Assembly (NCBI GenBank): GCA_018303405.1 | Contig: JAGVYD010000009.1 | Location: forward strand, 195,045-259,044 | Direction of reading: 5' to 3' | Length of the DNA stretch: 64,000 nt | Source of the DNA: Candidatus Woesearchaeota archaeon | GTDB taxonomy: Archaea; Nanobdellota; Nanobdellia; Woesearchaeales; JABMPP01 | Shown: piece by piece, positions 1 to 64,000 of the stretch | How positions within the stretch are numbered: position 1 is the stretch's first letter | Layout of the letters: each line of letters starts with the position of its first letter | Translations under genes and position numbers: made by a program | The notes under the pieces: model-generated | Databases searched by the model: none | What the model was told of the DNA's origin: nothing | What the model saw: only the letters and a program-made list of their open reading frames with translations

Positions 1-276
1 TGTCTTCCTTGCTGCTCATTAACCATACCTGGGTGAATGATTGTATCTGATTTTAAAAAGGTTATCATGTATCATCTGCTCAGTTGAAAATCACCTTCTT
101 TTCTTTGGCTCAAATCTGCAATAATCCGGTGCATTTGTTGGCTAAGCTCTATGGTTCCGGCCAAAAGGGAATCGACCATTGAGAAGGGTCTTTTTCGCTC
201 AGGAAATGTCAGATAACGCCTATTTTCCTTAAAGATATTCCAAAAGGCCATGCAAAGAAAGGGCCATAGTTAGTAT

Positions 277-555
277 TTAAATTATGTCCTCTTCAGCAAT
301 TACCAAGAAATCCCCTGATGCAATGACTGCACTGTAGGGTATGAGCATGTTTCCCTGCTTGTCCTTTTCAAGCTCAAGCTTGTCTGCATAAGGTGTCGGA
401 TTGGTGAGTATAAGGTGTATCAGCTCCCCGGACTTGACTTCAAAAATAATGTCGCCAACTTCTCCGAATCTCTTTCCGGCCTTGCTGACAACTGTCTTAC
501 CGACCAGCTGCTTGGAAAATCTCTTTTCCTCCATTTTTTCATCTATTTTTTCCAT
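277..555 (-). CDS. PRC-barrel domain protein
   Basis: Tracked ORF 277..651 trimmed to the internal ATG (MEKIDEKMEEK...). The 32 upstream codons are hydrophobic read-through towards the tyrS promoter. LVGKTVVSKAGKRFGEVGDIIFEVKSGELIHLIL...LIPYSAVIASGDFLVI fits the PRC-barrel pattern by eye. Confidence 0.55.
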   Translation of the reverse strand: MEKIDEKMEEKRFSKQLVGKTVVSKAGKRFGEVGDIIFEVKSGELIHLILTNPTPYADKLELEKDKQGNMLIPYSAVIASGDFLVIAEEDII

Positions 556-710
556 GGATGCAAAGGAGAAGATGTTATATTTAAACCTTTCGCTGGGGAC
601 TACTGGCCAGGGTAGAAGAAATTTTCCCATAGAGAGCAATATTGAAGGCATGACATATATATCTGCTATCTGGGCAATATTTTTATACCCAAGCCATCTT
701 TAGCCAAGCC

Positions 711-1781
711 ATGGATATCGAAAACAGGCTGGAACTGATAAGGCAAGTAGGGGAGGAAATAGTCACAGAAGAAGAGATGAGGGAACTGCTTTCTTCCAAA
801 AAAGGGTTTATTGCCTATGACGGATTTGAGCCTTCGGGAAATGTGCACATTGCCCAGGCCATTATGAGGACAATCAACATCAACAAGATGGTTGAGGCAG
901 GTGCAAAATTCAAGGTTCTTGTTGCTGACTGGCATGCATGGGCAAACAACAAGCTAGGAGGCAATCTGGAAAATATCCAAACCGTTGGAGAATATATGAT
1001 AGAAACGTGGAAAGCGTGCGGCCTGGAGACTGCTGGCGTGGAATTTGTCTGGGCAAATGAGCTGGTGAAAGATGAGGATTACTGGAAGACTGTGATGAAG
1101 GTGGCTGTCAACAACACAGTGAAAAGGGTCATAAGGTGCTCCCAGATCATGGGCAGGAGCGAAAGCGACAACCTGAGCGCTTCCCAGATATTCTATCCCT
1201 GCATGCAGGCGGCTGACATTTTTTACCTGAAAGCAGACCTTTGCCAGCTCGGGGTGGACCAGAGAAAGGTCAATATGCTGGCCAGGGAAGTTGGCCCAAA
1301 GCTGGGCTATTGGAAGCCAATAATAGTGAGCCACCATATGCTGATGGGGTTGGGACAGCCTCCCCTGGGAAAAACTGCGGAGGAAAAGGCCACGCAGATG
1401 AAAATGTCAAAATCCAACCCTGATTCAGCGATTTTCATGACTGACTCTGAAGAGCAGATAAAGGCAAAAATAAAAAAGGCCTATTGCCCTGAAAAAGTTG
1501 TTGAGGAAAATCCCACATTGGAATACTGCAAATACATGATTTTTGAAAAATTTGATGCAATACGCATTGAAAGGCCTGAAAAATACGGCGGCAATATTGA
1601 TATAGGCAGTTATGCTGAGCTAGAAGGGCTATTTACAAGTGGAGGGCTTCACCCTGTTGACCTGAAAAATGCCGTGGCATCAAAGCTAAACGAAATAATA
1701 TCGCCTGTAAGGGAGCATTTTGTGAAAAATAAAAAAGCAGCTGAGCTCAAAGAAAAAGTCTCAAAGATACTGGCAAAATAA
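711..1781 (+). CDS. tyrS: Tyrosyl-tRNA synthetase, archaeal type
   Basis: 356 aa, colinear with archaeal TyrRS as I remember it: GFEPSGNVHI, KMSKSNP (KMSKS loop), AKIKKAYCPEKVVEENP, RPEKYGG, LHPVDLKNAV. TATA-like TTTTATAC lies about 25 nt upstream of the ATG, so the transcript is probably leaderless. Confidence 0.93.
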   Translation: MDIENRLELIRQVGEEIVTEEEMRELLSSKKGFIAYDGFEPSGNVHIAQAIMRTININKMVEAGAKFKVLVADWHAWANNKLGGNLENIQTVGEYMIETWKACGLETAGVEFVWANELVKDEDYWKTVMKVAVNNTVKRVIRCSQIMGRSESDNLSASQIFYPCMQAADIFYLKADLCQLGVDQRKVNMLAREVGPKLGYWKPIIVSHHMLMGLGQPPLGKTAEEKATQMKMSKSNPDSAIFMTDSEEQIKAKIKKAYCPEKVVEENPTLEYCKYMIFEKFDAIRIERPEKYGGNIDIGSYAELEGLFTSGGLHPVDLKNAVASKLNEIISPVREHFVKNKKAAELKEKVSKILAK

Positions 1782-1808
1782 AAACGCATTGATGGCAGAA
1801 GAGCGGAT

Positions 1809-2501
1809 ATGTGCACGATAAAAACAAAAAAAGAGCTAATGCTGATAAAAAAGGCCTGCCGGATTACGGACCAGATATATTTAAGGATAATTTCTGGCTT
1901 GAACAAACATAAATTCAGGACAGAGAAGGATTTGGCAGAATTCATCAACAGCGAGATTGCGCAGAGAAAGCTGAAGCCAAGCTTTCCGTGCATAGTTGCG
2001 GCCGGGCCGGGAGCATCTGAGCCGCACCATACCCCTGAAAACAGGCGGCTAAAGGGGTTTGTGGTAATCGACTTTGGAGTTGTGTACAAAAAATACATGT
2101 CTGACATGACGCGAACAGTATATGTCGGCAAGCCATCCGCGGGTGAGAGAAAAATTTATGGGCTCCTTCTTAAAAGCCAAATAACCGCCGTGAATAGGAT
2201 AAAGGCTGGAATGAAATGCAGGGATGCACACCTTATTGCCAGCAAAGTGCTCGGAAAATGGGACAAGAGATTCATCCATGGACTGGGCCATGGGATCGGG
2301 ACAAAAATACATGAAATGCCAAGGGTCAGGAAAAAGAGCTGGAGATATATCAGGGAAGGCATGGCTATTACAGTTGAGCCAGGCATATATGTAAAGAACA
2401 AATTCGGCATAAGGATAGAGGATACTTGCGAAATCCGGCATGGAAAATGCATGGTGCTCACAAAATCAGGCAAGAAATTGACAGTGATAGGCCCGGCCTG
2501 A
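1809..2501 (+). CDS. M24 family metallopeptidase (Xaa-Pro peptidase-like, catalytic domain only)
   Basis: 230 aa with the pita-bread metal ligands in the expected order: VIDFG, SDMTRT, HGLGHGIG, VEPG, IEDT. The N-terminal creatinase-like domain is absent. Confidence 0.78.
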   Translation: MCTIKTKKELMLIKKACRITDQIYLRIISGLNKHKFRTEKDLAEFINSEIAQRKLKPSFPCIVAAGPGASEPHHTPENRRLKGFVVIDFGVVYKKYMSDMTRTVYVGKPSAGERKIYGLLLKSQITAVNRIKAGMKCRDAHLIASKVLGKWDKRFIHGLGHGIGTKIHEMPRVRKKSWRYIREGMAITVEPGIYVKNKFGIRIEDTCEIRHGKCMVLTKSGKKLTVIGPA

Positions 2502-2607
2502 ATCTTCCGGACCAATTCCTGCGGGCGGCAGGGCAAAAAGAATAAAACAACGGTGTAACTTGGCTATGGCTACAAAGATTTAAAAGCATTTTTTTATTCT
2601 AAACACA

Positions 2608-4038
2608 ATGCGCAATGTTAATTCTGACCTGGCTGATTTTTCCGTGGATTTCCTCAGGAAATTAGGCGCTGATTTTGCTGAGGCCAGGGAAGAAGAATAC
2701 CAGTCCAACATGATAATAATAAAAAATGGCGCTGTTGAGATTGCCGGCTGCCAGGAAAGCGTTGGCATCGGAGTCAAATTCGTAGTCAATGGATGTTATG
2801 GTTTCTGCTCTGTAAACCGGATTGACAGGGATCTTTTAAAAAAAGTGATTGAGGGCTCCTTTCGGCAGGCAAAAAAGTCATCTGGCATCCGAAACGCCGG
2901 CCAAAGCCCAAATGGAGAAAAGGCAATCAAGGATATTTCCAGAGTAGCGTATAAAACGAATCCGCTGGATGTGCCCCTTGACAAAAAAATTGGCTATATA
3001 AGGGAGATGGACAAGGGATTGCTGTCGCACGGCATAAAAATCCCTGCAAGGTTCTGGACCTGGACAGACGGCATGGTGAATAAGTATTATGTGAATTCCG
3101 AAGGCAGCAAAATATTGTCACAGTTTCCAATGGTTGGCCTTGACTATAGCCTGTCGATAAAAATTGGAAATTCCATGGCGCAGAGATACTGGCAGCATGC
3201 AAGCCAGGCAGGATGGGAGGCAATTAAGGATTGGAACCTGGAAGGCCAGCTCAAGGAGCATTTGCTGGCGCTGGAAGACAATGCGAGGCACGGAAAAAAA
3301 CCGCCGCATGGTGAAATTGACCTTATCACTGGATCAGAAGTTACAGGGATAATCGCGCATGAAAGCTGCGGACACCCTTATGAAGCTGATAGGATTCTGG
3401 GAAGGGAAGCAGCACAGGCAGGCGAGAGCTTTCTTGAAAGCGGCAGCGTTGGCACAAGAATGGGCAATGAAAAGCTCAACCTGGTTGATGACCCCACTGC
3501 CGCCGGAAAGGTTGGAAGCTATAAGTTTGATGATGAGGGAATAGGGGCAAGAAGGAAATACCTGATTAAAAATGGGAAGGTGAATGAGTTCCTTCACAAC
3601 AGGTCAACATCAAGGGAGATGGGCGTGAAAAGCAATGGCTCGGCAAGGGCCTCTTCCTTTGACAAGGATGCATTGGTAAGGATGAGCAACACTTTCTTTC
3701 TGCCCGGGGAACAGTCATTTGAGGAACTTGTTGAGGGGGTGAAAAGTGGGATTTTCATGAAAAATTTCACCGAATGGAACATCGATGATAAAAGAATAAA
3801 CCAGAAATATGTTGGAAGCGAGGCTTATTTGATTGAAAATGGGAAAATTGCCGGCCCTGTGAAAAGCCCTGTGCTGGAAATCAGCACATTCAAGCTGTAT
3901 GCCGCAATAGATGCCTCATCAAGGGACATGTTTGAGCTGCATGCCGCAACCTGTGGAAAAGGCGAGCCAATGCAAGGCTTAGGTGTGAGCATGGGCGGGC
4001 CATGCCTGAGAATAAAGGGGATTAGGCTCAGCAATTAG
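2608..4038 (+). CDS. tldD: TldD family metalloprotease
   Basis: 476 aa. Has the HESCGH metal-binding motif followed by GESF, plus the C-terminal GxC...GG motif region typical of TldD/PmbA (peptidase U62). Confidence 0.88.
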   Translation: MRNVNSDLADFSVDFLRKLGADFAEAREEEYQSNMIIIKNGAVEIAGCQESVGIGVKFVVNGCYGFCSVNRIDRDLLKKVIEGSFRQAKKSSGIRNAGQSPNGEKAIKDISRVAYKTNPLDVPLDKKIGYIREMDKGLLSHGIKIPARFWTWTDGMVNKYYVNSEGSKILSQFPMVGLDYSLSIKIGNSMAQRYWQHASQAGWEAIKDWNLEGQLKEHLLALEDNARHGKKPPHGEIDLITGSEVTGIIAHESCGHPYEADRILGREAAQAGESFLESGSVGTRMGNEKLNLVDDPTAAGKVGSYKFDDEGIGARRKYLIKNGKVNEFLHNRSTSREMGVKSNGSARASSFDKDALVRMSNTFFLPGEQSFEELVEGVKSGIFMKNFTEWNIDDKRINQKYVGSEAYLIENGKIAGPVKSPVLEISTFKLYAAIDASSRDMFELHAATCGKGEPMQGLGVSMGGPCLRIKGIRLSN

Positions 4039-4132
4039 CATTTGTGCATACAAATCAAAAGAACGAATAATAATTTAATAAAAAACCTTGGCAAAGTCCG
4101 AGACACACTCACGAAATAATCAATAAAAGAAA

Positions 4133-5518
4133 ATGGCACAATCAGAAAAAGAAAGAGAAAAAACTGGAAGCAATGTCAACATAGGCAAGGTAGCCAGCAG
4201 AACTTTGAAATTACTGGCAAGCAAAGGGTGTGATGATGCCATTGTAGAGGCCAAGGAGGCCAGGCAAAGCCAAATTAAATTTGTGAACAATAAAATTCTC
4301 GGGATTAGCAATGTAGACCATGTTGGAATGGATATATTTGTAAGCCAAAAAGGAAAAACTGCGGCCACAACAATCGAAAACCTGGATGAAGAGTATATCA
4401 GCGCTGCAATAAGCAAATTGATTGGCCTGCTAAAATACATGCCTGTTAATAAAGGATTTAAGGGAATATCAAAAGGGCCTTTCAGGTACAGGAAAGTCAA
4501 GATGTCCTATGACACAAAAATAGCCAATCTCGGCAAAAATGCCGCAGACATTGTGGAGAAGGGGATTGACTTGGCAAAAAAGGAGGGCGCCTCAAGGGTC
4601 TCCGGAAACTTCGATTATGGCAAGACAAGATCAGCAATATGCACCACAGAAGGCACAGAGGCCGAGGAAACGGGCACGCATGCGTACTTCAGCATAAGGT
4701 CTTTCGCCAGCAAGGAAGCATCTGGCCATAAAACAGCATGCGCAAGAATGCTGGGGAAGCTAGATTATGCAACTGCTGCAAAGAGGTCCGGGCAGATGGC
4801 AATGCAGGGAATAAATCCTGAGCAATTGGACAGCGGAAAATATGAGGTTATTTTTGACCCCATGGCCTTTGCTGTGCTGGCCGACAATGTCGCAAGCGCC
4901 TGCTCGATTTTTTCTGTTGAATCCGGACTTTCGTTTCTTGGGGATAAAATAGGGAAGGAGGTTGCCAGCAGGGATTTTACCATGGTGGATGATGGGAGGC
5001 TTGCCAACGGCTTTGGGTCAAGCATGTTTGATGACGAAGGCACGCCAACATCGCGCAATGCTACAATTGAAAATGGAAAACTCAGGTCATTCCTGTACAA
5101 TTATTCCGCAGCACTGCGTCACAAATCAAAATACAAGGCAAAAAATACTGCAAATGCCGGAATTGTTTCGCCTGAACCCTGGAACACAATTGTTATGCCG
5201 GGAAAAAGAAGAAGCGAGAAGCTTTTTAAAGATGTGAGCAAAGGCTTATATATCACCAACATTTGGTATACTAGATTCAAGAATTATTCGACGGGAGATT
5301 TTTCAACAATCCCCAGAGACAGCATCTTTTTAATCAGCGACGGAAAAATTAAAAAAGCGGTGAAGGGCATAAGGATAAGTGATAACATGCTGCGAATGCT
5401 AAAAAATATTTATCAAATTTCTGACAAGCCCGAGCAGGTTATTGGTTGGGAGACTGAAAGGCCAGTTACAACCCCGTTTGTCGCAATAAATGATGTCAAT
5501 GTTTCAAAATCGGTGTAA
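4133..5518 (+). CDS. pmbA: PmbA/TldE family protein (TldD partner)
   Basis: 461 aa paralogue of the preceding gene with the same overall pattern (FDDEGTPT, ENGKL..FLYN, ITN.WYTRF) but no HExxxH. This is the usual TldD-TldE gene pair. Confidence 0.8.
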   Translation: MAQSEKEREKTGSNVNIGKVASRTLKLLASKGCDDAIVEAKEARQSQIKFVNNKILGISNVDHVGMDIFVSQKGKTAATTIENLDEEYISAAISKLIGLLKYMPVNKGFKGISKGPFRYRKVKMSYDTKIANLGKNAADIVEKGIDLAKKEGASRVSGNFDYGKTRSAICTTEGTEAEETGTHAYFSIRSFASKEASGHKTACARMLGKLDYATAAKRSGQMAMQGINPEQLDSGKYEVIFDPMAFAVLADNVASACSIFSVESGLSFLGDKIGKEVASRDFTMVDDGRLANGFGSSMFDDEGTPTSRNATIENGKLRSFLYNYSAALRHKSKYKAKNTANAGIVSPEPWNTIVMPGKRRSEKLFKDVSKGLYITNIWYTRFKNYSTGDFSTIPRDSIFLISDGKIKKAVKGIRISDNMLRMLKNIYQISDKPEQVIGWETERPVTTPFVAINDVNVSKSV

Positions 5519-5520
5519 AA

Positions 5521-6666
5521 ATGGATGAGAAAGAGGTTGCAGGAGGCGTAGTCACCAGGTATTCTGCCAGCATCTCGACTAACGGCAGCAGCACTGATGA
5601 AGAAAACAAAATCCTAAGGGAAACAATTGGCCATATGAGGGAAGAGCTGGAGAAATTCAGGCGCCCGCCGCTCCTTGTCTGCGAAGTCAGCGAGATAATG
5701 AACAAGAATGCAGTAATAAAAGTACCAAATGGCAACAATTTCTATGTGGAGATTTCCAACAACCTTTCAAACCTGAAAGTAGGGGACACTGTTCTGGTCG
5801 AGCAGAAAAACCTGACAATCCTGAAAAAGATTCCAGGCACAAAGCTGTTCAATGTTGACAAATTTGTGATAGTTGAGAGCCCGAAAGTTGCTTGGGGTGA
5901 GATAGGCGGCCTCGAAGCCCAAATTGAGGAAATCAAGGAGGTCATTGAGCTGCCCCTGAAAAAGCCGGAGCTTTTCAAAAAAGTAGGGATACAGCCTCCA
6001 AAGGGAATTCTGCTGTACGGCGAACCCGGGACTGGAAAAACCCTGCTCGCGAAGGCAGTTGCGGCCTCTACAAAAAGCACATTCATCGAGATTGTCGGCT
6101 CGGAGCTCGTGCAGAAATTCATCGGGGAGGGCGCAAAGCTCGTTAAGGAGATTTTCCAGCTTGCAAGAGAAAAGGCTCCATCAATTATTTACATTGACGA
6201 GCTGGATGCACTTGCTGCAAAAAGAATTGACCTCGGTACATCGGGTGAACGGGAAGTGCAGAGGACATTCATGCAGTTGCTTGCTGAAATTGACGGGTTC
6301 AAGCACCTTGGCATGGTCAAGGTTATTGGCTGCACAAACAGGATAGATATTCTCGATCCGGCAATACTCAGGCCAGGAAGGCTGGACAGGCTGATCAAGG
6401 TGCCTTTGCCTGACGCTGAAGGCAGGAAAATGATTTGCAAAATCCACAGCAAGAATATGTCGCTTGAAAAGTTTGACATGGACCCGCTGATCCATCAGAT
6501 GGAAAATTTCTCAGGCGCTGAAATCAAGGCTGTTTGCACAGAAGCCGGCTATTACGCGATAAGGGACAGCCGGAGCATCATTAATGAGAAGGATTTCCTG
6601 GCAGCAATTGATAAGATCAAAAAATCCAATGCTGAAGACACTGATTTCGCCGGAATGTTTGGGTAG
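5521..6666 (+). CDS. pan: Proteasome-activating nucleotidase-like AAA+ ATPase
   Basis: 381 aa with an N-terminal coiled coil (ENKILRETIGHMREELEKF), an OB segment, Walker A GEPGTGKTLLAKAVA, Walker B IIYIDELD, and the second region of homology. The start lies 3 nt after the pmbA stop. Confidence 0.88.
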   Translation: MDEKEVAGGVVTRYSASISTNGSSTDEENKILRETIGHMREELEKFRRPPLLVCEVSEIMNKNAVIKVPNGNNFYVEISNNLSNLKVGDTVLVEQKNLTILKKIPGTKLFNVDKFVIVESPKVAWGEIGGLEAQIEEIKEVIELPLKKPELFKKVGIQPPKGILLYGEPGTGKTLLAKAVAASTKSTFIEIVGSELVQKFIGEGAKLVKEIFQLAREKAPSIIYIDELDALAAKRIDLGTSGEREVQRTFMQLLAEIDGFKHLGMVKVIGCTNRIDILDPAILRPGRLDRLIKVPLPDAEGRKMICKIHSKNMSLEKFDMDPLIHQMENFSGAEIKAVCTEAGYYAIRDSRSIINEKDFLAAIDKIKKSNAEDTDFAGMFG

Positions 6667-6772
6667 ATATTTCTTTGCTTTGTGCGCCTGTGACAGCCAG
6701 TAGATTTTCATGCCCACCTTCTCGGGACTTGATAACCACATGATTTAATAAGAAGGAAGACTTGCCCAGGTT

Positions 6773-6840
6773 CGCGCAATGATGCAAGTGAACACCCACT
6801 GATCGAAAGAGATGATGAACGGAAGTAACTGCTGAGCGCG
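6773..6840 (+). ncRNA. C/D box sRNA (2'-O-methylation guide), not in the ORF track
   Basis: Read directly from the sequence. Order is GCGC-A-[AUGAUGC C box, 6779-6785], a 13-nt guide, [CUGA D' box, 6799-6802], a 9-nt loop, [AUGAUGA C' box, 6812-6818], a 13-nt guide, [CUGA D box, 6832-6835], then GCGC. The terminal GCGC/GCGC can form a 4-bp closing stem. Guide lengths are symmetric and total size is about 68 nt, as in archaeal sRNAs. It sits in the convergent gap between pan and trm5. Confidence 0.68.
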
Positions 6841-6860
6841 ATTACCTCTTGCTGCAGAAT

Positions 6861-7895
6861 TTATCGGACAAGAATGTCTATGCATATCCTATAGCTTCTG
6901 GGCGCGATTTGCCCGCATGTAACCCATTTTAGAATCTTGTATTTCCTCCTGGCCTTGGCAAATGCACGTTTAATAGCCTGCAAAGCATCTGTTGGCTCTG
7001 TTTCACCGAGTGACGTGTCAAAAAAATTGTAAAGGTGGATGATTGCTCCATGCTTGGACCTGGCCAGCGCAAACGACAGGAAATTTTCTGCAGATTTTGG
7101 CAGGGGCATTACAATCCGGTCGAATTTTTCCTTAAGTTTTGGCACTTCCTTTCTTACATCGCCCCTTATAAGATTTACATTTTTGATTTTATTCAGCCTG
7201 ACGCTTTCAAGGGCGTATTTATGGCCAACGGGATTGATTTCCACCCCTGCGATAAGGGACGCCCTGCTATTCCGGGCAATTGTCACCGGATATGCACCGC
7301 CCCCTGAAAACATGACAAGGACCTTTTCATTAGGCCTGACCTGGGAGAATATCCGCTTTCTCTCATTGGACAGCCTTGGGGAAAAATAAACCCGTTCGAC
7401 ATCAAGCTTGATTGAGCAGCCATGCTCCTTATGGATTGTTTCCCGCTTGTTCTTTCCTGCAAGATAAATCATTTTCTGAAGCCGGTATGTTCCCTCATGC
7501 CCCCCCTTTTTCTTGAGGACAGTGGCAATATTCCTGTGATTCCCCAGAATAGACTTGGCAATAATTTTCTGCTGCTTGACCAAATGCCTTGGAATTTCAA
7601 GAATGGCAATATCACCAACCACGTCGAAGCCTCCAAGATGTGCCTGAGCAGCTTTCTGCGCCCCGGATTTTCTTGGCGCTGCAATGGAGCGGTTTACAAC
7701 TCGGAATGCACCAGCAGGCAAACTGCCTGATTTTATTTTTTGCATAAGGACACGGCCAGGCATATGCCCTGCCAATGGAAAATAAACATATCCCTTTTCC
7801 TTGACGGCCTTCATTTCCCGGTGCAATATGCTTTCCCTGACAAGCATTCCCTTTAGTTTTTCAGCATATCGCATGCTTACCTTAATGCATTTCAT
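6861..7895 (-). CDS. trm5: tRNA (guanine37-N1)-methyltransferase Trm5/Taw22 family
   Basis: Class I SAM methyltransferase core (VLVMFSGGGAYPVTIA) and the IVMPLPKSAENFL motif, equivalent to the NLPK motif of Trm5. The first codon of the tracked ORF is TTG, so the start was moved to the adjacent ATG. Confidence 0.78.
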   Translation of the reverse strand: MKCIKVSMRYAEKLKGMLVRESILHREMKAVKEKGYVYFPLAGHMPGRVLMQKIKSGSLPAGAFRVVNRSIAAPRKSGAQKAAQAHLGGFDVVGDIAILEIPRHLVKQQKIIAKSILGNHRNIATVLKKKGGHEGTYRLQKMIYLAGKNKRETIHKEHGCSIKLDVERVYFSPRLSNERKRIFSQVRPNEKVLVMFSGGGAYPVTIARNSRASLIAGVEINPVGHKYALESVRLNKIKNVNLIRGDVRKEVPKLKEKFDRIVMPLPKSAENFLSFALARSKHGAIIHLYNFFDTSLGETEPTDALQAIKRAFAKARRKYKILKWVTCGQIAPRSYRICIDILVR

Positions 7896-8598
7896 CAAGC
7901 ACCTTCTTCAGCCTATCCGGGTAATTTGTGAAAATGCCATCAACTCCCATTTTAGCTGCGCTGCACATGTCTGATTCCTTATTTATTGTCCATGCCAATA
8001 CTTTCAGCCCATGGCTATGCGCAGATGATACAAGCTTGGCCGACAAAAGCCCCATGCGGGGATTAATTGATTTGCATTTGAGGTCCAATGCGGTCTTAAG
8101 GCTGCCTTTCCATAATATTCCGCCCGCGACAACGCCCATATTGAGTTTATTGTCAATGTGTTGCATATTTTTAAGAATTCTTGCACTGACAGAGCTGAAT
8201 AGCACATCATATAAGATTCCGGCATTTCTCACTATGTCCAGGATTTTTTTTTCATGGCCGGCTGAGTCCGGCTTGATTTCCACATTTATCCTGGTTGCCC
8301 TCAGCAGATTTATCCCTTCTTCAAGGGTCAGTATGCGTTCCTGATGATAGTCAGGATGAAACCAGGAGCCTGCATCCAACTTCTTAATCTGGTTCAGGGT
8401 ATATTGCCCCATTATGCCAGGCTGGCCAGTGAGCCTTTTCATCTTGGTGTCATGAAATATGACAGGTATGCCGTCCTTTGTGATGGCCACATCAAACTCC
8501 ACCATATCAGTCTTATGCTCAAGAGCTTTTAGAAAGGCTGATGCTGTATTCTCAGGGGCATGGCCAGAAGATCCGCGATGCGCAATAATTTCTACCAT
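7882..8598 (-). CDS. Glycerophosphodiester phosphodiesterase (GDPD family)
   Basis: MVEIIAHRGSSGHAPENTASAF...EFDV...DGIPVIFHD is the GDPD signature. Tracked ORF 7882..8748 was trimmed to this ATG because the upstream part overlaps the fen1 3' end. The 3' end overlaps the trm5 start by 14 nt. Confidence 0.85.
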   Translation of the reverse strand: MVEIIAHRGSSGHAPENTASAFLKALEHKTDMVEFDVAITKDGIPVIFHDTKMKRLTGQPGIMGQYTLNQIKKLDAGSWFHPDYHQERILTLEEGINLLRATRINVEIKPDSAGHEKKILDIVRNAGILYDVLFSSVSARILKNMQHIDNKLNMGVVAGGILWKGSLKTALDLKCKSINPRMGLLSAKLVSSAHSHGLKVLAWTINKESDMCSAAKMGVDGIFTNYPDRLKKVLDEMH

Positions 8599-8617
8599 GT
8601 TGTCACCGCCGAGCCCA

Positions 8618-9652
8618 TCAGAAATATTCCCCCAGCCCTTTTTGCCGGTTTTGGCTTTGCGCCTTATGAAGCTTATCAAGTGTGGCAGAAACCCTTTCGT
8701 TGGAAAAATCATGCTGCCCAACGAGCAAGTCGATAACCAGGGAGTCATTGATATCCCGCCAGTTGAGAGTATAATCGCTTGTCACAGGCATTTCCTTGAA
8801 TTGCCTGAATATCTCTTTCCAGGAAACATCATAGTGCTGACTCCAGGAAACAGCACTGAAAAGCGCATCAAAATCGTTGGCATGCTCCTTAACCAGTTGA
8901 AGGGCTTTTTTTGGCCCAATGCCCTTGATGCCTGCTGAATTATAGTCAGTTCCAACAAGAAGGGCAAGGGCAATCAGTTGATCTTGGCTGATATCCAATT
9001 CGGCAAGAGTTTTCTCCAGGTCGACCAGCTCAGGACTGACTTGCTCATAGAGTGCGCTGCTGGCTTTTTTTCTTCGCCCAGATATGGATAGATTTCTGAT
9101 CAACAGAGGCGTGCCGAACAAAAGACTGTCGGCATCCTGGGATGCAACTGCATAGGCGTGCCCTTCCCTGACCACGTGTGCAGCCTGGGCTTCGCCCTCA
9201 GAAGGTGCCTGAACAATAGGGACACCCATGGCAGTCAGGAGTGATTTGGACTCTTCAATCATTTCGGCAGTAAGCCTTGATGTCCTGGAAGCGTATTTCC
9301 TCATCCCATCAATGTCTTCTTTTTGAACTGCAATTTTGTATTTTGCCTCTGCCTTTTGCTTGGCCTTTTGCCTTCGCTCCTGCTCAGTGCGTTTCATATC
9401 TGGAGCCTTGCCGTCAAAAACATACACAAGCCTGACATTTCGTTCCATCAGGTTTGCCGTGCGTGAAAATAAGCCGGACAAATGGGATGTTATGCCCCCC
9501 TTGCTGTCCATTAAAGGCGTGCCATCCCTCTGCCGTATTGTAGAAAGAAATTGATAAATGTGGTTGTATGCGTCAACTGCAATAACTTTCCCATAGATAT
9601 CTGGCACGGAAATTTCCTTTCTGGACAGGATGTCAGTTATAGGCACTCCCAT
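8618..9652 (-). CDS. fen: Flap endonuclease 1
   Basis: 344 aa. N-terminal MGVPITDIL...IAVDAYNHIYQFLSTIRQRDGTPLMDSKG..TSHL.G.F.R, the I-domain and H3TH (GTDYN..GIKGIGPKKA), and a C-terminal PIP-like tail (QKGLGEYF). Confidence 0.95.
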   Translation of the reverse strand: MGVPITDILSRKEISVPDIYGKVIAVDAYNHIYQFLSTIRQRDGTPLMDSKGGITSHLSGLFSRTANLMERNVRLVYVFDGKAPDMKRTEQERRQKAKQKAEAKYKIAVQKEDIDGMRKYASRTSRLTAEMIEESKSLLTAMGVPIVQAPSEGEAQAAHVVREGHAYAVASQDADSLLFGTPLLIRNLSISGRRKKASSALYEQVSPELVDLEKTLAELDISQDQLIALALLVGTDYNSAGIKGIGPKKALQLVKEHANDFDALFSAVSWSQHYDVSWKEIFRQFKEMPVTSDYTLNWRDINDSLVIDLLVGQHDFSNERVSATLDKLHKAQSQNRQKGLGEYF

Positions 9653-9722
9653 AGTTCACCTTTGTTTATTTTCTGATGATTTTTCATTTTCCAAGACACA
9701 ATGATGAAGAGGCCGGTGCCCA

Positions 9723-10679
9723 TTAATTAAGAGTGTGCGCCTTAATATTTTTAAATTCCTTCGCAAGCATTTCCCCGGCTTTTTTCGTGTACTTGCCAGT
9801 TGTGAGGAAAAGCACAGGCAGTTTTTTTATCTCGCCTTTTACATAAGCTGCACTCAAGTCAAGGTCAGAGCACCTTTGCTTGTTCTTGGCTTTGCAGTAA
9901 TAGGTAAGGCTGCCCACAGGGCTGGGCAATGTGAGTATGAAATCAATTTCGGTGTTTTTCTTAATAATCTCCTGTTCCACAACAGCTATTTTATGCTCTT
10001 CAAAATATGCAATTATCTGTCTGAGAAAATCATGGCCTGGTTGTTTCTGGGCAGCAAGTGGTTTGGGTTTTTTCTGTGCCTCTGATTTTTCCTTCTTCGC
10101 CTGCGCCAGGGTATCTGTATGACTAATTGTGCCAAGCAAATCTTTTTGGCCTGGACCTGCTATACTGGCTTTTTCAGCCTTTATCATTTCTCCTGCTACT
10201 TCATCACCGGCAACAGAACCCCTGCTTTCCTTTTCGGCCATGCCAATTTTCTTTTTTATTATTTCCTCTGCCTCAGAGTTTGGAAGCATGTACCATTTCC
10301 AAAAAATATGTTTGTCTTCTCCTATACTGACTTCAAATGGCTTGGCATAGTCCTTTATTTGCCTCAATGCAACACGGTACAGCGGCTCAAGCTCGGCGTC
10401 TGAAAGCACTTTGCTTTCCCTGAGCATCTTGCATGCCCTTTGCTCTTTTTCAGGAAGATACTTGGAAAATTCCTGAAGCCGGTCTTCCTGGCCCTCAAGA
10501 TAGTACACAGGAGAGCCACCGACTTTGACATGAGTCAGGTGCAACCCTCCCCTATCCACAAGCTCTGCCAGCAGCGCTGATGCAAAGAGATTGTTGACAT
10601 TGAGGTGCCTTGCTATCTCTGCAGGTATAACCGGGCCTTTCTGCTTTACAAAATCCAGGATTTTTTCATTGGCGCCCAT
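9723..10679 (-). CDS. Hypothetical DNA-binding protein: tandem winged-helix-like N-terminus, KE-rich linker, C-terminal PD-(D/E)XK-like module
   Basis: The tracked start is TTG and was moved to the ATG (MGANEKILDF...). The wH-like segments, and the C-terminal EIDFILTL...YYCKAKNK (D...xK arrangement), are by-eye calls only. No family was recognised. Confidence 0.4.
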   Translation of the reverse strand: MGANEKILDFVKQKGPVIPAEIARHLNVNNLFASALLAELVDRGGLHLTHVKVGGSPVYYLEGQEDRLQEFSKYLPEKEQRACKMLRESKVLSDAELEPLYRVALRQIKDYAKPFEVSIGEDKHIFWKWYMLPNSEAEEIIKKKIGMAEKESRGSVAGDEVAGEMIKAEKASIAGPGQKDLLGTISHTDTLAQAKKEKSEAQKKPKPLAAQKQPGHDFLRQIIAYFEEHKIAVVEQEIIKKNTEIDFILTLPSPVGSLTYYCKAKNKQRCSDLDLSAAYVKGEIKKLPVLFLTTGKYTKKAGEMLAKEFKNIKAHTLN

Positions 10680-10766
10680 AGTGAAAAACAAAGAAAGTCA
10701 ATTTATATATTTTTGGATGGCATTGCTGTAATTTGGGGGAGGGCTTGTTCATGGTGAAGGTGACAA

Positions 10767-11354
10767 CTATGGCCTCACCCATTTAATTTCATAATAAGTG
10801 ACATCGTTCTCATCATCGACAATGCCCACCAGCAGCCTTTTTTTTGTGGAATGCGCAACGCGGTTTTTTGCTGCAAACTCATGCCACGTCAGGTTTGAAC
10901 TCTCACCCACAGGATAAAGAACCCACTTGGCATGGTCCTGGCCCGGCTTGACCCCCCGGTCATACACCCGAAAATCCGCACCAAATTTCAGGGCAGTTTT
11001 TATTATATACCCCCTGTTGCGGATATCCCTGAAAACAACATATTTTGTCCAGAAATTTTTTTCATGCCTTTTTGCCTTTTTGAGAAAACTGTCCGGCAAA
11101 ACCTCATTATTCCTGCTATCTGCCAAATGCAGCTTCTTTTTTTCAATCAGATAGTAGGTTTCCAGGTAGGAAAGCTGCAGCCTGCCGTCCTCCAAAAAAG
11201 AGCCATATCCACTGTTTTGCCCCAGTTCCCTTGCCTGGTCGGTATTGAAGGTTATGATGCGGTCATTGCTGTATATGGCATTGACCAATTCCTTGGCCCT
11301 GACAATATTCTTTGGCATTTCCTTTTTATCCTGCCTATCCTGTTTTTTTGGCAT
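10767..11354 (-). CDS. endA: tRNA-splicing endonuclease (tRNA-intron lyase)
   Basis: YVVFRDIRNRGYIIKTALKFGADFRVYDRG......HAKWVLYP is the catalytic C-terminal domain signature (Y..H..K). Trimmed to the internal ATG (MPKKQDR...). Confidence 0.88.
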   Translation of the reverse strand: MPKKQDRQDKKEMPKNIVRAKELVNAIYSNDRIITFNTDQARELGQNSGYGSFLEDGRLQLSYLETYYLIEKKKLHLADSRNNEVLPDSFLKKAKRHEKNFWTKYVVFRDIRNRGYIIKTALKFGADFRVYDRGVKPGQDHAKWVLYPVGESSNLTWHEFAAKNRVAHSTKKRLLVGIVDDENDVTYYEIKWVRP

Positions 11355-11507
11355 GGCATGGCAGTACCTTAGGAGCTTATAAGCTTTTAGTTTTAAGGTA
11401 TGCGAAAATAATGAGAATGAAGGAAGGGGGAAAAGAGGCAACTGGCCGGTGGGCTTTCATTCTGAAGAAAGGATATAGTTAAATAGTATGCAGAATTGCC
11501 TTTTTCC

Positions 11508-12401
11508 ATGATTGAAGTGCTATTCTTGGGCACAAGTTGCATGAAGCCCACAAAGGAAAGGAATCCTGCGGCAGTCCTGATTAGCTATGCCGGTGAAGGC
11601 ATCCTAATGGACTGTGGGGAAGGCACGCAAAGACAGTTCAGGGCAATCGATATGAAGCCCACAAAAGTGACAAAAATACTGATAACGCACTGGCACGGGG
11701 ACCATGTTCTCGGGCTGCCCGGCTTATTGCAGACTATCGGAAGCGAGGACAGACCAAAGACCATTGAAATTTACGGGCCCAGAGGAACCAAGAAATTTTT
11801 TGAGAATATGGCCCATTCATTTTATTTTGACCGGGTCCTGGACATGAAAATTGTTGAGGTCGAGAACGGCCGATTTTTTGAGAACGAGAGCTTTGCGCTG
11901 GAGGCAATGGAGCTGGAGCACAATGTGCCGACGCTCGGCTATGCCTTCGTGGAAAAGGATAGAAGGAGGATTAGTGTTCCATTCGTCAAAAAGCTTGGCA
12001 TACCTGATGGACCCCTGCTCGGGAAGTTGCAGATGGGCAAGGATATAGAATGGAAAGGGAAAAAAGTCACTGCAGAGGAAGCCACTTCAATTGTCAAAGG
12101 CAAGAAAATAGCTTATATAACCGATACTGCCATTTGCAAAAATTGCATCACACTAGCACAGGATGCAGACCTTCTGATTTCAGAGTCTGTTTATGAAGAG
12201 GGCCTGCATGAGAAGGCCAGCCAGTATAAGCACATGACAGCGGTCCAGGCAGCTTCAATTGCAAACACAGCAAATGTAAAAAAGCTTGTCCTGACGCATT
12301 TCAGCCAAAGATACAAGACAACTGAAAAAGTGCAGGAGGAGGCAAAAGCGCATTTCAGCAATGTGCTTTGTGCATATGATTTCTTGAAGGTCAAGGTATA
12401 G
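11508..12401 (+). CDS. rnz: Ribonuclease Z (tRNA 3' endonuclease)
   Basis: Metallo-beta-lactamase HWHGDHVLGLPGLLQT (HxHxDH), MIEVLFLGTS start and C-terminal THFSQRY. The tracked start 11496 is TTG, so the ATG at 11508 is used. Confidence 0.9.
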   Translation: MIEVLFLGTSCMKPTKERNPAAVLISYAGEGILMDCGEGTQRQFRAIDMKPTKVTKILITHWHGDHVLGLPGLLQTIGSEDRPKTIEIYGPRGTKKFFENMAHSFYFDRVLDMKIVEVENGRFFENESFALEAMELEHNVPTLGYAFVEKDRRRISVPFVKKLGIPDGPLLGKLQMGKDIEWKGKKVTAEEATSIVKGKKIAYITDTAICKNCITLAQDADLLISESVYEEGLHEKASQYKHMTAVQAASIANTANVKKLVLTHFSQRYKTTEKVQEEAKAHFSNVLCAYDFLKVKV

Positions 12402-12508
12402 GAAGAAGGACTTAATCGGTAGAAATGGATGGCCAAAGGGAATTCCTGGTTCAAATGGCAAGAACAGACTGAGATTGCCGGGCACAACAGGATTAAGGTT
12501 ATTAATTG

Positions 12509-12730
12509 TTAGGATTTTATGGCAAGAGTTACGTCTGAAGCCTTGATGGTTTTTCTACCGGCGTGGCCAGCCAGCTTCACGGCATTAATGCTCACGGTTT
12601 CAGCAATCTCTTCAAGATACACCTTAAGTTCTTCTTTTGCTGAGTCTGAGACTCTTTCAGCGCCAGATTTTTTCAAAATCTTGTCCATTGACGCGAGTGG
12701 CAAGGTTCTTTTGATATTTTTTTGGCCCAT
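12509..12730 (-). CDS. Archaeal histone (HMf family)
   Basis: 73 aa. LPLASMDKILKKSGAERVSDSAKEELKVYLEEIAETVSINAVKLAGHAGRKTIKASDVTLAIK is a single histone fold. Confidence 0.9.
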   Translation of the reverse strand: MGQKNIKRTLPLASMDKILKKSGAERVSDSAKEELKVYLEEIAETVSINAVKLAGHAGRKTIKASDVTLAIKS

Positions 12731-12867
12731 TGCGCTTAACCTGTGATGGCTGGCAACAATACAGACATATGCTAATTATTGCGTGATTTTTATATAAATT
12801 CTTTGGTTTTGGCAGGTTTGGGAAACATTTTTATTGCTTGAAAAGTTGAGGGGATTTGGGGATTGAA

Positions 12868-13254
12868 ATGTCGCATAAAAGCAAAGGCACGGCAGGAGAA
12901 CGAGAATTGGTAAAGAGATTCTGGGACAATGGATGGGCTGCAATCCGCAGCCCGGGGTCAGGCTCATCGCGATTGCCGAGCCCCGATATCATTGCCGGCA
13001 CAAGAACGAGAAAAATAGTCATTGAGGCAAAAATGACCAAAGATGACAGGAAGTACTTTGAGGATGAAGAAATCGCGCAGATCAGGAAATTTGGTGAAGT
13101 CTTTGGCGCAGAGCCGTGGGTTGCTGTGAAATTCAAAGGAGAGGACTGGCTGTTTCTTACGCTGGAGGACCTTGCAAAAACTGAGAAGGGGTCTGCAATA
13201 ACAAAGGATATCGCCAAAATCAAAGGCTTGCTCCTGGAAGAAGTGATAAAATAG
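12868..13254 (+). CDS. hjc: Holliday junction resolvase Hjc
   Basis: KGTAGERELVKRFWDNGWAAIRSPGSG...DIIAG....IVIEAK is the Hjc PD-(D/E)XK signature. The tracked start 12856 is TTG, so the ATG at 12868 is used. It is divergent from the histone gene. Confidence 0.9.
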   Translation: MSHKSKGTAGERELVKRFWDNGWAAIRSPGSGSSRLPSPDIIAGTRTRKIVIEAKMTKDDRKYFEDEEIAQIRKFGEVFGAEPWVAVKFKGEDWLFLTLEDLAKTEKGSAITKDIAKIKGLLLEEVIK

Positions 13255-13380
13255 GAAAAGGAAAGCTCGGAGGGCTTAGAGGACATTAAGAGAAAGTTTT
13301 TTATATTAGTACGTGTACAATTGGTGCATTATCATATATGTGAAGTCATATTGGGCGACATAAAAAAAGGAGGGATATGA

Positions 13381-13602
13381 ATGGCACTTGACCAACTTGA
13401 AGTTGTTACTTTATCGATAATTATCGGCACATTGGCCGCAATTGTTTACAGTCTCAGGATTCTGGTCCTTCTCGAGCGAAGAATTGCACGAATGGATGAC
13501 AATATAGAAAGGATTACATACAGGATAATGCAGGAAGAGCTGAAAATTGAGCAGGAAGAAAAAGACATAGAAAAAGCCATGAGCAGGAAGAAAAGGAGAT
13601 AA
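13381..13602 (+). CDS. Small membrane protein (one TM helix plus a charged coiled-coil tail), hypothetical
   Basis: The hydrophobic segment VVTLSIIIGTLAAIVYSLRILVLL is followed by a KE-rich helix. GGAGGG lies about 6 nt upstream of the ATG. Confidence 0.4.
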   Translation: MALDQLEVVTLSIIIGTLAAIVYSLRILVLLERRIARMDDNIERITYRIMQEELKIEQEEKDIEKAMSRKKRR

Positions 13603-13795
13603 TCCTTTTTTCTATTTATTTTATGCTTAGTTTATACGGCCTGATTCTTATTTGGATTATTAGTCTGGTTTTCTGGTGGGGCCCTATAAAATACCGCAGT
13701 TAGTGTAATGGAATAGCAGACAATTTCTGGTTTGTGGCATATTGGTAGAAGGGGAGAGTTGGGGGGTTTGTGGTGGGCCTGTTTGAGAGGGTGTT

Positions 13796-13814
13796 GTTTC
13801 CTATGGAGATTTGG
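13796..13814 (+). repeat. ORB-like element, left (GTTTCCTATGGAGATTTGG)
   Basis: Its reverse complement, TCTCCATAGGAAAC, matches the right element TTTCCATAGGAAAT at 12 of 14 positions. The dyad core TTCC-N3-GGAA resembles the mini-ORB core of characterised archaeal origins. Confidence 0.6.
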
Positions 13815-14140
13815 AAGATGCTTCGGGGTATGTGTTTAGATGGTTCGGGGTTATTTTTTGTTGTTTTTGGGGTTATTTATGATTAAATTTTTTAATTTTC
13901 CGGGTAAATGTGGTTTTGTTGGCTCATCATTTTTTTGTTATTATTTATTATCTATATAGAAAATAATAATATATAATATATTATAATATATAAAAAGTGC
14001 GTACACAATAAAAAATACCAGAAAGGAGATAAAAATATAATTAATGAATGATATATAACTCCTATTCCAAAACCCATAAAAAATTCAGAAAAAACCCCCT
14101 TTAATAACCAAAAACATAACCAAAAACCCCTGAATAAATG

Positions 14141-14160
14141 GTTTCCATAGGAAATGAAGG
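14141..14160 (+). repeat. ORB-like element, right (GTTTCCATAGGAAATGAAGG)
   Basis: Inverted partner of the 13796 element. It is followed by a G-rich stretch (GAAGGGGTGTGGTG), like the G-string of ORBs. Confidence 0.6.
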
Positions 14161-14187
14161 GGTGTGGTGTATACTGGAGCACACAAA

Positions 14188-14198
14188 ACTATATAAAG
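14188..14198 (+). promoter_or_regulatory. TATA box of the orc1/cdc6-polD operon
   Basis: ACTATATAAAG is centred about 27 nt upstream of the ATG at 14221, spacing that implies a leaderless mRNA. Confidence 0.45.
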
Positions 14199-14220
14199 CC
14201 CCCGCTTCTTCTGGAAAATC

Positions 14221-15438
14221 ATGGCTCAAAGGGGGTTAAGCATCTTTTTTGAAAATTTTCTCAAAAAACAGTCTTTGTTTGCTAATAAAAAAGCCATCCA
14301 AACGACCTACATGCCGGAGTCTATTTCACACAGGGACAGCCAAATACAACAGCTGGCTAATATACTGGCGCCTTCCCTAAAATTAGAAACTCCCTCAAAT
14401 GTTTTTGTTTATGGCAAAACCGGAACAGGCAAAACACTCTGTGTCAAATATGTTTCTGAGCAAATAAGCCAGGTAGCAAAAAAACAGGAAATCCCAGTCA
14501 AAATCCTCTACATAAACTGCAAAATGAAAAAAATTGCGGACACCGAGTACAGGCTCATTGCGCAACTTGCCCGGGAGTTTGGCAAGGCAATACCTGCAAC
14601 AGGCCTGCCCACAGATGAGGTGTATAAGGCCTTTTTCAATGCAATAGACGGGCAAAGGCAATCGGTCATCATTGTCCTGGATGAGATTGACCAGCTCATC
14701 AAGAAAAGCGGGGACGAAATACTTTACAACCTGACCAGGGCAAACTCCGAATTCAATAACAGCCACATCTCAATTGTGGGGATATCAAACGATCTGCTGT
14801 TTGCCGATAACCTTGACCCGCGAATCAAAAGCAGCCTTTCCGAGGAAGAGGTCACCTTCGCGCCGTACAATGCGGTGCAGCTTCAGCAAATCTTAAAGCA
14901 GAGAGGGAAAGAGGCATTCAAGGAAAATGTTTTAGGGGAAGGCACTATTGAAAAATGCTCAGCCTTCGCGGCATGGGAGCATGGGGACGCAAGGCGGGCC
15001 CTTGACCTTCTGAGGGTCGCAGGGGAAGTTGCAGAAAGGGAAGGCTCGCAAACCGTTGAAATTACGCATGTAGACCAGGCAGAAGAAAAACTTGAGAAAG
15101 AAAGGGTTCTTGAAATAACAGCGACCCAGCCGCGCCAGACCCAGACCTTGTTATATTCAATCGTTGCGCTTAGCCCAAAGGAGAACCAAACCATTTTTAC
15201 TGGCGAAGTTTATGAAATATACAAAAAGCTATGTTTCAAGACAAATATAAGGCCGCTGACAATCCGCAGAATTTCCGACATCATTGCCGAGCTTGATATG
15301 CAGGGGATAATCAGCACAAGAACAATCTCCAAGGGCAGATATGGGAGGACACGTGAAATCTCTTTATCAATACCACACCACCTCAAGGGCAACATGGAAA
15401 AGCTCCTGAAGGAGGCGCTGGAAATACAAGATGGGTAA
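14221..15438 (+). CDS. cdc6: Orc1/Cdc6 replication initiator
   Basis: 405 aa with AAA+ Walker A VYGKTGTGKTLCV, Walker B IIVLDEID, sensor regions, and a C-terminal winged helix (GDARRALDLLR...). Confidence 0.95.
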   Translation: MAQRGLSIFFENFLKKQSLFANKKAIQTTYMPESISHRDSQIQQLANILAPSLKLETPSNVFVYGKTGTGKTLCVKYVSEQISQVAKKQEIPVKILYINCKMKKIADTEYRLIAQLAREFGKAIPATGLPTDEVYKAFFNAIDGQRQSVIIVLDEIDQLIKKSGDEILYNLTRANSEFNNSHISIVGISNDLLFADNLDPRIKSSLSEEEVTFAPYNAVQLQQILKQRGKEAFKENVLGEGTIEKCSAFAAWEHGDARRALDLLRVAGEVAEREGSQTVEITHVDQAEEKLEKERVLEITATQPRQTQTLLYSIVALSPKENQTIFTGEVYEIYKKLCFKTNIRPLTIRRISDIIAELDMQGIISTRTISKGRYGRTREISLSIPHHLKGNMEKLLKEALEIQDG

Positions 15439-17011
15439 CACAAAATTGCTGGAAAAAAAGAATTTCATAGACCAATGCATACGCAATGGAGTATTGCTAA
15501 ACAAGGAATTCCTGGACAGCATTGATGATTTCTCAGCTGTAAATCCCTTGGACCTTGCAAGGAAAGACATGGCAGTTATAGCGCGATACAACACCAAAGA
15601 CCTGGCAGAGCTTTCCCCGCAAGAAATAGAACGCAAGACGGTTTATATTGAAAAAAAGAGGCAGATTTCCGCTCTTGAAATTGCTTCGCCAGGTTCAGAC
15701 CCTGGGCCCAAGGATCCCCTGGCTGAGCATATGCACGGGGTTCGTGGAAACGCCCTGCTTGGAACCATCAAAGTTGTGCACTCCTATTCGGAGAAAGCCA
15801 AAAAGAGGGAAGTTCAGGATTTTGTCGGGTATTTCAATGCCAGGTACAGGTCCATCGAAAAGCTGCTCAGAAACAGGCAGGAACTTGGCGCCGTAACATC
15901 AATATCCCGCGTGCTAACCAAGAAGGACAAGGAAACAGTTTCCGTGATTGGCATGGTAAAGGAAATTAACCTGACCAAGAACGGAAATATGAGCATGACA
16001 ATAGAAGACCCCTCTGGGGAAATTAATATAATCGTCAATAAAACCAAGCCCCGGCTTTTTTCATTTGCATGCAACATCACCCCAGACGAAATTCTCGGAG
16101 TCACAGGCGCAAATTCCAACAAGGTCATTTTTGCCAACAACATAATCCATCCTGACATACCCAACAAAGAAATGAAAAAATGCAATGATGAGACTTACGC
16201 CCTGTTCCTATCTGACCTCCACGTCGGCTCCAACCATTTCCTGGAAGAAAAGTTTGAGCGTTTTTTGAAATGGATTAACCAAGAATCAGGCAACGACGAG
16301 CAAAGAAATATCGCGGCCAAGACAAAATACATCTTTTTTCTGGGGGATATTGTTGATGGCGTAGGAGTATACCCCAACCAGGAATTGGACCAAAACATAA
16401 AGGATGTAAACGCGCAATATGAAAAATGCTTTGAGCTGTTTTCCAAAATACCATCACACATCAACCTTATCATCTGCCCGGGGAATCATGACGCCTTAAG
16501 GATTGAAGAGCCGCAGCCGCCGTTTTATCCTGATTTTTCTGGCAGGTTCCTGCAAATTCCAAATGCAACATATGTCAGCAATCCAAGCTTTGTCAATATC
16601 CATTCCTCAGAAAATTTCTCCGGGTTTGATGTGCTTATCTACCATGGTTACAGTTTTGATTATTACATCGCCAATATAGACCAGATAAGGACAAGTGGCG
16701 GGTATGACCGGGCAGACCTTGTTATGAAATATCTTCTTGAAAGAAGGCACCTGGCGCCAACCCACACATCGACGCTTTACATTCCCGACTCTGAAAAAGA
16801 CATACTCGTGATAGAGCAAGTACCGGATTTTTTCGTTACAGGGCACCTTCACAAAACATCAGTTTCCCAGTACAAGGCCACAACCCTCATCAGCGGCTCG
16901 TGCTGGCAGGACATCACAAACTACCAGATTAAAGTTGGGCACCATCCAGAGCCTGGGCGTGTGCCCGTTGTCAACTTAAAGACAAGGGAAATGAGGATAT
17001 TGAGGTTTTAG
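15431..17011 (+). CDS. dp1: DNA polymerase D small subunit (DP1, exonuclease)
   Basis: 526 aa with an OB domain and a calcineurin-like phosphoesterase core (FLSDLHVGS, GDIVDG, PGNHD, GHLH). Overlaps the orc1 stop by 8 nt. Confidence 0.95.
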   Translation: MGNTKLLEKKNFIDQCIRNGVLLNKEFLDSIDDFSAVNPLDLARKDMAVIARYNTKDLAELSPQEIERKTVYIEKKRQISALEIASPGSDPGPKDPLAEHMHGVRGNALLGTIKVVHSYSEKAKKREVQDFVGYFNARYRSIEKLLRNRQELGAVTSISRVLTKKDKETVSVIGMVKEINLTKNGNMSMTIEDPSGEINIIVNKTKPRLFSFACNITPDEILGVTGANSNKVIFANNIIHPDIPNKEMKKCNDETYALFLSDLHVGSNHFLEEKFERFLKWINQESGNDEQRNIAAKTKYIFFLGDIVDGVGVYPNQELDQNIKDVNAQYEKCFELFSKIPSHINLIICPGNHDALRIEEPQPPFYPDFSGRFLQIPNATYVSNPSFVNIHSSENFSGFDVLIYHGYSFDYYIANIDQIRTSGGYDRADLVMKYLLERRHLAPTHTSTLYIPDSEKDILVIEQVPDFFVTGHLHKTSVSQYKATTLISGSCWQDITNYQIKVGHHPEPGRVPVVNLKTREMRILRF

Positions 17012-17012
17012 A

Positions 17013-20000
17013 ATGAAAGCAGCAAGCCCGGCCATGCAGGATTACTTCAGGAATGTGCAGGAAAAGGTTGACAAGGCCTATGACCAAGCAACAAAGGCAA
17101 GGTTAAGGATGCTGGATCCTGAAAACCACGTTGACATCATCTTGGCAAAGAACATGGCTGAGCGGGTGGAAGGACTTGTCAGGGAAGTTTCGCCGAACCT
17201 TGCCGGAAGCGGCATGGTCGAGCAGATTTATGAGTACGAGAAACAATACAACATGCTTGACTGGAGAGTTGCATTCAAAATTGCAGAAGATGTTGCCAAG
17301 CAGAAATTCTGCAAATTCAATACAGAAGAAGAAGCAATGGAGGCAGGGATAAGGGTCGGGTTTGCCTACCTGACTTTGGGGATTGTGTCTGCGCCGCTGG
17401 AAGGATTTACTTTTTTAAAGATCAAGCAGAGGCAGGATGGCAAGAAATACCTTTCCCTATGGTACTCCGGGCCCGTAAGGGGGGCCGGCGGGACTGCCGC
17501 AGCAACTTCAGTCGTGCTGGGGGACTACATCCGACAATGCATGGGATATGACACCTATGACCCGACAGAAGAGGAGATTAGCCGCTATGTGCGGGAAATC
17601 CAAGATTACCATGAACGCGTCACAAACCTGCAATATTTTCCGAGCGAAGACGAGCTTAGGTTCATGGCCAAGCACTTGCCAGTCGAGATCAATGGCGAGC
17701 CCACTGAAATATTCCAGGTTTCAAACCACAAGGATTTGCCAAGGGTGGAAACAAGGTATATCCGGGGGGGCCTGTGCCTTGTAATTGCTGAAGGGCTCTG
17801 CCAGAAGGCGCCAAAATTATGGCTCAGGCTCAATAAGTGGGGGAAGGACTTTGGCCTGGGGCATTGGGGGTTTATGCAGGAATTTCTTGACCTGCAAAAA
17901 GCTGTCAAGGCAAGAAAAACAAAAGAAACAACAAAGGAAAGGAAAATAACCCCCAATTATGTTTACATTCAGGACCTTGTGGCAGGAAGGCCCGTGCTGA
18001 CCTACCCTATGAGGGCAGGCGGATTCAGGCTGAGATATGGCAGGTCCAGGATTTCAGGATTTTCTTCTGCTTCAATACATCCTGCCACTATGCACCTGCT
18101 CAACAAATACATTGCAACAGGGACGCAACTGAAGCTTGAAAGGCCGGGGAAAGCCACAGCATTAACACCAAACGACGCAATAGAAGGCCCCATAGTCAAG
18201 CTCATAGATGGCTCGGTAGTCCGGGTTGACACAGAGACTGATGCAAAAAGGTGCGCGGAATTTGTCAAGGAAATCCTTTTCCTTGGGGACATTCTGTCCA
18301 GTTATGGTGATTTTTCAGAAAATGGGCATGTCCTGGTCCCTGCCGGCTATAACGAAGATATTTTTTCAGCGGAGATGGAGGCAAAGCTGATTGAAAAATT
18401 CGGGGCTGAATGGAAAGACAAATTGCCAATGGGCGCTGGCCCTACCGAAGCTGCAGATAAAAATAAAATTGAGAATGCCAAAGGCATTACTGTCCCGGCC
18501 GAGACCATAATCTCCATTGTCGATAACCCACACACAACCAAGATTGATGCATCACAATCAATTTCATTGTCCAAGACTTTTGGCATGCCTTTGCATCCTT
18601 ATTACACTTATCATTGGGGGATACTGAGCAAACAGGAATTGATAGAGTTTGCCGGATGGCTCCAGCAGATGAAGGTTGTTGAGGAGAATGGGGGGTTAGC
18701 CAAGATTGTATTGCCGCTTGAAGATGCCAAAAAGCACGCGGAGACAATTGGCTTGCCTTGCGTTGTGGCCAGCAAGGAACTAGTTATACTTGACAGGGAC
18801 AATGGCCTGGCAGTGATGCACACTTTGGGCATAGAAAATAGCAATGATGCCAGGATGGCGCTTCTAAAAATCAAGGAAATGCCTTCGGACAACGTGCTGG
18901 CAATAATCAATGCTTTGTCCAAGATGGAAATAAAGGACAAGTCAGGCACTTTCATCGGAGCCAGGATGGGCAGGCCAGAAAAGGCCAAAATGAGAAGGCT
19001 GTCAAACAGCCCGCATGCACTTTTTCCTATCGGGGATGAAGGAGGGAGGCTTAGGAGCGTTCAGTCCGCATTGGAGTCCGGAAAGGTGACAGCAGATTTT
19101 CCAAGCTATCAGTGCCCCAAATGCGGCACTGATTCAATCTTCGCGGTCTGTATTAAATGCAGGGGGCCAACAGAGAAAGTTGGCTTTTGCAAAATCTGCG
19201 GGAAAATTCCTGGAACGTTCTGCCCACGGCATGGAGAAATACCTGGGTTTATGCACAGAAGCATAGCAATCAAGGAGTATTTTGATGCCGAACTGGAAAA
19301 TATCGGGATGAAAACTTTTCCTGACCTGATAAAAGGGGTGAGGGGGACCTCCAACAGAAACCACGTTTCAGAGCATCTTGCAAAAGGCATTTTCAGGGCA
19401 AAATATGACCTGTATGTCAATAAGGATGGCACAGTCAGATATGACATGACTGAACTGCCGCTAACTCATTTCAAGCCAAAGGAAATCGGAATTTCGCTGG
19501 GCAAACTGAAACAGCTTGGCTATGACAAAGATATTCATGGAAACAAAATCAAAGACGAGAACCAGATTATTGAACTTAAGCCACAAGACATAATCTTGCC
19601 AGCATCATTAGGCGGCACAGATGAGTCAGCTGATGATATCCTGTTCAGGACCTCAAAATTTATCGATGATTTGCTCCTAAATTTCTACAAGATGGAGCCA
19701 TTTTATGATTTCAAGAGCAAGGACCACCTGATTGGGGAATTGGTCATTGGGCTGGCGCCCCATATCTCAGCAGGCATGATAGGCCGCATAATAGGATTCT
19801 CAGAAACGCAGGCGTGCTTTGCCCACCCTTATTGGCATGCCGCGCTAAGAAGGGACTGCGATGGTGACGAATGCTGTGTCATGCTTTTGATGGATGGCCT
19901 GCTAAATTTTTCAAGGCAATTCCTCCCTGACAAAAGGGGCAGCCGCACTATGGACTCCCCGCTGGTGCTGACCTCCCAGCTCGTTCCGGCAGAGGTTGAT

Positions 20001-20630
20001 GATATGGTGCAGGGCCTGGACATTGCATGGAAATACCCCCTTGAACTATTTGAGGCAGCCATGAATTACAAGCCAACCTGGGAAGTTAAGGTGGAACAGG
20101 TTAAAAAAAGGCTAAACACAGAAGCGCAGTATGAGAATTTTGGGTTTACCCATGATGTCTCCAGCATAAACATCGGCATAAAGTGCTCAGCTTACAAGAC
20201 CCTGCCGAGCATGGAAGAAAAGCTTAAAGGCCAGATGGACATTGCTGAAAAGATCAGGGCAGTTGACCAAAGCGACGTGGCCCGCCTGGTTATTGAAAAG
20301 CATTTCCTCCGCGACACCAAGGGGAACCTCAGGAAATTTTCGCAGCAGGAATTCCGCTGCGTCAAATGCAATAAAAAGTTCAGGAGGCCGCCATTGGCTG
20401 GAAAGTGCACAGCATGCGGCGGCAAGCTATTATTCACAATAGCGGAAGGCTCGGTGCTGAAATACCTCGAGCCAAGCATCAGCCTGGCAAATAAATACGG
20501 GGTCCCGAGCTATCTCAAGCAGACACTGGAGCTTACCAAGCGGAGAATAGAGGGTGTTTTTGGCCGTGACCCGGAAAGGCAGGCAGGGCTGGGCGCTTGG
20601 TTTGACATTGAGCCACCCTCTGCAGAATAA
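17013..20630 (+). CDS. dp2: DNA polymerase D large subunit (DP2, catalytic)
   Basis: 1205 aa, starting 1 nt after the dp1 stop. Has multiple Zn-finger CxxC pairs and the conserved HPYWHAALRRDCDGDE catalytic region. The length is normal, so no intein. Confidence 0.97.
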   Translation: MKAASPAMQDYFRNVQEKVDKAYDQATKARLRMLDPENHVDIILAKNMAERVEGLVREVSPNLAGSGMVEQIYEYEKQYNMLDWRVAFKIAEDVAKQKFCKFNTEEEAMEAGIRVGFAYLTLGIVSAPLEGFTFLKIKQRQDGKKYLSLWYSGPVRGAGGTAAATSVVLGDYIRQCMGYDTYDPTEEEISRYVREIQDYHERVTNLQYFPSEDELRFMAKHLPVEINGEPTEIFQVSNHKDLPRVETRYIRGGLCLVIAEGLCQKAPKLWLRLNKWGKDFGLGHWGFMQEFLDLQKAVKARKTKETTKERKITPNYVYIQDLVAGRPVLTYPMRAGGFRLRYGRSRISGFSSASIHPATMHLLNKYIATGTQLKLERPGKATALTPNDAIEGPIVKLIDGSVVRVDTETDAKRCAEFVKEILFLGDILSSYGDFSENGHVLVPAGYNEDIFSAEMEAKLIEKFGAEWKDKLPMGAGPTEAADKNKIENAKGITVPAETIISIVDNPHTTKIDASQSISLSKTFGMPLHPYYTYHWGILSKQELIEFAGWLQQMKVVEENGGLAKIVLPLEDAKKHAETIGLPCVVASKELVILDRDNGLAVMHTLGIENSNDARMALLKIKEMPSDNVLAIINALSKMEIKDKSGTFIGARMGRPEKAKMRRLSNSPHALFPIGDEGGRLRSVQSALESGKVTADFPSYQCPKCGTDSIFAVCIKCRGPTEKVGFCKICGKIPGTFCPRHGEIPGFMHRSIAIKEYFDAELENIGMKTFPDLIKGVRGTSNRNHVSEHLAKGIFRAKYDLYVNKDGTVRYDMTELPLTHFKPKEIGISLGKLKQLGYDKDIHGNKIKDENQIIELKPQDIILPASLGGTDESADDILFRTSKFIDDLLLNFYKMEPFYDFKSKDHLIGELVIGLAPHISAGMIGRIIGFSETQACFAHPYWHAALRRDCDGDECCVMLLMDGLLNFSRQFLPDKRGSRTMDSPLVLTSQLVPAEVDDMVQGLDIAWKYPLELFEAAMNYKPTWEVKVEQVKKRLNTEAQYENFGFTHDVSSINIGIKCSAYKTLPSMEEKLKGQMDIAEKIRAVDQSDVARLVIEKHFLRDTKGNLRKFSQQEFRCVKCNKKFRRPPLAGKCTACGGKLLFTIAEGSVLKYLEPSISLANKYGVPSYLKQTLELTKRRIEGVFGRDPERQAGLGAWFDIEPPSAE

Positions 20631-20958
20631 AATCTGCATTTTCCACCAGTCCATGGCTGGTGGCGGAAAACCATTAGGCGTTCCAGAAAGTGGAAAATGC
20701 AGGGTCTGAACGAGCGACCCGGGCGACATGTCAGAAATCGACTTCACACGCTCCGAGCTTTAGCCCGGTTAAAGAATATCGATTTCTGAGCATGATGGAA
20801 ATCTTCGATTTCCAGCATCATGAAAATGTGAACATTTTCATGATGATCAAGAACTGCTCACTTTTTAGGCAGTATCCAAACACGCTGCCTGCTTTAGCAG
20901 GCAGTTCTTGACAAACTTGTATTGCTTTCTTTAAGAATGGAAAGGCCGGCTTCAGACT

Positions 20959-21369
20959 CTAAATCCTTGCGTTAACAGGGTGCTTGGCGCCGCAAACCAT
21001 GCACTTGATGGATGTCACATCCCCATCCTTTTCCATTTTCGTGTCGGCCTTCTTGCATTCCTTGCAAAAGACAACCAAATCAGCGTACTGCAAAATTTTC
21101 TGGTTTATCATGCTTGCAGAAACCTTTCTGCCAATAATCAGGGCTGTTTTTGTCAGGTTACCGGGCGTTGCCAATTCCTTCAGAATATATTTTTGCAGAT
21201 GAGCGACAGGCCTTCTCAAAGAATCAGCAATATGGCTGAAATTGCTAATAATGGTCCTATTTCCTTGTATGTGGCCTATGACCTTGGGGATTTCAAACCT
21301 TTCACTTTTCAGGATATGCTCTGGCAATTTGTCACGGGCCTTGTCAAGCATGTTTTCATAATCTGCCAT
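20959..21369 (-). CDS. eif2b: Translation initiation factor aIF2 beta subunit
   Basis: MADYENMLDKA...RFEIPKV....GNRTII.NF..IA..L.R....L.KY...ELAT.G plus the C-terminal Zn ribbon C.EC...DT......D......C..CGA. Trimmed to the internal ATG. Confidence 0.9.
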   Translation of the reverse strand: MADYENMLDKARDKLPEHILKSERFEIPKVIGHIQGNRTIISNFSHIADSLRRPVAHLQKYILKELATPGNLTKTALIIGRKVSASMINQKILQYADLVVFCKECKKADTKMEKDGDVTSIKCMVCGAKHPVNARI

Positions 21370-21555
21370 ATCAACCAGGCATTGAGAGGCATTTTTAAAT
21401 TTATGTATATACTGTGCCCCAAATAACATACCCCTAATAACATATATTATTCTCATGCCCTCTGCGGCCAATCAAACCATTGCCCCTTAATGCCAAATCA
21501 TGCAAGATGGGATAATTGCGAAAAAGATATATAGACAGAACTAATCTACACACTT

Positions 21556-22230
21556 ATGCCAGTTACAGCCAAAAAAGAGGTGATAAGCGAGAGCGATCGA
21601 ATTATCCAATTATATACCCATACAATTTCTGAGCTCAATTCTATAGACCAAAACGACGCACAGAAACTCACAAGCCTTGTTGTTGATTTTTTTACCAGGC
21701 TTTATGGTCTCAAAAACAGCATCACACTGGAAGAGCTTGTCAAGGATATAAGCAAACGGAGCCTGTATCCCGGGCTCAGGAATGAAACTATAGAATTTAT
21801 TGAAAAATTGTCCAACCTCCAATATTTTTTTCCAGTAACAAGGATGGAGTCAGCCAAGGCAATGGCCGATCACTTCAAGATCCTGGCCAAAGAGCTTTGC
21901 AACAATCTTCTTATCCGAAAAAAAGTTGATCCAGAAAACCGTAAAAAAACAAAGGGAATAAGGGGGATGCAGTGGCTCAGCACGCCTTTCAATCTATTTA
22001 AACGCAAAAAGAACGAACTGGATGTTGATTATGACACGGAACAAATAATCACATTAATCAATCAGGCAAGAAGGGCATTTAAGCATGGTGACACGAAGAC
22101 AGCATCTGAAATCTACACCACAATAATGAATATGCATGCCATGCTTTCTTCACATCAGCAAAAGGAACTTGATTTTCACATTTCCAAGCTGCACGAAAAA
22201 TTCAGGATTGCAAATAAGGGAAAAAAGTGA
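21556..22230 (+). CDS. Hypothetical soluble helical protein, paralogous by eye to the cytoplasmic tail of the 920-aa membrane protein
   Basis: 224 aa with no TM segment. The segment order resembles residues about 740-920 of ORF 26663..29425 (see findings). Confidence 0.45.
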   Translation: MPVTAKKEVISESDRIIQLYTHTISELNSIDQNDAQKLTSLVVDFFTRLYGLKNSITLEELVKDISKRSLYPGLRNETIEFIEKLSNLQYFFPVTRMESAKAMADHFKILAKELCNNLLIRKKVDPENRKKTKGIRGMQWLSTPFNLFKRKKNELDVDYDTEQIITLINQARRAFKHGDTKTASEIYTTIMNMHAMLSSHQQKELDFHISKLHEKFRIANKGKK

Positions 22231-22308
22231 GCGTAAATGCACTCCAAAGCTTTCCCTCTCTCCCATTCTTTATCATTCCAACTGGCGCCCAAATCAAATC
22301 CAATCAAC

Positions 22309-25300
22309 CTAAGTTTCCACTTTAGGCCTACGGTACAGGTAGTAGAACAGAATCATGCTTGCGGAAAATATTATTGTCAATACAGTCAGATAAACCACAG
22401 GAGACTGGATTAATGATTTAACCTGTTTCCATGCGTCCCGGAGCGGGGACCTTTTCTCCACTGTTGCCTCCTTATTGGTTATTAGATATTTGCAGCTCTC
22501 AATCACAGAATCAATAATCAGCGTGGCCCTGTTAAGGTTGCCGCTGGCAATTTCTGTTTTGGCGCTTTCCAGGAGCTCATTCAATTCAAGGCATTCTGGG
22601 TTTTCATTCAGGAGATCCCTGACAAATGCTATTTTTGTGTTGACCTGGGACTTGTTTACCTCACCCTTTTCTATGCTGCTTAAAATTATCTTCGCGCTAT
22701 CGGTAAACGCAGGCAATTGCACCCTTCCTTCAATTACAACTTCAAATGTGCCATAGACATCTTCGCTGGTCAGTGTAAGGCTCACCTCTTTTTGCTGGCC
22801 GACCTCCAAGGCTTCAATATAGGTCTCAGACAAGATGGGCGTTGCCTTGCTGTTATCGCTGCTTGCAGTGAGATATATTCCAGAAAATGTCTCGTTTGCA
22901 GTATTGATAATGGCAACCGGTGTTATTATTGTGCCATTGGAGTAATAAACAGGGATTCCAGGCACAATTATCTCATAGTTCACCAACTCTTTCTCCTTCT
23001 CTTCCTGCCTCTGCTCAGTCTGTTCCTCAATTGCCACAAAGCCGCCGCTTCCTCCCCCTCCCCCTCCGACAGCAACCGGCTGCACAGTCGCGGAGTCACT
23101 GGAATTGGAGATTGTTGTTATCTCAATGCGGTTGCTTGATACATTTGCGTAGCCGTCATTAAAGACAAATGTAATCACCTCTGTCCCCACAAAGTCATTT
23201 GAAGGCCTGAGGTTAACGCGATGTGTCGCCGCATCTATTTCAACATTAATATCATCATTGCCGGTCACGGAAATATTGATGCTGTCATCGCTGTCCAAAT
23301 CATAATAATAGTCATCAAGGTCAATCCAGTTGAGGAGCACAGTGTTCTTACTCCATGTCTTGTTGGGTGCAGTGTACCCTATGCTTACGGATGAGACATT
23401 CGGTGTGATATTGAGGTTAGAGGTGTTGAAGGCAATTTTATATCTTAAATACCTGTAAACATCAGATGTGATTTGGCTATTATTCTCGGTTATTGCGCTG
23501 CTCCAGGCAGATCCGTTGAAGTCGCCGTCGTCGCTGGTCTGCGTATAGAAAGCCAGCAGTGTATTATTGGGCATTGACCCAGTATAGCTTAAAGATGTGT
23601 AAGCCAATTCTGTGGCAGCATCTGAAAAGTCTATAGTGGGCGAAATATACTCCCCCTTGGAGATGTAGCTTGAGCCATTAATCTCCAGCCTGAGGTACCC
23701 TTCTCCAGTCAAGTTTGTAAAATTGAAGTTGCCTGTATATAGTTCGGCGTATGAATCATGCATCATCTTTCCATAAACTGGAGCCCTGTTGGCATTGGCC
23801 ACTGAGATGTTCCAGGCAATGCTTGAGTTTGCCAACAGATCGTCAAAAACAAACAGCACAAGACTATAATTGCCCGCTGAATCATAGCCTGCAGAATAGG
23901 TATAATTGCCACTTGTTGATTTTTCTGTGTAAGACCCGTATCTATTTATGGGCAGGCACCCTGAAGCAGATGAATGCCATTCACATCTCGCATTGGCTTC
24001 GCAGGCAGTCTGGTTTGTGCCGCTCGATGAACCACAAGCGGCTACCAATGATGCATTCTCCAAAGCAAGCTGCCAACTGTATGTCAAATTATAGCCTTCT
24101 GGATCAGATGATGTGTGATTGAACAGCACGGTGCCATTTTCATTTATGGATGCTGCGAGGCTTGTGGGCGCATAACTATTGATGACTGGAGGCTGGTTAA
24201 TCACAATGTATATCAGGGTGTAGTTCAATTTCTCAGAGTCATTCACTGTAAGATTGACTATGTAATTCAGGCGCGAGATGTTGCTCGGCGTAAAATTCAA
24301 GCGGAATGTGGTGGTGTTTATGGTCGTATTTACTGTAGCTATGGAAAAAATTGACATATTCTCAACCAGGCTAAGTGTGTCACCGTCAATATCATATGCA
24401 GTTATATTGAACCCGCAGCTTGAATTAAGCGTGCACGTGAAATTGCTGGCATTTGCGAAATATGGCGCATGATTCAGCCTTATGACTTCCAAATTGAAAG
24501 TAAAATTGCCGTATCCCTGGTCAGAATCATTGGCAAGGACCAGTATTGTGTGGTTGCCAACATCCCCCACTACCGGGTTAAAGAAGAATGTTTTTGTCGA
24601 TGAATTTACAACTGAGAACATCAGCCTGCTGTAATTCACTGATATGTTCACATGGTCGAAATCCAGGTCGTAGGCCGAAATATTGGCGCTGAACATGGTC
24701 CCTGTGTAAGCCGTCTGGTTTGCAATTGCGGCAAGGACAGGCGGCCTGTTTTCAGTCACTGTTATGTTCAGCAATACAGTGCTTGAGGCATTGAGCCCGT
24801 CATAGACCGTTAGGTTAAATGTGTAATTTCCAGACTGGCTGATATCCGGCGTGAAATTAATCATGCCACTTCCAGTCAATGTAAGCAGGGTCACATTAAA
24901 CAATGATGAATTGGAGGTGAAGTTTAGCACGTCATTATCAGCATCTGTGGCATTCACATAGTAGACAAAGTTCCTGTTTATCTTGGCAACCTGGTTTGTA
25001 ACTGTTCCCATTGCCGGATCATTGTTTACATCAAGAATTTCCAGGTTGAAAACAGTATTGTTGGTAAACCCATATGCGTCGGCAACAGTAATATTTATTG
25101 TATGGTTGCCAACGTCGCTGTTTGAAGGGGTGAAATAGAACCCGCCAGCTGTGGAATTATATGAAACAGTCGAGAAACTTGAATAATTGGAGCTGAAAGT
25201 AAGACTGTCGCTGTTGGGGTCAGACGCATAGGCTGTAAGGTTAAACAAAACATTTTCAGTGCCTGCCTGGTTTGCAATAGGGACTATGAATGGCGGGTCA

Positions 25301-26631
25301 TTCTGTATGATATAGAAATTCCTGATTGCATATGAAATTTGGCCTGAGCTGTCATTTACGGTGATGTTGACAGCATGATCACCCTGGTCCAGGGCAGTTG
25401 GCGTGAAATTAATGTAGCCGGACAAATTCATGCTAAATGCCGGGAAAGAGCCATTAACCGAATATGAAAAGTTCAGGATGTCCCCGTATGCCTCGTCCGG
25501 GTCTGAAGCGCTTAATTGCTCAGTGTAAGCAATGCCAATTGCCCATGTCTTGTTCTGCTCAAAGGCCAGGTAAGGCGGGTCATTCACATTTGTCACATTC
25601 AGCACAATATAATTGCTGTCGCTGCTTGCATATGAGTCACTTGCTGTGAAGACTACTGTCTCATTGCCGGACCAATTGCCTGTTGGGTAGAAGGACACAT
25701 TGCCTGTTGTCTGGTTAATTACCACGGCAATGCTGGAGTTGCCTGAGACAGAATAGGTTATTGTGTCAGCATTCGATGAATTGCACTCAAGGGCATCATT
25801 GTCACTAAAAAAGACTGATAATGTTATATTGTCAATAAGGCTGTTGTCCTCCTGCCAGGTTATGTTAGGCAATTGCAGGCTGGCATTAAACTGCGGCGGC
25901 CGGTTCGTGTTTGTGACATTCAGGGTCCAATTAACAGTGCGATAGCTTCCATTTACATCGCTGACGTTCAGGGAAATATTATGGAGCCCAAAGTCGCAGA
26001 AAGACGGTGAATAGGTAAAATTACTTGAATTGACACTGGCCACTGCCCCATCAACCATCCAATTTGACGTCAGATTGTCCCCATAATCCAGGTCGGGGTC
26101 ATCTGCAGTATAATTGAATAGCAAAGTGCTGACATTTTCAGTGGCTGTCTGCTCTAGGGAAACAGGGTAATACCCTGTGATATTGGGCGGGTCATTAGTA
26201 TTGGTCACGTTGAATATTACGCTGACTGACTGTGACTCAGAGGGCGTGCCTGCGTCTCCCACCACAAGATAAAACCCATGAACCCCAACATCATCATTTT
26301 CAGGGGTGAAATTCATCAGGCCGCGCTGGGCATCGTAATCAACAAGGCTGAATGCACTTAGGTTGTTGGCTGTAAACTGGAAATTCAATGGGTATTCAAG
26401 GTCGGCATCAGTGGCATTTATCCAATAGGTGAACAATGAATCCTCGGCAATTGTAAATGTGTCCCCGTCGCTGATATTGTCAAATGTAGGCTTGGCAGCA
26501 TAGACCGGGTATGAGTTCAATGCAACAGAAAGGGCAAAAATAATAACCATTCCACTCAGGAAATATGCAGAGGCCACCCTATTTTCGGCATATGTTTCCC
26601 TGCCCATCTTATCCTGCGGATTTTTTGTCAT
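22309..26631 (-). CDS. Giant surface protein with about 9-10 cadherin-like (CADG/He_PIG-type) repeats, a CARDB-like domain and a C-terminal TM anchor
   Basis: 1440 aa with an N-terminal signal anchor. Repeat boundaries carry cadherin-linker-like motifs: VTNTNDPPNI, VTNTNRPPQF, VTNVNDPPYL, IIQNDPPF, LDVNNDPA, VTENRPPV, IRLNHAPYF, VINQPPV, VANANRAPV. Has a GGGGGGSGG linker and a C-terminal VVYLTVLTIIFSASMILFYYLYRR. N-x-S/T sequons are very dense. Confidence 0.72.
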   Translation of the reverse strand: MTKNPQDKMGRETYAENRVASAYFLSGMVIIFALSVALNSYPVYAAKPTFDNISDGDTFTIAEDSLFTYWINATDADLEYPLNFQFTANNLSAFSLVDYDAQRGLMNFTPENDDVGVHGFYLVVGDAGTPSESQSVSVIFNVTNTNDPPNITGYYPVSLEQTATENVSTLLFNYTADDPDLDYGDNLTSNWMVDGAVASVNSSNFTYSPSFCDFGLHNISLNVSDVNGSYRTVNWTLNVTNTNRPPQFNASLQLPNITWQEDNSLIDNITLSVFFSDNDALECNSSNADTITYSVSGNSSIAVVINQTTGNVSFYPTGNWSGNETVVFTASDSYASSDSNYIVLNVTNVNDPPYLAFEQNKTWAIGIAYTEQLSASDPDEAYGDILNFSYSVNGSFPAFSMNLSGYINFTPTALDQGDHAVNITVNDSSGQISYAIRNFYIIQNDPPFIVPIANQAGTENVLFNLTAYASDPNSDSLTFSSNYSSFSTVSYNSTAGGFYFTPSNSDVGNHTINITVADAYGFTNNTVFNLEILDVNNDPAMGTVTNQVAKINRNFVYYVNATDADNDVLNFTSNSSLFNVTLLTLTGSGMINFTPDISQSGNYTFNLTVYDGLNASSTVLLNITVTENRPPVLAAIANQTAYTGTMFSANISAYDLDFDHVNISVNYSRLMFSVVNSSTKTFFFNPVVGDVGNHTILVLANDSDQGYGNFTFNLEVIRLNHAPYFANASNFTCTLNSSCGFNITAYDIDGDTLSLVENMSIFSIATVNTTINTTTFRLNFTPSNISRLNYIVNLTVNDSEKLNYTLIYIVINQPPVINSYAPTSLAASINENGTVLFNHTSSDPEGYNLTYSWQLALENASLVAACGSSSGTNQTACEANARCEWHSSASGCLPINRYGSYTEKSTSGNYTYSAGYDSAGNYSLVLFVFDDLLANSSIAWNISVANANRAPVYGKMMHDSYAELYTGNFNFTNLTGEGYLRLEINGSSYISKGEYISPTIDFSDAATELAYTSLSYTGSMPNNTLLAFYTQTSDDGDFNGSAWSSAITENNSQITSDVYRYLRYKIAFNTSNLNITPNVSSVSIGYTAPNKTWSKNTVLLNWIDLDDYYYDLDSDDSINISVTGNDDINVEIDAATHRVNLRPSNDFVGTEVITFVFNDGYANVSSNRIEITTISNSSDSATVQPVAVGGGGGGSGGFVAIEEQTEQRQEEKEKELVNYEIIVPGIPVYYSNGTIITPVAIINTANETFSGIYLTASSDNSKATPILSETYIEALEVGQQKEVSLTLTSEDVYGTFEVVIEGRVQLPAFTDSAKIILSSIEKGEVNKSQVNTKIAFVRDLLNENPECLELNELLESAKTEIASGNLNRATLIIDSVIESCKYLITNKEATVEKRSPLRDAWKQVKSLIQSPVVYLTVLTIIFSASMILFYYLYRRPKVET

Positions 26632-26662
26632 TTTGCCTCATTTCATATTTTTCATTCCGTAC

Positions 26663-29425
26663 TCACATCATCTTTTCCATTTTCATTTTCTTGTTTAGCT
26701 CCAGGCCGATTGACATGATCTTGTCATAGTATTTTTTCTTATCTTCCGCGGAAAGCATCTTGTACTTCTGCATCAGCTTCCCATAATGCTCCCTTATTTC
26801 TTCGGTTGGGCTGTTTTGGGCTATCAGTTTTTCAACCTGGTCGATTATCATTTCCATGCTTTCCAGGCCAAGCGCAAAATACTTCATGGCAGTCTCTTCC
26901 ACAGCATGCACAACTGCCTTGGATTCCTTCAACAATGCCAAGACCCTGTTCTTGTCAATTTCTGCAGTGCTGAACTTAAGCTCTTCCATCTCTTTCATGA
27001 ATTTGTTTGCTGTCTCAAATTTCTTGGAGTCCATCTTTTTGAATGACATCTCCTTCCGCAGCTCATCATAGGATGCCTCATACCCTATGCCGAGCAAATC
27101 TGAGACAATCCTTGAAAACAGGCCGTTGAGCATCTCAATTATGCTCTTGCTGTCCAACAGCTGCACTTTCTGCTCCAACACCGCAATCTTGCTGATATAA
27201 TCCTTTTCCAGCTGGGCAAAGTATTCCTGCTTCTTGACCTTCTTTTTCTTGACAGGCATGGCAAAAGGCCTGGCTTCGGTGACAAACTTGTCAATGCGCT
27301 TTCTGTTCATTACATAAATGGCTATTAGCACCAGCACCAGCATCAAGGATATTGCGAAAAAACTGACCCTTCCAGGGCTTCTTGCCTCAAAAAATCCGCA
27401 TGGCTGGCATGGCCCTCCACAGTCTATACCCTCCTCTCCTCCGTTTCTGGTACCGTCCCCGCAATTTGGGCATACAGGGCATTCGCCGCCGCAATCAATC
27501 CCTGTTTCATGCTGGTTCTGGATTTCATCATAACAGGAGGGGCATGCAGCGCATCTTCCTCCGCAGTCCACACCTTCCTCATTCCCATTCCTGAACCCGT
27601 CACGGCAGCTTGCACACCTGTCACACGGCCCGCCACAGTCCACTCCTTCCTCGCCCTGGTTCTGAATGCCATCAAAACAATTTGCGCAGGCAGGGCAAAC
27701 AGGCCCCCCACAGTCCACACCTTCCTCATTTCCATTCTTTATGCGGTCAGTGCAGGTCGGGAAATATGAGCATTCCCTGCTCAATTCCGGCTTTTTGAGG
27801 GTTGTCTTGCATTCTATGTTCATCTCAGTGCACTGCCTTACCTGGATAAATGTCGGCAGGCACGGCCCCCACTCATCACATTTCCATTCTTCGGTGCACG
27901 GCGCTATCAGGGCCGCGCTTCCGCCGCCCCCTCCCCCTCCCCCCGGGACAACTTCAGGGCCAGGCGAATATGCGCCAATTACCTGTATCACTGTCAGCCC
28001 TACAAGATTGCTGGTTGTTTTTGCCGCGAAATTGTCAGTGGCAATGTAATACACACTTTCATTCCCATAGAATGCCGGGTCTGGAGTCAGGGTTATCACA
28101 TGGGTGGTTGGATTTATGCTTATCACTATATTCGCCAAGGCTGTGTATGTGTAAGTCAGGTTATCCCCGTCCGGGTCCATGAAATAATCATCCAGGTCGC
28201 GGCCAGTCAAAATTGTATTTTGGTTCCAGGTTTCATTTGGAAGATAGTTGGCAAGGACCGGCGGCCTGTTTGTTATTGTGGCAAAAGAGGTGTCATTTGC
28301 ATGGCTGCCAGTGATGCTGCAGTTTATCCGATATGTGTAATTTCCCGGCCTGGAAAAATTTCTGCTGTACTCATAGACTTTGGTGGTATCATTATATTCC
28401 ATTGGCCGCCCGGCATCATAAGCGCCAGAGCTGTAAAAGGAAAGATTGCAGTCTGCGCCTGTCAATGGCTGGTTGTTCATATAAGTATAATTGGCATAAA
28501 ATTTGACCTGCTCACCAGAATATCTTACATAATAACGGGTGTCATCATAAACCTGGATTGTATTCTGCTCAGTGACATAATAGCTACCAGACAATTCAAA
28601 TACAAAGAATGTGATGCTTGTGTTCGTAAGGCTCAATGCAATGCAATCAAACATGGAGCAAACCTCGCCATCATGGATTATAGTTGGCGATTCCAGTGTA
28701 AGATTATAGAAAGTTATTCGTGCTCCTGTCATAAGCCCGGGGAGATAAGTAATGTTTATGTTCATGAAATTCCTGCTCAAGTTTGCATATGAGTCGAAAT
28801 CATACCCATCTATGCCAACATCCTCTGTGAAATTTATTGACGCCATGTTCGGCATCCCGAGCCTGAAATCTGCCACATTGTTCCAGCAGTCAAACAATGT
28901 AAGGTTGGTTGTCTCATAATTCCTGAAATTATCCCAGGTTGGCTCAAGGCAAATGCTGAAATTCACATCTTTGCTTGTATTGGCATTGCTGCATGATGAA
29001 TTATCGGCTATTGTGACAATTGTATGGAATTGGCCAAGATCACTGATTGACGGGATGAATGAAATCACACCCAATTCAGTCACATTATACAAACCAGTGC
29101 TATCATAGTATGTTATATTGTGCCCATCATCATCACTTGCGCTTATATTGCAATAGTATGAGCTGCTGACATTCACGTGAGTGGGGCAGGAATTCCCTGT
29201 GTTCGGGGGAGTATTGATGCAGAACCTGACAGAGCCAGTCACTTGGCCCTGGATTGCCGGCGCATTGGAATATTTGGCCGTGCCGGCATAAATTGCATAA
29301 TTTACAGCAATAACACCGATGAACAATGCAATAGCAACCAATGCCACTATATTGTTGGGCATAATTAAATCCAGGCCAGTCTCCATTTTTTTCACTTTCC
29401 GCTTTACAGCCTTCTTATGCCCCAT
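26663..29425 (-). CDS. Type I membrane protein: cadherin-like ectodomain, poly-Gly hinge, five cysteine-rich repeats, TM helix, 214-aa cytoplasmic helical tail
   Basis: 920 aa with signal anchor IVALVAIALFIGVIAV, GGGGGGGGS at aa 495-503, Cys repeats at aa 558-676, TM helix FFAISLMLVLVLIAIYVM, then a KE-rich tail. The start overlaps the stop of the upstream 191-aa gene by 11 nt. Confidence 0.7.
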   Translation of the reverse strand: MGHKKAVKRKVKKMETGLDLIMPNNIVALVAIALFIGVIAVNYAIYAGTAKYSNAPAIQGQVTGSVRFCINTPPNTGNSCPTHVNVSSSYYCNISASDDDGHNITYYDSTGLYNVTELGVISFIPSISDLGQFHTIVTIADNSSCSNANTSKDVNFSICLEPTWDNFRNYETTNLTLFDCWNNVADFRLGMPNMASINFTEDVGIDGYDFDSYANLSRNFMNINITYLPGLMTGARITFYNLTLESPTIIHDGEVCSMFDCIALSLTNTSITFFVFELSGSYYVTEQNTIQVYDDTRYYVRYSGEQVKFYANYTYMNNQPLTGADCNLSFYSSGAYDAGRPMEYNDTTKVYEYSRNFSRPGNYTYRINCSITGSHANDTSFATITNRPPVLANYLPNETWNQNTILTGRDLDDYFMDPDGDNLTYTYTALANIVISINPTTHVITLTPDPAFYGNESVYYIATDNFAAKTTSNLVGLTVIQVIGAYSPGPEVVPGGGGGGGGSAALIAPCTEEWKCDEWGPCLPTFIQVRQCTEMNIECKTTLKKPELSRECSYFPTCTDRIKNGNEEGVDCGGPVCPACANCFDGIQNQGEEGVDCGGPCDRCASCRDGFRNGNEEGVDCGGRCAACPSCYDEIQNQHETGIDCGGECPVCPNCGDGTRNGGEEGIDCGGPCQPCGFFEARSPGRVSFFAISLMLVLVLIAIYVMNRKRIDKFVTEARPFAMPVKKKKVKKQEYFAQLEKDYISKIAVLEQKVQLLDSKSIIEMLNGLFSRIVSDLLGIGYEASYDELRKEMSFKKMDSKKFETANKFMKEMEELKFSTAEIDKNRVLALLKESKAVVHAVEETAMKYFALGLESMEMIIDQVEKLIAQNSPTEEIREHYGKLMQKYKMLSAEDKKKYYDKIMSIGLELNKKMKMEKMM
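27398..27754 (-). repeat. Five tandem cysteine-rich repeats within the CDS, each about 22-26 aa
   Basis: CTDRIKNGNEEGVDCGGPVCPAC / CFDGIQNQGEEGVDCGGPCDRC / CRDGFRNGNEEGVDCGGRCAAC / CYDEIQNQHETGIDCGGECPVC / CGDGTRNGGEEGIDCGGPCQPC. Confidence 0.85.
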
Positions 29426-29990
29426 TTTTTACCCCGCCTTCCGGTTTCTCGAGCTTTTTCACAGCATTGGCCTTTGAAATAAGGACATCCTTTACAGTGA
29501 ATTTAACATCCCAAAATGCAAGAAATTCGGTTATCTTGGCTAAGTGCCTATTTGGCACCAACACGCTGTTTCGCCCTATTGTCTCGCCTGAAATATTTTG
29601 CAGCATGCCTTCTGCTTTTGATTTTCCTCCACGGCCTTTCAATGCATAGCCAAAAATTGTTTTTTTGCTGTGGCCAAGGCTGCTCAAATCATAAGAAACA
29701 ATCGCCTTTTTTTCCAGGCCAAAGATTTCAGACATATCCTTGTTTTGCCTGATGCTAAAGCCATGCATTAATGCATTCAGCTTGGCTGGGTTGCCTAAAT
29801 CATCTTTTTCAAATAAACTGACTTTCCAGCCAGGTGGCAAGGCCAGGAATTTTCGGAGGGCTTTTTCAATGCCTGCAGGAGACCCCTTGCATATTATCAG
29901 CAGCTGCAAGCCACTTTCGAGAATTATAATATCAGAAACATCGCTTCTTGATGCAATAAACCCTGTTAATTCAGACTGCCACAAAACCAT
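29415..29990 (-). CDS. Hypothetical cytoplasmic protein, first gene of the 191aa-920aa-1440aa operon
   Basis: 191 aa with no TM segment and no recognised family. It is translationally coupled to the 920-aa gene through an 11-nt overlap. Confidence 0.45.
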   Translation of the reverse strand: MVLWQSELTGFIASRSDVSDIIILESGLQLLIICKGSPAGIEKALRKFLALPPGWKVSLFEKDDLGNPAKLNALMHGFSIRQNKDMSEIFGLEKKAIVSYDLSSLGHSKKTIFGYALKGRGGKSKAEGMLQNISGETIGRNSVLVPNRHLAKITEFLAFWDVKFTVKDVLISKANAVKKLEKPEGGVKNGA

Positions 29991-30272
29991 ACTTGTTTAT
30001 TATCAACTAAACTACTATATAAACTTTTTTATATTTATTATCAACAATTTCATAATATAATTACTTGTTTGTTGATTATCAACATATATGAATATAATTT
30101 TTTCGAGTATTCAGACATAGTCCCTATCCTCTCCCTGTACTAATACTCTACTCCATATCATACTTTATATTATATAGCTCATATATAATGCGCATAATAC
30201 ATTCATATACAGCTTAGATGCAATATGGCTTATAATAAAGATTGTATTATGCACATGAATCCCAAACTCTGA

Positions 30273-30698
30273 CTATAACAACTTTCTTCGAACATCAATC
30301 AGAACATTGCCAGTATAATTTCCTGGTGAAGCAGAGCTGGGAGCATTGACTGTCAAATTAACATTGGCAATCTCACCTGGCTCAAGCACCACTGGGTTAG
30401 GCTCGGCTATGAAAAATTCCCTGATTTCCCCTTCAGAACTTATCCTTATCTCAATCCTGAAATTCTCAGTATTTTCCAGAGTAATGTACCTGGTTCCTGA
30501 GCCACCAATGGGCATGCGGCCAAAATGCAGCCTGTCCTTATTCAAGTTGAATCCCACTCCATAATCATAGGAAAAAAGAGCGTCTGTGGGAATTTTTTGC
30601 ACTTCTATCCGGATAAACAAGGAATGAACAGCATAAGTGATGGCAGCTGCTGTCAAGGCTACCATGACCATCAAAAGAACTAACTGATTTTTTTTCAT
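30273..30698 (-). CDS. N-terminally anchored single Ig-like (PapD/ASH-like pattern) domain protein
   Basis: The tracked start is GTG and was moved to the ATG (MKKNQLVLLMVMVALTAAAITYAV). LHFGRMPIGGSGTRYITLENTENF...VVLEPGEIANVNLTVNAP...PGNYTGNVLIDV is a beta-sandwich pattern. Confidence 0.5.
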   Translation of the reverse strand: MKKNQLVLLMVMVALTAAAITYAVHSLFIRIEVQKIPTDALFSYDYGVGFNLNKDRLHFGRMPIGGSGTRYITLENTENFRIEIRISSEGEIREFFIAEPNPVVLEPGEIANVNLTVNAPSSASPGNYTGNVLIDVRRKLL

Positions 30699-30823
30699 TT
30701 TGCCCCCGGATTTGTTCAAAGCGAACACTTTTAATTATTCTGCTGTTATCAAGCCAAAAATCCATATCTTCTGCCGATAGTTGTTAACCTCTGGATATTT
30801 GTTAACAGCTGCGGCTTAAATAC

Positions 30824-32038
30824 CTATGCAACCTGTTTGTTTTCAGCCTGCTCCTTCCTGCCCCTGTTTCTCATCAGCCACCAGGCATTCAGGATGGCCA
30901 TTATTATGAAAATGACTATTAAAAGCGTAGTTGTATTCACAGGCGCTGGCTTTTCCTCTGGCTTGGGCACTACTTCCAGTTGGCCAGTTGTTATGCTTGT
31001 GGCATTTGAATAAAGCAATTCTATTTCAATGTCGTGCATGCCAACATCAGTCCCTTTTGTTTCCCAGAATGACCTGATTACTGCACTTCCAAATGGCTTA
31101 ACTGGCGTTACTGGCGTTGTAAAGTGATACTCATATGTGCCTCTTTTAACAGTTACCTCTGCATAAAGGTCTGTTACCGGGTCATTCCAGTTGGATAGAA
31201 CCTCTATCTCAAATTTGTTTATTGAGTCATTATAGGCTGTTTTTGTATAATTGACAACATCAACCCTTAATTCCCCGATTTGGAAGAATCTTTCATAGTA
31301 TTCGGATTTTTCATCATAATCAAAATAAGCCTTGACCATGTATGCGCCAGGCTTTTGCCCTTTAGTGTCCCAAGATGCCTTGAGCTTGACCTTGTCCAAT
31401 GGATTTACATATACAGCCTCGGTGAATTGGACAGAGCCAACCATTTTCCCTGATATGGCATCAAATATCTCCGCATAGCCAGACACTTTTTTAACCATCT
31501 CTGTGCCCCTGCTAATGCCTTCCAAAACAAACCTTGCCGGCTCACCTTCCCTTGCATTGAATGAATCAAAAGTGAAGTCGAAATATTTGCCAGGATAAGG
31601 CACATTCCAGATATGCCGGTGCATGACGCTTACAACAATATTGAAATTGAATCCGCCATTATCGGATTCTTCAGGAATCTCAGTTGCAACTATGTGGGTA
31701 GCTACCCTGCCAGCCTGCTTCATTTCAGCAGGCATATGCGCATAATATGATTGACATACAGTTTCCAAAGGCTGAAGCACAAACCTGGGCTCAAAATCCA
31801 GTGTTATGTAATCCTTTAACGGGCCTTCAACAGTAACCATAATCTCATCAGGAATATTTTTGCTGTTCCTGAAGCAAATGTTGAATTGCCGTGTGATGTT
31901 TGGCGCATATTCAGTTTCGACGTTTACACTGATTCCAAGCGCAGCAGCATCCATGGAAACAATGGCAATGAAGCTTAAGGCCAACACTCCTAAAATGAAA
32001 AGAATGCTCAATTTCCCGGCAGTTTTTCTTGCTGACAT
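30824..32038 (-). CDS. Secreted multi-Ig protein with a C-terminal TM anchor (paralogue of 33960..35171)
   Basis: 404 aa with a signal peptide, a shared VPYPGKY motif, and a C-terminal TTTLLIVIFIIMAILNAWWLMRNRGRK anchor with a basic tail. Confidence 0.55.
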   Translation of the reverse strand: MSARKTAGKLSILFILGVLALSFIAIVSMDAAALGISVNVETEYAPNITRQFNICFRNSKNIPDEIMVTVEGPLKDYITLDFEPRFVLQPLETVCQSYYAHMPAEMKQAGRVATHIVATEIPEESDNGGFNFNIVVSVMHRHIWNVPYPGKYFDFTFDSFNAREGEPARFVLEGISRGTEMVKKVSGYAEIFDAISGKMVGSVQFTEAVYVNPLDKVKLKASWDTKGQKPGAYMVKAYFDYDEKSEYYERFFQIGELRVDVVNYTKTAYNDSINKFEIEVLSNWNDPVTDLYAEVTVKRGTYEYHFTTPVTPVKPFGSAVIRSFWETKGTDVGMHDIEIELLYSNATSITTGQLEVVPKPEEKPAPVNTTTLLIVIFIIMAILNAWWLMRNRGRKEQAENKQVA

Positions 32039-32122
32039 TGTATTGCTGTTTTTTTATTACTGTTGTTTTTGTGCCTGCGTTGACGTCAGTGCTCCTGTTC
32101 CCCGCAACGGCCAAGCCAGCGC

Positions 32123-32842
32123 TTATTCTATCTCTGCTGCGACGAAAGTTAAATATGCAACCCTCTGCATGCCAACACTATAGTCGCCTTCATCAGCAGG
32201 CACAGTCATGTTGATTTCAATAACAAGCGACCTGTCATCAGTTGAATAGGTCAAATTATGACATATGGTATAAATAAAACTTTTGTTTATGGGTGTCCAG
32301 TTCATGAAGCCTGTTGAGTATGAGCTTGATTGCGGAAACAAGGAAAGGCCGTCATTACCGTTTAGTTTGCAGCTGTCCACGCTTGCCCTTGATATATTGC
32401 CTTCAACAACAGCAAACCTGAACTCATCAGTCGCATTGTCGCCCAAAAAGAAAGAATCACCATCAGCTGAAGAGCTTAATGTAATATTGATATAGCTGTT
32501 GCCGGTATTTTCGATCTGAATTCCCCTGCAGTCATAAGGGTGCGAGTATGAGCCAGAGCTTTCGATGCATTCATTAAATGTCCCTGGATTTACCTGCTCT
32601 GTGCTCAGGTCTGTTGCCTGGCTAATCTGGCCAGAGCCAAAATCAATGTCCTCTGCAGGTATGGACAAGGAAACAAGGTTGGTTATCCGAATTGTGACTG
32701 TCCCATATGACAAGCGGCCTGTAATCCATGGAATGACCGGGCTATCCTTGATAATGCCCATATTCAGCACAGTCCCGAATACAGAAAGGGTTACGGTTGC
32801 CGTGAGCAATGCAACTAGCCAGCTATTTGATATTTCTTTCAT
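32123..32842 (-). CDS. Fimbrial-subunit-like secreted beta-sandwich protein (paralogue set C/E/H)
   Basis: 239 aa with a signal anchor, then ITGRLSYGTVTIRITNLVSLSI. Carries the shared motifs IDFG, IENTGNSYINIT, FRFAVV, FMNWT, and a C-terminal strand VAYLTFVAAE. Confidence 0.5.
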   Translation of the reverse strand: MKEISNSWLVALLTATVTLSVFGTVLNMGIIKDSPVIPWITGRLSYGTVTIRITNLVSLSIPAEDIDFGSGQISQATDLSTEQVNPGTFNECIESSGSYSHPYDCRGIQIENTGNSYINITLSSSADGDSFFLGDNATDEFRFAVVEGNISRASVDSCKLNGNDGLSLFPQSSSYSTGFMNWTPINKSFIYTICHNLTYSTDDRSLVIEINMTVPADEGDYSVGMQRVAYLTFVAAEIE

Positions 32843-32860
32843 AAAATGACCCCAGGCACG

Positions 32861-33091
32861 CTACGGTGAGGATGCAGTAGCTTCTTGCGCTGAAGCAGGC
32901 TCAGAAGGAAGAATGTTCAAGCTAACCTGGCCCTGAACAACCGGCACTCTTGTTGATTGGGCATAATCTGCCCTGTCGAGCACAGTCCAGACGCCCAAAA
33001 CAGATACAACAATCGTAATAACTAAAAGGATTACAACAGTTTTTTTTGATACATCCATTGATCCCGCACCCTGAATTGGCATTTCTTCCAT
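32861..33091 (-). CDS. Mini-protein: signal anchor plus one beta-strand motif only
   Basis: 76 aa. KKTVVILLVITIVVSVLGVWTVL is followed by VVQGQVSLNILPSE, the same G-x-V-x-x-x-I strand that opens the neighbouring subunit-like proteins. Confidence 0.4.
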   Translation of the reverse strand: MEEMPIQGAGSMDVSKKTVVILLVITIVVSVLGVWTVLDRADYAQSTRVPVVQGQVSLNILPSEPASAQEATASSP

Positions 33092-33096
33092 ATCCC

Positions 33097-33903
33097 TTAC
33101 ACCTGTGCTGCAGTGAATGTTATTGTAGCTGACCTTGTGCCAGTTGGCTCGTCCAGCGGCAATGTCAAGTTGAATTCAACTGTGATTGTGTCGTTCATGT
33201 TTCCCCAGCTTAGGTTTCCGCAAATAAGCGCAGCTGATGTCGGGATTGTGGTCCAGTTTATGAAGCTGCTATTCAGTGTTGAGCCCTGCGGCTGGATTGA
33301 TACATTGGATCCTACATTATTCCTGCATGATACATTGATTAGATTCCCATCCTGGAAAGTATTGAAGTGATATGATGTGCCCATTATCTGGAATTCAGTC
33401 TCATTCTTGGTCCTGTTTCCGTCCAGCACAGCATACCTGAAAGCGCCGCCGGATGTTCCGGTGTACAGGCCATCAGCATCCACGCTTGAGTACATGGTCA
33501 CATTGATGTTAACGTTGCCGTCATTCTCAACTTCCATGCCTGTGCAGTCCCTGCCAGTATCACCACCTGAAAGCCCACCATTGAGCCCAGTGCAATTGTT
33601 GAAAGTCGCATAATTGTCTGCTGTCTCTGATGAAACTTCAGTGTTTGGGGAAGTTGTCGAGATTGAGCTATTCCCAAAATTAACATTGCTGTTGACTGTC
33701 AAAGAAGACAATGCTGTGATTGTAACCTGGACTGTGCCAGTTGTTGCCATGCCAGTGATCCTGTCATTGAAGAAGCCGAAAAGGCTGCCTGCCACTGCCA
33801 GGCCCATGATAACAACCAGAATAACAACAAGCCTCGTATTTGGAATGCCTGAAATCAATCTTTCATCGTCGATGATTTTCACCTTGCTTACTATGCTGGG
33901 CAT
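33097..33903 (-). CDS. Fimbrial-subunit-like secreted beta-sandwich protein (paralogue set C/E/H)
   Basis: 268 aa with ITGMATTGTVQVTITALSSLTV, VNFG, VENDGNVNINVT, FRYAVL, FINWT and LPLDEPTGTRSATITFTAAQV. Confidence 0.5.
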   Translation of the reverse strand: MPSIVSKVKIIDDERLISGIPNTRLVVILVVIMGLAVAGSLFGFFNDRITGMATTGTVQVTITALSSLTVNSNVNFGNSSISTTSPNTEVSSETADNYATFNNCTGLNGGLSGGDTGRDCTGMEVENDGNVNINVTMYSSVDADGLYTGTSGGAFRYAVLDGNRTKNETEFQIMGTSYHFNTFQDGNLINVSCRNNVGSNVSIQPQGSTLNSSFINWTTIPTSAALICGNLSWGNMNDTITVEFNLTLPLDEPTGTRSATITFTAAQV

Positions 33904-33959
33904 ACCAAGTTACATGCACTATTTAAATTTTTCTATTCAGAAGTGGCACAGAAAGGCAA

Positions 33960-35171
33960 TCAGGCGCCTGGAGGGGCATTCTTCTTTTTCAGGTACATCC
34001 ATGCCCATAGCGCATTTCCTATAACCAAGACCCCGATCAGTATGTATATTGGGCTGAATTTTGAGCTGCCGGACTCCGGCGCAGCAATTGCCAATGCTGT
34101 TATCCCTATTATTTCCGCCCTTATGGCATCCTTTTCCACAATCACCCTTATCTGCTTTTCAGAAGTCTTGCTTCCATACCTCATCACAAGGGTCCCGGCA
34201 TAGTTGCCTTCCAGAATCCCGACAGTCTCCCAATATGCGGGCAATGCTTTCTTCTCCCTTGGCTCAATGCTGTATGGAGTGCTTGAAACATCAGCGACTT
34301 TTCTTCCATCCAAATCAAAAAACTGGATTCTTGCTGACGCGTCATCAATTCTGCTGTTCCCTATATTTTCCAGGAGGACATCAAACTTGGCAATCTCGCC
34401 CAGAGTGAAGCTGTTCACTGATATATCAACCGGCGACAAGAAGAAATCTCCGACAAGGAACTCCTTTTCAGCCATTGTGCTGTTGCCATCATATTCCACT
34501 ACAGCAACTGCCCTGTACTGGCCCGGTCCGGTTTCAACTTCCCAGTCAAGCTGCAATTCAACATTCTGCTTTGAGAAAAGGCTGACAGGGCTTCCAATAA
34601 TCCTCTTGACCTCACTGCCGTCGGGCGCATAGATTATTATCGTAGATGCAACGCTTTCAATTTTTTCAGTCCCGAGGTTTCTCAATGGCAGGTAAAACTT
34701 GACCTTGTCGCCCTGGTCCTTTACCATGAATTCCATCTGGACATATTTCCCAGGATACGGCACCAGGACATGTAGCTGGCTCACAACAGCGACCAATGCG
34801 CTGACAGTTGTTTTCCCTGTTTCTACCCCGCTAACTTCCCTGACAGTGATTTCAGCATCATTCAGCCCCGGAGGCAATGATTGCGGCAGATTATAGGTAT
34901 ATGTGAATTCAAATTCCCTGTCTGATTTTTTCATTTGTATCCTTTCAGCAGAAAGCGTGACGTACTTTGCCAATGGGCCGTTCACAAACACCACGAGATT
35001 GACATCAGCAGCCTCTGAATTGATGACCTTGACTTTCACGGCTTTAATAATCCCCGGCTCAAAATTCACAGTTGTCCTGCCTGGGCTGATGGCGAACGCA
35101 TTGGCTGCGCTTGCCAGGCTAACTAGAAGAACCAAGCATACAATCATCCGAATTATCCATTCCTTTCTCAT
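33960..35171 (-). CDS. Secreted multi-Ig protein with a C-terminal TM anchor (paralogue of 30824..32038)
   Basis: 403 aa with signal peptide ...LASAANAFA, VPYPGKY, and a C-terminal SPIYILIGVLVIGNALWAWMYLKKK anchor. Confidence 0.55.
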   Translation of the reverse strand: MRKEWIIRMIVCLVLLVSLASAANAFAISPGRTTVNFEPGIIKAVKVKVINSEAADVNLVVFVNGPLAKYVTLSAERIQMKKSDREFEFTYTYNLPQSLPPGLNDAEITVREVSGVETGKTTVSALVAVVSQLHVLVPYPGKYVQMEFMVKDQGDKVKFYLPLRNLGTEKIESVASTIIIYAPDGSEVKRIIGSPVSLFSKQNVELQLDWEVETGPGQYRAVAVVEYDGNSTMAEKEFLVGDFFLSPVDISVNSFTLGEIAKFDVLLENIGNSRIDDASARIQFFDLDGRKVADVSSTPYSIEPREKKALPAYWETVGILEGNYAGTLVMRYGSKTSEKQIRVIVEKDAIRAEIIGITALAIAAPESGSSKFSPIYILIGVLVIGNALWAWMYLKKKNAPPGA

Positions 35172-35452
35172 TTTTGCCGTGCCGTGAGCGTCACATTTTC
35201 TTTGTCTATCCAGTCGCTTTCCCCTGCTCCAAGGCTTTTCACGGAAAAGCCCGTGATGCCGCTTCCAATTGCCTTTACAGTGACCTCAATTTCAGTGTCG
35301 CCGGGGTTGCTGAGGCGCCAGGCATCACTCTCCTCTGCAACATCCAGCCCGATTCTGCTTTTCTTTTCGAAGGGGAAGGGGAGGACCAGCAACAGGCCGG
35401 CCAGGGTTAGGCAGACTATCAACAAAGCTGTTGCCGGGATTGTTTTTTTCAT
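35168..35452 (-). CDS. Small N-terminally anchored beta-rich protein
   Basis: 94 aa. MKKTIPATALLIVCLTLAGLLLVL is followed by about 60 beta-prone residues. Its stop overlaps the start of the next gene by 4 nt. Confidence 0.42.
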   Translation of the reverse strand: MKKTIPATALLIVCLTLAGLLLVLPFPFEKKSRIGLDVAEESDAWRLSNPGDTEIEVTVKAIGSGITGFSVKSLGAGESDWIDKENVTLTARQK

Positions 35453-35457
35453 TCCCT

Positions 35458-36723
35458 TCAGTCCTCCCTCTTCACATATTTTCCAGTGAATGTTATTGTC
35501 GCACTCTTGCTTCCAACAGGCTCAAGCAACGGAACCTCAACCAATATGTCTATCACAGCAGTGTCATTTGCATCTGAATAATTGAGAAGCTTCAGGAAAG
35601 TCTCATTTGTGTATGGGACATTTGTCCAGCCTGTTGTTGAAGCAGACCAGTTGAAAGAGCCAGACTCATTTGAATGGTTCGCAACTTTGTACTGGAAATA
35701 CGCAGACGCTGACTGCTCGCTGTCCCAGAGGTAGTCTTCGGCGCTCAGGTTCACATCAACATAGGAATTGCCGTCGTTCCTCAAGAGAAACGGCGGGGGG
35801 GAAAGGTCAGTTGTATTGTCCCTCTGGCCTATAAGCATGCTGCCGAAATCAACTGTGCTGTCAACCAGGGTCAGGCTGATCAGCGAATTCATTGTAAAAT
35901 TGAAGACAGTGCTGTTTTTCGCATTCCCGAAACTGTCGTAGACAACAACCCACCACTGGTACCAGTAATTGTCATCGCCAAAATATCTCAGGTCAGCCGG
36001 GATAGTATAATTTGAGTAGTTGATAAGGTTGTACTGCCTATTGTCAACTGCACAGCCGCCCTGGCATGTTATGAAAAGGCTGAATTGAAGAGTATCATTG
36101 TCATAATCAGACGCATTCCACTGGAAATTTGGAGTGCGGTTTGTTATTATGGAATTGTTTGCAGGATAAGTCAGGTTCATGGAATTTGGCGGATTATTCA
36201 GCCTGCAGCAGATTTTCCTATTGTACTCACTGCAAGAGCCAACATGCGCATTTGTATCGTTGTTGTCAGTTGCTACTGACGATGCTATTGATGTCAGGCA
36301 AGAGTAATTTGCAGGGCATGTGTCGTTGTAATGGCCACATGTAATGTTGCCATAAACAGAATTTATGCAGGCGCTGTTATTGTATGAGCTGAAAGTGGAA
36401 ATCTGGGCATGGGAGTCTGTTGTCTTGTTAAGGTTAAGGAATTTTGTCCCAAAGCAGGAAGTATTGACCGTATTGTTTGACATCGAAGCGTCGCAGCACA
36501 AAGCAAAGGGATAGCTTGCCACTGAAGGCAGTTCAGCATGCGCATTGTAATAGCCTGCTGAGTCATTCCTGAAAAAAAGGTAAGATGAATCGCTGCATGT
36601 CCCTGCAGTGGATATTGTGCAGTTGAGCCCGGCGCCTATGGAAGCATAGCTATATATTAATGCCAGGCCAAATACAAGCGCAAGCAATACTGCCCATTTG
36701 TTGTTTAGTCTCATCTTTTGCAT
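35458..36723 (-). CDS. Secreted protein: Cys-rich N-domain, FN3/Ig-like middle, C-terminal fimbrial-subunit-like domain (paralogue set C/E/H)
   Basis: 421 aa with a signal peptide. The C-terminal 150 aa carries VDFG, LRNDGNSYVDVNL, FQYKVA, FNWS and VPLLEPVGSKSATITFTGKYV in the same order as 32123..32842 and 33097..33903. Confidence 0.5.
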   Translation of the reverse strand: MQKMRLNNKWAVLLALVFGLALIYSYASIGAGLNCTISTAGTCSDSSYLFFRNDSAGYYNAHAELPSVASYPFALCCDASMSNNTVNTSCFGTKFLNLNKTTDSHAQISTFSSYNNSACINSVYGNITCGHYNDTCPANYSCLTSIASSVATDNNDTNAHVGSCSEYNRKICCRLNNPPNSMNLTYPANNSIITNRTPNFQWNASDYDNDTLQFSLFITCQGGCAVDNRQYNLINYSNYTIPADLRYFGDDNYWYQWWVVVYDSFGNAKNSTVFNFTMNSLISLTLVDSTVDFGSMLIGQRDNTTDLSPPPFLLRNDGNSYVDVNLSAEDYLWDSEQSASAYFQYKVANHSNESGSFNWSASTTGWTNVPYTNETFLKLLNYSDANDTAVIDILVEVPLLEPVGSKSATITFTGKYVKRED

Positions 36724-36738
36724 CCTGCTGATTGCATC

Positions 36739-39700
36739 TTATCCTGTGCCCTGCACAAGCCTTCCTCCATTCTCCTTTATTAGCCTCGAGCTTCCATACT
36801 TGCTCACATTGCCCGCATTTGTCACGTTCGCGCCAAGAATTGTCATGTTGCTGTAAGTCCAGAGGTATATATTCTTTTTTTGCAGGTCGCAGTTATCCAA
36901 AATTATGCAATTCAATGCACTTAGGGTCCAGTTGCCTGATGAAGGACAGTTGCAAAGAGGCGACTGCACAGTTAGCCCCTGCTGTGATGTCTGGTTCAAA
37001 TTGCCTGCCAGGTCCTGCACATATGCAGTATAAGGGTATGCGCCAGGGCTCAGGCTTGTATAATTCTGGTACAGCTTGTATGTTCCTGCCCTGTAAGAGG
37101 CATTAATTTCCTGAATGGAAATAATCCTGTTCCATATCTTTACTTCATCAAGGATTCCAAGGTATGCCTGGGTTTCATCAAAGCCGCCGCATGCAGCGTC
37201 TTCCTCTTGCCCCAGAACAAGACACCCTGTGATTTGCAGGCTTCCATTTGACATGTTTTTTGAAATTTTTGGCACACCATCCTTGTACATGTAAACAGTT
37301 CCATTGTCGCCATCCCTTAATATCACAATATGATGCCAGTCACCGTCATTGAGCGTCACTCCTGTACTAAACGAAGCATCCTTAATGAAAACACTTGCGC
37401 CATAATTGAAAATCAAGAACTCATTATTCCCGGTTGCGGATGAGCCATGAATAGGTGTGCCAGACTTCGAAGTGTCTGAAGACTTGGCCCAGAATTCAAC
37501 TGTAAAATTATTCAGGCCATCCATTGCTGACCTGCTTAGGTTCACCCAGCTGGATGTTGTGCCGTGCAAAAGCACGCCGCTTCCAAACCTGCCGCTTGTT
37601 GTTGAGCCTGAAAAGACTGTCCCATTATTCCCGTAAGTTGACCAGTCCCTCGCAAATGTGGAATTTTCCCCTGATTCCCTGTTGAATCGCCACCATCCTT
37701 TCAGGCTTCTGCCGAAATCAACAAATGCTGTTCCAAGATAATCGTCTGAAACAGAAACATTCACAATAGCCCATGGCTCTGTTGTTATCAGCCCATTACT
37801 CTCAGTTGCCTCATCAAATGATATCTGCGGATAGACCTTGTCCACCTTTAGCTCAATCAATTCTGTTGCATTTACATTTCCCGCCCTGTCCTGCACATAA
37901 GCCTTGAAATTGTAGCTTGTGTTGTCAACAAGGTCTGTGAAATTGCGGTAGAGACTGTAAACGCTTGCATTATAAGTTGCGTTGATTTCCTCTGGCGACA
38001 ATGGGCGGTTGAAAATCTTGACGTCATCAATGAAGCCCGGGAAATTTCGCCATGCACCATTCTGTGTCCCTCCGATAAAAATTGAATTGTTAGTTTGTGA
38101 GGCATCCATGACCCCGCTTACAGCAGTTATTGTTATTGTCCTGCCGTCAATATAGGTCCTAATGTGGGTTCCATTGTAGGTCCATGCAATGTGGTGATAA
38201 GTGCGGTGGTCAAGAGTCACAGAAGAGGAATAATAATTTGTGCTGCCTATATATGTCTGGGACCTGACAATAACTGAGCCAGGATTGTCAAACAACTGCA
38301 CCCCATTCCCATTTCCCCAAAGGCCGTGGTGTATTATTTGTGTCTGGTTCGTGCCACCCCATTCCTGGGTCTGGTTGCGGACCTTGAACCAAAGCGAATA
38401 TGTGACATAGGAAAAATTCAGGGACGCATCAGCCGGAACCACGATCCTGTCCACAGCGCCATCAAATTCCATCCCTCTCCCCATTTTGCCTTCAGCATAA
38501 ACCGGGCAGCTGGAAGGCACGCATGTTGCATTATTCTCATAGCTTGACCAATCCCTGAAATAAGTGTCATTCTCGCCTGTCTCATTGTTGAATCTCAGCC
38601 ATAAAACCAGGCTCTTGTTCCAGTCAAAGAATGCAGTAACATTTGTGCTGTTGTCAAAAACAGTCACATTAACCCATGTCCAGTTCCTGCTGATGTAACT
38701 GCCATTCCTGTCATTTGTGTAGTCGAACGTGATATTGGGCTTGTCGCCATCGTACCAGGTTCCTGCCAGGCACACTTCCAATATGCCATCGCTGTCCGGG
38801 TCAGTTGACACATTATTGGCATAGCATGCAGAATCGTAAACGCATTTGCTGGCCTCATTGCAGCATGCCCTGTCGCTTGAGCTTGTTGTGCAGCTCCCTA
38901 AATCACATGTCCTTGAAAGCCCGTTTTCCCCACTGTCATCGCCGCAGCAGGCCGTAGCAGTGACATCCCCGCCAAGGTCCCAATTGCTTCCTCCTGTGAT
39001 TGCAGTGCAGATTTCTGAAGTGGAGTCCCCTCCCATCCAAAAACTGCCATGGCAGTATGCCTTTGTTGGGATGGCTCCAACCATTTCGCCTGTGTCATAG
39101 CATGTGTTGTTCAGGCCACAGCTTGTTCCACTCCTGCAGCATGTGTTGTTTGTTGTTGCGTTATATCCTGTTGGGACATCTACCCCTCCCCTGTCATAAA
39201 CATTATATTCTGTGCCATAGCTTGTCCTGTAAGCCTCAAGATTGTCAATAACAATCTGCATTTCAGTATCAGAATTTGAATAATCCCACATTCTCCAGTA
39301 ATAATCAGGGTTGGTCTGCGCAGGGGTTGTCAGTGTGCCATTGAAATGGCCTGACTCATTTGCCTTGCACGTAAATCCAGACATGCTTTTGGTAAATACT
39401 GAGCCATTGGCCAGATGGACTGTCCCTGTTGTTGTGGCAGCATCCTGGCAGCATGAATGGTTGTTGTCCCTGAACCGCATGTACCATCCAGAACCTGAAG
39501 AATCATTTATGCATTTGTAGTCGAACTCCACAGTAAAGGCAGTGCTTGGGAAATTTATTTCCGGAGTCCATTGTGCCATAACCTGGTCCCAGGTAGAATC
39601 GCCGTCAGCCTGGATATACCAGCTTCCGCCGTCTATGTTTTTCCCGCTGGAAATGACATAAAAGCAAATGTTTGCAGCGCCGCAGGTAGTGTCTTCTGTC

Positions 39701-42700
39701 CAGTTCCATCCGTCAGAGCCGCTGTATTCTGAAAACCTTCCATTTGTGAAAACAGTCAAGTCATCCCCGCAGCAGCCTAAGGTCGATGTGTCAGGATATT
39801 CCCCCACATTGCTTTCTCCTGCGTAAGCGGCATTCCAGCTTATGTTCAGGGCAAAGGTGCTGCTTCTTGGGCTGATGACACCCTTCTCACGGCCGCAAAC
39901 ATAGCCGCACCAGTAATCTGCGTAATCCGATGTATCGCATTGCAGCCATGTTCCTGTCCCGCCAGATGAATAGCAATAGCCTATACTGTCATTCCCGCCA
40001 AGATTCAGATGATTATATGCAGAATTCGAATTTACAGCAGGAGTGGCATCTGGAGTGAAACATGATTCACCTGCAACGCAATCAGACGTTGCGCTGCAGC
40101 ATGCATCTTCAGCATTAACAAAAACAAGCTCAGAAGAGGAGCTGTAGTTCCTCTCTATTATTGTATTTTCATTTGAATCGTCGCCGCAACACGTGCTGTA
40201 AGAGCCTTCGCCGCCAATGCTCCAATTATATGTTGATGTGCAGCCTGATGCAGATGATGTGCAAAGTGACTCGTTTGTGTCCCTGTCATAAAGGTAAGCG
40301 CTTATTGTGCAATAGCCTGCACCGCTGCAATTCTGGCCTCCATAGAATGTTTCGGATGAACAAAAGTCAGTATTGTTGCACTGGCCTGTCACTGTAGTGC
40401 CGCTGCCAGAGCAATAAGTCCCAATATTGTTATTATAGCTGGTGGTAGCGCATGAAGCAGCACCGCCTGTGCAGAAGCCCGTTCGCCCTGTTGTAACACA
40501 GACGCTTGCGCATGAAGTATTGGTCGCTGAACAATCATTGTTTGGATCGTCATTTGCATTGGCATAGGTGCACGTTCCACTTCCACTGCAATACCGGCAT
40601 GTGCCTGAGCATGTTGTTCCAACTGTGTCTTTTGTGGCGTTTGCAATATTATTGCATGTTCCTGCGCCATCACATTCCTTGCAATCGTAGCAATTTGCTG
40701 CTTCCTGCCCTGATGCAGGCGTCTGGCAGGTTGAATAGCCAGCAGTGCATTGGCTTGCGCAGGTTCCAGAGCATGTAGTTCCGGTGTTATAGCCGCAGGT
40801 TCCTGAAGTTCCTGAGCATACTGAACTGTCCAATATTGTCTGGCCAGAGCATGTGTAGGAGCCTGTGCAATCACCTTGCGGATCAGTGTTTCCAGGAACT
40901 ATTTCACAAAACTCATCTCCAAATCCATCCCATTCACAGCACGTGCCTATATCATTACATTCAACTTGTGTATCACAAAAAACGCCTGTGCAAGTGCTGC
41001 CACAGACACCCTGGCCGCGATACTGCGTATCATATCCTGTGCCATTTACTGCAATGCCTGTGAAATTGTTTGTAATGTTATTTGTTATTGCATTGTAAAT
41101 ATTCAACCGCGACCATACTACTGTCTCTTCATTTATTATGCTCCCTGTTGCTATCAGCAATTTTTTCATTTGTGCATTATCCAAGGAATCATTGTACTGG
41201 TAAACCAAAGCAGCCCCTCCTGAAACAAAAGCTGCAGATATGCTTGTTCCTGAGGCAAGTTCCGCATTTGCATTATGGTCAACAGAATCAATGTCCTCCC
41301 CAGGGGCCAAAAGGACAATGGCATTATTGGAGCTGGTAAGGGCAGATAGACGGTCATTTTCTGTGGACGCACCAACTGGAAGAGCTGTTTCTGCACAAGC
41401 AGGGCTGACAATTGTGTTGTTGTACGTGTTTCCTGCTGCTGCAACAGTAAGTATGCCAAGCCCGCTCAGCTCATCGACTTTTTGCGCAACCGGATTATCA
41501 TAGCATATCCCAGTATATCCCCCTGCACCAATGCTCATGGATATTATGTCAACATTTTGCTCCTTGCAATATTCCAGCCCTGCGAGAATGTCTGATTCAT
41601 AGCCAATTCCCTGGGAATCCAATACCTTCACTGCTATCAGCTGGGCAGCAGGCGCCATCATGTATGTGATGTACGAAACCAAGGTGCCGTGGCCATTGTC
41701 ATCCTGGTAATCATTGGTCTGGGCCAGGACATTATACCCATACGCAGTGTTCTGCACAACTGATGGGTTTACTCCTGTGTCAAGGGCGCAAATCTTTATT
41801 CCTGAGCCGTCCAATTGCAAGCCATAGGCTGTGTTGAGATAATACTCTTTTGCCTCACCAAGCATGATTATCTTTGATGAGTTTTCAAACAGGAGGCTGA
41901 CTGGCTGGTCAAGATAAACCTTTTCAATGCCCTTATTGCCTGTCAATTTCGACAGCCTTGTCTTGTCCATATGGGCAACATCAATATCATCAGTAACAGC
42001 TATTTCGCCTATTTTTTTGCTTGATGGGGTTTTGTACTTCACAATAACCCTAATGGGCTCAGAAGCCCTCTCCAATTCATGGATTACATTCTTGTCAACA
42101 TGGAACTGGTATCTTGCAAATATCAAATCCTCTTCTGTGTAATTGGAGGCATTCTCCACCCAGCCTTGGTCCAGGTCAGGAAACAGGCCAGTGATGAAGG
42201 ACAATCCTTTCCCAGATTCATTACCTGCCTGGCTTTGGTCCATGTCTGTGTCCATTACATAATCAATTCTGTCAATTGTGACAGCTGAATCATCAACTTC
42301 AAAAACCAGTGAATAATTTTCCCCTGGCAAAGAAATGTTGCAGGTGTCTTTGCATTCAAGGCTGAAATCCCGGATATCAGGCTCAACAAATGATGCAGGC
42401 AACTCTGCCCATTGGCCTGAATAAACGCTGTCATCAGCTTCGTCGTAATACACCACCTGCGCCCTTACTATGTTGTCATTTCCAGCTGAATTTTTCCCAA
42501 CAAAAACATTGTAAGCGTCATCCCATCCTGGCGCTGATGGAATAAACCCAAGGACATTGCAGCATGATTCGCTGCCATAGCATTCATATGACGATTCAGC
42601 AGTTTCAATGTTTTCAATTTCCCATCTTGTGCATGTGCCCTCAACTTTTGCATCAATTGAGAATTCTGTTCCACTGGCATCAAAATCAACCACGCCTTTT

Positions 42701-43344
42701 ACAGATTCAACGCCGTTGTCATCCTGGTCAAATGCGGAGCCGGAATTGTAGGCAAGCTTCACTGAAATGTCCTGCGCCGGCACAAAATCTTCCTGCTTCA
42801 CTGCTTCACTCGGGGCTGATACGGGGAAAGATTCTCCCTGCCCAAGGCTGAGTATCTCCAATCTTGTGCCATTGAAACCAAGGTAAACCCTGGCAGGCCC
42901 TTCGCCAACCACTGCGCCAGTAAGCTTTACTGCAAGCAGGTTTCCCGGCACAGCAGGCACCCAGGCGTATTCACTGTTTTCTGAAAAAGTTTTGCCAACG
43001 GGCAAAGAGTACCCTATACCCTGGGCAGGCTCTTCAAGCACGGCAAGGCCAGTAATGCCTTGCCGCAGAAATAGAAAAAAGCCGGATATGAACACGATGG
43101 CCAGGAAAACTGCCAGGCCAACTGCCAAATATGTCTTGCCTGATTCAGTATGTTTCTTGATGGCATTTTCAAGCGTGGCAATATGGCTCTCGCTTTTGCT
43201 AATCCAGTGCAGCAGGTTTTCCCCCTTAATCCTTGTCTTTGGATTCCTGGCCTGCAGCTGGAGAAGCCTTGTGTGGAAGCGTTTCCACTCTTCCAAGCTT
43301 TTCCTAAGTCTCTCTAATCTACCCTTTCTTTCCGATGCTTTCAT
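36739..43344 (-). CDS. Giant type II-anchored surface protein: subtilisin-like (S8) protease, long Cys-rich region, two LamG/ConA-like lectin modules
   Basis: The tracked start is TTG and the ATG two codons in is used. Has an N-terminal cytoplasmic coiled coil and a TM helix (YLAVGLAVFLAIVFISGFFLF). The S8 triad lies in order ICALDTGV / DDNGHGT / GTSISAAFVSGGAA (DNA about 41086-41838). The CCGDD motif occurs three times. LamG-like modules lie at about 37963-38610 and 37093-37695 (FDGAVDRIVVP...HHIAWTY...GFIDDVKIFNR; ...WHHIVILRDG...LDEVKIWNR). Confidence 0.8.
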   Translation of the reverse strand: MKASERKGRLERLRKSLEEWKRFHTRLLQLQARNPKTRIKGENLLHWISKSESHIATLENAIKKHTESGKTYLAVGLAVFLAIVFISGFFLFLRQGITGLAVLEEPAQGIGYSLPVGKTFSENSEYAWVPAVPGNLLAVKLTGAVVGEGPARVYLGFNGTRLEILSLGQGESFPVSAPSEAVKQEDFVPAQDISVKLAYNSGSAFDQDDNGVESVKGVVDFDASGTEFSIDAKVEGTCTRWEIENIETAESSYECYGSESCCNVLGFIPSAPGWDDAYNVFVGKNSAGNDNIVRAQVVYYDEADDSVYSGQWAELPASFVEPDIRDFSLECKDTCNISLPGENYSLVFEVDDSAVTIDRIDYVMDTDMDQSQAGNESGKGLSFITGLFPDLDQGWVENASNYTEEDLIFARYQFHVDKNVIHELERASEPIRVIVKYKTPSSKKIGEIAVTDDIDVAHMDKTRLSKLTGNKGIEKVYLDQPVSLLFENSSKIIMLGEAKEYYLNTAYGLQLDGSGIKICALDTGVNPSVVQNTAYGYNVLAQTNDYQDDNGHGTLVSYITYMMAPAAQLIAVKVLDSQGIGYESDILAGLEYCKEQNVDIISMSIGAGGYTGICYDNPVAQKVDELSGLGILTVAAAGNTYNNTIVSPACAETALPVGASTENDRLSALTSSNNAIVLLAPGEDIDSVDHNANAELASGTSISAAFVSGGAALVYQYNDSLDNAQMKKLLIATGSIINEETVVWSRLNIYNAITNNITNNFTGIAVNGTGYDTQYRGQGVCGSTCTGVFCDTQVECNDIGTCCEWDGFGDEFCEIVPGNTDPQGDCTGSYTCSGQTILDSSVCSGTSGTCGYNTGTTCSGTCASQCTAGYSTCQTPASGQEAANCYDCKECDGAGTCNNIANATKDTVGTTCSGTCRYCSGSGTCTYANANDDPNNDCSATNTSCASVCVTTGRTGFCTGGAASCATTSYNNNIGTYCSGSGTTVTGQCNNTDFCSSETFYGGQNCSGAGYCTISAYLYDRDTNESLCTSSASGCTSTYNWSIGGEGSYSTCCGDDSNENTIIERNYSSSSELVFVNAEDACCSATSDCVAGESCFTPDATPAVNSNSAYNHLNLGGNDSIGYCYSSGGTGTWLQCDTSDYADYWCGYVCGREKGVISPRSSTFALNISWNAAYAGESNVGEYPDTSTLGCCGDDLTVFTNGRFSEYSGSDGWNWTEDTTCGAANICFYVISSGKNIDGGSWYIQADGDSTWDQVMAQWTPEINFPSTAFTVEFDYKCINDSSGSGWYMRFRDNNHSCCQDAATTTGTVHLANGSVFTKSMSGFTCKANESGHFNGTLTTPAQTNPDYYWRMWDYSNSDTEMQIVIDNLEAYRTSYGTEYNVYDRGGVDVPTGYNATTNNTCCRSGTSCGLNNTCYDTGEMVGAIPTKAYCHGSFWMGGDSTSEICTAITGGSNWDLGGDVTATACCGDDSGENGLSRTCDLGSCTTSSSDRACCNEASKCVYDSACYANNVSTDPDSDGILEVCLAGTWYDGDKPNITFDYTNDRNGSYISRNWTWVNVTVFDNSTNVTAFFDWNKSLVLWLRFNNETGENDTYFRDWSSYENNATCVPSSCPVYAEGKMGRGMEFDGAVDRIVVPADASLNFSYVTYSLWFKVRNQTQEWGGTNQTQIIHHGLWGNGNGVQLFDNPGSVIVRSQTYIGSTNYYSSSVTLDHRTYHHIAWTYNGTHIRTYIDGRTITITAVSGVMDASQTNNSIFIGGTQNGAWRNFPGFIDDVKIFNRPLSPEEINATYNASVYSLYRNFTDLVDNTSYNFKAYVQDRAGNVNATELIELKVDKVYPQISFDEATESNGLITTEPWAIVNVSVSDDYLGTAFVDFGRSLKGWWRFNRESGENSTFARDWSTYGNNGTVFSGSTTSGRFGSGVLLHGTTSSWVNLSRSAMDGLNNFTVEFWAKSSDTSKSGTPIHGSSATGNNEFLIFNYGASVFIKDASFSTGVTLNDGDWHHIVILRDGDNGTVYMYKDGVPKISKNMSNGSLQITGCLVLGQEEDAACGGFDETQAYLGILDEVKIWNRIISIQEINASYRAGTYKLYQNYTSLSPGAYPYTAYVQDLAGNLNQTSQQGLTVQSPLCNCPSSGNWTLSALNCIILDNCDLQKKNIYLWTYSNMTILGANVTNAGNVSKYGSSRLIKENGGRLVQGTG

Positions 43345-43447
43345 CGGCAACCCCGGCCTCTTTATTGATAATCAAGCGAATAATCGTAACCCACAGAAGG
43401 AACCAGCCTGCGAACGCTATGCAGGAATGGTTTTTTCATTGTGAGGC

Positions 43448-46447
43448 TTATGGACATGTTGCATCAATTGTGTTTGTTGATTGTATGATAATGCAGCCGG
43501 AGGCGTTTACAAAGATTGAATTGGTGCCGGACTCAAAGGCAATAGCTTCAACTGTGAGGTTGCCTGTAATCACAACTTCGTCATCAGTCCCGGCTGACAA
43601 TGTTATTTTGTCTATTAGGACAGTGCCTGCCTGTCCAATTGTTATATCATCATTAGCTGCGTCAAAGCTCAGAATATTCCTCATGCTGGAGCCATCACCT
43701 GAATATATGGCACCTGTTCCTGACGCGCCTGTCTGCCATACCATGACTGCATCAGTTTTCCCGTCGAGAGACTGATTGAAATAGCCAGGAGTCACATTCA
43801 AGGGGCCGGATGTGAGATTTGCAGTTACTCTTGCGCTGCCTTGCACATGAAGGGTGTCTTTCGGGCTGCTTGTGCCTATGCCGACTGTTCCTGAGTTGTT
43901 GATGACCATGGCGATGGTTCCGGTGCCAGGCCCTGATGTCGCGCCAACCTCGAAAACCAGGTCATCCCAGGATGCGAGCTTCAGGCTGTTCACGCTTCTT
44001 GTCATGCTGAAAAGGTGTGTTGAACTGGAATAGCCCTCAAACCCATCGCCTCCGCTGGCCACTTCTGACCTTATGTTGCCGCCTGAAATATGCAGCTTGG
44101 TAGATGGAGCAATACCTATTCCTACGTTGCCTGTCCCATCAACAAGCAGGCCAGAGCCTGAACCGCTGCCAGTCACATTAAGAGTGCCTTTCAGATGCAA
44201 AGTATAAGAGGGAGTGGTTGTATTGATGCCGACATTCCCATTTTTGTCCAGAGTCAAGCCATCTGACCAAGTTACAGTGCCCCCGGCCGCGACATCCTTT
44301 GCATATCTCATGCTGAACAAATCGCTGTATTTATATAATGCAAAGTTTGATGTTGATGAGCTTTTCCAGCTCCCTGCCCAGTAGGCATCGAAAACAAGGC
44401 CTGTATTGTTGTGGCTATAAGCCAAAAGCTGTGCCACCGGATGAGTATCTGCAGTTGTATGGAACTGTAGATGGGGACCTGCTACACTTCTGTCATCTCC
44501 ATAAATCCTTAATTTTGCCCCGCCCGAACCTGAATAATTTATTGGGCCAATGCTAACATTACCTGAGCCGTCTACAAATAATACTCCCGGGCCAGTTGCG
44601 TTGCCGGAGACATTCAGCGTTCCACGGACTTCCAATGCACTTGTCGGGTTAGTAGTGTTTATCCCAAATTCCCCGGATGTTTCAATAACAACCCGATTAG
44701 TGGCACCATCTCCAGTGGCAATATAAAATTCGTTACCGCCTGTTCCTGCAACGTCACTGTCCATTAAGCCATGTGACCACTCCGTCGCGCCACCACCTGT
44801 TGCATATCTCACCCTTGCACCCCGGTTTGTCGCAGCCCTGTCCAATGAGAAATCTGCATTGTCAGCAGAATCAACTGTAACACCTGCTGCTGTACCAGCC
44901 ACTGTGACATCACCGCCTGTCGGGGTTATGGTCAAATCACCATTGGTGTCAGAAAGGAATGTTGTGTAAGATGAGCCATCAGCAAAAGTTAGCCGCAACT
45001 GGTCCGTGGTTGATGACAAAATATCCAGTTTTGCATCTGGCCCTGAAGTGTCTATCCCAATCAGTCCTGTGCTTTGCACCATTACTGAGCTGTTGAGCGA
45101 GCCGGAGCTGTTCCATAATGCAATATATCCAGCCGCGCCTGAGCCGTTGACAGAGCCTGTTCCGGCACCCCCTGAATCAGAACCACATGTCCCAACTCCG
45201 CTGCTCCATTTGAGAACTTGGTCATCCGCACAGTTGGTGGCAAGGACAATATTTGTTGCATTTAATGTTCCGGAAACAACAAGTTTTGAGCCAGTTATGT
45301 TGGTGCCAATGCCAACATTTCCGGAAGAATCCAGAACCAAAACCTCACTGCCCTGCGCCGCCGAGCCTGGATAGAAATTTATGTCACCCGAAGCTTCTAT
45401 ATTCAGGGCATTTGCCTTTTGTGCAAGGCCGCTTCTTCCGACATTTATTTTTGCGAAGGCTGCATCAGCTGTGCCCATTATTAAGAATGTATTCTGGTTT
45501 GCAGCTGTGTTGTTTATTAGTACACCATTTGTGCTTGAAGATGTGATTATTGTCAATGGTGCAATGGGGGCGGACGTCCCGATGCCTACCTTGCCAGAAG
45601 AATCAACCATTAATCCCGTTGTCCCTCCGGGAGACGCGTTGAACGTTCCTTGTATTTGGAGTGTTTGCGTAGCGTTGGATGTGTTTATACCCACTTTTCC
45701 ATCGGAGTCGATTCTTAATCGTTCAGTCATTATACCTGCATTTTTTCTGGTCTGGAATGTAATGGCTGTATCAAGATTTGTGGCATCGGTAATAATTGCA
45801 CTTATCCTACCAACATTTGCCCATGTACCACTAGCGCGTTGCGCATTCATAATAATTGCAGTTCCAATTCCATCTTCGGCAGTTCCTGTTGTTCCATGCC
45901 AAACCGAAAGAACATCGGTAACAGCATTGTTTGTCGAATCATTGGCCCTGACATCCAACACATGCGCTGGCCCTGTTGTTCCAATTCCAATTAATCCCGC
46001 ACTCTGATAAATTGTTGAGCTATTAATCTCATTAGTGCCATTCCACAAGGCAAGATAACCAGCAGTGCCTGAGCCATTAACACTACCTGAACCACCACCT
46101 CCTGCCTGCGAATCAACATAAGCCTTAGTTGCTGCATCTGTATCTGCAGTTGGCGTGGCAAGGCCTATTATCTTGTTCCCCGCCATGCTCAATACACCTG
46201 ATAAATTCAATGTGCCGGAAATATTCGCATTGCCTGCGACTGTAAGCCTAAATGAGGGATAGGTTGACCCAATTCCAAAATAATTTGTGATAAACAAGCT
46301 ATCCGGGAATGTGTAATTGCCTGACTCAAATGTGCCAGAGGCTATGGCAGCAGCTCCGTGGCCAGGGTCTGCTGCGAAGCTTTGCTGCGAAAGCAAAGCT
46401 ACAATGAGCACCATTGCAATTGTCCACTGAAATTTGTTGCTCCTCAT
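43448..46447 (-). CDS. Secreted tail-fibre-like repeat protein
   Basis: Signal peptide MRSNKFQWTIAMVLIVALLSQQSFA. Has MAGNKIIGLATPTADTDAATKAYVDS and repeated modules of the type GSG.AGY.ALWN......NSS.....GLIGIGT..P...LDV and GNVGIGT..P...L.V.GT.N, as seen in phage/bacterial tail-fibre-like proteins. The start could also be 46480. Confidence 0.62.
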   Translation of the reverse strand: MRSNKFQWTIAMVLIVALLSQQSFAADPGHGAAAIASGTFESGNYTFPDSLFITNYFGIGSTYPSFRLTVAGNANISGTLNLSGVLSMAGNKIIGLATPTADTDAATKAYVDSQAGGGGSGSVNGSGTAGYLALWNGTNEINSSTIYQSAGLIGIGTTGPAHVLDVRANDSTNNAVTDVLSVWHGTTGTAEDGIGTAIIMNAQRASGTWANVGRISAIITDATNLDTAITFQTRKNAGIMTERLRIDSDGKVGINTSNATQTLQIQGTFNASPGGTTGLMVDSSGKVGIGTSAPIAPLTIITSSSTNGVLINNTAANQNTFLIMGTADAAFAKINVGRSGLAQKANALNIEASGDINFYPGSAAQGSEVLVLDSSGNVGIGTNITGSKLVVSGTLNATNIVLATNCADDQVLKWSSGVGTCGSDSGGAGTGSVNGSGAAGYIALWNSSGSLNSSVMVQSTGLIGIDTSGPDAKLDILSSTTDQLRLTFADGSSYTTFLSDTNGDLTITPTGGDVTVAGTAAGVTVDSADNADFSLDRAATNRGARVRYATGGGATEWSHGLMDSDVAGTGGNEFYIATGDGATNRVVIETSGEFGINTTNPTSALEVRGTLNVSGNATGPGVLFVDGSGNVSIGPINYSGSGGAKLRIYGDDRSVAGPHLQFHTTADTHPVAQLLAYSHNNTGLVFDAYWAGSWKSSSTSNFALYKYSDLFSMRYAKDVAAGGTVTWSDGLTLDKNGNVGINTTTPSYTLHLKGTLNVTGSGSGSGLLVDGTGNVGIGIAPSTKLHISGGNIRSEVASGGDGFEGYSSSTHLFSMTRSVNSLKLASWDDLVFEVGATSGPGTGTIAMVINNSGTVGIGTSSPKDTLHVQGSARVTANLTSGPLNVTPGYFNQSLDGKTDAVMVWQTGASGTGAIYSGDGSSMRNILSFDAANDDITIGQAGTVLIDKITLSAGTDDEVVITGNLTVEAIAFESGTNSIFVNASGCIIIQSTNTIDATCP

Positions 46448-46701
46448 TTTTTCCTTTTCTCCCTGGCCCTGTTGTAGCATGTCCAGATGGTCCTGTCATC
46501 CCTGTTCAGCATCACGGCAATCTCATGGTATGTCAGCCCCATGGAATCCTTCATGAACTCAGAAATTGCCTCGAGCACGCTGACCTGCCTGTCCTGGAAG
46601 ATATGGGTTGGCAGGAGGATTTCAGCCGATTGCTGCATAGCAGTTGCTTTAGAATCATTCTTTCCTTGCTCCCGTTCCCTCTTTCTATTCGCCACTATCA
46701 C
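46444..46701 (-). CDS. Small helix-turn-helix protein (LuxR/HTH_10-like), first gene of the surface-protein operon
   Basis: VSVLEAISEFMKDSMGLTYHEIAVMLNRDDRTIWTCYNRAREKRKK is a C-terminal HTH pattern. The tracked start is GTG, and the first ATG would be 46638 (64 aa). Its stop overlaps the ATG of the next gene. Confidence 0.55.
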   Translation of the reverse strand: MIVANRKREREQGKNDSKATAMQQSAEILLPTHIFQDRQVSVLEAISEFMKDSMGLTYHEIAVMLNRDDRTIWTCYNRAREKRKK

Positions 46702-46727
46702 AACTCTTATTGCCGGAATGTTATTTA

Positions 46728-47140
46728 CTTACATTGTAAGGACTATAGTTTTTTTATTTATCGACTATAATTTAGTACATTGTAAGTAAACCTCTATTTA
46801 TATTTTTTTATTTTGTCCTGAAAACAGTCCCCCAACGAAAAAATACTTACAATGTAGGTATACCTTATTTATATTTATCGGAGTAATATTATTGCCTGAA
46901 GAAATTGACTGACAGTGTAAGTATTTATATTTTTTTCTATTAATCATTATATAATACAATATATCTTTTCTAATACATACAATGTAAGTATTAATTTTCG
47001 GCAATTATTTTTTTTAAATTTCTTACATTGTAAGTATACTAAATTAAAACTTTTTTTGTACTGACAATGTAGGTAATCCATATAGAAAACTTTTTGCCAG
47101 GACTGGAAGGGCAATTGAATCTTTACTTACATTGTAAGTA
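46728..47140 (+). repeat. Array of eight same-orientation copies of a 15-bp motif CT(T/G)ACA(A/T)TGTA(A/G)GTA in an AT-rich intergenic region
   Basis: Copies start at about 46728, 46775, 46846, 46909, 46976, 47022, 47061 and 47126. The core TTACA(A/T)TGTAA is a near-palindrome. Centre-to-centre spacing is irregular (39-71 bp). Confidence 0.8.
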
Positions 47141-47184
47141 ACAAATATCATAACTAAGAAAATTAAACCAGAAATCGGATTTCA

Positions 47185-48138
47185 CTAGGGCAATGTCCTG
47201 TATCTTGTGTTAATCAGGCCCCAAGAAAGGAATATCATTGCCAATCCTATGAGAAGAAGGGGCAGCTGCAATTTCATGTTGATTTTTTGCTGGCCCGTTG
47301 TCACAATTGTATTGAACGCCTGCTTCAGCGACTCAGGGTCTGAAGCAATAAAAAAACTGCCGCCGGTTGTCTGGGCAATGTACTTGAGCGTGTCCTCATC
47401 TAATGTGGAGACTATGTCCTGCCTGATAAAAGTCCCGCCTGACTCTGTTGCCATTCCGATTGTATGGATGACTATGCCGTGGCTTTGGGCATAGTCAATG
47501 CCTTCTATCACTGGAGTGCCCACTGTATCCCTCCCATCTGTCAAAAGCACAATGCTTCGGCTCATGTCTTCACTGACAAGAATATTCCCGGAAGTTACCA
47601 ACGCACCGCCAATATCAGTCCCGCCAACGCTTTTTACAGTTATCTTGTCTATGACCGGCTTAAGGTCATCCAGATTGTCGGTAATCTGGCTGTCCACGAA
47701 TGCAATTCCTGAAAATGAAACCAGGCCAACCCTTGTGCTGGAAGGCAGGGCGTCAAGAAAAATGACAGCCGCGCCTTTGGCTGCCTCAAGCCTGTTTGGC
47801 TCAAAGTCATTCGCAAGCATGCTGCTGGAGGCATCTATTGCAAGCACAAAACTCTGCTCGCTGCTTTTTCCCAAAAAAGTGTAAACAGGGTCAGCAGCTG
47901 ACATAATCAGAGTGGTGATTATCAAAATCTGCACGAGCAAAAGCCAAATGTTTTTTGAAATGAGGGTGCTGTTTCGTATATTTTCCTGGTCACCGCTCAC
48001 CCTCTTTATCGCTTCAAAATTCGCAAAAACCCATGACCTGGCGCGCAAAAACCTCAGCGAAAAAAGGTGGATCAGGATCAACAGCGGAATGCTGAGAAGC
48101 AGCCAAAGGTATTTTGGGTTAAGGAAAATCAATTCCAT
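47185..48138 (-). CDS. VWA domain membrane protein (BatA-like)
   Basis: N-terminal TM helices, the MIDAS-containing VLAIDASSSM...NRLEAAK, and a C-terminal TM helix. Confidence 0.85.
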   Translation of the reverse strand: MELIFLNPKYLWLLLSIPLLILIHLFSLRFLRARSWVFANFEAIKRVSGDQENIRNSTLISKNIWLLLVQILIITTLIMSAADPVYTFLGKSSEQSFVLAIDASSSMLANDFEPNRLEAAKGAAVIFLDALPSSTRVGLVSFSGIAFVDSQITDNLDDLKPVIDKITVKSVGGTDIGGALVTSGNILVSEDMSRSIVLLTDGRDTVGTPVIEGIDYAQSHGIVIHTIGMATESGGTFIRQDIVSTLDEDTLKYIAQTTGGSFFIASDPESLKQAFNTIVTTGQQKINMKLQLPLLLIGLAMIFLSWGLINTRYRTLP

Positions 48139-48139
48139 T

Positions 48140-49054
48140 TCATTTCCCCCTGAACAAGACCTTTCTCAGCTTTTCAACAAAAGGCTCGTCAGTATGAAGA
48201 ACAATGAATGTGCTTTGCGTCATGTGGAACATGTATCTTATATGCTCGAGCTGCTCTTCGTTGTATTTTTTGTACTTCTCTGCAATCCTGTTGGGGTCCA
48301 TGAGAATCTGGTCTTTGCTGAAGGGGTCGGAAATGACTATCTGCCCTATATGGTGGCCTGGCGGAAAAGCATCGTCCAAGGGGTCCCTGACCATTATCCC
48401 TACAATCTCATAGCGCGCAGATGAAAAAGTCTTGAATATCTCCTCCCATCCTTTTTTCAGGCCAAGAAAATCGCTTATAATTATGACCAATGCAGGCCTT
48501 TTTTGGTAGTTCATAAGCTGGGAAATCGCCCGCCCAAAATCACAGGGCCCTTCATAATAGATGGGGTTGGTAAGCTCCCTGACAATTTTCATGAATTGCC
48601 TCTTGCCAGCTGCTGGCGGAATAATGTTGCTCAGCCTGTCAGTGAACATCATCAGCCCGATGTTGTCGCCTGAATCTGCAAGGGCGTAGCTTAAGGTGGC
48701 AACCAGCTCTGCAGCGTATTCATTCTTAAGCTTGTCATGGGAGGCATACGACATGCTTGAGCTTACGTCAAGGAAAAATAGTATGTCCTTGTTCTGCTCC
48801 TCAGAATAAATCCTGATGAGGGTTTTTTTCGCCCGAAAGCTGGCAATCCAGTCTATTCTTCCTGCATCCTCACCAGGGACAAAATCACGGAATTTTTCAA
48901 ATTCCACGCCTTTAGAGCCGAAGATGGCCCTTCTTGAGCCGACCTGCCTTTTTCCTGAACCGGTCTGCTTTTCCTGGGAGCCTGCTATATCCTTCTTTGC
49001 CATGATGAACGCCTTTCTCATCAATGGCTTCAGGTCCAGCCTAATTTCTTTCAT
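48140..49054 (-). CDS. DUF58 domain protein
   Basis: FRDFVPGEDAGRIDWIASFRAKKTLIRIYSEEQNKDILFFLDVSSSM is the DUF58 signature. It sits between MoxR and VWA as in Bat-type operons. Confidence 0.85.
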   Translation of the reverse strand: MKEIRLDLKPLMRKAFIMAKKDIAGSQEKQTGSGKRQVGSRRAIFGSKGVEFEKFRDFVPGEDAGRIDWIASFRAKKTLIRIYSEEQNKDILFFLDVSSSMSYASHDKLKNEYAAELVATLSYALADSGDNIGLMMFTDRLSNIIPPAAGKRQFMKIVRELTNPIYYEGPCDFGRAISQLMNYQKRPALVIIISDFLGLKKGWEEIFKTFSSARYEIVGIMVRDPLDDAFPPGHHIGQIVISDPFSKDQILMDPNRIAEKYKKYNEEQLEHIRYMFHMTQSTFIVLHTDEPFVEKLRKVLFRGK

Positions 49055-49134
49055 ATCAAAGCCCCTTTATTATCCTGATAAAAAACATGCATTCATAATG
49101 ACAAGCTTTTCCTTTCCTGAAGATTGCATGGCAA

Positions 49135-50121
49135 CTATGGGATTGGCACTTTTTCGAGCATTTCCTTTATTACCATCTCAGATGTGACGCCTTCTGTCTG
49201 GCCTTCATAGTTTATTGATATCCTGTGCCTGAGAGTATCCAAGGCTACCTTCTTTACATAGTAGGGGGTTACAAAATTCTTGCCAGCCATCAGGGCTTCT
49301 GCCTTGGCACCAATGAACAATCCAAGGGTTGCCCTGGGCGATGCGCCCCATTCAATGTATTTTCCCAGCTTCATATCATACTTGATTGAGTTTCTTGTGG
49401 CATCCACTATTGAGACAATGTACCTCTCAACTTTATCATGCAGGAAAATATTCTTTGCCGCCTCCTGGATGTCAAGAATCTTGTTTTGGTCCATGATGGG
49501 CTTGAGGCCAAAGGATTCAAACTTGTTGATGGTCATGTTCCGCCTCAAAATTTCCTGCTCTTCGCGGATATTGGGGTAGCCAACATTGACCTTGAACATG
49601 AACCTGTCAACCTGCGCTTCAGGCAACGGGAATGTTCCAAGATTCTCAATTGGGTTTTGGGTTGCCATGACAAAAAAAGGGGCCGGCAATTCGAATGTCT
49701 CCCTGCCAATTGTGACCTGCCTTTCCTGCATTCCCTCAAGCAAGGAGGACTGCACTTTTGGCGGGGCTCTGTTGATTTCGTCTGCCAGCACAAAATTGGA
49801 AAATATCGGGCCTTTCAGCACGTAAAAACCCCTGTCCTTTTCATAAGTATTAATCCCCACAATATCAGATGGAAGGAGGTCTGGCGTGAACTGGATTCTC
49901 TTGAAGTCGCATCCCATCACAGTTGCAAGCGCCCTGACAAGCAGTGTTTTTCCGATTCCAGGCACGCCCTCAACAAGAATGTGGCTGCTTGCAATAACCC
50001 CCCTGAGCATGGCATTCACAGTTTCGTCCTGGCCAACCATGACTTTTGCTATTTCCTGCCTTACTGCCTGCAGCATTTCGCCATATTCCTTTATTTTTTC
50101 TTCAGCGGTATCTTTAGCCAT
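49135..50121 (-). CDS. MoxR-like AAA+ ATPase
   Basis: GVPGIGKT Walker A, VLADEINRAPPKVQSSLLEGMQERQVTI, ATQNPIE.....LPEAQ.DRF. Confidence 0.9.
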   Translation of the reverse strand: MAKDTAEEKIKEYGEMLQAVRQEIAKVMVGQDETVNAMLRGVIASSHILVEGVPGIGKTLLVRALATVMGCDFKRIQFTPDLLPSDIVGINTYEKDRGFYVLKGPIFSNFVLADEINRAPPKVQSSLLEGMQERQVTIGRETFELPAPFFVMATQNPIENLGTFPLPEAQVDRFMFKVNVGYPNIREEQEILRRNMTINKFESFGLKPIMDQNKILDIQEAAKNIFLHDKVERYIVSIVDATRNSIKYDMKLGKYIEWGASPRATLGLFIGAKAEALMAGKNFVTPYYVKKVALDTLRHRISINYEGQTEGVTSEMVIKEMLEKVPIP

Positions 50122-50342
50122 AATGCAAGCATTCCATTACATATTATATATATTTGTTGCCTTACTCTGGAATGGTAACGATCAGGGGGCATATCCTGTA
50201 TAACCTGAGGCTTCTCCAGGCCCTGCTAATTCGGGCAATACTTATCCCAAGAATGCCCGCAAAACTGATGGCAAAACGTAAACTTTTCTACTAAGCCTCC
50301 TGCCCCAAAAAATATTTATACTGACTCGATAAAGAGACAGGT

Positions 50343-51191
50343 ATGGTTTTGGAGTCGCTGATTAACCCGTTTGCAGCGGAAAGCAGGCCGCAAAAGATGA
50401 TTCTCTACGGCGCGCTCTACAGCTCAATAGCAGTTTTTCTGAGCCTCTGGATTTTCGAAGGCCAGGCAAGCCTTGTCATGGTATTTTTGACGACAATGGC
50501 ATGCATACCTCTTATTTACAATACCATAAAAATGGAGGAACAGAAGGACGAAGAAATAGCAGAAGAGAAAAGCCTGCTGAAGGAGCATGCAAAGGCGCTT
50601 GAATTTTTCCTTTTTCTCTTTCTTGGCATGGTCATGGCAATGGCTTTCTGGTACATTGTCCTTGATGCTTCAATTGTTGAACAATTATTTTCAGTCCAGT
50701 CATCAACAATCAACAGAATAAACTCGCCAGTCACCGGCAATGCAGTCCAGAATGCGCTTTTTGTCCAAATTTTGCTCAACAACCTGCAAGTCATGATGTT
50801 TTCTCTGCTATTTGCTTTCTTATACGGGGTAGGGGCAATCTTTATCCTGACCTGGAATGCTTCAGTGATTGCAACCGCTGTTGGGAATTTTATAAGGACA
50901 GGCATTGCAGAGGCAGCAACAATGCTCGGCCTGGCCAAGAGTGCGGCATATTTCAAGGTTTTTTCGCTTGGCCTGCTGAAATACGCCATCCATGGAATCC
51001 CTGAGATATTTGCCTATTTTGCAGCTGGGCTGGCAGGCGGGATCATTTCAGTTGCCATGCTAAAGCATGGGCTTGACATGGACAAATTCAAGCGAATAAT
51101 CATTGACACGCTTGATATAATCCTGATTGCGCTTGGCACGGTTCTCCTCGCGGCATGGCTCGAAGTTTACATAACCCCCCTTGTTTTCTAG
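50343..51191 (+). CDS. SpoIIM-like (DUF95) integral membrane protein
   Basis: 282 aa, polytopic. NNLQVMMFSLLFAFLYGVGAIFILTWNASVIA and HGIPEIFAYFAAGLAGG match the stage II sporulation protein M family pattern. Confidence 0.68.
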   Translation: MVLESLINPFAAESRPQKMILYGALYSSIAVFLSLWIFEGQASLVMVFLTTMACIPLIYNTIKMEEQKDEEIAEEKSLLKEHAKALEFFLFLFLGMVMAMAFWYIVLDASIVEQLFSVQSSTINRINSPVTGNAVQNALFVQILLNNLQVMMFSLLFAFLYGVGAIFILTWNASVIATAVGNFIRTGIAEAATMLGLAKSAAYFKVFSLGLLKYAIHGIPEIFAYFAAGLAGGIISVAMLKHGLDMDKFKRIIIDTLDIILIALGTVLLAAWLEVYITPLVF

Positions 51192-51237
51192 AGAATTCAA
51201 TTGCTTTCAGGCAGTGAAAGCAGGAGACTGAGATGGC

Positions 51238-51960
51238 TTATTGCAGAACCTTGTATTTGCCAGTTCTCGCCTCAAAAATCTCTCCCTGCTCCATCAATGT
51301 CCTCAATACTTTATCGAAAAGCCCTGCATCAATCCCAGACTTCTCCTTAACATCATCTATGTCTGCCCCTTTGCCACTGTCCATTTTCTTTATGAGCTCA
51401 TATATTTTCTGGGCAGGGCTCACAGCATCCGGCTCTTCAGGTTGCCCAACAGCCCCATCAGTTTGCATTTCCCCGATATTTTTTGCTTCTTCTGCCACAG
51501 CCAAATTTTCACCTTTTTCTTTGCCTGGATGCGATTGCAGGCCTTCAGTGCCTGTTTCTTCCAAATCCTGCTTGAGAAGCTCCAGTTTTCTGACATCAAA
51601 CCAGCGCATGTCCTGCAGAACCCTTATCGTTTCAGGGAGAATATATATCTCATCATTATACTGCCTTACCTTGCCAATGACATTCACTATCTGGCCAATG
51701 CTTAGCCCCTCAGGCATAGCAGGCTCGCCAAAAAACCTAAGGTTGATCATCCCGGTGCCATCATCAATACCTGCAATGCCCCTTTCAGGAGCAACCGATA
51801 CAACTGTCCCCAAGAGATTCAGCCTGGAAACCCTTTTTTCATTTTCTGTCAGGACATAATTTGGCTCCCATCCTTCCATCTTGATGAATTTGCCCCTAAG
51901 AAGGTCAACAACCCTGATTTTATGCGACACCAGACGGTTTACCGGAGTTTCAGAAACCAT
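51238..51960 (-). CDS. OB-fold protein with a C-terminal winged helix (RPA32/Stn1-like architecture)
   Basis: OB segment VSRLNLLGTVVSVAPE..IAGIDDGTGMINLRFFGE....LSIGQIVNVIGKVRQYNDEIYILPETIRVL, an acidic linker, and a C-terminal wH KIYELIKKMDSGKGADIDDVKEKSGID..LFDKVLRTLMEQGEIFE. It lies directly downstream of mcm. Confidence 0.55.
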   Translation of the reverse strand: MVSETPVNRLVSHKIRVVDLLRGKFIKMEGWEPNYVLTENEKRVSRLNLLGTVVSVAPERGIAGIDDGTGMINLRFFGEPAMPEGLSIGQIVNVIGKVRQYNDEIYILPETIRVLQDMRWFDVRKLELLKQDLEETGTEGLQSHPGKEKGENLAVAEEAKNIGEMQTDGAVGQPEEPDAVSPAQKIYELIKKMDSGKGADIDDVKEKSGIDAGLFDKVLRTLMEQGEIFEARTGKYKVLQ

Positions 51961-52006
51961 TTTATTCTCCTTGCCTGCGCTCTTCTCCCCCTTCCAGACC
52001 TAAGCG

Positions 52007-54028
52007 CTACATCCTGCTGATATGTCCGCGCCTTGGCTCAAAAATATCGCCGCTGCGCTTCAGCTTTTCAATTGTCTCTTCGACCTTGTCTTCCTTGATT
52101 CCTGCTGCCTGGGCTTCCTTTACAATCTCCTCAATTGGGATAACTTTTCCAAACCTCCCCTCAAGCTCTGTGATGATTTCCTTAATGTTGGATATCTTGA
52201 CCCTTTCTGTTGCCGGGACGCCGGTTGTTATCCTGTCTATGTCTATTTTTCCTGTCTCAGGGTCAACGCCAATCTCGGCCAGGCAGTAATGCAGCAGTTC
52301 AACTGCTTTTTTAGCGTCAGCAATCTCAACAACATTTGAGAGCCTGATTCGGGCTGCTGCCTCGGCAAGCCTTACGAGGGCTTCAAGCTGCCTTGCAGAA
52401 ATCGGGATGCTTCTTGAGCCTGATTCCTCTGTATAGCCCTTGCTTCTCATGCTCAGGTAATATTCCTTGATTTCCTCGAGGGCATCATCAGTCAGTGCAG
52501 GATGGATGTTCCTTCGCGCATAGGCAATGTATTTTTTCAGAAGCCTTGACGGCACTTCAGGCTCGTCCATTTCAGGATTCTTATGCAAGGTGAGTATATG
52601 GTCAGCAACCCTCTGGTCCTTGTCACGGTCAGGCAAGTCTTTTATTGGAAAGATAAGGTCAAACCTGTTGATAAGCGTAGGTGGCAGGTCAATCTGGTTT
52701 GCCAGGACTTCATAAGGGTCAAACCTGCCAAATTTTGGGTTGGCTGCTGCAAGCACAGTTGTCCTGGCTATCAATGTTGCCTGGATATTTGCCTTGCTGA
52801 TGCTTATTGTCTGCTGCTCCAATGCTTCGTGCATTGCAGCCCTGTCATCTGTGCCCATCTTGTCCATCTCATCAATGCAGCAGATTCCATTCGAGGCAAG
52901 AACCAGCGCGCCAGCCTCAAGGGCCCAGCCTTTCAGGAATTCGTCCCGGACAACAGCTGCTGTCAATCCAGCGCCGCTCACACCTTTTCCGCTGACATAC
53001 CTTCCTTTAGGGGCTATCATATTGACCCTTTTCAGGAGCTGTGACTTACCGCTTCCCGGGTCACCGACAAGCAAGACATGCATGTCTCCCCTTGTGACCA
53101 TGCCATCGCTTCTTTTTTTCTGAACGCCGCCCGCAAGCTGCAGAAGCAATGCCTCCTTGACTTTTTCGTGGCCGTAAATTGACGGCGCCATTGACCGCAC
53201 AAGCCTTTGGTAAAGCATTGGGTCTGCTCCCAGCTCCAATATCTCCCTTTCCTCGGCCGGTGAAATCTCAATGTCAAAATAATCCTCTTCAACCCCCACA
53301 ATATTGTTTGCATCCACAAAAAGGTCAAACCGTGTAGACTGGCCGCCTGTCTTGAGAATAATCGGCACTTCCTTTACCATGCCAACAACCCTAACCTTGC
53401 TTCCGGGGTTTGTTTTTTTCTCAGTTATCGGGCTGACAAGGTCTTCCTGGAGAAAAACATTGATTCTCTTTGGCTGCTCGCCTCCTTCCAGGTTTTCAGG
53501 GGCTTCCTCAAGCACAATGCCCTGCGCATCAACCAGTTCCTTGCTGAGCAGGCGGAATTTTCCCTTTCTCCCGCATCCGCATTTTGTCGGCTCCTTGAAT
53601 TTGGAGTCAAGCTGGAGGACTGAAATAACATTGCCGCAGCTAGGGCATTCGAATTTTGCGCTTGTGACCTGCGGCCTCACATCAGATTTTTGCCTTACAA
53701 CACCCTCCATGAAAAGAAGCTTGCCGATGTGGTTGCTCCTGATGTTCCTTATCATTATTGTCTGGTTTTTTGGCAGGTTGTCAATCCTGACCTTGAAATT
53801 TTTTTTCTCGCCAGGCAAGTCAAAGCTCTGGATTGCAATTTCAGCAGCCCTGACAACTTCTTCAGGCTGCTCCAGCATTATGTCCGCAAGATCCGGGTCA
53901 AACAACGAGAGAACCTTGAAATCAATATGGATAAAATATTTGCCCGCCTGGGCGTTGCTGACAAGCTTGTCAAAATATTCTTTCTCCACAAACTCTTTTA
54001 GCCTGTTCACCTGTTCAGTTGCATCCAC
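52007..54028 (-). CDS. mcm: MCM replicative helicase
   Basis: 673 aa with an N-terminal Zn finger (CPSCGN...CGCG), Walker A VGDPGSGKSQLL, Walker B CCIDEMDKM, arginine finger SRFDLIF and a C-terminal wH. Apparent GTG start. The length is normal, so no intein. Confidence 0.97.
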   Translation of the reverse strand: MDATEQVNRLKEFVEKEYFDKLVSNAQAGKYFIHIDFKVLSLFDPDLADIMLEQPEEVVRAAEIAIQSFDLPGEKKNFKVRIDNLPKNQTIMIRNIRSNHIGKLLFMEGVVRQKSDVRPQVTSAKFECPSCGNVISVLQLDSKFKEPTKCGCGRKGKFRLLSKELVDAQGIVLEEAPENLEGGEQPKRINVFLQEDLVSPITEKKTNPGSKVRVVGMVKEVPIILKTGGQSTRFDLFVDANNIVGVEEDYFDIEISPAEEREILELGADPMLYQRLVRSMAPSIYGHEKVKEALLLQLAGGVQKKRSDGMVTRGDMHVLLVGDPGSGKSQLLKRVNMIAPKGRYVSGKGVSGAGLTAAVVRDEFLKGWALEAGALVLASNGICCIDEMDKMGTDDRAAMHEALEQQTISISKANIQATLIARTTVLAAANPKFGRFDPYEVLANQIDLPPTLINRFDLIFPIKDLPDRDKDQRVADHILTLHKNPEMDEPEVPSRLLKKYIAYARRNIHPALTDDALEEIKEYYLSMRSKGYTEESGSRSIPISARQLEALVRLAEAAARIRLSNVVEIADAKKAVELLHYCLAEIGVDPETGKIDIDRITTGVPATERVKISNIKEIITELEGRFGKVIPIEEIVKEAQAAGIKEDKVEETIEKLKRSGDIFEPRRGHISRM

Positions 54029-54079
54029 GATAGCTACACCTATGCCTTTGATTATTTTCGGTTATGGCGAAAATCTTGC

Positions 54080-54619
54080 TCACACAACTTTTTTTAGATT
54101 TTCAATCAGCTTGTCAAGAGCCTTGTGCACTTCTGCCTCACTCTTGGTTCCGGTGCACACCACTTTGCCATTACTGAAAAGCAGGAATGTGGCTTTGGCC
54201 TGTGGCAGCTTGTAAACAAGCCCCGGGAACTGCTCAGGCTCATATTCTGTGTTGTCCAGTTTCATGGCCAGTGTATTGAGGTTAAGGTCCATCCCAACTG
54301 TGCCTGAGGCAACTATGTTCTGGATCTTGATTTCAGGCTTGATTGTGATCTTGACATTTATTTTTTCCAGGCTTTTGATAATTTTCTTAATGCTTTCTTC
54401 CACTTTGTCCATGCTCCTGGCTCCTGTGCATACAATCTTGCCAGAGCTGAAAATCAATGCAGAAGTCTTTGGCTCCTTAATCCTTATAACAAGCCCAGGG
54501 AATTGTTCCGGATTGTATTCTGTATTGCTGAGGGTGGCAGCCATTTTTTCCAATGGGATGTCATGTTTCAGAGAAGTGCTTACCACGATGTTAACCACTT
54601 GAATTTCCTTTTTTCCCAT
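54080..54619 (-). CDS. tbp: TATA-box binding protein
   Basis: 179 aa with two direct repeats: NIVVSTSL...EYNPEQFPGLVIRIKEPKTSALIFSSGKIVCTGA and NIVASGTV...EYEPEQFPGLVYKL..AKATFLLFSNGKVVCTG. GAGGTG lies upstream of the ATG. Confidence 0.95.
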   Translation of the reverse strand: MGKKEIQVVNIVVSTSLKHDIPLEKMAATLSNTEYNPEQFPGLVIRIKEPKTSALIFSSGKIVCTGARSMDKVEESIKKIIKSLEKINVKITIKPEIKIQNIVASGTVGMDLNLNTLAMKLDNTEYEPEQFPGLVYKLPQAKATFLLFSNGKVVCTGTKSEAEVHKALDKLIENLKKVV

Positions 54620-55053
54620 AATAACACCTCGAATATTTTCGTTCTGGCCTAACTGCCATTTGCATGTTTTTTATAGGGGTTGGCCGTCATTAAGCCACCT
54701 GCGCTAAAATGAATGCTCCCCCTCCAATCAATACATAACCCCTTATTGAATCAACGCTGCAAAAGCAATCAGCTGCAGCCGGCCAAATTTTTTTGGGCTT
54801 TTGGCCATTTTCGCCAGCCGCCGTCCTTTAAATACCATTTATAAACCTATAAAAAGCTTGGCATTTATAAAGACTTTTGTTGGGCGATATATAAATCAGA
54901 GAAGATATGCCTCCATTGCTTCCTGTGGAATTCACGACGGCAAGGCTAAATAAGAGTGCATGCAATCTATAAACTGTTTGCCTAAACCATAGCAATATTG
55001 GGCAATTTCATAAGAAAAAAAGAAAAAAATGGAGCCCAAGCCCCTGCTGAATC

Positions 55054-55341
55054 CTAATTAAGCATCATGCTTTTGCCCAATAAGAGCTCATCATCATATC
55101 CCTCAATTTCAAGCTCCTCGGACAGTGTGTCAAATCCAATCCCGGCGTTGAGGATAGCTGAATTAAGGATCCTATTGCCACAAATCTTGCATATTCCTTC
55201 GTGGAGCAAATAGCCAAAAGAGTCGCTTATGACTCTGGCTATTTCCGGGCCGGCGCCGTCATTCATCCAATTGCCAATCTCCTTTTCAAGGCAATACTGG
55301 CAAACTGCTTCCTCACTGGGTATGTGCTTTTCCTGTGGCAT
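55054..55341 (-). CDS. Hypothetical small protein with two CxxC pairs
   Basis: The tracked start is TTG and was trimmed to the ATG (MPQEKH...). CQYC and CKICGN suggest a Zn-binding module. No family was recognised. Confidence 0.3.
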   Translation of the reverse strand: MPQEKHIPSEEAVCQYCLEKEIGNWMNDGAGPEIARVISDSFGYLLHEGICKICGNRILNSAILNAGIGFDTLSEELEIEGYDDELLLGKSMMLN

Positions 55342-55745
55342 TTCAACCGCCTCCGTTTTTTTATAGCCCAATGCCTGGTCCAAGCATCCTGGAGTAGAAT
55401 TATATGGTCGAAGACGCCCCGCAGATGCCTGAACCCGGTTTTTTGGGCTTTAGCGTCTTTTAGGGCAATTAATTGTTGTTCGCTTAATGGCAGAGCCCAA
55501 GCTATTATATGAATTATGCCAGAACATTGGCATTTGGGAATTTTTCCCGGTTGTGAACTCAGGGCCTGACATTTTCATAATTCTCTTTACAATCGTTACT
55601 TATATTTAAATATTTGTGATATGCCGATTCCAAGCGGAATATTTAGCCGATTAACCAAAGCTTTAATTAAACTTAAAATCCACCCATCTCCTATAAGCAC
55701 CGTGCATGAGATAAACCGGGCAAAGCACATCATGGGCAAGGAAAA

Positions 55746-55940
55746 ATGAAAATCTTTTTGGAAAGGCAGAACCAGAAAATAAGCAGGAAATTCAATGGCA
55801 AGGCACTTGACCTTATCAAGCAGCTTCGCCTGAACCCTGAAGAAATACTGATTGTAAAAAACAGCAGCCTCGTTACTGAGGATGAGCCCTTGTCTGATTC
55901 TGATGAGGTCAAAATATTGTCTGTAATCTCCGGCGGTTAG
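55746..55940 (+). CDS. Ubiquitin-like beta-grasp sulfur carrier (TtuB/SAMP/ThiS-MoaD-like) ending in Gly-Gly
   Basis: 64 aa, C-terminus ...KILSVISGG-stop. The stop lies 8 nt upstream of the PP-loop thiolase gene. Confidence 0.6.
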   Translation: MKIFLERQNQKISRKFNGKALDLIKQLRLNPEEILIVKNSSLVTEDEPLSDSDEVKILSVISGG

Positions 55941-55948
55941 ATAGCAAG

Positions 55949-56944
55949 ATGAAATGCACAACATGCAATGAAAGGGCAGTTTTCTCCAACCCAAAATTAT
56001 GCAAAAATCATTTTACTTCTTACTTTGAAGGCAAGGTGAAGGACGCAATAAGGCGTTTTAGGCTGTTTTCGCGGAAAGACAGGGTAGCTGTTGCAGCATC
56101 AGGCGGAAAGGACTCCACTGTGCTCCTGCACCTGCTCAGGAAATTGGGCTACAATGTTGAGGCACTGGCAATCGACGAGGGAATTAAGGGATATCGCGAC
56201 AAGACCCTTGAAATCCTGAGAAAATTCTGCAATGGGCATGAAACAGGGAAAATCAGGCTCAGGATTTACTCATACAAAAAGGAATTTGGCGCAGAGCTGG
56301 ACAAAATGCTCACACGCATGAACTATATCCCGTGCTCAATCTGCGGCACTTTCAGGAGGTACCTGCTCAACAAAATGTCAAGAGGATATGACAAGCTGGC
56401 AACAGGCCATAACCTGGATGATGAAGCCCAATCAATAATGATGAATTACCTCAAGAACAATCTCAGCATAACTGCCAGGCTTGGGCCGTCATCAGGGATT
56501 GCCAGGGACAAAAAATTTGTAAACAGGGTAAAGCCCCTGTATTTCTGCTCTGAAAAAGAGGTCATGGCATATTCATTTTTGCACGGGCTCCAATCTGATT
56601 ATTCTGAATGCCCGCACGCGCCTGAATCCTTCAGGGCAAAAGTCAGGGACGCGCTTAATGAATACGAGCGGGCCAGGCCAGGAACAAAAAAAATGATTGT
56701 GGAAAGGTTTGTCGAGCAATTGCCCATGCTGAAGCAGCATTTCAGGAAAATAGAGAAGAAAAGAGGCCTGGCCGAGTGCGAAAACTGTGGGGAGCCAAGC
56801 CATTCCAGGATATGCAAAGCCTGCCAGTATTCAGAGGAATATTCTGAAAGCGTAAAAGCGCGCGGAAAATCCCCCCGAAATCACCATGGCAATAATGACA
56901 AAGGCTTAAATAGCACAAAAGCTCAGTTTTTGCAGGTTAAATAA
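55949..56944 (+). CDS. ttuA: tRNA 2-thiolation PP-loop ATPase (TtuA/NcsA/Ctu1 family)
   Basis: N-terminal Zn finger CTTC....C.NH, PP-loop AASGGKDSTVLL, Cys triad including CSICG, GHNLDDEAQ, and a C-terminal Zn finger CENCG.....CKAC. Confidence 0.85.
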   Translation: MKCTTCNERAVFSNPKLCKNHFTSYFEGKVKDAIRRFRLFSRKDRVAVAASGGKDSTVLLHLLRKLGYNVEALAIDEGIKGYRDKTLEILRKFCNGHETGKIRLRIYSYKKEFGAELDKMLTRMNYIPCSICGTFRRYLLNKMSRGYDKLATGHNLDDEAQSIMMNYLKNNLSITARLGPSSGIARDKKFVNRVKPLYFCSEKEVMAYSFLHGLQSDYSECPHAPESFRAKVRDALNEYERARPGTKKMIVERFVEQLPMLKQHFRKIEKKRGLAECENCGEPSHSRICKACQYSEEYSESVKARGKSPRNHHGNNDKGLNSTKAQFLQVK

Positions 56945-56985
56945 AATGCCGAAACAGAAAGAATGGTGCAGAAATAAATGATGGA

Positions 56986-57693
56986 ATGGCGATAAAAATG
57001 ATTGACATTGTTTTTCCCAATGGAAATGAAAATGACTTTATCAAAATGGCCAGCAGGCTGGGCTATACAGCAATTTGTTTTGCTTACACCGGTGAAAAAA
57101 TAAAGGCCCCGGGGAATACTGCTGAATATAATGCATTAGGCAAACAGCTCAATGTTGAGATCTTTTTTGCTGCAATTGCAGGAAAATCCGGAAATTACCC
57201 TTTTTCTGAAAACATAAGCCTGAATATTGCAATTGCAGAGCCTTTTCAGGACCTCAGGCCTTATTTTGAGGTAAAGCGGACAGACATTATGCTTGGCCTG
57301 GAACAGAACCAGCCGAGGGATTCCTCGCATTCACGCAATTCCGGGCTCAACCAGGTCTTGGCATCGCTGTCAAAATCAAATGAAATCTCCATTGGCTTTT
57401 CCTTTGCGCAAATCCTGGATTCCAAGGGGATGCTTAAGTCGCAAATTCTTGGGAGAATCAGGCAAAACATACGCCTGGCCAGGAAATTCCGGCTGGATAC
57501 AACTATGGCCAGTTTTGCAGCAAATCCGCTCGGAATGCGGAATCCACATGACATGGCAAGCCTTTTTGCTGTGCTTGGCATGACGCATGCAGAAGCGGCA
57601 AAATCACTCGAGCATGCGCATAGGCAGGCCTTGGCAAATGCCGAACAGAAAAGGCCAGGCTACCTTGGCAAGGGCATGAAACATGGTCCCTGA
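56986..57693 (+). CDS. rnp3: RNase P protein component 3 (Rpp30/Rnp3)
   Basis: 235 aa. MIDIVFPNGNE..FIKMASRLGY start, and the C-terminal RQNIRLARKFRLDTTMASFAANPLGMRNPHDMASLFAVLGM, as in archaeal p30 TIM-barrel subunits. Confidence 0.68.
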   Translation: MAIKMIDIVFPNGNENDFIKMASRLGYTAICFAYTGEKIKAPGNTAEYNALGKQLNVEIFFAAIAGKSGNYPFSENISLNIAIAEPFQDLRPYFEVKRTDIMLGLEQNQPRDSSHSRNSGLNQVLASLSKSNEISIGFSFAQILDSKGMLKSQILGRIRQNIRLARKFRLDTTMASFAANPLGMRNPHDMASLFAVLGMTHAEAAKSLEHAHRQALANAEQKRPGYLGKGMKHGP

Positions 57694-57846
57694 AAACCCA
57701 ATCAAAGAAAAATATATATAATCAGAAATATTTACACCTGGAGAGTAATACGGCCAGTATGCAAATGGCATCGCAGTACAATTCACCGGATGCCAAAGGG
57801 CAGATAACTGAAGGCACTGGCACGGCCAAACAACGGAGATGAAATA

Positions 57847-58212
57847 ATGCTTGAAAAACAGATTATGGTTTCGTGCAGAAAGTGTGGAGCTAAGACGCCA
57901 TCAACCCTTTTGAAAATGGACCTGGATGAAAAAATGATGGTGTGCCCCAACTGCCTTAAGGCCAAAAAGACTTTAGCCCATGACAAAAAAACAGACCCTG
58001 ACATTGTCGCAGCACATACTCCTGCAACAGAAAGCTCAAGATTGGGATCCGCAAGGATTGGAGGGCCAAGGATTTCAAGCATTGAAAGGAGAGGCGAGAC
58101 GCCAAAGGTCATTAATATCTGCAGCGCCTGCCATTATAAGTACAATTTTAATCCTGAAACGCAAACACCAAGAAACTGCCCGTACTGCGGCAAATCCCCG
58201 TCAGCATTTTGA
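57847..58212 (+). CDS. Hypothetical protein with two zinc ribbons
   Basis: CRKCG...CPNC near the N-terminus and CSAC...CPYCG near the C-terminus, separated by a disordered basic linker. Confidence 0.42.
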   Translation: MLEKQIMVSCRKCGAKTPSTLLKMDLDEKMMVCPNCLKAKKTLAHDKKTDPDIVAAHTPATESSRLGSARIGGPRISSIERRGETPKVINICSACHYKYNFNPETQTPRNCPYCGKSPSAF

Positions 58213-58268
58213 AGCAGGACCACTAATTTTCCATATTTATTTTTAGAATTATCTCCATGCCCACCCTA

Positions 58269-58739
58269 TCATGTGTATAGCATTCTCAAAACACACACAT
58301 TCTGGGCTATGTGAATTCTGGTCCGCAGCCTTTCCTTGTCAGGCATTGCCGCAGGATCCTTCATCTGGTCCATGGCATAATCAATCAAGCTCCTTATTTT
58401 GGCTGCATATTTTTCCTCGGCCGGCATTTTTTCCCTCAGCTCCGTATTAAGCGCCAGCTCCAGATAGTATTTGGCTTTCTCAATGTTGCCCCTTTCAAAA
58501 TAACTGTCAGCATACAGAAGGCTGGAATAAATCCTGAGATAATAGAGCATTTTCTTGTTCCGGCTCCTGATAAATGGGTCAAGGTTTTCCACAATATGCC
58601 TGACAGCCCGGCTGTCGCCTGCAACAAATTCAAGGTTGCCAAACAAGTCTGAAAATCTTTCAAACGGATTGCCTATGCTGGCGCCTTTCAAAATCTTTTC
58701 AGCATATTCCTCAATCACATTTTTTGGCTTATCTGCCAT
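58269..58739 (-). CDS. Hypothetical helical protein
   Basis: Trimmed to the ATG (MADKPKNVIEEY...). All-helical by composition, with a TPR-like YYLELAL segment. It overlaps the 3' end of the amidohydrolase gene by 11 nt. Confidence 0.38.
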   Translation of the reverse strand: MADKPKNVIEEYAEKILKGASIGNPFERFSDLFGNLEFVAGDSRAVRHIVENLDPFIRSRNKKMLYYLRIYSSLLYADSYFERGNIEKAKYYLELALNTELREKMPAEEKYAAKIRSLIDYAMDQMKDPAAMPDKERLRTRIHIAQNVCVLRMLYT

Positions 58740-59526
58740 CCAAGCACCTTTGCAGATTATTCTTGAATATATTGGCCAGTGCATCACTGTCAATATCTGC
58801 TGCTTCTGCTATGTCCTTCAGGAGCTGGACTCCTGCCTCCATGTCACCATATGGCACATCTGAGCCGAAAATAATCCTATCCGCTTCGACCCTGTCAATG
58901 AGGTCGATTAAATCATAGGCCTTGACAACAGATGTTTCAAAATACACATGGCGGTTGTCCACAGAGCGCACAGCGTCTATTACATTGTCAAGGTCAGCGA
59001 TCCCGGCATGGCCGAAAATGAGCCTTAAACTGCCAAATTCTGACAAAAGCTTTCTGACATCCAGGCCAATTTTTCCCATGCCAAGGCCGGTATGCATTAG
59101 GATTGGAATCTTATTTTCAGATGCCCAGCCGAAAACCTCCTTTGCCTTTGGATCAAGAATCTTGAACTTCTGCGCCCTCGGGTGGAGCTTTATCCCCTTG
59201 AAACCCTGGGACTTTCTAAGCACGGCCTCATTTTTCCACGCTGGAAAATTCGGGTTTATCCTGAAAAAAGGGATAATCCTGTCAGGGTATTTCATAAATG
59301 CCTTGTATATCCTGTCATTGGGCGCATGAAAATCCTCACCCGCAGCGACTTCATCAAATGGAAAGGCAACACATTTTTGCAGCTTGCTTATTTTCATGAG
59401 CTGGAGCAGCTTCTCTGCCTCAAGGCTTAAGCCATCCCTGTCAGTGCCTATGTGGGTGTGGCAGTCCCAAACCTCAAAATCGCGGGGCGCTTCAGTTTTC
59501 AGAAAAGGCATCTTTAATTTAAGCAT
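58729..59526 (-). CDS. Amidohydrolase-2 family metal-dependent hydrolase (TIM barrel)
   Basis: WDCHTHIG near the N-terminus, later HTGLG and FGHAG, and a terminal D in FGSDVPYG, matching the PF04909-like pattern. Confidence 0.68.
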   Translation of the reverse strand: MLKLKMPFLKTEAPRDFEVWDCHTHIGTDRDGLSLEAEKLLQLMKISKLQKCVAFPFDEVAAGEDFHAPNDRIYKAFMKYPDRIIPFFRINPNFPAWKNEAVLRKSQGFKGIKLHPRAQKFKILDPKAKEVFGWASENKIPILMHTGLGMGKIGLDVRKLLSEFGSLRLIFGHAGIADLDNVIDAVRSVDNRHVYFETSVVKAYDLIDLIDRVEADRIIFGSDVPYGDMEAGVQLLKDIAEAADIDSDALANIFKNNLQRCLDGR

Positions 59527-59583
59527 TTTTTAACAATGATTGGGCAATCTATATGAATTTTGCGGCACCTGCCATCCTATGAA

Positions 59584-59668
59584 TGCGGCTGCCGGGATTC
59601 GAACCCGGGTACCAACCTATCTTCTGCTCAAATGGGAGGGTTGTATCCTACCGCTAGATTACAGCCGC
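59584..59668 (-). tRNA. tRNA-Gly(CCC) with an intron of about 14 nt next to the anticodon loop
   Basis: The reverse complement reads GCGGCTG-TA-ATCT-AGCGGTA-GGAT-A-CAACC-CTCCCA(T)-[TTGAGCAGAAGAT(A)]-GGTTG-GTAC-CCGGG-TTCGAAT-CCCGG-CAGCCGC-A. All four stems pair, GG is in the D loop, and the T loop is TTCGAAT. U33 precedes CCC, the acceptor is G1-C72/C2-G71/G3-C70, and the discriminator is A73, as in archaeal tRNA-Gly. CCA is not encoded. Confidence 0.85.
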
Positions 59669-59828
59669 AGAATGTGAGATAACACCCTGGCGTAAGCCAA
59701 TTGACACACCCAAGAAAACCCAATAAAATAAAAAGCTTCACATGGATGCAGCCTATTTACAACCATGCCATACGAATTCTGTGCCATTAATGATAAAGAT
59801 TTTAAATCAGGCGCGATTTTAACCAGCA

Positions 59829-61310
59829 ATGCGAGTCAAAGTAACTTCCAACAAGCATTGGGTTTCCACAAAGGACACGGTATTTCTCGGGCTGTTTGAA
59901 GGAGAGACAAAACTTGCCCTGCAGGGCCTGCCTGATGAAGACAGGGAATTTTTGCATGACAGCATGAGATCACTAAGCTTTACAGGCAAGGCTGACCAGG
60001 TATTGAGCTTAAGGCTGCCAACCAAAATAAACGCAATTGCAGTGGGCCTGGGCCCACAGGAGGGATTTTCCCTTGCACAGCTTAGAAACGCAATTGCATC
60101 AGCCATTAAAGCAGCAAACAAAGCAGGAGTAAAGGAAATCGCGTTTTCCCTGGCAATTTCTGAGCTTTTCAACAAATCCGATGCTGCAAAATCAATAGCC
60201 GAGGCAGCCATTATGTCCGGCTACAAGTTTGAAAATTTCAAGGCAGAGAAGTCACAGCAAACAGTTGAAAATATAGTCCTGAGCGATGCCAATGATGAGG
60301 AAAAAAAGGCCATTGAGGCTGCAGCAGATGCGGGCCAGCTTTTTGGGGAATTGAATATCAAGGCAAGGGATTTGGTTAATACCCCTCCTTCAATTGCAAC
60401 CCCTATCTATATGGCAGACCAGGCCAAGGCAATAGCCAAGGACTGTGGCCTGGCACTAAAGGCATATGGCCTGAAGGAAATCCAGGGAATGGGCATGAAT
60501 GGCATACTTGCAGTCAATTCCGGGGCACATGCCGAGCCCAGGCTTGTGGTTATGGAATACAAGGCAAATTCAGACAGGACAATTGCACTTGTCGGCAAAG
60601 GAGTCTGCTTTGATTCAGGCGGCCTGGACATTAAGCCTGCTTCTGCAATGGATACGATGAAGATGGACAAGGCAGGCGCAATTGCCGTTATGGTGGCAAT
60701 GGAAGCTGTTGCAAAGCTGAAGCCAAGCATCAATGTGGTGGGCATAATGCCGTTTGTCCAGAACCTTGTAAGCGACTCATCGTACAAGCCAGGGGATATC
60801 ATCAGGACAATGTCAGGCAAGACCATAGAAGTCCTTAACACAGATGCTGAAGGAAGGGTCATACTTTCAGATGCGCTGCATTTTGCTGTTGAAAAATACT
60901 CGCCAGAGGCGGTCATTGACCTGGCCACCCTGACAGGAGCCGTAATAATCGCGCTTGGAAATAATGTGGCAGCCCTGATTGGCAATGACCGCGGCCTTGT
61001 TTCAAAGCTGATAGTAGCCGGTTCAAAAACCTATGAGCGCCTGTGGGAATTACCGATGTTTGAAGATTATGCCGAGCTGATGAAAAGCGACCATGCAGAT
61101 GTAAAGAATGTCATATCAAATACCCCCGGAAATCCAGCAGGCACCATAACTGGCGCAGTTTTTCTTTCGCATTTTGTCGGCGAAGCCAAGTGGGCGCACC
61201 TTGATATTGCAGGCACAGCCTGGGCAAATGAGGAAAAAGGGTATAACAGCAAAGGCGCTACGGGATTTGGCGTCAGGCTGCTGGCGCAATTTCTCATGGA
61301 TTATGAATAA
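59829..61310 (+). CDS. pepA: Leucyl aminopeptidase (M17)
   Basis: 493 aa with VGKGVCFDSGG, the NTDAEGRVILSDAL signature, and ATLTGA. Confidence 0.92.
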   Translation: MRVKVTSNKHWVSTKDTVFLGLFEGETKLALQGLPDEDREFLHDSMRSLSFTGKADQVLSLRLPTKINAIAVGLGPQEGFSLAQLRNAIASAIKAANKAGVKEIAFSLAISELFNKSDAAKSIAEAAIMSGYKFENFKAEKSQQTVENIVLSDANDEEKKAIEAAADAGQLFGELNIKARDLVNTPPSIATPIYMADQAKAIAKDCGLALKAYGLKEIQGMGMNGILAVNSGAHAEPRLVVMEYKANSDRTIALVGKGVCFDSGGLDIKPASAMDTMKMDKAGAIAVMVAMEAVAKLKPSINVVGIMPFVQNLVSDSSYKPGDIIRTMSGKTIEVLNTDAEGRVILSDALHFAVEKYSPEAVIDLATLTGAVIIALGNNVAALIGNDRGLVSKLIVAGSKTYERLWELPMFEDYAELMKSDHADVKNVISNTPGNPAGTITGAVFLSHFVGEAKWAHLDIAGTAWANEEKGYNSKGATGFGVRLLAQFLMDYE

Positions 61311-61389
61311 TTGCACAATTAAGAAGGTACAAATTCCCAGACATTATTCTTCACATCTGCTTTTATGCTTATAGGCAAACTTTATAAAT

Positions 61390-61454
61390 AATTAACAATA
61401 GTTAATTAATGCTTATTGCTTTTTCCTTTTGCTATGACAATTAACCCCGTTAAT
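61390..61454. promoter_or_regulatory. Two ATTAAC-N3/4-GTTAAT palindromes, each next to a TATA-like box, upstream of sufB
   Basis: AATTAAC-AATA-GTTAATT lies at about 61390-61407, immediately after TTTATAAATA. ATTAAC-CCC-GTTAAT lies at about 61440-61454, followed by ACATTATAAAG. The sufB ATG is at 61519. Confidence 0.35.
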
Positions 61455-61518
61455 GACTTAACATTATAAAGCGCAAAATCAATCCAGAATATGGCCCTTT
61501 GGCTAAATTACCAATACC

Positions 61519-62928
61519 ATGGATCCCGACAATATCATCCAGGCAACAATCTCCAAGGAAGACTTGGACACGCCCAATGAAGAACGGTACAAGTTCAAGG
61601 CATCGCTTGGCCTAACCAGGGAAATAGTGGAAACCATATCCAGGATGAAGAATGAGCCAGACTGGATGCTCCAGAAAAGGCTTCATTCCTTTGATGTTTT
61701 CATGCAAAAGGACATCCCAAAATGGGGGGTTGACCTGTCGCCTTTGGACCTTAAGCAGATTATCTACTACATGCGGCCCGACGCCGAAAGAACGCAAAAA
61801 TGGGAAAACCTTCCTGAGGATATCAAGAAAACATTTGAAAGGCTCGGCATCCCTGCTGCTGAAAGAACGGTTCTCGGGGGTGCGGGTGCGCAATACGAGT
61901 CTGATGTTGTCTATCACAGCCTGAAAAAGGAATGGGAGGACAAGGGTGTAATTTTTGAGGATTGTGATGTTGCTGTCAAAAAATATCCGGAGATTGCGAA
62001 AAAATACTTCATGACAAAATGCGTCCCTGCAGAAAACCACAAGTTTGCGGCGCTTCACGGCGCTGTTTGGAGCGGTGGCACATTCATTTACGTTCCTGAA
62101 GGAGTCAAGGTAACGATGCCACTGCAGGCATACTTCAGGATGAATGCCAAAAACATGGGGCAGTTTGAGCACACCTTGATCATTGTTGAAAAAAATGCAG
62201 AAGTGCAGTATATTGAAGGATGCTCTGCACCACAATACAGCGTTAATTCTTTGCATGCCGGGTGCGTTGAGATATTTGTCGGCGAGGGGGCAAGGGTAAG
62301 ATACAGCTCAGTTGAAAACTGGAGCAGAAACACCTGGAACCTGAACACCAAGAGGGCGATTGTGGAAAAAAACGCAACCATGGAATGGATTGGCGGGAAT
62401 ATGGGGAGCGGGGTCACAATGCTTTATCCCTGCAGCATGCTGGTCGGCAAAAATGCACGGGCTGACCACATAAGCATAGCTTATGCAGGGAAAGGCCAAA
62501 ACCAGGACACTGGAGCCAAGGTTTTCCACATGGCGCCTAACACAACATCCATAATCAAGTCAAAAAGCATCAGCAACGAAGGGGGCATTGCATCGTACCG
62601 CGGCATGCTGAAAATCATCAAAGGCGCTGTGAACTCAAAAAGCATGGTCAATTGCGATGCGCTAATAATGGATGACATAAGCAAATCCAACACTTTCCCG
62701 TTCATGGATGTAAAGGAGAATGCTGTAGATATTGGCCATGAAGCTACTGTTGGCAAAATCAGCGATGACCAATTGTTTTATCTCATGAGCAGGGGGCTGT
62801 CAACAGAACAGGCAACTCAAATGATTGTATCTGGATTTATCGAGCCCATTGTCAAGGAACTGCCCCTTGAATATGCGGTGGAATTAAACAGGCTTATACA
62901 ACTGCAGATGGAGGGGTCTGTTGGCTAA
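61519..62928 (+). CDS. sufB: Fe-S cluster assembly protein SufB
   Basis: 469 aa with the typical SufB beta-helix region (EHTLIIVEKNAEVQYIEGCSAP, GKGQNQDTGAKV.H.APNT.S.I.SKSIS..GG...YRG) and a C-terminal EATVGKISDDQLFYLMSRGL..EQA..MIV.GF. Confidence 0.95.
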   Translation: MDPDNIIQATISKEDLDTPNEERYKFKASLGLTREIVETISRMKNEPDWMLQKRLHSFDVFMQKDIPKWGVDLSPLDLKQIIYYMRPDAERTQKWENLPEDIKKTFERLGIPAAERTVLGGAGAQYESDVVYHSLKKEWEDKGVIFEDCDVAVKKYPEIAKKYFMTKCVPAENHKFAALHGAVWSGGTFIYVPEGVKVTMPLQAYFRMNAKNMGQFEHTLIIVEKNAEVQYIEGCSAPQYSVNSLHAGCVEIFVGEGARVRYSSVENWSRNTWNLNTKRAIVEKNATMEWIGGNMGSGVTMLYPCSMLVGKNARADHISIAYAGKGQNQDTGAKVFHMAPNTTSIIKSKSISNEGGIASYRGMLKIIKGAVNSKSMVNCDALIMDDISKSNTFPFMDVKENAVDIGHEATVGKISDDQLFYLMSRGLSTEQATQMIVSGFIEPIVKELPLEYAVELNRLIQLQMEGSVG

Positions 62929-62977
62929 GGCAGCTGTGCGATGCACGTCCTGCCTTTAATTGATTAGACTGAAGGAA

Positions 62978-64000
62978 ATGGCAATAAGGCACCAAAACAC
63001 AGAACAAGATTTTGCCCAACATGGCAAAACAGGAAAAATACAGCAATGGCTTGAGGCCATGAGAAAAAAGGCTGAAGAAGCTTTCTTCGACCAAAAGATG
63101 CCCGACAAAATCCATAGCATGAACCTTGACATGGTCAATGGCATGATTGGCGACGGGAAACAGGCAAAAAATGAAAGGGATTCTTCGAACGCGCAAAGGA
63201 TGCCGCAGGGAGTGAAAATAATTTCCGAAAAAAGCCCTGATGCCCTTGCCAGGCAGGGCATAATCATCACGAGCCTTGCAGAGTACCTTGAAAAAAATCC
63301 AGGAATGGCCCAAGGCAGGCTATACTCGCAGAGCTTCACGGAAAATAAATTTGCAGCCATGAATTCAGCTTTCTGGAACAGGGGGATTGCAGTGCACCTG
63401 CAAAAAAATGCAAGGTCAGATGACCCAATTCATATTTCATATGAACTTACTGAAAAGCTAAATTTTGACAGGGCATTGATTGTGGCAGAGCCAGGCAGCA
63501 AAGCCATAATCATGGAATCAGTCCATGCCTCTCCCAATTCTGCTGTTGGCAATGATGAAAAAATATTGAGAAGCCACGCAATTGAGGTTTTTGCAGAAGA
63601 CAGCTCTGAGATTTTCTATGGGAAGATACAAAACATGCCTGACAATGTATATGACATCAGCATAAAGAAGGGAAAGATTTCCAGCAATGCAAAAATTGAC
63701 TGGATGGACTGCACTTTCGGCGGCAGGACAACAGTGTCAGAATGCTTCACAGACTTGGCAGGGCAAGGCGCCAAAACCAACAACTGGGGTTTATTCTATG
63801 GGAACAAGTCCCAAAAATTCGGCATTTTCCTGAGAAACCAGCATTCTGCACAGGATACAGTCAGTGACATGCTGACCAAGGGAATTTTGGATGACAAGGC
63901 GAATTCAATCTATGAAGGCACTGTGAAAATACGGGAGGGTGCAAGGGGCTCAAACGGCTATCAAAAGCAGGATGTTTTAATCCTCAGCCCAAAGGCAGCT
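62978..64000 (+). CDS. sufD: Fe-S cluster assembly protein SufD (3' end beyond the window)
   Basis: Not in the ORF track because no stop is reached. I translated the frame from the ATG at 62978 to 64000 (341 codons) with no stop. The final part reads ...GGRTTVSECFTDLAGQGAKTNNWGLFYG...HSAQDTVSDMLTKGILDDKANSIYEGTVKIREGARGSNGYQKQDVLILSPKA, the SufD pattern. GAAGGA lies upstream of the ATG. Confidence 0.85.
   Translation, partial: MAIRHQNTEQDFAQHGKTGKIQQWLEAMRKKAEEAFFDQKMPDKIHSMNLDMVNGMIGDGKQAKNERDSSNAQRMPQGVKIISEKSPDALARQGIIITSLAEYLEKNPGMAQGRLYSQSFTENKFAAMNSAFWNRGIAVHLQKNARSDDPIHISYELTEKLNFDRALIVAEPGSKAIIMESVHASPNSAVGNDEKILRSHAIEVFAEDSSEIFYGKIQNMPDNVYDISIKKGKISSNAKIDWMDCTFGGRTTVSECFTDLAGQGAKTNNWGLFYGNKSQKFGIFLRNQHSAQDTVSDMLTKGILDDKANSIYEGTVKIREGARGSNGYQKQDVLILSPKAA

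Follow-up and report, generated by a model that had tools for sequence, protein, structure and literature searches.

A previously undescribed gene cluster of DPANN archaea that may build an adhesive surface complex

The window, a 64,000-nucleotide stretch of contig JAGVYD010000009.1, holds a previously undescribed gene cluster that is conserved in many tiny symbiotic (DPANN) archaea. With moderate confidence, we read this locus as one copy of a multi-gene system of the class Nanoarchaeia (Woesearchaeota, Pacearchaeota) whose most likely product is an adhesive surface complex or fibre anchored in the membrane. The plan would be modular, with variable "head" proteins, g4 in the window, ending in a common beta-sandwich C-terminal domain (CD), and with membrane-seated partners. 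The domain types and the lifestyle of these organisms suggest that the complex serves contact with a host cell, which makes the cluster a concrete candidate for the means by which such uncultured cells stay attached to their hosts.

A conserved and ordered operon

Thirteen consecutive minus-strand open reading frames, g1 to g13, run from 46701 down to 22309, exactly where the original prediction had placed them, and encode 85, 1010, 2203, 421, 94, 403, 268, 239, 404, 151, 191, 920 and 1440 aa, respectively. Most intergenic gaps measure -37 to 97 nt, close to the 0-100 nt first described; the 254-nt interval between g7 and g8 instead encloses a fourteenth gene of 76 aa (32861-33091). The AT-rich gap of about 280 nt is real, the spacing between g10 and g11 being 282 nt with 26% GC. 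A signal peptide or transmembrane (TM) segment is present in 11 of the 13 proteins rather than in the twelve first counted, g1 and g11 having neither. The claim that all are extremely rich in sequons also needs correction: against a background of 0.49 per 100 aa, taken from 12 proteins of the flanks that carry housekeeping domains or others not belonging to the island, g13, g4 and g7 carry 6.5, 6.4 and 4.5, and g2, g3, g8 and g12 carry 2.5-3.0, whereas g5, g6, g9 and g11 stay at 0.25-1.2. The contrast between sequon-rich CD proteins and the sequon-poor Ig-type proteins g6 and g9 (IP1 and IP2) fits an exposed versus a membrane-proximal placement.

Informational genes flank the cluster, as predicted, with Cdc6, the small and large PolD subunits and aIF2-beta on one side and RPA-like, MCM and TBP genes on the other; the immediate right flank, however, is a MoxR-DUF58-VWA triad (47185-50121) that accompanies the cluster in relatives. 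It comprises a MoxR-type AAA+ ATPase (49135..50121; Pfam AAA_3 3.8e-61, AAA_lid_2), its DUF58 partner (48140..49054; 1.4e-40) and a BatA-N plus VWA membrane protein (47185..48138; VWA_2 8e-17, BatA 1.2e-10), which are neighbours on the minus strand, separated by 80 and 1 nt. The GC content of the cluster equals that of its flanks, and no integrase or transposase domain occurs in any island protein, in line with the prediction. The 224-aa plus-strand frame at 21556-22230, convergent with g13, gave no HTH or other family match.

Counted by the g6-type protein, the core operon is present in at least 83 loci, of which only a few bear a label other than Woesearchaeota, Pacearchaeota or Nanoarchaeota, and it reads large CD protein, IP1 (g6), one to four small CD proteins (g7, g8), IP2 (g9) and g10; protein identity across these loci is 25-48%, and gene order is strictly kept. 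Nearly all of the 80 loci with g6 relatives come from MAGs assigned to Woesearchaeota, Pacearchaeota, Nanoarchaeota or Nanoarchaeia, which bears out the DPANN origin suggested earlier. A second IP was found in 44 of the 56 loci in which 4 kb or more of downstream sequence follow the first one, and g10, found in 39 loci, always follows it. More than one locus can occur per genome (L047/L054, L051/L061, L053/L063), and L072 contains a tandem pair.

The g12 and g13 genes belong to this picture as well. Homologues of g12 (26663..29425), a 920-aa protein with TM segments at 26-44 and 687-705, a Cys-rich ectodomain (Big_9 3.6e-6, 36 Cys) and a 215-aa cytoplasmic tail, occur in 27 loci, conserved at approximately residues 346-700. 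Those of g13 (22309..26631), a type I membrane protein with a C-terminal TM helix and cadherin-like repeats (Big_9 1.9e-31 in six stretches, Cadherin_5 1.2e-15), occur in 25 loci, usually between g12 and MoxR; of about 9 informative loci, 7 have MoxR as the very next gene after the homologue of g13, and triads adjoin the cluster in L041, L066, L080, L082 and L083. Together, g12, g13 and MoxR-DUF58-VWA form a frequently linked second module. Bat-like operons contain the same three families in the same order; the distinctive trait here is their linkage, in various arrangements, to g12/g13-type giant cadherin-like membrane proteins and to the CD/IP core.

The label "island" does not suit this locus if it is taken to mean an accessory or hypervariable insertion: the core g4-g10 (with g12 and g13) is an operon whose order is conserved. 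By being kept as a cluster in relatives, the locus also withstands one of the refuting conditions named in the original prediction. Lineage-specific genes are limited to g2, g3, g5 and g11, with relatives in 3, 9-16, 2 and 2 loci. The small g5 protein (35168..35452; N-terminal anchor at 10-28) has orthologues in L001 and L002 only, and L001 is syntenic with the window but differs upstream of g4. The cytoplasmic g11 (29415..29990) matches nothing in Pfam, NCBIfam, PHROG or the PDB and has a 37% identical orthologue in L001.

The common C-terminal domain and its partners

The CD, about 150 aa long and matched by no Pfam family, lies at the extreme C-terminus of 64 large proteins of 292-3322 aa and makes up the entire ectodomain of the small CD proteins. 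In the window the large CD protein is the secreted g4 (35458..36723), whose CD spans residues 266-416, ending 5 aa short of the C-terminus (CD HMM 4e-19), and which is paralogous to g7 and g8. The neighbouring giant g3 (36739..43350; N-terminal anchor, TM at 77-95) combines Peptidase_S8 (1e-29), two LamG domains (Laminin_G_3 2e-35) and a pentaxin match (5e-20) with 86 Cys and lacks the CD, yet in its counterparts in L016 (2663 aa) and L037 the subtilase occupies the equivalent position and a CD stands at the C-terminus. Heads of this type in relatives are subtilase, LamG, FG-GAP or beta-helix giants of two to three thousand aa. The secreted, fibre-like and lineage-variable g2 (43448..46480) matches PHROG tail-fibre families (1.7e-21 and 3.9e-17) and, in the PDB, the Bdellovibrio fibre bd2133 (8ond, 8.6e-6) as well as 8ojn (1.6e-4). 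The cadherin-like, LamG, subtilase, tail-fibre-like and Cys-rich modules named in the original prediction are therefore all present, and its description of surface proteins with adhesin-type modules holds. The likeness it saw to the SPEARE proteins of Nanohaloarchaeota is purely conceptual: both are giant DPANN surface proteins with serine protease and LamG-type adhesion modules, but in g3 no restriction-endonuclease domain was found, and g3 comes from a different lineage and represents just one part, the variable head, of a larger system that is conserved. SPEARE proteins exceed 5000 aa, compared with about 2200 aa for g3.

The small CD proteins possess N-terminal TM helices of their own. In g7 (33097..33903) the helix is followed by an ITGMAT linker and the CD; g8 (32123..32842; CD HMM 3.5e-51) aligns with g7 along its whole length at 32% identity (E 4e-32). 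The 76-aa mini protein between them, also on the minus strand, consists of a TM helix, a linker, the lone strand VVQGQVSLNI and an acidic, Pro-containing tail, and it matches the CD HMM (1.6e-6) over the N-terminal part only, which corresponds to the first CD strand. It is 56% identical to a 77-aa gene at the same position in L001, and, besides the window, L001, L002 and 23 other loci encode minis of this build. The motif [ILVMF][TS]G.A[TSLV] is found in 33 of 61 small CD proteins versus 2 of 26 minis; since it fits the -3/-1 rule of signal peptidase, it is consistent with cleavage of the small CD proteins. The hallmarks of type IV pilin-like proteins are absent: no class III signal peptide ([KR][GA] before a hydrophobic stretch) was found, the N-termini reading by eye as MKEVSNK followed by hydrophobic residues with no G/A cleavage site, and the island contains no PilB, PilC or prepilin-peptidase gene. 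The JGI label "PilX" on P0030 is automatic.

In the AF2 model of g7 (pLDDT 75), the conserved strand is not assigned as a strand by DSSP, has a pLDDT of about 63 and lies outside the sheet. Among its 12 best Foldseek matches, 10 are subunits of donor-strand-exchange fibres (TLP-1a/b, cannulae-type, Csu, Fim, Pap), at weak scores (9ikj 1.7e-3, 9bab 0.04, 7zl4 0.1; TM about 0.35); viral jelly-rolls also appear, and no WxL chain is found among the best 50. By sequence, none of 42 small CD proteins matches the WxL Pfam models at E<=0.1, a PDB sequence search gave no match, and no homology was seen to the donor-strand-exchange fibre families compared below. Large CD proteins hold the first-strand segment in cis, because their HMM match begins at position 47-50, and this strand could therefore be an ordinary edge strand.

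The partner g6 (33960..35171) comprises a signal peptide and three beta-sandwich domains, with a TM helix at the C-terminus, and its paralogue g9 (30824..32038; 22% identity over 390 aa, E 4e-15) likewise has a signal peptide and a C-terminal TM helix. Foldseek matches of the g6 model (pLDDT 80), in a list dominated by generic multi-Ig proteins, include near the top the E. faecium WxLIP, both free and bound to a long WxL protein (9i25_C 5.7e-10; 9i1y), at 6e-10 to 5e-8; the alignment with 9i25_C covers 258 columns of a 251-aa chain with an rmsd of 10.7. The Haloferax S-layer protein 7ptp is also among the matches, and an NCBIfam "putative S-layer protein" match is weak (0.018). WxLIP_HBD (DUF3324, PF11797) is the top family by member count, matched at E<=0.05 by 47 of 114 g6/g9 family members (best 1.3e-7), all below the Pfam gathering score (best 27.8 vs 28.9 bits); g9 of the window scores 0.017 and g6 has no match. 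DUF916 (PF06030) was found neither in the 114 members nor in 10 proteins scanned at E<=1. The last core protein, g10 (30273..30728), has an N-terminal TM helix and one ASH/HYDIN-type Ig domain (HYDIN_VesB_CFA65-like_Ig 1.2e-5; also Cep192, ASH and MSP). These g10 matches are weak; Ig-like domains of the MSP, ASH and HYDIN types are related to the PapD fold. The Pfam families PapD_N, PapD_C and Usher match no island protein. Three parts of this internal design had escaped the original prediction: that several proteins have a C-terminal domain in common, that the membrane-anchored Ig proteins are paralogues, and that there is a strand-only mini.

Control regions

The small HTH protein foreseen earlier is genuine: g1 (46444..46701) is a candidate regulator, and all eight members of its family match Sigma70_r4_2 (best 1.5e-9) and HTH_23. 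Its homologues, often present as tandem duplicates, precede the large CD gene in 8 loci. Before g1, a 483-nt region with 25% GC (46702..47184) contains the palindrome (T)ACTTACAATGTAAGT(A) eight times, in several cases closely 3' of TATA-like boxes. When up to 2 mismatches are allowed, 14 of the 16 matches to CTTACAATGTAAG in the window fall within this region, with 1.3 expected by chance in the whole window; in L009, three occurrences of this motif lie upstream of the homologue of g1, and 1.11 Mb of loci contain only 4 matches. The gap before g11 (29991..30272) holds a different palindrome, GTTGATAATCAAC, with two related sites 38 nt apart, and these motifs also precede the g11 orthologue in L001. 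Of the two transcription units first proposed, a second promoter region before g11 is thus plausible from the palindrome and the half-sites conserved in L001. The presence of two different operator motifs speaks for control at two points or more, rather than for the single regulon under one regulator first proposed, and g1 with its palindrome array, together with the second operator, would control expression.

Proposed assembly and competing explanations

A WxL cluster comprises at least one WxLIP and at least two WxL proteins encoded adjacently (Hassan et al. 2023, PMC10599100). Its WxLIP has the architecture DUF916-DUF3324-TM and is accompanied by small and large WxL proteins; the WxL domain bears two Trp-x-Leu motifs, DUF916 bears an NQIDKxxxYFDLK motif, and binding is reported to occur by beta-strand insertion (PMC10599100, PMC1534035). 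The window shows the same arrangement, with small and large secreted proteins sharing a C-terminal domain beside a protein of about 350-400 aa that has tandem Ig domains between a signal peptide and a TM helix at the C-terminus. Several clusters can likewise occur per genome, and g6/g9 relatives show a distant resemblance to WxLIP, with DUF3324 matches below the gathering score. Unlike WxL clusters, it has neither a WxL domain nor DUF916, and it has three Ig domains instead of two, two IP paralogues, strand-only minis, g10, the linked g12/g13 and MoxR module, and giant protease/lectin heads; moreover, archaea offer no peptidoglycan to bind. Donor-strand-exchange fibres (chaperone-usher pili, TasA/TapA, archaeal threads, bundling pili, cannulae and TLP-1; PMC12518558, PMC9245690, bioRxiv 10.1101/2022.04.26.489512, PMC11494351) share with the window small secreted beta-sandwich subunits, a conserved N-terminal strand of alternating hydrophobics, left outside the fold by AF2 in g7 as reported for TLP-1, and Ig-type partners. 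The mini is comparable to a "donor-only" accessory such as TapA or Saci_0405, and the large CD protein, with its subunit-like C-terminal domain, to FimH or PapG. Such fibres are defined by a subunit fold whose acceptor groove receives the N-terminal strand of the adjacent subunit; for g7, the weak fold matches and the unpaired strand of the monomer model would suit such a fold. In contrast to these fibres, the window system has no usher, its candidate chaperones are membrane-tethered, and its large proteins keep the first strand in cis.

Based on these likenesses, we propose a mechanism in which g6, g9 and the one-Ig g10 would sit in the membrane, and g6/g9 would hold or assemble CD proteins at the surface through beta-strand complementation, in the way that WxLIP of Gram-positive bacteria handles WxL proteins and PapD-type chaperones handle pilins. 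Cleavage of the small CD proteins after the conserved [IL]TG[FYM]A motif would then free the N-terminal strand (G-x-V-N-V-T-I) for insertion into the next CD. The mini, with its TM helix and that strand only, would serve as plug and anchor at the base, and the tip would be formed by the adhesive or proteolytic head of the large CD protein. The heads would be variable adhesins or proteases, docked or polymerized through beta-strand complementation. Many giants carry an N-terminal TM anchor besides the C-terminal CD, an awkward geometry for a tip adhesin, and the core encodes neither a signal peptidase of its own nor an usher-like pore or an ATPase.

Alternatively, though we hold this to be unlikely, the locus could encode a static, WxL/Csc-type docking complex that forms no polymer. 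In it, g6/g9 would tether single CD-bearing proteins (g4, g7, g8 and the giant heads of relatives) to the membrane, and minis as well as small CD proteins would serve as adaptors or competitors instead of fibre subunits. The WxL-like logic of the gene cluster, the WxLIP_HBD and WxLIP structural matches, the first strand held in cis and the TM helices of small CD proteins and giants all speak for it. It would, however, give no role to the conserved strand-only minis or to the signal-peptidase-like motif peculiar to the small CD proteins, and the g7 model is nearer to fibre subunits than to the WxL domain that its family fails to match.

An ordinary S-layer-type envelope, with g6/g9 as a SlaB-like stalk and the CD proteins as a housekeeping outer canopy, is more doubtful still. 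A large protein paired with an Ig-rich protein of about 400 aa ending in a TM helix does resemble slaA-slaB, and both the broad conservation in the class and the Haloferax and NCBIfam matches point the same way. Several loci per genome, including tandem duplicates, are nevertheless hard to reconcile with a lattice, as are heads that vary from 300 to 3300 aa and in protease, lectin or beta-helix content; a lattice would not typically involve IP paralogues or between one and four copies of a small CD protein, and a dedicated HTH gene with operator arrays suggests regulated rather than constitutive expression. Least probable is a neighbourhood of independent adhesins without common machinery, or a horizontally acquired accessory island. 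The poor conservation of g2, g3, g5 and g11 and the divergence of L001 upstream of g4 would suit such an origin, but it is largely refuted by the strict gene order in 83 loci; the uniform composition, the lack of mobility genes, and the domain sharing and fusion that tie g3-type giants to the CD also speak against it.

A conserved, ordered operon in DPANN Nanoarchaeia

The island consists of thirteen consecutive minus-strand open reading frames, whose positions in the ORF table match the original prediction exactly: g1 (46444-46701), g2 (43448-46480), g3 (36739-43350), g4 (35458-36723), g5 (35168-35452), g6 (33960-35171), g7 (33097-33903), g8 (32123-32842), g9 (30824-32038), g10 (30273-30728), g11 (29415-29990), g12 (26663-29425) and g13 (22309-26631). 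The gaps between them are mostly -37 to 97 nt; that between g10 and g11 measures 282 nt (26% GC), and the 254-nt "gap" between g7 and g8 encloses a further gene at 32861-33091, encoding a 76-aa protein (the mini). The subtilase, LamG, cadherin-like, tail-fibre-like and Cys-rich modules predicted for the island are all borne out. g3 carries a subtilase (1e-29), two LamG_3 domains (2e-35), a pentaxin domain (5e-20) and 86 cysteines; g13 has six Big_9/cadherin-like stretches, g12 a Big_9 match and 36 cysteines, and g2 matches two tail-fibre families in PHROG (1.7e-21 and 3.9e-17) as well as Bdellovibrio fibre proteins in the PDB. Exported or membrane proteins number 11 of the 13, not twelve as had been counted, because g1 and g11 have no hydrophobic segment. 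The extreme sequon richness attributed to all of them holds for g13, g4 and g7 (6.5, 6.4 and 4.5 per 100 aa) but not for the rest, with moderate densities in g2, g3, g8 and g12 (2.5-3.0) and values near the background of 0.49 in g5, g6, g9 and g11 (0.25-1.2).

All-against-all BLAST of the island proteins revealed two paralogue sets, and g4-g10 therefore form a structured module rather than a random run of adhesins: g4, g7 and g8 have a C-terminal domain (CD) in common, and g6 and g9 are paralogues over their full length, both having a signal peptide and, at the C-terminus, a TM helix. A word-index search returned only 13 relatives of g6; such a search under-reports the distribution of this protein, and an alignment-based genome scan was needed. 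The resulting pattern scan with an alignment of the 13, covering one genome per GTDB species, found 107 encoding stretches, from which 80 loci were retrieved for study. Almost all of them carry the label Woesearchaeota, Pacearchaeota, Nanoarchaeota or Nanoarchaeia, and every named family member is annotated "hypothetical protein". The label "uncultured Methanosarcinales archaeon" is found on L019, L007, L009, L026, L051-L053, L061 and L063; these loci are typical of Nanoarchaeia, and the label on such MAGs probably reflects mislabelling or bin contamination.

When the window proteins, along with two family HMMs, were mapped onto every ORF of the loci, a near-constant order emerged: a large CD protein (g4 in the window), a first three-Ig membrane protein (IP1, g6), one to four small CD proteins (g7 and g8), a second Ig protein (IP2, g9) and g10, often with g12 and g13 as well. 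Of the 56 loci that extend 4 kb or more past IP1 on its downstream side, IP2 is present in 44, a small CD protein in 40 and g10 in 34; g12 and g13 each occur in 21 of the 39 loci that extend 9 kb or more. Synteny with L001, a 68-kb ENA scaffold with a g6 homologue of 48% identity, extends from g4 to g13 and takes in g5, the mini and g11. The g12/g13 and MoxR modules are linked to this core: the MoxR-DUF58-VWA triad, directly upstream of the cluster in the window (47185-50121), follows the g13 homologue directly, MoxR first, in 7 of about nine informative loci and stands beside the cluster in other arrangements too. L084 has the core without g12, g13 and MoxR. Several MAGs possess two loci, which in L072 are in tandem. 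The comparison with relatives that had been proposed as a check finds the core order kept as a cluster, and the idea of an accessory island is refuted for this core by the conserved, ordered multi-family operon; g2, g3, g5 and g11 are the variable part, found in few loci. The cluster is thus real, non-random and conserved, and both more structured and more widespread than first supposed. Our literature searches found no description of it.

The C-terminal domain, the mini proteins and the Ig proteins

The CD is a new docking-type C-terminal domain of ~150 aa, common to small proteins and to variable giant heads. With 42 small proteins as its basis, an HMM finds 64 large ones (292-3322 aa), and every match sits at the extreme C-terminus and stops 1-13 residues short of the end. 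In relatives the giants have the CD at the C-terminus, after a subtilase placed as in g3 or after LamG, FG-GAP or beta-helix modules. This makes g3 a head of that kind, which in the window is separate from the CD, carried by g4 instead. The parallel between g3 and the nanohaloarchaeal SPEARE giants is one of concept only. The CD gave no match in Pfam or among PDB sequences, and searches with g4-g11 against Pfam, NCBIfam, PHROG and PDB returned nothing usable for this domain, g5 or g11. When 1.84 billion representatives were searched exhaustively with the profile, 2778 clusters passed E<=1e-3 and 1848 passed E<=1e-10, a family of about 2800 clusters as counted at 50% identity. Ahead of the TM helix, many giants, among them the CD proteins of L016, L018, L030, L034 and L077, bear a conserved cytoplasmic N-terminal motif, M-V-(H/Y)-K-K-Y-x-Y-K-x-G-K-x-(F/Y)-G-P-Y-x-Y; others (window g3, L020, L072) have a Lys/Arg-rich helical N-terminus instead.

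Small CD proteins begin with a K-rich N-terminus and a TM helix, followed by a linker, [IL]TG[FYM]A[TS], conserved in 33 of 61, and a strand, G-x-V-N-V-T-I; they also have an E-N-x-G-N motif, a Cys pair and a C-terminal strand, ...VPxDxxxGxK-A-T-I-T-F-T-A. The cluster further encodes strand-only mini proteins. The window mini matches the HMM at positions 1-55 only, which cover the TM helix and linker and the first strand, here VVQGQVSLNI. A 77-aa gene located at this position in L001 encodes a protein with 56% identity to the window mini, and equivalents of 60-104 aa are present in 23 further loci. A G-x-V-x-[LIV]-x-[IV] strand, then a short acidic/Pro-rich tail, occurs in 20 of 26 distinct minis, and the TG-x-A motif in only two of the 26. 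The idea that large CD proteins are missing the first strand, much as FimH has no N-terminal extension, was considered and rejected: their HMM match starts at 47-50, inside the strand.

In the structural model of g7 (31 sequences, pLDDT 75), the C-terminal sheet is confident and the conserved N-terminal strand is unpaired and of lower confidence; the TLP-1 paper describes a comparable case, a donor strand that AF2 also models as disordered when the subunit is a monomer. Foldseek scores are weak, and 10 of the 12 best matches are donor-strand-exchange fibre subunits, the neighbours comprising TLP-1a/b (1.7e-3 and 5e-3), cannulae-type tubes, Csu, Fim and PapE, with Caf1 lower. Two other assignments were discarded. 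A TasA/SipW-type signal peptide in g7, suggested by the sequence GSLFGFFND, was dropped, since Peptidase_M73 and TIGR04088 gave no match and family members do not conserve the motif; as to a type IV pilin, no class III cleavage site was seen by eye, and PilB, PilC and prepilin-peptidase genes are absent from the island.

The membrane-anchored Ig proteins carry a distant signal of the WxL-interacting protein (WxLIP). The g6 model (13-sequence alignment, pLDDT 80) comprises three beta-sandwich domains, an extra strand and a TM helix. Against the PDB it retrieves many multi-Ig proteins, and at ranks 4, 14 and 18 the E. faecium WxLIP, free and bound to long WxL, aligned over nearly the whole chain (E 5.7e-10 to 4.9e-8). 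Of the Pfam families, WxLIP_HBD (DUF3324) is matched by the largest number of g6/g9 relatives (47 of 114, best 1.3e-7, all below the gathering score). The Pfam scan of these relatives gave no match to DUF916, and the g6/g9 profile did not retrieve WxLIP from PDB sequences at E<=1, so that the link is seen by Pfam HMM and fold comparison only. The mature N-terminus of g6-type proteins (residues 27-52 of g6) is highly conserved, (L)GI(T/S)PGRTT-x-F-EPG-x-x-K-x-V-x-V-x-V-x-N. As a lead only, we note its likeness to the region of the A1 strand in PapD/FimC chaperones, a basic residue lying near position 7-8; the Arg is not conserved in g9-type paralogues.

Proposed assembly and alternatives

Based on these data, we put forward a hypothetical, testable mechanism in which the Ig proteins would hold or assemble CD proteins via beta-strand complementation. 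The small CD proteins, possibly cleaved after TG-x-A, might then polymerise through donor-strand exchange, the mini anchoring the fibre in the membrane and the large CD protein forming its tip, and the system would serve host attachment. It is possible, though on balance doubtful, that the cluster encodes a novel archaeal pilus in Woesearchaeota and Pacearchaeota: a donor-strand-exchange fibre on membrane-tethered WxLIP/PapD-type Ig chaperones (g6, g9, g10), with a TM-anchored donor-strand-only protein as base, the CD family as shaft and interchangeable giant protease, lectin or fibre heads as tip. In this reading the cluster would work like the WxL/Csc clusters of Gram-positive bacteria (PMC10599100) and also like donor-strand fibres, whether chaperone-assisted or chaperone-free. 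It is a member of neither, because a WxL domain, DUF916, a PapD/usher pair and TasA-type homology were all looked for in the cluster and none was found.

The main rival is static docking, in which the CD proteins would be held in a WxL-like manner and no polymer would form. An S-layer role is less likely, since the loci can be multiple within a genome, the heads are variable and regulation is dedicated. If a pilus is indeed assembled, it would be of a kind not seen before in archaea and a third version, independent of the others, of the chaperone-pilin principle, and it would serve the largest uncultured DPANN radiation as its organelle of host attachment. The proposed mechanism would extend the Gram-positive WxL/Csc display logic and the strand-complementation principle to wall-less archaea. 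To our knowledge, no member of the Woesearchaeota or Pacearchaeota is available in pure or defined co-culture. The locus offers a set of genes, both conserved and recognisable, for the new C-terminal domain family, the strand-only minis and the WxLIP-like membrane proteins; this set can be used for MAG searches, correlation with host or habitat, metatranscriptome tracking and in vitro expression.

Candidate operators and genomic surroundings

The cluster includes an HTH gene, g1, with a conserved predicted operator. Sigma70_r4_2 and HTH_23 matched in all eight members of the g1 family (best 1.5e-9), and homologues, often tandem-duplicated, lie ahead of the large CD gene in eight loci. The 483 nt upstream of g1 (46702-47184; 25% GC) contain eight copies of a 13-17-bp palindrome, CTTACAATGTAAG; 14 of the 16 matches in the window fall in this array, with 1.3 expected by chance, and several stand just after TATA-like boxes. 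L009 has the motif three times upstream of its g1 homologue, once between a TATA-like box and the ATG, and only four matches occur in 1.11 Mb of loci. The g1 protein and this palindrome make a defined candidate regulator-operator pair to test. A different palindrome, GTTGATAATCAAC, with two related sites occupies the gap before g11 (29991-30272), and all three are conserved before the L001 orthologue. Given these separate operator motifs, two transcription units with separate candidate operators are plausible from the sequence. A 224-aa ORF at 21556-22230 (+), considered as the HTH regulator, is convergent with g13 and had no match of any kind, HTH included, in the family search; that assignment is rejected.

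g11 (29415-29990) and its L001 counterpart (15077-15652) encode a cytoplasmic 191-aa protein with no detectable family and a conserved block, SYDL-SL-H-KKT-FGYAL-GR...G-L...G...GRN-LVP. Encoded directly after the second candidate operator region, it could be a regulator or adaptor.

The predicted core-gene flanks hold: the window is archaeal, the GC content of the island equals that of its flanks, and informational genes surround it (FEN1, tRNA-intron endonuclease, Cdc6, the small and large PolD subunits, aIF2-beta, an RPA-like protein, MCM, TBP and RNase P p30). A SpoIIM-like membrane protein (50343-51191, +), the divergent neighbour of MoxR, may be part of the MoxR module. The tRNA-Gly(TCC) gene (59583-59669, -) probably contains an intron, given its length of 87 nt; the tRNA-intron endonuclease gene is at 10767-11441. 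Directly upstream of cdc6/orc1 (14221-15438), a candidate replication origin (13810-14135) has two direct copies of AGATG[C/G]TTCGGGGT at 13816-13859 and two inverted copies with AAAAACCCC at the end at 14078-14134; between the two pairs lie about 240 nt of very AT-rich sequence, and the repeats look like ORB elements around an unwinding element.

Follow-up and report, generated by a model that had tools for sequence, protein, structure and literature searches.

The question raised by this locus is whether eight neighbouring minus-strand genes encode the parts of a surface fibre or a set of separately anchored surface proteins. A sequence-only reading of the window, i.e., the whole 64-kb stretch of DNA that was analysed, had described them as a duplicated cassette for a fibre or surface lattice. 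All eight ORFs are present at the positions given by that reading, and they are here called A to H, from the highest coordinate down. The two smallest, E (32861..33091, 76 aa) and B (35168..35452, 94 aa), have no database annotation, which could point to chance similarity or an ORF-calling artefact, the small ORFs not being genes at all. This explanation has practically no probability left. The paralogy E-values range from 1e-33 to 7e-10, both mini-proteins have orthologues of 36-65% identity in other genomes, located at matching positions, and the subunit family comprises 1525 representative clusters at 50% identity. Family size, mini-protein orthologues and synteny together refute it.

The cluster is real and tightly packed, and its gene order is conserved across many DPANN archaea, which are tiny symbionts. 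In all 10 independent related loci that have enough flanking DNA, the mini is followed by the subunit, the C-anchored multi-Ig protein and the N-anchored Ig protein, at identities down to about 25%. In each related locus examined that was long enough, the members thus occur together and in one order, as the cassette proposal had demanded. The conserved cluster is larger than the eight genes first described. It additionally includes a gene for a 191-aa cytoplasmic protein without known domain (29415..29990, minus strand), which is syntenic with the cassette in the closer loci, followed on the same strand by one for a 920-aa adhesin-like protein (26663..29425), whose orthologues come next after the core module in most of the 10 loci, and by the last conserved array member, a 1440-aa cadherin/Big_9 surface protein with a C-terminal TM (22309..26631).

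Three of the proteins share a domain. The subunits D (33097..33903, 268 aa) and F (32123..32842, 239 aa) are 32% identical (E 1e-33), the C-terminus of A (35458..36723, 421 aa) matches D with an E-value of 3e-9, and the family HMM matches A at residues 275-422 (E 8e-20). These similarities, far above chance, bear out the proposed paralogy, and the five motifs and terminal strands ascribed to the three domains are indeed present in the sequences. The terminal strands had been listed in an order different from that of the domains, which is trivial. F is the core-module paralogue and the orthologue of the single subunit in simpler loci. Named members of the family come from DPANN archaea only, and there is no Pfam or NCBIfam model for it. 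In D, a signal anchor and an ITG motif precede an amphipathic N-terminal strand (residues 56-63) and a beta-sandwich carrying two Cys pairs and 12 sequons. Family-wide, strand positions 60 and 62 are hydrophobic in about 100% of the members, with polar residues alternating, and G51 is conserved in 99.5%. An ITG right after the TM is found in the unrelated giant of 2203 aa as well, and the motif may therefore serve processing or sorting.

The TM helix and n-region of the subunits are unusually conserved, beyond a normal signal peptide (SNK-TLAxLLxxAIVxSLxGT). This could mean that subunits and minis are type IV pilin- or archaellin-like, with a conserved hydrophobic N-terminal helix and an Ig-like head, and are assembled by type IV machinery encoded elsewhere. 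NCBIfam gives weak matches to UpsA and pilus proteins, driven by the N-terminal helix, and 'TM helix plus Ig' proteins of Nanobdella have been called archaellin-like (bioRxiv 10.1101/2023.10.27.564410). Such an assembly is nevertheless improbable. The [KR][GA] motif precedes the hydrophobic helix in only 22 of the 203 family members, in agreement with the earlier view that class III signal peptides are lacking, and between helix and fold lies a polar linker of variable length (4-22 residues). The subunit model's top 50 Foldseek matches include no type IV pilin or archaellin, and type IV systems have nothing that corresponds to the C-anchored multi-Ig partners. The Pfam-scanned ORFs of the window include no PilB/PilC-type protein, prepilin peptidase or usher (Pfam Usher, PF00577; the host is an archaeon), so the statement that PilB/PilC and usher are missing holds for these ORFs. 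The flanks of the related loci likewise contain no PilB/ArlI ATPase, PilC/ArlJ platform or prepilin peptidase.

E and B turn out to be different kinds of mini-protein. E matches positions 5-58 of the subunit-family HMM, i.e., the signal anchor and first strand (E 7e-10), and on this sequence evidence it is a truncated subunit N-terminus. It carries a single copy of the G-x-V-x-L-x-I strand, whereas orthologues in distant loci have one or two copies. An E-type gene was detected in 9 related loci, where its place beside the gene for the subunit is conserved, and the protein is a candidate membrane-anchored strand donor or cap. B has an N-terminal TM and a beta mini-domain of approximately 60 residues with an NxG motif, and its gene always lies between the tip gene and the C-type anchor gene. 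B shows no significant relation to the subunit, H or the anchor. The idea that E and B are paralogous is therefore rejected, and the description of the minis as strand-only applies to E but not to B.

The AlphaFold2 model of the subunit (pLDDT 77) consists of a TM helix, an unpaired N-terminal strand, with residues 45-67 outside any sheet, and a beta-sandwich. Nearly all of its best PDB matches in Foldseek are donor-strand fibre subunits, yet they are weak. TLP-1a/b ranks first (E 5e-3, probability 0.92, identity 12-13%, TM-score about 0.3), and further matches are the cannulae proteins CanX, Hyper2 and CanA (E 0.1-1) and the Fim and Csu pilins, including FimA, FimF and FimG. No match lies below E 1e-3 and the TM-scores are 0.2-0.5; the fold comparison thus points to the anticipated class of proteins but yields nothing significant. 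Mean-field DCA on 203 subunit-family sequences places residues 64-70 antiparallel to the C-terminal strand (68-265, 70-263), and a clear partner for strand 56-63 was not found among the couplings of these sequences. Because the C-terminal ...ATITFT strand is paired with the A strand (64-70) in cis, the open groove postulated beside the terminal strand is unsupported, and the sandwich may be complete in cis.

This pairing, on which AlphaFold2 and DCA agree, fits an explanation in which the proteins are static membrane-anchored glycoproteins, S-layer-like or for adhesin display, with complete Ig-like domains side by side. The N-terminal strand would then be a cis first strand or hairpin and the minis small membrane partners or regulators, with neither strand exchange nor polymer. 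The subunit core is modelled confidently without any donor strand, the Foldseek matches are not significant, and every component keeps a TM anchor. In H, moreover, the TM is followed by a strand, an A strand and xFG as in the subunits, so an ASH-like fold could simply begin with 'strand 1'. TM-anchored Ig-fold surface proteins of DPANN archaea are commonly read as S-layer proteins or adhesins (bioRxiv 10.1101/2023.10.27.564410). A static set leaves unexplained, however, why a gene for just the anchor and one or sometimes two copies of the strand is conserved in 9 related loci, and why the same strand occurs in unrelated adhesins; the strand is also unpaired in the AlphaFold2 model. A static set is a real possibility, albeit one that we would not expect to be correct.

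The large proteins of the locus carry the subunit domain and the strand in different combinations. A consists of a Sec signal, an N-terminal region that is rich in Cys and has 27 N-glycosylation sequons, a Big_13-like Ig domain and the C-terminal subunit domain, which lacks the signal-anchor/TG-strand module. Orthologues occur in three related loci (L001, L005 and L008). Two further large proteins, one of 623 aa encoded in L008 and the other a LamG giant (L016, at least 1737 aa), also end in a subunit domain without that module. A is a candidate tip adhesin, and its description as tip-like is upheld in the sense that it is one among several variable adhesin-like proteins ending in a strandless subunit domain. 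The 920-aa protein combines a TM, the TG-strand QGQVTGSVRFCINTPP, a cadherin/Big_9-like region and six Cys-rich repeats with a second TM and a cytoplasmic tail. The 2203-aa giant (36739..43350, minus strand), encoded 15 nt upstream of A, has a cytoplasmic N-tail, a TM with ITG after it, a subtilase of the S8 family and a pair of LamG/pentraxin domains, and is associated with the cassette.

C (33960..35171, 403 aa) and G (30824..32038, 404 aa) are multi-Ig proteins, C having a signal peptide, a C-terminal TM and a basic tail, and G being the second, core-type C-anchored protein. Their proposed paralogy is confirmed by 22% identity across 390 aa (E 2e-16) and a common VPYPGKY motif. The duplication is ancient: in other genomes, anchors of the C type and of the G type fall into distinct groups of orthologues. 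The first domain of C is ASH-like and is followed by WxLIP_HBD/CARDB/FxLYD-like Ig domains. The second anchor domain matches WxLIP_HBD weakly: 9 of 24 anchors match the family, with a best E-value of 4.7e-5, below the Pfam gathering score (G, E 0.017), and PGBD (DUF916) has no match in the anchors. H (30273..30698) is 141 aa long from its ATG, or 151 aa if a GTG start is used (30273-30728), and has an N-terminal TM and one Ig domain. Its profile matches HYDIN ASH domains (E 4.5e-8) and anchor domain 1, to which the Ig domain of H is homologous (hhalign probability 88%). These profile matches assign H and the first anchor domain to the ASH/PapD-like superfamily; both reach ASH/HYDIN-type families only, which we take to belong to the PapD-like clan, and the Pfam families PapD_N and PapD_C are unmatched. 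With an ASH/PapD-like domain 1 and a WxLIP_HBD-like domain 2, the anchored multi-Ig proteins gain standing as base or chaperone candidates, C being a candidate membrane-anchored chaperone or platform of a first type.

The region had been said to fit no annotated system. Known pilus machinery is indeed lacking in the scanned ORFs, but the layout parallels two published systems. One is the WxL/Csc clusters of Lactobacillales and Bacillales, composed of small WxL, large WxL and WxLIP (DUF916-DUF3324-TM) proteins, whose WxL sandwich has a gap predicted to be filled by a strand of WxLIP (PMC10599100). Tasks are divided among the proteins in the same way: a small domain-only protein (here D and F), a large variable-binding protein with the same C-terminal domain (here A and the L016 LamG giant) and a C-terminally TM-anchored multi-Ig protein, for which the sub-threshold WxLIP_HBD matches speak as well. 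Nonetheless, no Pfam WxL domain is found in 150 subunit-family members or in A, the anchors lack a DUF916/PGBD match, and the host, an archaeon, lacks peptidoglycan. The subunits here additionally have a conserved signal anchor and TG-strand, and strand-only minis and an ASH-type H have no WxL counterpart.

The second parallel is the Pam pili of CPR bacteria, which are usher-free and use TM-anchored chaperones, their terminator being likewise TM-anchored and having an additional strand at its N-terminus; donor-strand exchange has been solved for their two-domain pilins, the donor being the inter-domain linker (bioRxiv 10.64898/2026.03.03.709456). Both systems have Ig-like pilins, with donor-strand exchange solved in Pam and proposed here, no usher, PapD-like chaperones with a C-terminal TM helix (here candidates of analogous architecture), a tip protein without donor strand, a TM-anchored terminator inserting one more N-terminal strand (here the putative role of the mini) and ultrasmall episymbionts as hosts. 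They differ in that the system described here is archaeal, that the candidate donor is N-terminal, after the signal anchor, and that the candidate anchor is a strand-only mini instead of an RbmA-like protein.

Other donor-strand fibres share fewer features with the locus. As in the chaperone-usher pili Fim, Pap and Csu, to whose FimA, FimF, FimG and Csu pilins the subunit model is matched, the N-terminal strand is amphipathic, the adhesin has two parts and ends in a subunit domain, and chaperone candidates come from the PapD-like (ASH) superfamily. Usher, outer membrane and PapD_N/PapD_C matches are lacking, though, and covariation gives no groove beside the C-terminal strand. The TasA superfamily (TasA, AbpA, AbpX, the CanA/CanX cannulae and the Sulfolobus threads) comprises chaperone-free donor-strand fibres whose glycosylated, Sec-secreted subunits are beta-sandwiches. 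Besides the CanX, CanA and Hyper2 matches, the local motif order is similar, with a G-T-x-x-L strand followed by F..G and xENxGN, but those systems lack anchored multi-Ig partners and strand-only minis. The supposed TasA/camelysin relation is not detectable: Peptidase_M73 matches 0 of 150 subunit-family members, and hhalign against TasA gives a probability of 0.2%, with a possibly inexact TasA query sequence. In the TLP-1a/b fibrils from pond water (CryoSeek, PDB 9ikj/9ikk), the N-terminal strand of a lollipop-shaped protomer completes the Ig-like fold of another (PMC11494351). This best, though weak, structural match (E 5e-3) differs by its bacterial, Flavobacteriales-like origin and an ordinary cleaved signal peptide.

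Altogether, our best reading, held tentatively at somewhat under an even chance, is an usher-free strand-complementation assembly, pilus-like and adhesive, whose organisation resembles that of Firmicutes WxL clusters and of CPR Pam pili. Equally tentatively, and as part of it, the region may be an expanded form of a conserved cell-surface assembly module of DPANN archaea. The arguments for this assembly are the fixed mini-subunit-anchor-Ig order, the homology of E to the subunit N-terminus, the hydrophobic/polar strand with its conserved G51, the large proteins ending in a strandless subunit domain, the unpaired residues 45-67, the Foldseek fibre subunits, the HYDIN/anchor and WxLIP_HBD matches and the published WxL/WxLIP and Pam parallels. 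Against it count the weakness of the Foldseek matches, the cis pairing seen by DCA, the layout of H, the conserved TM helix with 'ITG', and the fact that sequence links to the TasA, WxL and PapD families all stay below curated thresholds. The fibre or lattice interpretation is thus supported in part, by synteny and domain identities among others, while a TasA link is not detectable and the groove beside the terminal strand is unsupported.

In the strand-complementation assembly, E-F-G-H would form the core module of strand-only mini, small subunit, C-anchored multi-Ig protein and N-anchored Ig protein. A-B-C, possibly with D, would be an accessory set of tip adhesin, mini-domain, second anchored multi-Ig protein and extra subunit, and the 920-aa and 1440-aa adhesins downstream of the core would complete the array. 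The TG-strand of subunits, minis and 920-type adhesins would be lent to a neighbouring protein, and strandless adhesins ending in a subunit domain would occupy the distal end. Held by its TM, the strand-only mini would cap the proximal subunit and tie it to the membrane; the signal anchors may or may not be cleaved. C, G and H, ASH/WxLIP-like and membrane-anchored, could hold or hand over subunits, as has been proposed for the TM-anchored PapD-like chaperones of CPR Pam pili and for WxLIP in its own clusters. Such an assembly would yield a fibre, short and glycosylated, or else a chain tethered to the membrane, with adhesins displayed for host contact. It is a more doubtful proposition that the locus represents the first donor-strand fibre of Archaea to be assembled with chaperones but no usher, a DPANN-specific counterpart of Pam whose unannotated family comprises more than 1500 clusters, with strand-only membrane proteins as anchors or caps. 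If true, the host-attachment filaments observed where DPANN cells touch their hosts might be this fibre.

The genes considered here lie in an unbroken minus-strand array in the ORF listing. It starts with a 2203-aa giant (36739-43350) and continues through A, the 421-aa tip candidate (35458-36723), B, a 94-aa mini-domain protein (35168-35452), C, a 403-aa C-anchored multi-Ig protein or anchor (33960-35171), the 268-aa subunit D (33097-33903), the 76-aa strand-only mini E (32861-33091), the 239-aa subunit F (32123-32842), the 404-aa anchor G (30824-32038) and H, an N-anchored Ig protein of 141 aa from its ATG (30273-30728). Downstream of H follow genes for proteins of 191 aa (29415-29990), 920 aa (26663-29425) and 1440 aa (22309-26631). 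Spacers mostly range from 4-nt overlaps up to about 100 nt, which makes co-transcription of the array plausible. The host is an archaeon, as PolD, Cdc6/Orc1, MCM, PAN and tRNA-intron endonuclease are all encoded in the window.

The paralogies claimed by the sequence-only reading are statistically solid. D and F are 32% identical (E 1e-33), the C-terminus of A matches D (E 3e-9), and G matches C (E 2e-16), with a VPYPGKY motif common to both anchors. A subunit-family HMM built here matches D (2e-56), F (8e-55), residues 275-422 of A (8e-20) and E (7e-10). Since E matches only the part of the profile that covers signal anchor and first strand, E is a truncated subunit that consists of anchor and strand and nothing else. 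B is different in kind from E: its beta mini-domain is N-anchored, measures about 60 aa and has no significant hhalign match to subunit, H or anchor. A reading of the minis as decayed gene fragments is rejected, since in each of the 9 related loci with a detected mini they are conserved as ORFs. In distant loci, they have the same type of anchor, followed by one or two copies of G-x-V-x-L-x-I.

The survey of co-occurrence that the sequence-only reading had called for extends the observation beyond this genome. Scanning of 22 related loci with one HMM per component showed the same order of strand-only mini, subunit, C-anchored multi-Ig protein and N-anchored Ig protein in every one of the 10 independent loci with enough flanking DNA (L001 group, L005/L009, L008/L011, L013, L014, L015, L016, L017/18, L019/20 and L021). 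Two of these are partial fits: L015 is without an H-type gene, and in L021 the mini was missed by the mini HMM, its 170-aa ORF having the same architecture. A 920-type protein follows the core genes in most of the 10 loci. In closer loci, tip, B and anchor additionally precede the core, and the genes of the 191-aa and 1440-aa proteins are found downstream. The number of subunits varies from one in L008 to three in L017 and in L005, the latter with two identical minis. From this gene content and order, the ancestral layout is read as [A-B-C]-[E-F-G-H]-191-920-1440, with D as a lineage-specific extra subunit. As C-type and G-type anchors fall into separate orthologous groups, their duplication is old and differentiated. 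The 'tip' varies in size, from 421 aa here and 623 aa in L008 to at least 1737 aa in the LamG giant of L016, and all versions end in a subunit domain without the signal-anchor/strand module. The L016 giant (1-5211), equivalent to the 2203-aa giant, carries this subunit-family domain at its end (residues 1591-1733, E 7e-15), which by domain content makes it the 'large' partner in that locus.

Several other features of the window and the related loci were observed. Genes for a MoxR AAA+ protein (49135-50121), a DUF58 protein (48140-49054) and a BatA/VWA protein (47185-48138) stand at the head of the minus-strand array that includes the cassette, and a MoxR gene (19775-20654) adjoins the cassette in L021 too; it is possible that they are tied to surface-protein assembly. 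The 191-aa protein has neither TM nor Pfam domain and shows a conserved FGYALKGR...GRN..LVP motif. In L001, L005 and L008 its gene shows synteny with the cassette, and the protein may have a regulatory role or help assembly from the cytoplasm. About 1.8 kb of AT-rich non-coding DNA (12400-14220, GC 0.41) is probably a replication origin. Directly downstream of it follow cdc6/orc1 (14221-15438) and the genes for PolD (15431-20630), and it contains short repeats, both direct and inverted, with TTCGGGGT cores (13816-13870, 14108-14134). Lastly, tRNA-Gly(TCC) (59583-59669) was called as 87 nt; this is long for a tRNA and may point to an intron, and the same window encodes a tRNA-intron endonuclease (10767-11441).

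The N-terminal module was characterized in 203 subunit-family members. A short n-region (S-[NRKQ]-[KRQ] in 145/203) precedes a conserved helix, TLAxLLxxAIVxSLxGT, and after 4-22 variable residues comes the motif (I/L/V)-T-G-(F/Y/L/M)-A-T-x-G-T-(V/A)-N-(L/V)-T-(I/V). G51 is conserved in 99.5%, N59 often forms a glycosylation sequon, and positions 60 and 62 are ~100% hydrophobic, alternating with polar residues. This TG-strand (residues 56-63 in D) is the candidate donor strand. All 920-type proteins start with a TM followed by TG...G-x-V-x-(L/I/F)-C-I-N-x-P-P. The CINxPP motif on this strand of the 920-aa protein was found in every orthologue; the protein further contains a tandem array of six Cys-rich repeats (C.DG..NG.EEG.DCGG.C..C), two TM segments and, on the cytoplasmic side, a coiled tail of ~190 aa. 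H-type proteins of L017 (12173-12808) and L019 (12123-12752) have a C-terminal extension ending in a TG-strand-like segment (SAKVGITIVNP and DGKILISILN), so the strand can sit on different carriers. The 2203-aa giant has a cytoplasmic N-tail, then TM and ITG, an S8 subtilase and two LamG/pentraxin domains. As 'ITG' directly follows the TM in this giant and its L001 and L005 orthologues, TG may be a processing or sorting signal, besides or in place of a donor-strand start. The reported lack of class III signal peptides was borne out, the motif being present in just 22/203 members. These statistics, together with the fold matches, reject a type IV pilin reading; no type IV pilin or archaellin is found among the top 50 Foldseek matches of the subunit model.

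D has few close homologues: a search of 5.8 billion sequences gave 16, with groundwater metagenomes as the main source. Exhaustive profile search gave 1525 representative clusters at E < 1e-3 and 500 at E < 1e-10, nearly all 200-260 aa. The only organism names on members or loci are Woesearchaeota, Nanoarchaeia, 'archaeon' and two TPA assemblies labelled Methanosarcinales. Pfam and NCBIfam gave no meaningful match for any of 150 family members (0/150) and, among all eight proteins, no at-threshold family for subunits, tip and minis. PDB sequences yielded nothing significant with the subunit and anchor family profiles. Sequence tests gave no membership in the TasA, WxL, PapD or type IV pilin families; for the subunit family against TasA, hhalign probability was 0.2%. 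Among the anchored partners, H is above the Pfam threshold for HYDIN/VesB/CFA65-like Ig, and a search of PDB sequences with its profile finds HYDIN ASH domains (E 4.5e-8); ASH we take to be a member of the PapD-like clan (Pfam). One H orthologue touches Pfam 'PapD-like'. H is homologous to the first anchor domain (BLAST 6e-5; hhalign probability 88%), and its 39% hhalign probability against the subunit, over the A-strand/xFG motif, is suggestive only. The second anchor domain matches WxLIP_HBD in 9/24 members (best E 4.7e-5, under gathering score); CARDB, MG2 and, in NCBIfam, FxLYD are found in anchors as well.

AF2 with a 17-sequence alignment gave a model too poor to use (pLDDT 56). With 150 diverse members (pLDDT 77.4, pTM 0.69), the model has a helix at 22-44, residues 45-67 in no sheet, and eight strands after. 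The fold comparison proposed earlier gave no PDB match at E < 1e-3 in Foldseek; despite this, the ranking is striking, with donor-strand fibre proteins at the top. TLP-1b and TLP-1a lead (E 5e-3 and 7e-3; probability 0.92 and 0.90), which are pond-water fibrils built by donor-strand exchange (PMC11494351), followed by Hyper2, CanX and CanA cannulae and FimF, FimG, FimA and Csu pilins. Mean-field DCA (203 sequences) recovered the C193-C228 pair and many sheet and core contacts, and pairs the C-terminal strand antiparallel to residues 64-70 (68-265, 70-263). Because only a short connection leads from residue 70 to the core contacts that come next (V74-S92, G77-T262), we read the A strand (64-70) as cis. 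The ...SATITFT strand would then be flanked already and a classical groove beside it is not evident, so that the covariation contradicts the groove previously proposed next to the terminal strand. Strand 56-63 has no clear covarying partner in this analysis. The main rival, a static anchored complex in which the TG-strand is merely the first strand of the fold, is the somewhat less likely reading; it leaves the conserved strand-only genes unexplained.

Two published systems have a parts list analogous to that of the cluster. In WxL clusters of Firmicutes, small WxL proteins are the domain alone, large ones have binding domains and a C-terminal WxL, and WxLIP has two Ig domains and a C-terminal TM; a gap in the WxL sandwich is predicted to be filled by a WxLIP strand (PMC10599100). 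Pam pili of CPR bacteria combine donor-strand pilins of solved structure with PapD-like chaperones on a C-terminal TM helix, and have no usher; the donor strand is absent from the tip protein, and the terminator, itself anchored by a TM, inserts one more strand from its N-terminus (bioRxiv 10.64898/2026.03.03.709456). The archaeal cluster differs in its subunit family, which gave no sequence match to WxL, in a conserved signal-anchor/TG-strand module with strand-only minis, and in an ASH-type single-domain H. The earlier interpretation finds partial support, and a surface assembly of several proteins is very likely. Strand complementation, the usher-free joining of proteins by a lent beta-strand, is, on indirect evidence, the best single mechanism for the cluster, with a likelihood somewhat short of even.

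DPANN archaea live attached to host cells, and their contact molecules are largely obscure. A literature search found no paper tying these archaea to donor-strand assembly. The cluster is conserved, widespread and entirely without annotation, lies among giant adhesins, and represents the parts list of a strand-complementation fibre. If this mechanism is true, CPR bacteria and DPANN archaea, the two ultrasmall radiations, would both possess donor-strand assembly with membrane-held chaperones and no usher, and a function could be assigned to a large orphan protein family. The strand-only mini would represent a new type of anchor or cap for fibres, and there would be defined targets for cryo-ET, proteomics and heterologous assembly.

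Follow-up and report, generated by a model that had tools for sequence, protein, structure and literature searches.

The 483-nt gap upstream of a minimal helix-turn-helix (mini-HTH) gene in this woesearchaeal archaeon contains eight copies of a 17-bp palindrome, TACTTACAWTGTAAGTA, and we give a probability of roughly two in three to the reading that this array is the self-regulating, probably repressing, operator of that gene and of the surface-protein genes downstream of it. Judging from comparative sequence data, such a regulator-plus-site pair appears to head the genes for large cell-surface proteins throughout an entire order of tiny DPANN archaea of the Woesearchaeota type. The core of the original prediction, namely that the HTH protein recognises the array and so controls both its own gene and the surface genes, is supported by every comparative test run: the co-occurrence of motif and HTH strengthens with HTH similarity, palindromes persist where the spacers between them diverge, the sites hold a fixed position beside TATA boxes, and half-site and recognition helix change together. 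A search of the literature returned no description of either this HTH family or this palindrome motif.

The array and its TATA boxes

The AT-rich control region (46702..47184, minus strand) lies between the end of the MoxR-DUF58-vWA genes and the mini-HTH gene, within a window (the whole stretch of DNA analysed) of 64,000 nt. Each palindrome is built of two half-sites around a W centre, TACTTACA-W-TGTAAGTA. The most distal copy, site 1 (47124..47140), is a perfect TACTTACAWTGTAAGTA. It is followed, towards the gene, by site 2 (47059..47075, two mismatches), with the TATA-like TTCTATAT at 47080-47087, 4 nt upstream in the gene sense; site 3 (47020..47036, one mismatch), with TTTAATTT at 47041-47048, also 4 nt upstream; site 4 (46974..46990, one mismatch), which has no clear TATA box; and site 5 (46907..46923, three mismatches), directly abutted by AATATAAA at 46924-46931. 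Site 6 (46844..46860, one mismatch) has the canonical geometry, with ATATAAAT at 46867-46874, 6 nt upstream, and site 7 (46772..46788, three mismatches) has ATATAAAT at 46796-46803, 7 nt upstream. Finally, the proximal site 8 (46726..46742, one mismatch) stops 24 nt short of the GTG start. All eight copies stand at the places given for them before, and the 15-mer by which they had been described is a real repeat that forms the core of the longer palindrome; therefore, their alleged common orientation is void for the site itself, and any polarity comes from the flanks only.

Counting both strands, the window holds 15 motif matches against 0.5 expected, a number that none of 100 shuffles reached, and a scan of the whole 1.6-Mb genome found no 17-mer with two or fewer mismatches outside the 483-nt gap, so that the motif is unique to this locus. 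The array is 100% identical in three other metagenome assemblies, and since these were assembled independently from other samples, it is not an assembly artefact; these assemblies carry the identical protein and inform on assembly fidelity only, not on strain-level copy number. The JGI samples 3300025308, 3300025309 and 3300025154 have the locus in identical form. A comparison of copy number is provided by a species of the same genus (locus L012, HTH 86% identical), which has five sites instead of eight, with diverged spacers and retained palindromes. An operator of eight sites had been put forward as one with no known described parallel among archaeal regulators, but the number is not unique, since relatives carry from one to nine or more sites. 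The centre-to-centre distances, from the proximal end, are 46, 72, 63, 67, 46, 39 and 65 bp, and over 68 spacings no helical phasing was detected for periods of 10-11 bp (Rayleigh p = 0.17-0.42), the sole regularity being a modal unit of 40-49 bp; hence, cooperative binding on the same face of the helix is not indicated. A scan for bacterial-type promoters and terminators gave hits at chance level, from a model that is inapplicable to an archaeon.

The TATA-like boxes of the original prediction are real, but relative to the direction of the HTH gene they are located upstream of the palindromes and not after them: here, the boxes of sites 2, 3, 6 and 7 end 4-7 nt before the palindrome. Over 89 sites, a TATA box ends 3-9 nt upstream in the gene sense at 38, versus two with a box in the mirrored position; for the proximal sites of relatives, the figures are 17 of 26 versus none of 26. 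One third of the distal sites have their own TATA box, all of them directed at the HTH gene, and at one locus (L016) the ATG follows the palindrome by 6 nt. Transcription starts are predicted positions throughout. In the regulator's own promoter, the operator borders the TATA box on its downstream side, as in the LrpA/MDR1 type of control. Since site 7 lines up with the promoter-proximal site in L012, it is the probable main promoter/operator. As for TAAATAA (46721-46727), proposed before as the promoter of the HTH gene, it overlaps the gene-side edge of site 8 and may act as an additional TATA box that would give a near-leaderless mRNA.

A sigma-4-like protein linked to the sites across the order

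The mini-HTH gene (46444..46701, minus strand) may start at GTG 46701 (85 aa), at GTG 46695 (83 aa, the form used in public gene calls) or at ATG 46638 (64 aa). The protein had been called LuxR/HTH_10-like, a call that finds no profile match: neither PF00196 (LuxR/GerE) nor PF04967 (HTH_10) appears at E <= 0.1 in the Pfam search, where only Sigma70_r4_2 and HTH_23 do. PF08281 (Sigma70_r4_2) scores 18.2 bits (E = 0.0019), under its gathering cut-off of 25.7, and the NCBIfam hits are sigma factors alone, all of them sub-threshold; many tandem homologues carry precomputed PF08281 hits. A sequence-profile search of the PDB gave nothing significant, and only the fold search was informative. The AF2 model (pLDDT 91.9) has the four helices and the C-terminal recognition helix of sigma-70 region 4, and its top 30 Foldseek matches in the PDB are almost all region 4 of ECF sigma factors, with SigR (5fgm), sigmaE (2h27) and AlgU/MucA (8z6g) among them and sigmaE region 4 on -35 DNA included; their probabilities are 0.93-1.00, and the best ones have an rmsd of 0.5-1.1 Å over about 40 residues. 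The recognition helix, RDDRTIWTCYNRA, fits the RTIWT.Y.RA pattern of the Woesearchaeales mini-HTH module. The identity of a bacterial sigma factor was considered and rejected, given that the protein is an HTH domain only, with no sigma-2 domain, in an archaeal host.

As described before, the stop codon of this gene overlaps the start of the next one, in an ATGA at 46444-46447, which makes the two genes translationally coupled. The second gene (43448..46447, minus strand) encodes a secreted, tail-fibre-like protein of 999 aa with a signal peptide, which at this locus sits between the single-domain regulator and a type II membrane giant of 2203 aa (36739..43350, minus strand) composed of a cytoplasmic coiled coil, one transmembrane helix, an S8 subtilase and LamG/pentraxin modules. 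The giant's gene begins 97 nt behind the fibre gene, and because this gap has no AT-rich promoter region, both are probably co-transcribed; the proposed control over the full ~16 kb agrees with the gene spacing. At 14 of the 17 loci of relatives, the gene for a long secreted or membrane protein (at least 348 aa in the DNA examined) either overlaps the HTH stop or begins no more than about 55 nt from it.

The linkage between motif and HTH gene was approached from both ends. Starting from the protein, 13 of 17 loci have between one and nine canonical palindromes directly upstream of the HTH gene; starting from the motif, the HTH gene adjoins 15 of 27 loci, and three more are contig ends. The upstream neighbour varies (vWA, pilin-like or housekeeping genes), with the HTH gene as the constant partner. 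Within the order, the motif is carried by 46 of 151 genomes (a control pattern by two) and outside it by one of 47, and the HTH family is present in 42 of the 46 motif-positive genomes (Fisher p = 2e-5). When genomes are ranked by falling similarity of their best HTH homologue, the motif is found in 18/19, 15/28, 4/25, 5/30 and 4/49 of them. The family itself, nameless in Pfam and NCBIfam, counts 2,000 or more clusters at 50% identity, and its one to four tandem modules either stand alone or are joined to the cytoplasmic tail of giant proteins.

Protein and site also vary together. Recognition helices that are all canonical co-occur with palindromic sites, and five tandem proteins in which one helix has diverged (L020, L047, L028 and the C23 and C15 paralogues of the same genome) have asymmetric sites in which one TACTTACA half is kept; a YERVKK helix (L042) goes with the site TTCTTAYATTGTAAGWW. 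The counter-example is L036, where a diverged HTH stands beside canonical sites. The genome has four tandem-HTH paralogue modules with diverged or asymmetric upstream motifs, for which de novo motif searches returned a clear array at C23 only, of eight same-orientation copies of CATAATAAGTA, two direct repeats at C20 and ambiguous results at C21a and C15.

Probable repression, its alternatives and a possible surface signal

How would such an array work? In the reading that we favour, a dimer of the single-domain HTH would read each 17-bp dyad, with one recognition helix per TACTTACA half-site, and would cover approximately positions -18 to -1 of the promoter, keeping RNA polymerase off while TBP/TFB could still bind. 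The HTH protein would thereby silence its own gene together with the fibre gene, to which it is coupled in translation, and the silencing would probably extend over the surface-protein genes that come next, as far as about 30273. The additional units upstream, of which some are complete TATA-plus-operator modules, may supply more repressible promoters and/or a higher local concentration of repressor. Several observations do not sit easily with this reading: the distal TATA-bearing units are superfluous for simple repression, the mini-HTH has no sensor domain, four motif-positive genomes have no HTH hit, L036 pairs a diverged HTH with canonical sites, some motif clusters and single sites have no HTH gene beside them, and the spacings show no helical phasing. 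As regards the sign of regulation, repression takes slightly more than half of our total belief, and activation or dual control a modest minority share.

Would the same binding rather activate? The HTH could be a dedicated activator or promoter-specificity factor that sits at a fixed distance downstream of TATA, beside TBP/TFB, and turns on private tandem promoters of the surface-protein genes, possibly repressing at high occupancy as Ss-LrpB does. The narrow TATA-to-site spacing and the gene-directed boxes of the distal sites fit this well, since the units resemble repeated functional promoter modules more than auxiliary operators; sigma factors recognise promoters with a domain of this fold, and dual autoregulation that depends on concentration has a precedent in Ss-LrpB (PMC2995911). 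However, the known archaeal activators sit upstream of the BRE and not between TATA and start (PMC2995911), a dimer at about -18 to -1 would block the region that RNAP must melt and occupy, and beyond the DNA-binding domain nothing is left to touch the archaeal polymerase, all of which makes activation unlikely.

It is still less probable that another factor binds the palindromes, with the HTH/surface-protein operon as one target among others. Such a binder would account for the clusters and single sites with no adjacent HTH gene (L031-L040, L050-L053), which include motif clusters before membrane-protein genes (L034, L053) and single sites near housekeeping genes, and which are also consistent with a regulon controlled in trans by the HTH protein; the canonical sites beside the diverged HTH of L036 and the four genomes lacking an HTH hit point in the same direction. 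On the other hand, the presence of the motif climbs stepwise with the similarity of the best HTH homologue, the asymmetric sites track the tandem proteins with one diverged helix, and the only motif sites of this genome precede its only single-domain HTH gene with a canonical recognition helix.

The idea that the array is no transcription factor operator at all (replication iterons or an origin, small-RNA promoters, RNA hairpins or a decayed mobile repeat), two forms of which had been raised with the original prediction and found no support here, has in its favour an AT-rich gap with repeated sites, TATA boxes that could fire short transcripts and an MCM gene 5 kb away, but is very improbable in view of the vWA/BatA and HTH neighbours with no adjacent rep or orc1/cdc6 gene, an upstream neighbour that changes while the HTH gene stays, a motif that is not scattered in the genome, the lack of any meaningful Rfam match over 46300-47400, spacers whose lack of conservation implies no conserved RNA product, and a 17-nt palindrome that yields only a weak 7-bp A/U-rich hairpin. 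A ParR/parC-like centromere array was also considered and dropped, with no partition ATPase nearby and sites tied to TATA boxes.

DPANN archaea, which live attached to other cells, devote a large part of their tiny genomes to giant surface proteins. The giant of many relatives has itself a cytoplasmic tail made of four HTH modules, in the order extracellular region, transmembrane helix, basic stretch and 4xHTH, and the cytoplasmic coiled-coil N-terminus of the 2203-aa giant is conserved in the giant behind a paralogue. A speculative and rather doubtful extension is that the giants of the surface and the sigma-4-like HTH modules together constitute one lineage-specific transmembrane signalling device, of which this locus would be a split version: the free mini-HTH would be held or released by the giant's coiled-coil N-terminus, in an anti-sigma-like manner, and the contact of the surface protein with a host cell would be relayed back to the TATA-operator array. 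If so, the five paralogous modules of this one 1.6-Mb genome, whose upstream motifs are diverged or different, would be parallel circuits, each controlling one set of adhesins. The HTH-giant fusions hint at such surface-to-promoter signalling. In any case, a 64-aa protein and a 17-bp dyad with order-wide conservation offer a concrete candidate regulator-operator pair, testable in vitro without culturing the organism, which would permit regulon prediction across hundreds of uncultured genomes, and the tandem paralogues with asymmetric sites constitute a natural series of specificity swaps.

Comparison with known regulators

The closest parallels in mechanism are LrpA of P. furiosus and MDR1 of A. 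fulgidus, which bind just downstream of TATA and block the recruitment of RNAP (PMC2995911). Shared with them are an operator that follows the TATA box and precedes the start site in the regulator's own promoter, a predicted steric exclusion of RNA polymerase with TBP/TFB staying bound and, in the case of MDR1, the co-transcription of the regulator with its targets (PMC2995911). Unlike them, the protein described here has a sigma-4-like four-helix HTH instead of an Lrp/AsnC or DtxR fold and no effector domain, its array reaches eight or nine sites, many of which have a TATA box to themselves, and its predicted targets are giant surface proteins. Ss-LrpB of Sulfolobus solfataricus, which switches from positive to negative autoregulation or back depending on its concentration (PMC2995911), is similar in having several imperfect palindromes upstream of its own gene, bound there by separate dimers, but belongs to another protein family and has three regularly spaced sites with cooperative binding and DNA wrapping, in contrast to the eight irregular ones found here (39-72 bp), with no helical phasing.

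With the ECF sigma factors, the mini-HTH shares the best structural match and the weak PF08281 hit, both to region 4, and its gene, like those of sigma/anti-sigma operons, comes first in a probable operon that also encodes a membrane protein, and would be autoregulated. Archaea have no bacterial-type core polymerase for a sigma factor to bind. In contrast to an ECF, the mini-HTH does without a sigma-2 domain, would read a dyad as a (pseudo)dimer instead of a single -35 element, and belongs to a family whose modules come in tandem or fused to the cytoplasmic tails of the giants.

The site array and the gap that holds it

The AT-rich gap of 483 nt (46702-47184) between a vWA/BatA gene, the last of three co-directional MoxR-DUF58-vWA/BatA genes (47185-50121, minus strand), and the small minus-strand helix-turn-helix (HTH) gene (46444-46701) holds an array of eight sites, which start, from the distal site 1 to the gene-proximal site 8, at 47124, 47059, 47020, 46974, 46907, 46844, 46772 and 46726. 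All the copies of the original prediction are thus present, although their description as same-orientation repeats stands only in part, since each of them, when both strands are read, is a 17-bp palindrome (TACTTACA-W-TGTAAGTA, with 0-3 mismatches) that owes its direction only to its flanks. Pattern matches amount to 15 (both strands counted) against 0.5 expected, and none of 100 shuffles gets as many. The genome-wide motif check proposed earlier finds the array unique to this locus: all 17-mers with at most two mismatches in the 1.6-Mb genome (95% complete) fall within the gap, and CTTACA/TGTAAG hexamers cluster only in 46702-47184. The gap itself was assembled identically in three other metagenome samples.

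A σ region 4-like protein and its pairing with the site

The LuxR/HTH_10-like assignment proposed for the HTH protein is not borne out, as neither HTH_10 nor LuxR/GerE matches it in the Pfam search, where the sole match is a sub-threshold Sigma70_r4_2 (18.2 bits vs 25.7); its NCBIfam matches are sigma factors, all of them sub-threshold as well. A confident AlphaFold2 model (four helices, pLDDT 91.9, from an alignment of 61 homologues) finds its closest structures in region 4 of ECF sigma factors (rmsd 0.5-1.1 Å, about 40 residues), namely SigR (5fgm), AlgU (8z6g) and sigmaE region 4 on -35 DNA (2h27). The recognition helix is the last one (R-D-D-R-T-I-W-T-C-Y-N-R-A), and it is there that the invariant and near-invariant residues concentrate. 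A basic stretch upstream of Met22 is conserved between this protein and its same-genus homologue, which suggests that the GTG-started form of 83-85 aa is the real one.

Among 17 loci from Woesearchaeota/Nanoarchaeota genomes retrieved through the protein (HTH 52-86% identical), the palindrome lies directly upstream of the HTH gene in 13, in 1-9 copies each; one further locus (L020) has an asymmetric site variant, and in two (L018 and L023) another gene precedes the HTH gene and the promoter is located elsewhere. Conversely, 15 of the 27 loci retrieved through the motif adjoin an HTH domain gene, and 3 more are contig ends. Of 151 genomes sampled from the order, 46, from more than 40 families, contain the motif with at most one mismatch; a reversed control pattern occurs in 2. 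The HTH family is present in 102 of these 151 genomes and in 42 of the 46 motif-positive ones (Fisher p = 2e-5), and the frequency of the motif drops as the best HTH homologue becomes less similar, from 18/19 genomes (E < 1e-20) to 15/28 (1e-20 to 1e-17), 4/25 (1e-17 to 1e-13), 5/30 (weaker than 1e-13) and 4/49 (no match). In a phylum-wide sample, 31 of 154 genomes of the order carry it, vs 1 of 47 from the other orders of the class. The same-genus relative (L012) shares the vWA-HTH-fibre synteny and has kept the palindromes while the spacers diverged past easy alignment, and the proposed comparison of copy numbers gives five sites there vs eight in the window. Other genomes also have single perfect palindromes in intergenic positions, with no HTH gene nearby, beside genes of housekeeping type (TBP, ribosomal protein S2, a TrmB-like and a gyrase-like gene; L040, L050, L031/L032, L039); these may belong to a wider regulon or have survived by chance.

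The family comprises single domains and tandem double domains. In the loci compared, a canonical helix in every domain goes with a palindromic site. Five tandem proteins in which one helix has diverged (L020, L047, L028 and the own-genome paralogues from contigs C23 and C15) go with asymmetric sites: one half is still TACTTACA, the other is altered. Upstream of the C23 paralogue, for example, an AT-rich gap of its own contains (CTTA)CATAATAAGTA eight times in the same orientation, and at L042 a helix ending in TVYERVKK is paired with TTCTTAYATTGTAAGWW; L036, with canonical sites beside a diverged HTH, is the sole counter-example. This comparative evidence supports the predicted regulation by the HTH protein via the array.

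Surface-protein genes behind the predicted regulator

The stop of the HTH gene overlaps the start of the fibre gene, as predicted (ATGA), and a large secreted or membrane protein follows the HTH gene in 14 of the 17 protein-led loci, usually with the same kind of overlap. Here the fibre protein (999 aa, tail-fibre-like, with a signal peptide) is followed by a type II membrane protein of 2203 aa that contains S8 subtilase and LamG/pentraxin modules, and then by an Ig-like, fimbria-like cassette down to 30273. A 16-kb transcription unit behind the array is plausible, since no AT-rich gap over 100 nt interrupts it before 29991-30272 (282 nt, GC 0.26, palindrome-free). That gap, the first strongly AT-rich one downstream, probably serves the 191-aa, 920-aa and 1440-aa genes as a promoter region of their own. 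An internal promoter is possible, given the TTTAAATA in the 56-nt gap 33904-33959. The apparent gaps 35172-35457 and 32843-33096 (minus strand) have coding-like GC and short open frames with hydrophobic N-termini (e.g., MKKTIPATALLIVCLTLAGLLLV...), whose products would probably be small proteins, secreted or in the membrane, under the ORF-length cut-off.

The own genome has four further modules, all with tandem double-HTH proteins whose genes either adjoin or overlap the gene of a membrane or surface protein: C23:1350-2256 (partner of 764 aa), C21:24779-25336 (>2992 aa), C20:5226-5789 (843 aa; two direct GCACATTGTGGTAAGACA repeats) and C15:1261-1902 (284 aa). Among 1.84 billion representative proteins, a profile search found 2,179 family members at E <= 0.001 and, under the stricter limit of E <= 1e-10, 1,955; each has 1-4 modules. 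The top 150 matches include at least ten proteins of 779-5919 aa in which four C-terminal HTH modules form a cytoplasmic tail; two of them (P0123 and P0128) run from an extracellular region rich in sequons through one TM helix and a basic stretch to the four modules. Such fusions tie the family functionally to giant surface proteins and lead to the tentative hypothesis that both together form a signalling device. A candidate partner of the HTH protein would be the N-terminus of the 2203-aa protein (43141-43350, minus strand), a cytoplasmic coiled coil of about 70 aa (LEEWKRF...NP...HW) before a single TM helix; its homologue (E = 8e-10) is the N-terminus of the giant at C21:25333, behind the paralogue at C21:24.8 kb.

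Promoter geometry and mode of regulation

Across 26 loci with 89 sites, TATA boxes (TTTAWATA, up to one mismatch, ending 3-9 nt from the palindrome) lie upstream in the gene sense at 17 of 26 proximal and 21 of 63 distal sites, vs 0 and 2 in the mirrored position, mostly at a distance of 4-7 nt. In L016 only 6 nt separate palindrome and ATG, so the transcript has to begin close to, or right at, the edge of the palindrome that faces the gene. The archaeal TATA centre usually lies near -26/-27, and with that geometry the dyad would span roughly -18 to -1. In the window, the TATA-like boxes predicted at several copies are seen 4-7 nt from sites 2, 3, 6 and 7. The main promoter is most likely at site 7, which corresponds in the alignment to the proximal site of L012, and site 8 would then fall in the leader; alternatively, the TAAATAA that site 8 overlaps (46721-46727), already noted in the original prediction, may be a second TATA-like box.

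Neighbouring sites are most commonly 40-49 bp apart (34 of 68 spacings across loci; 3 of 7 in the window), about the size of one TATA-plus-operator unit, and L021 contains exact 43-bp duplications; no helical phasing was found among the 68 spacings. About nine tandem CCAGA pentanucleotides directly precede the TATA-palindrome units of L047 (reverse complement, ~1335-1385). In L016, L019, L024, L025 and L026 the array separates the HTH gene from a divergent cluster of pilin-like genes (N-termini of the MADISNKTL... type), so the same sites could control both directions. As for the distal TATA-bearing units, they might be additional repressible promoters; alternatively, they might have arisen by tandem duplication and increase the regulator concentration locally.

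Neither the HTH family nor the motif is described in the literature searched. The comparative evidence points to a new family within a known kind of system, that of transcription factors controlling their own gene through an operator array that overlaps the promoter; regulator and site are both small, conserved and directly testable. That the HTH protein acts as an activator or in a dual role, for which Ss-LrpB is a precedent, seems rather unlikely. LrpA and MDR1 bind their own promoters immediately downstream of the TATA box and exclude the RNA polymerase while coexisting with TBP/TFB (PMC2995911). The array shares this geometry, with its predicted operator just downstream of the TATA box, which makes negative autoregulation by the HTH protein the most economical reading.
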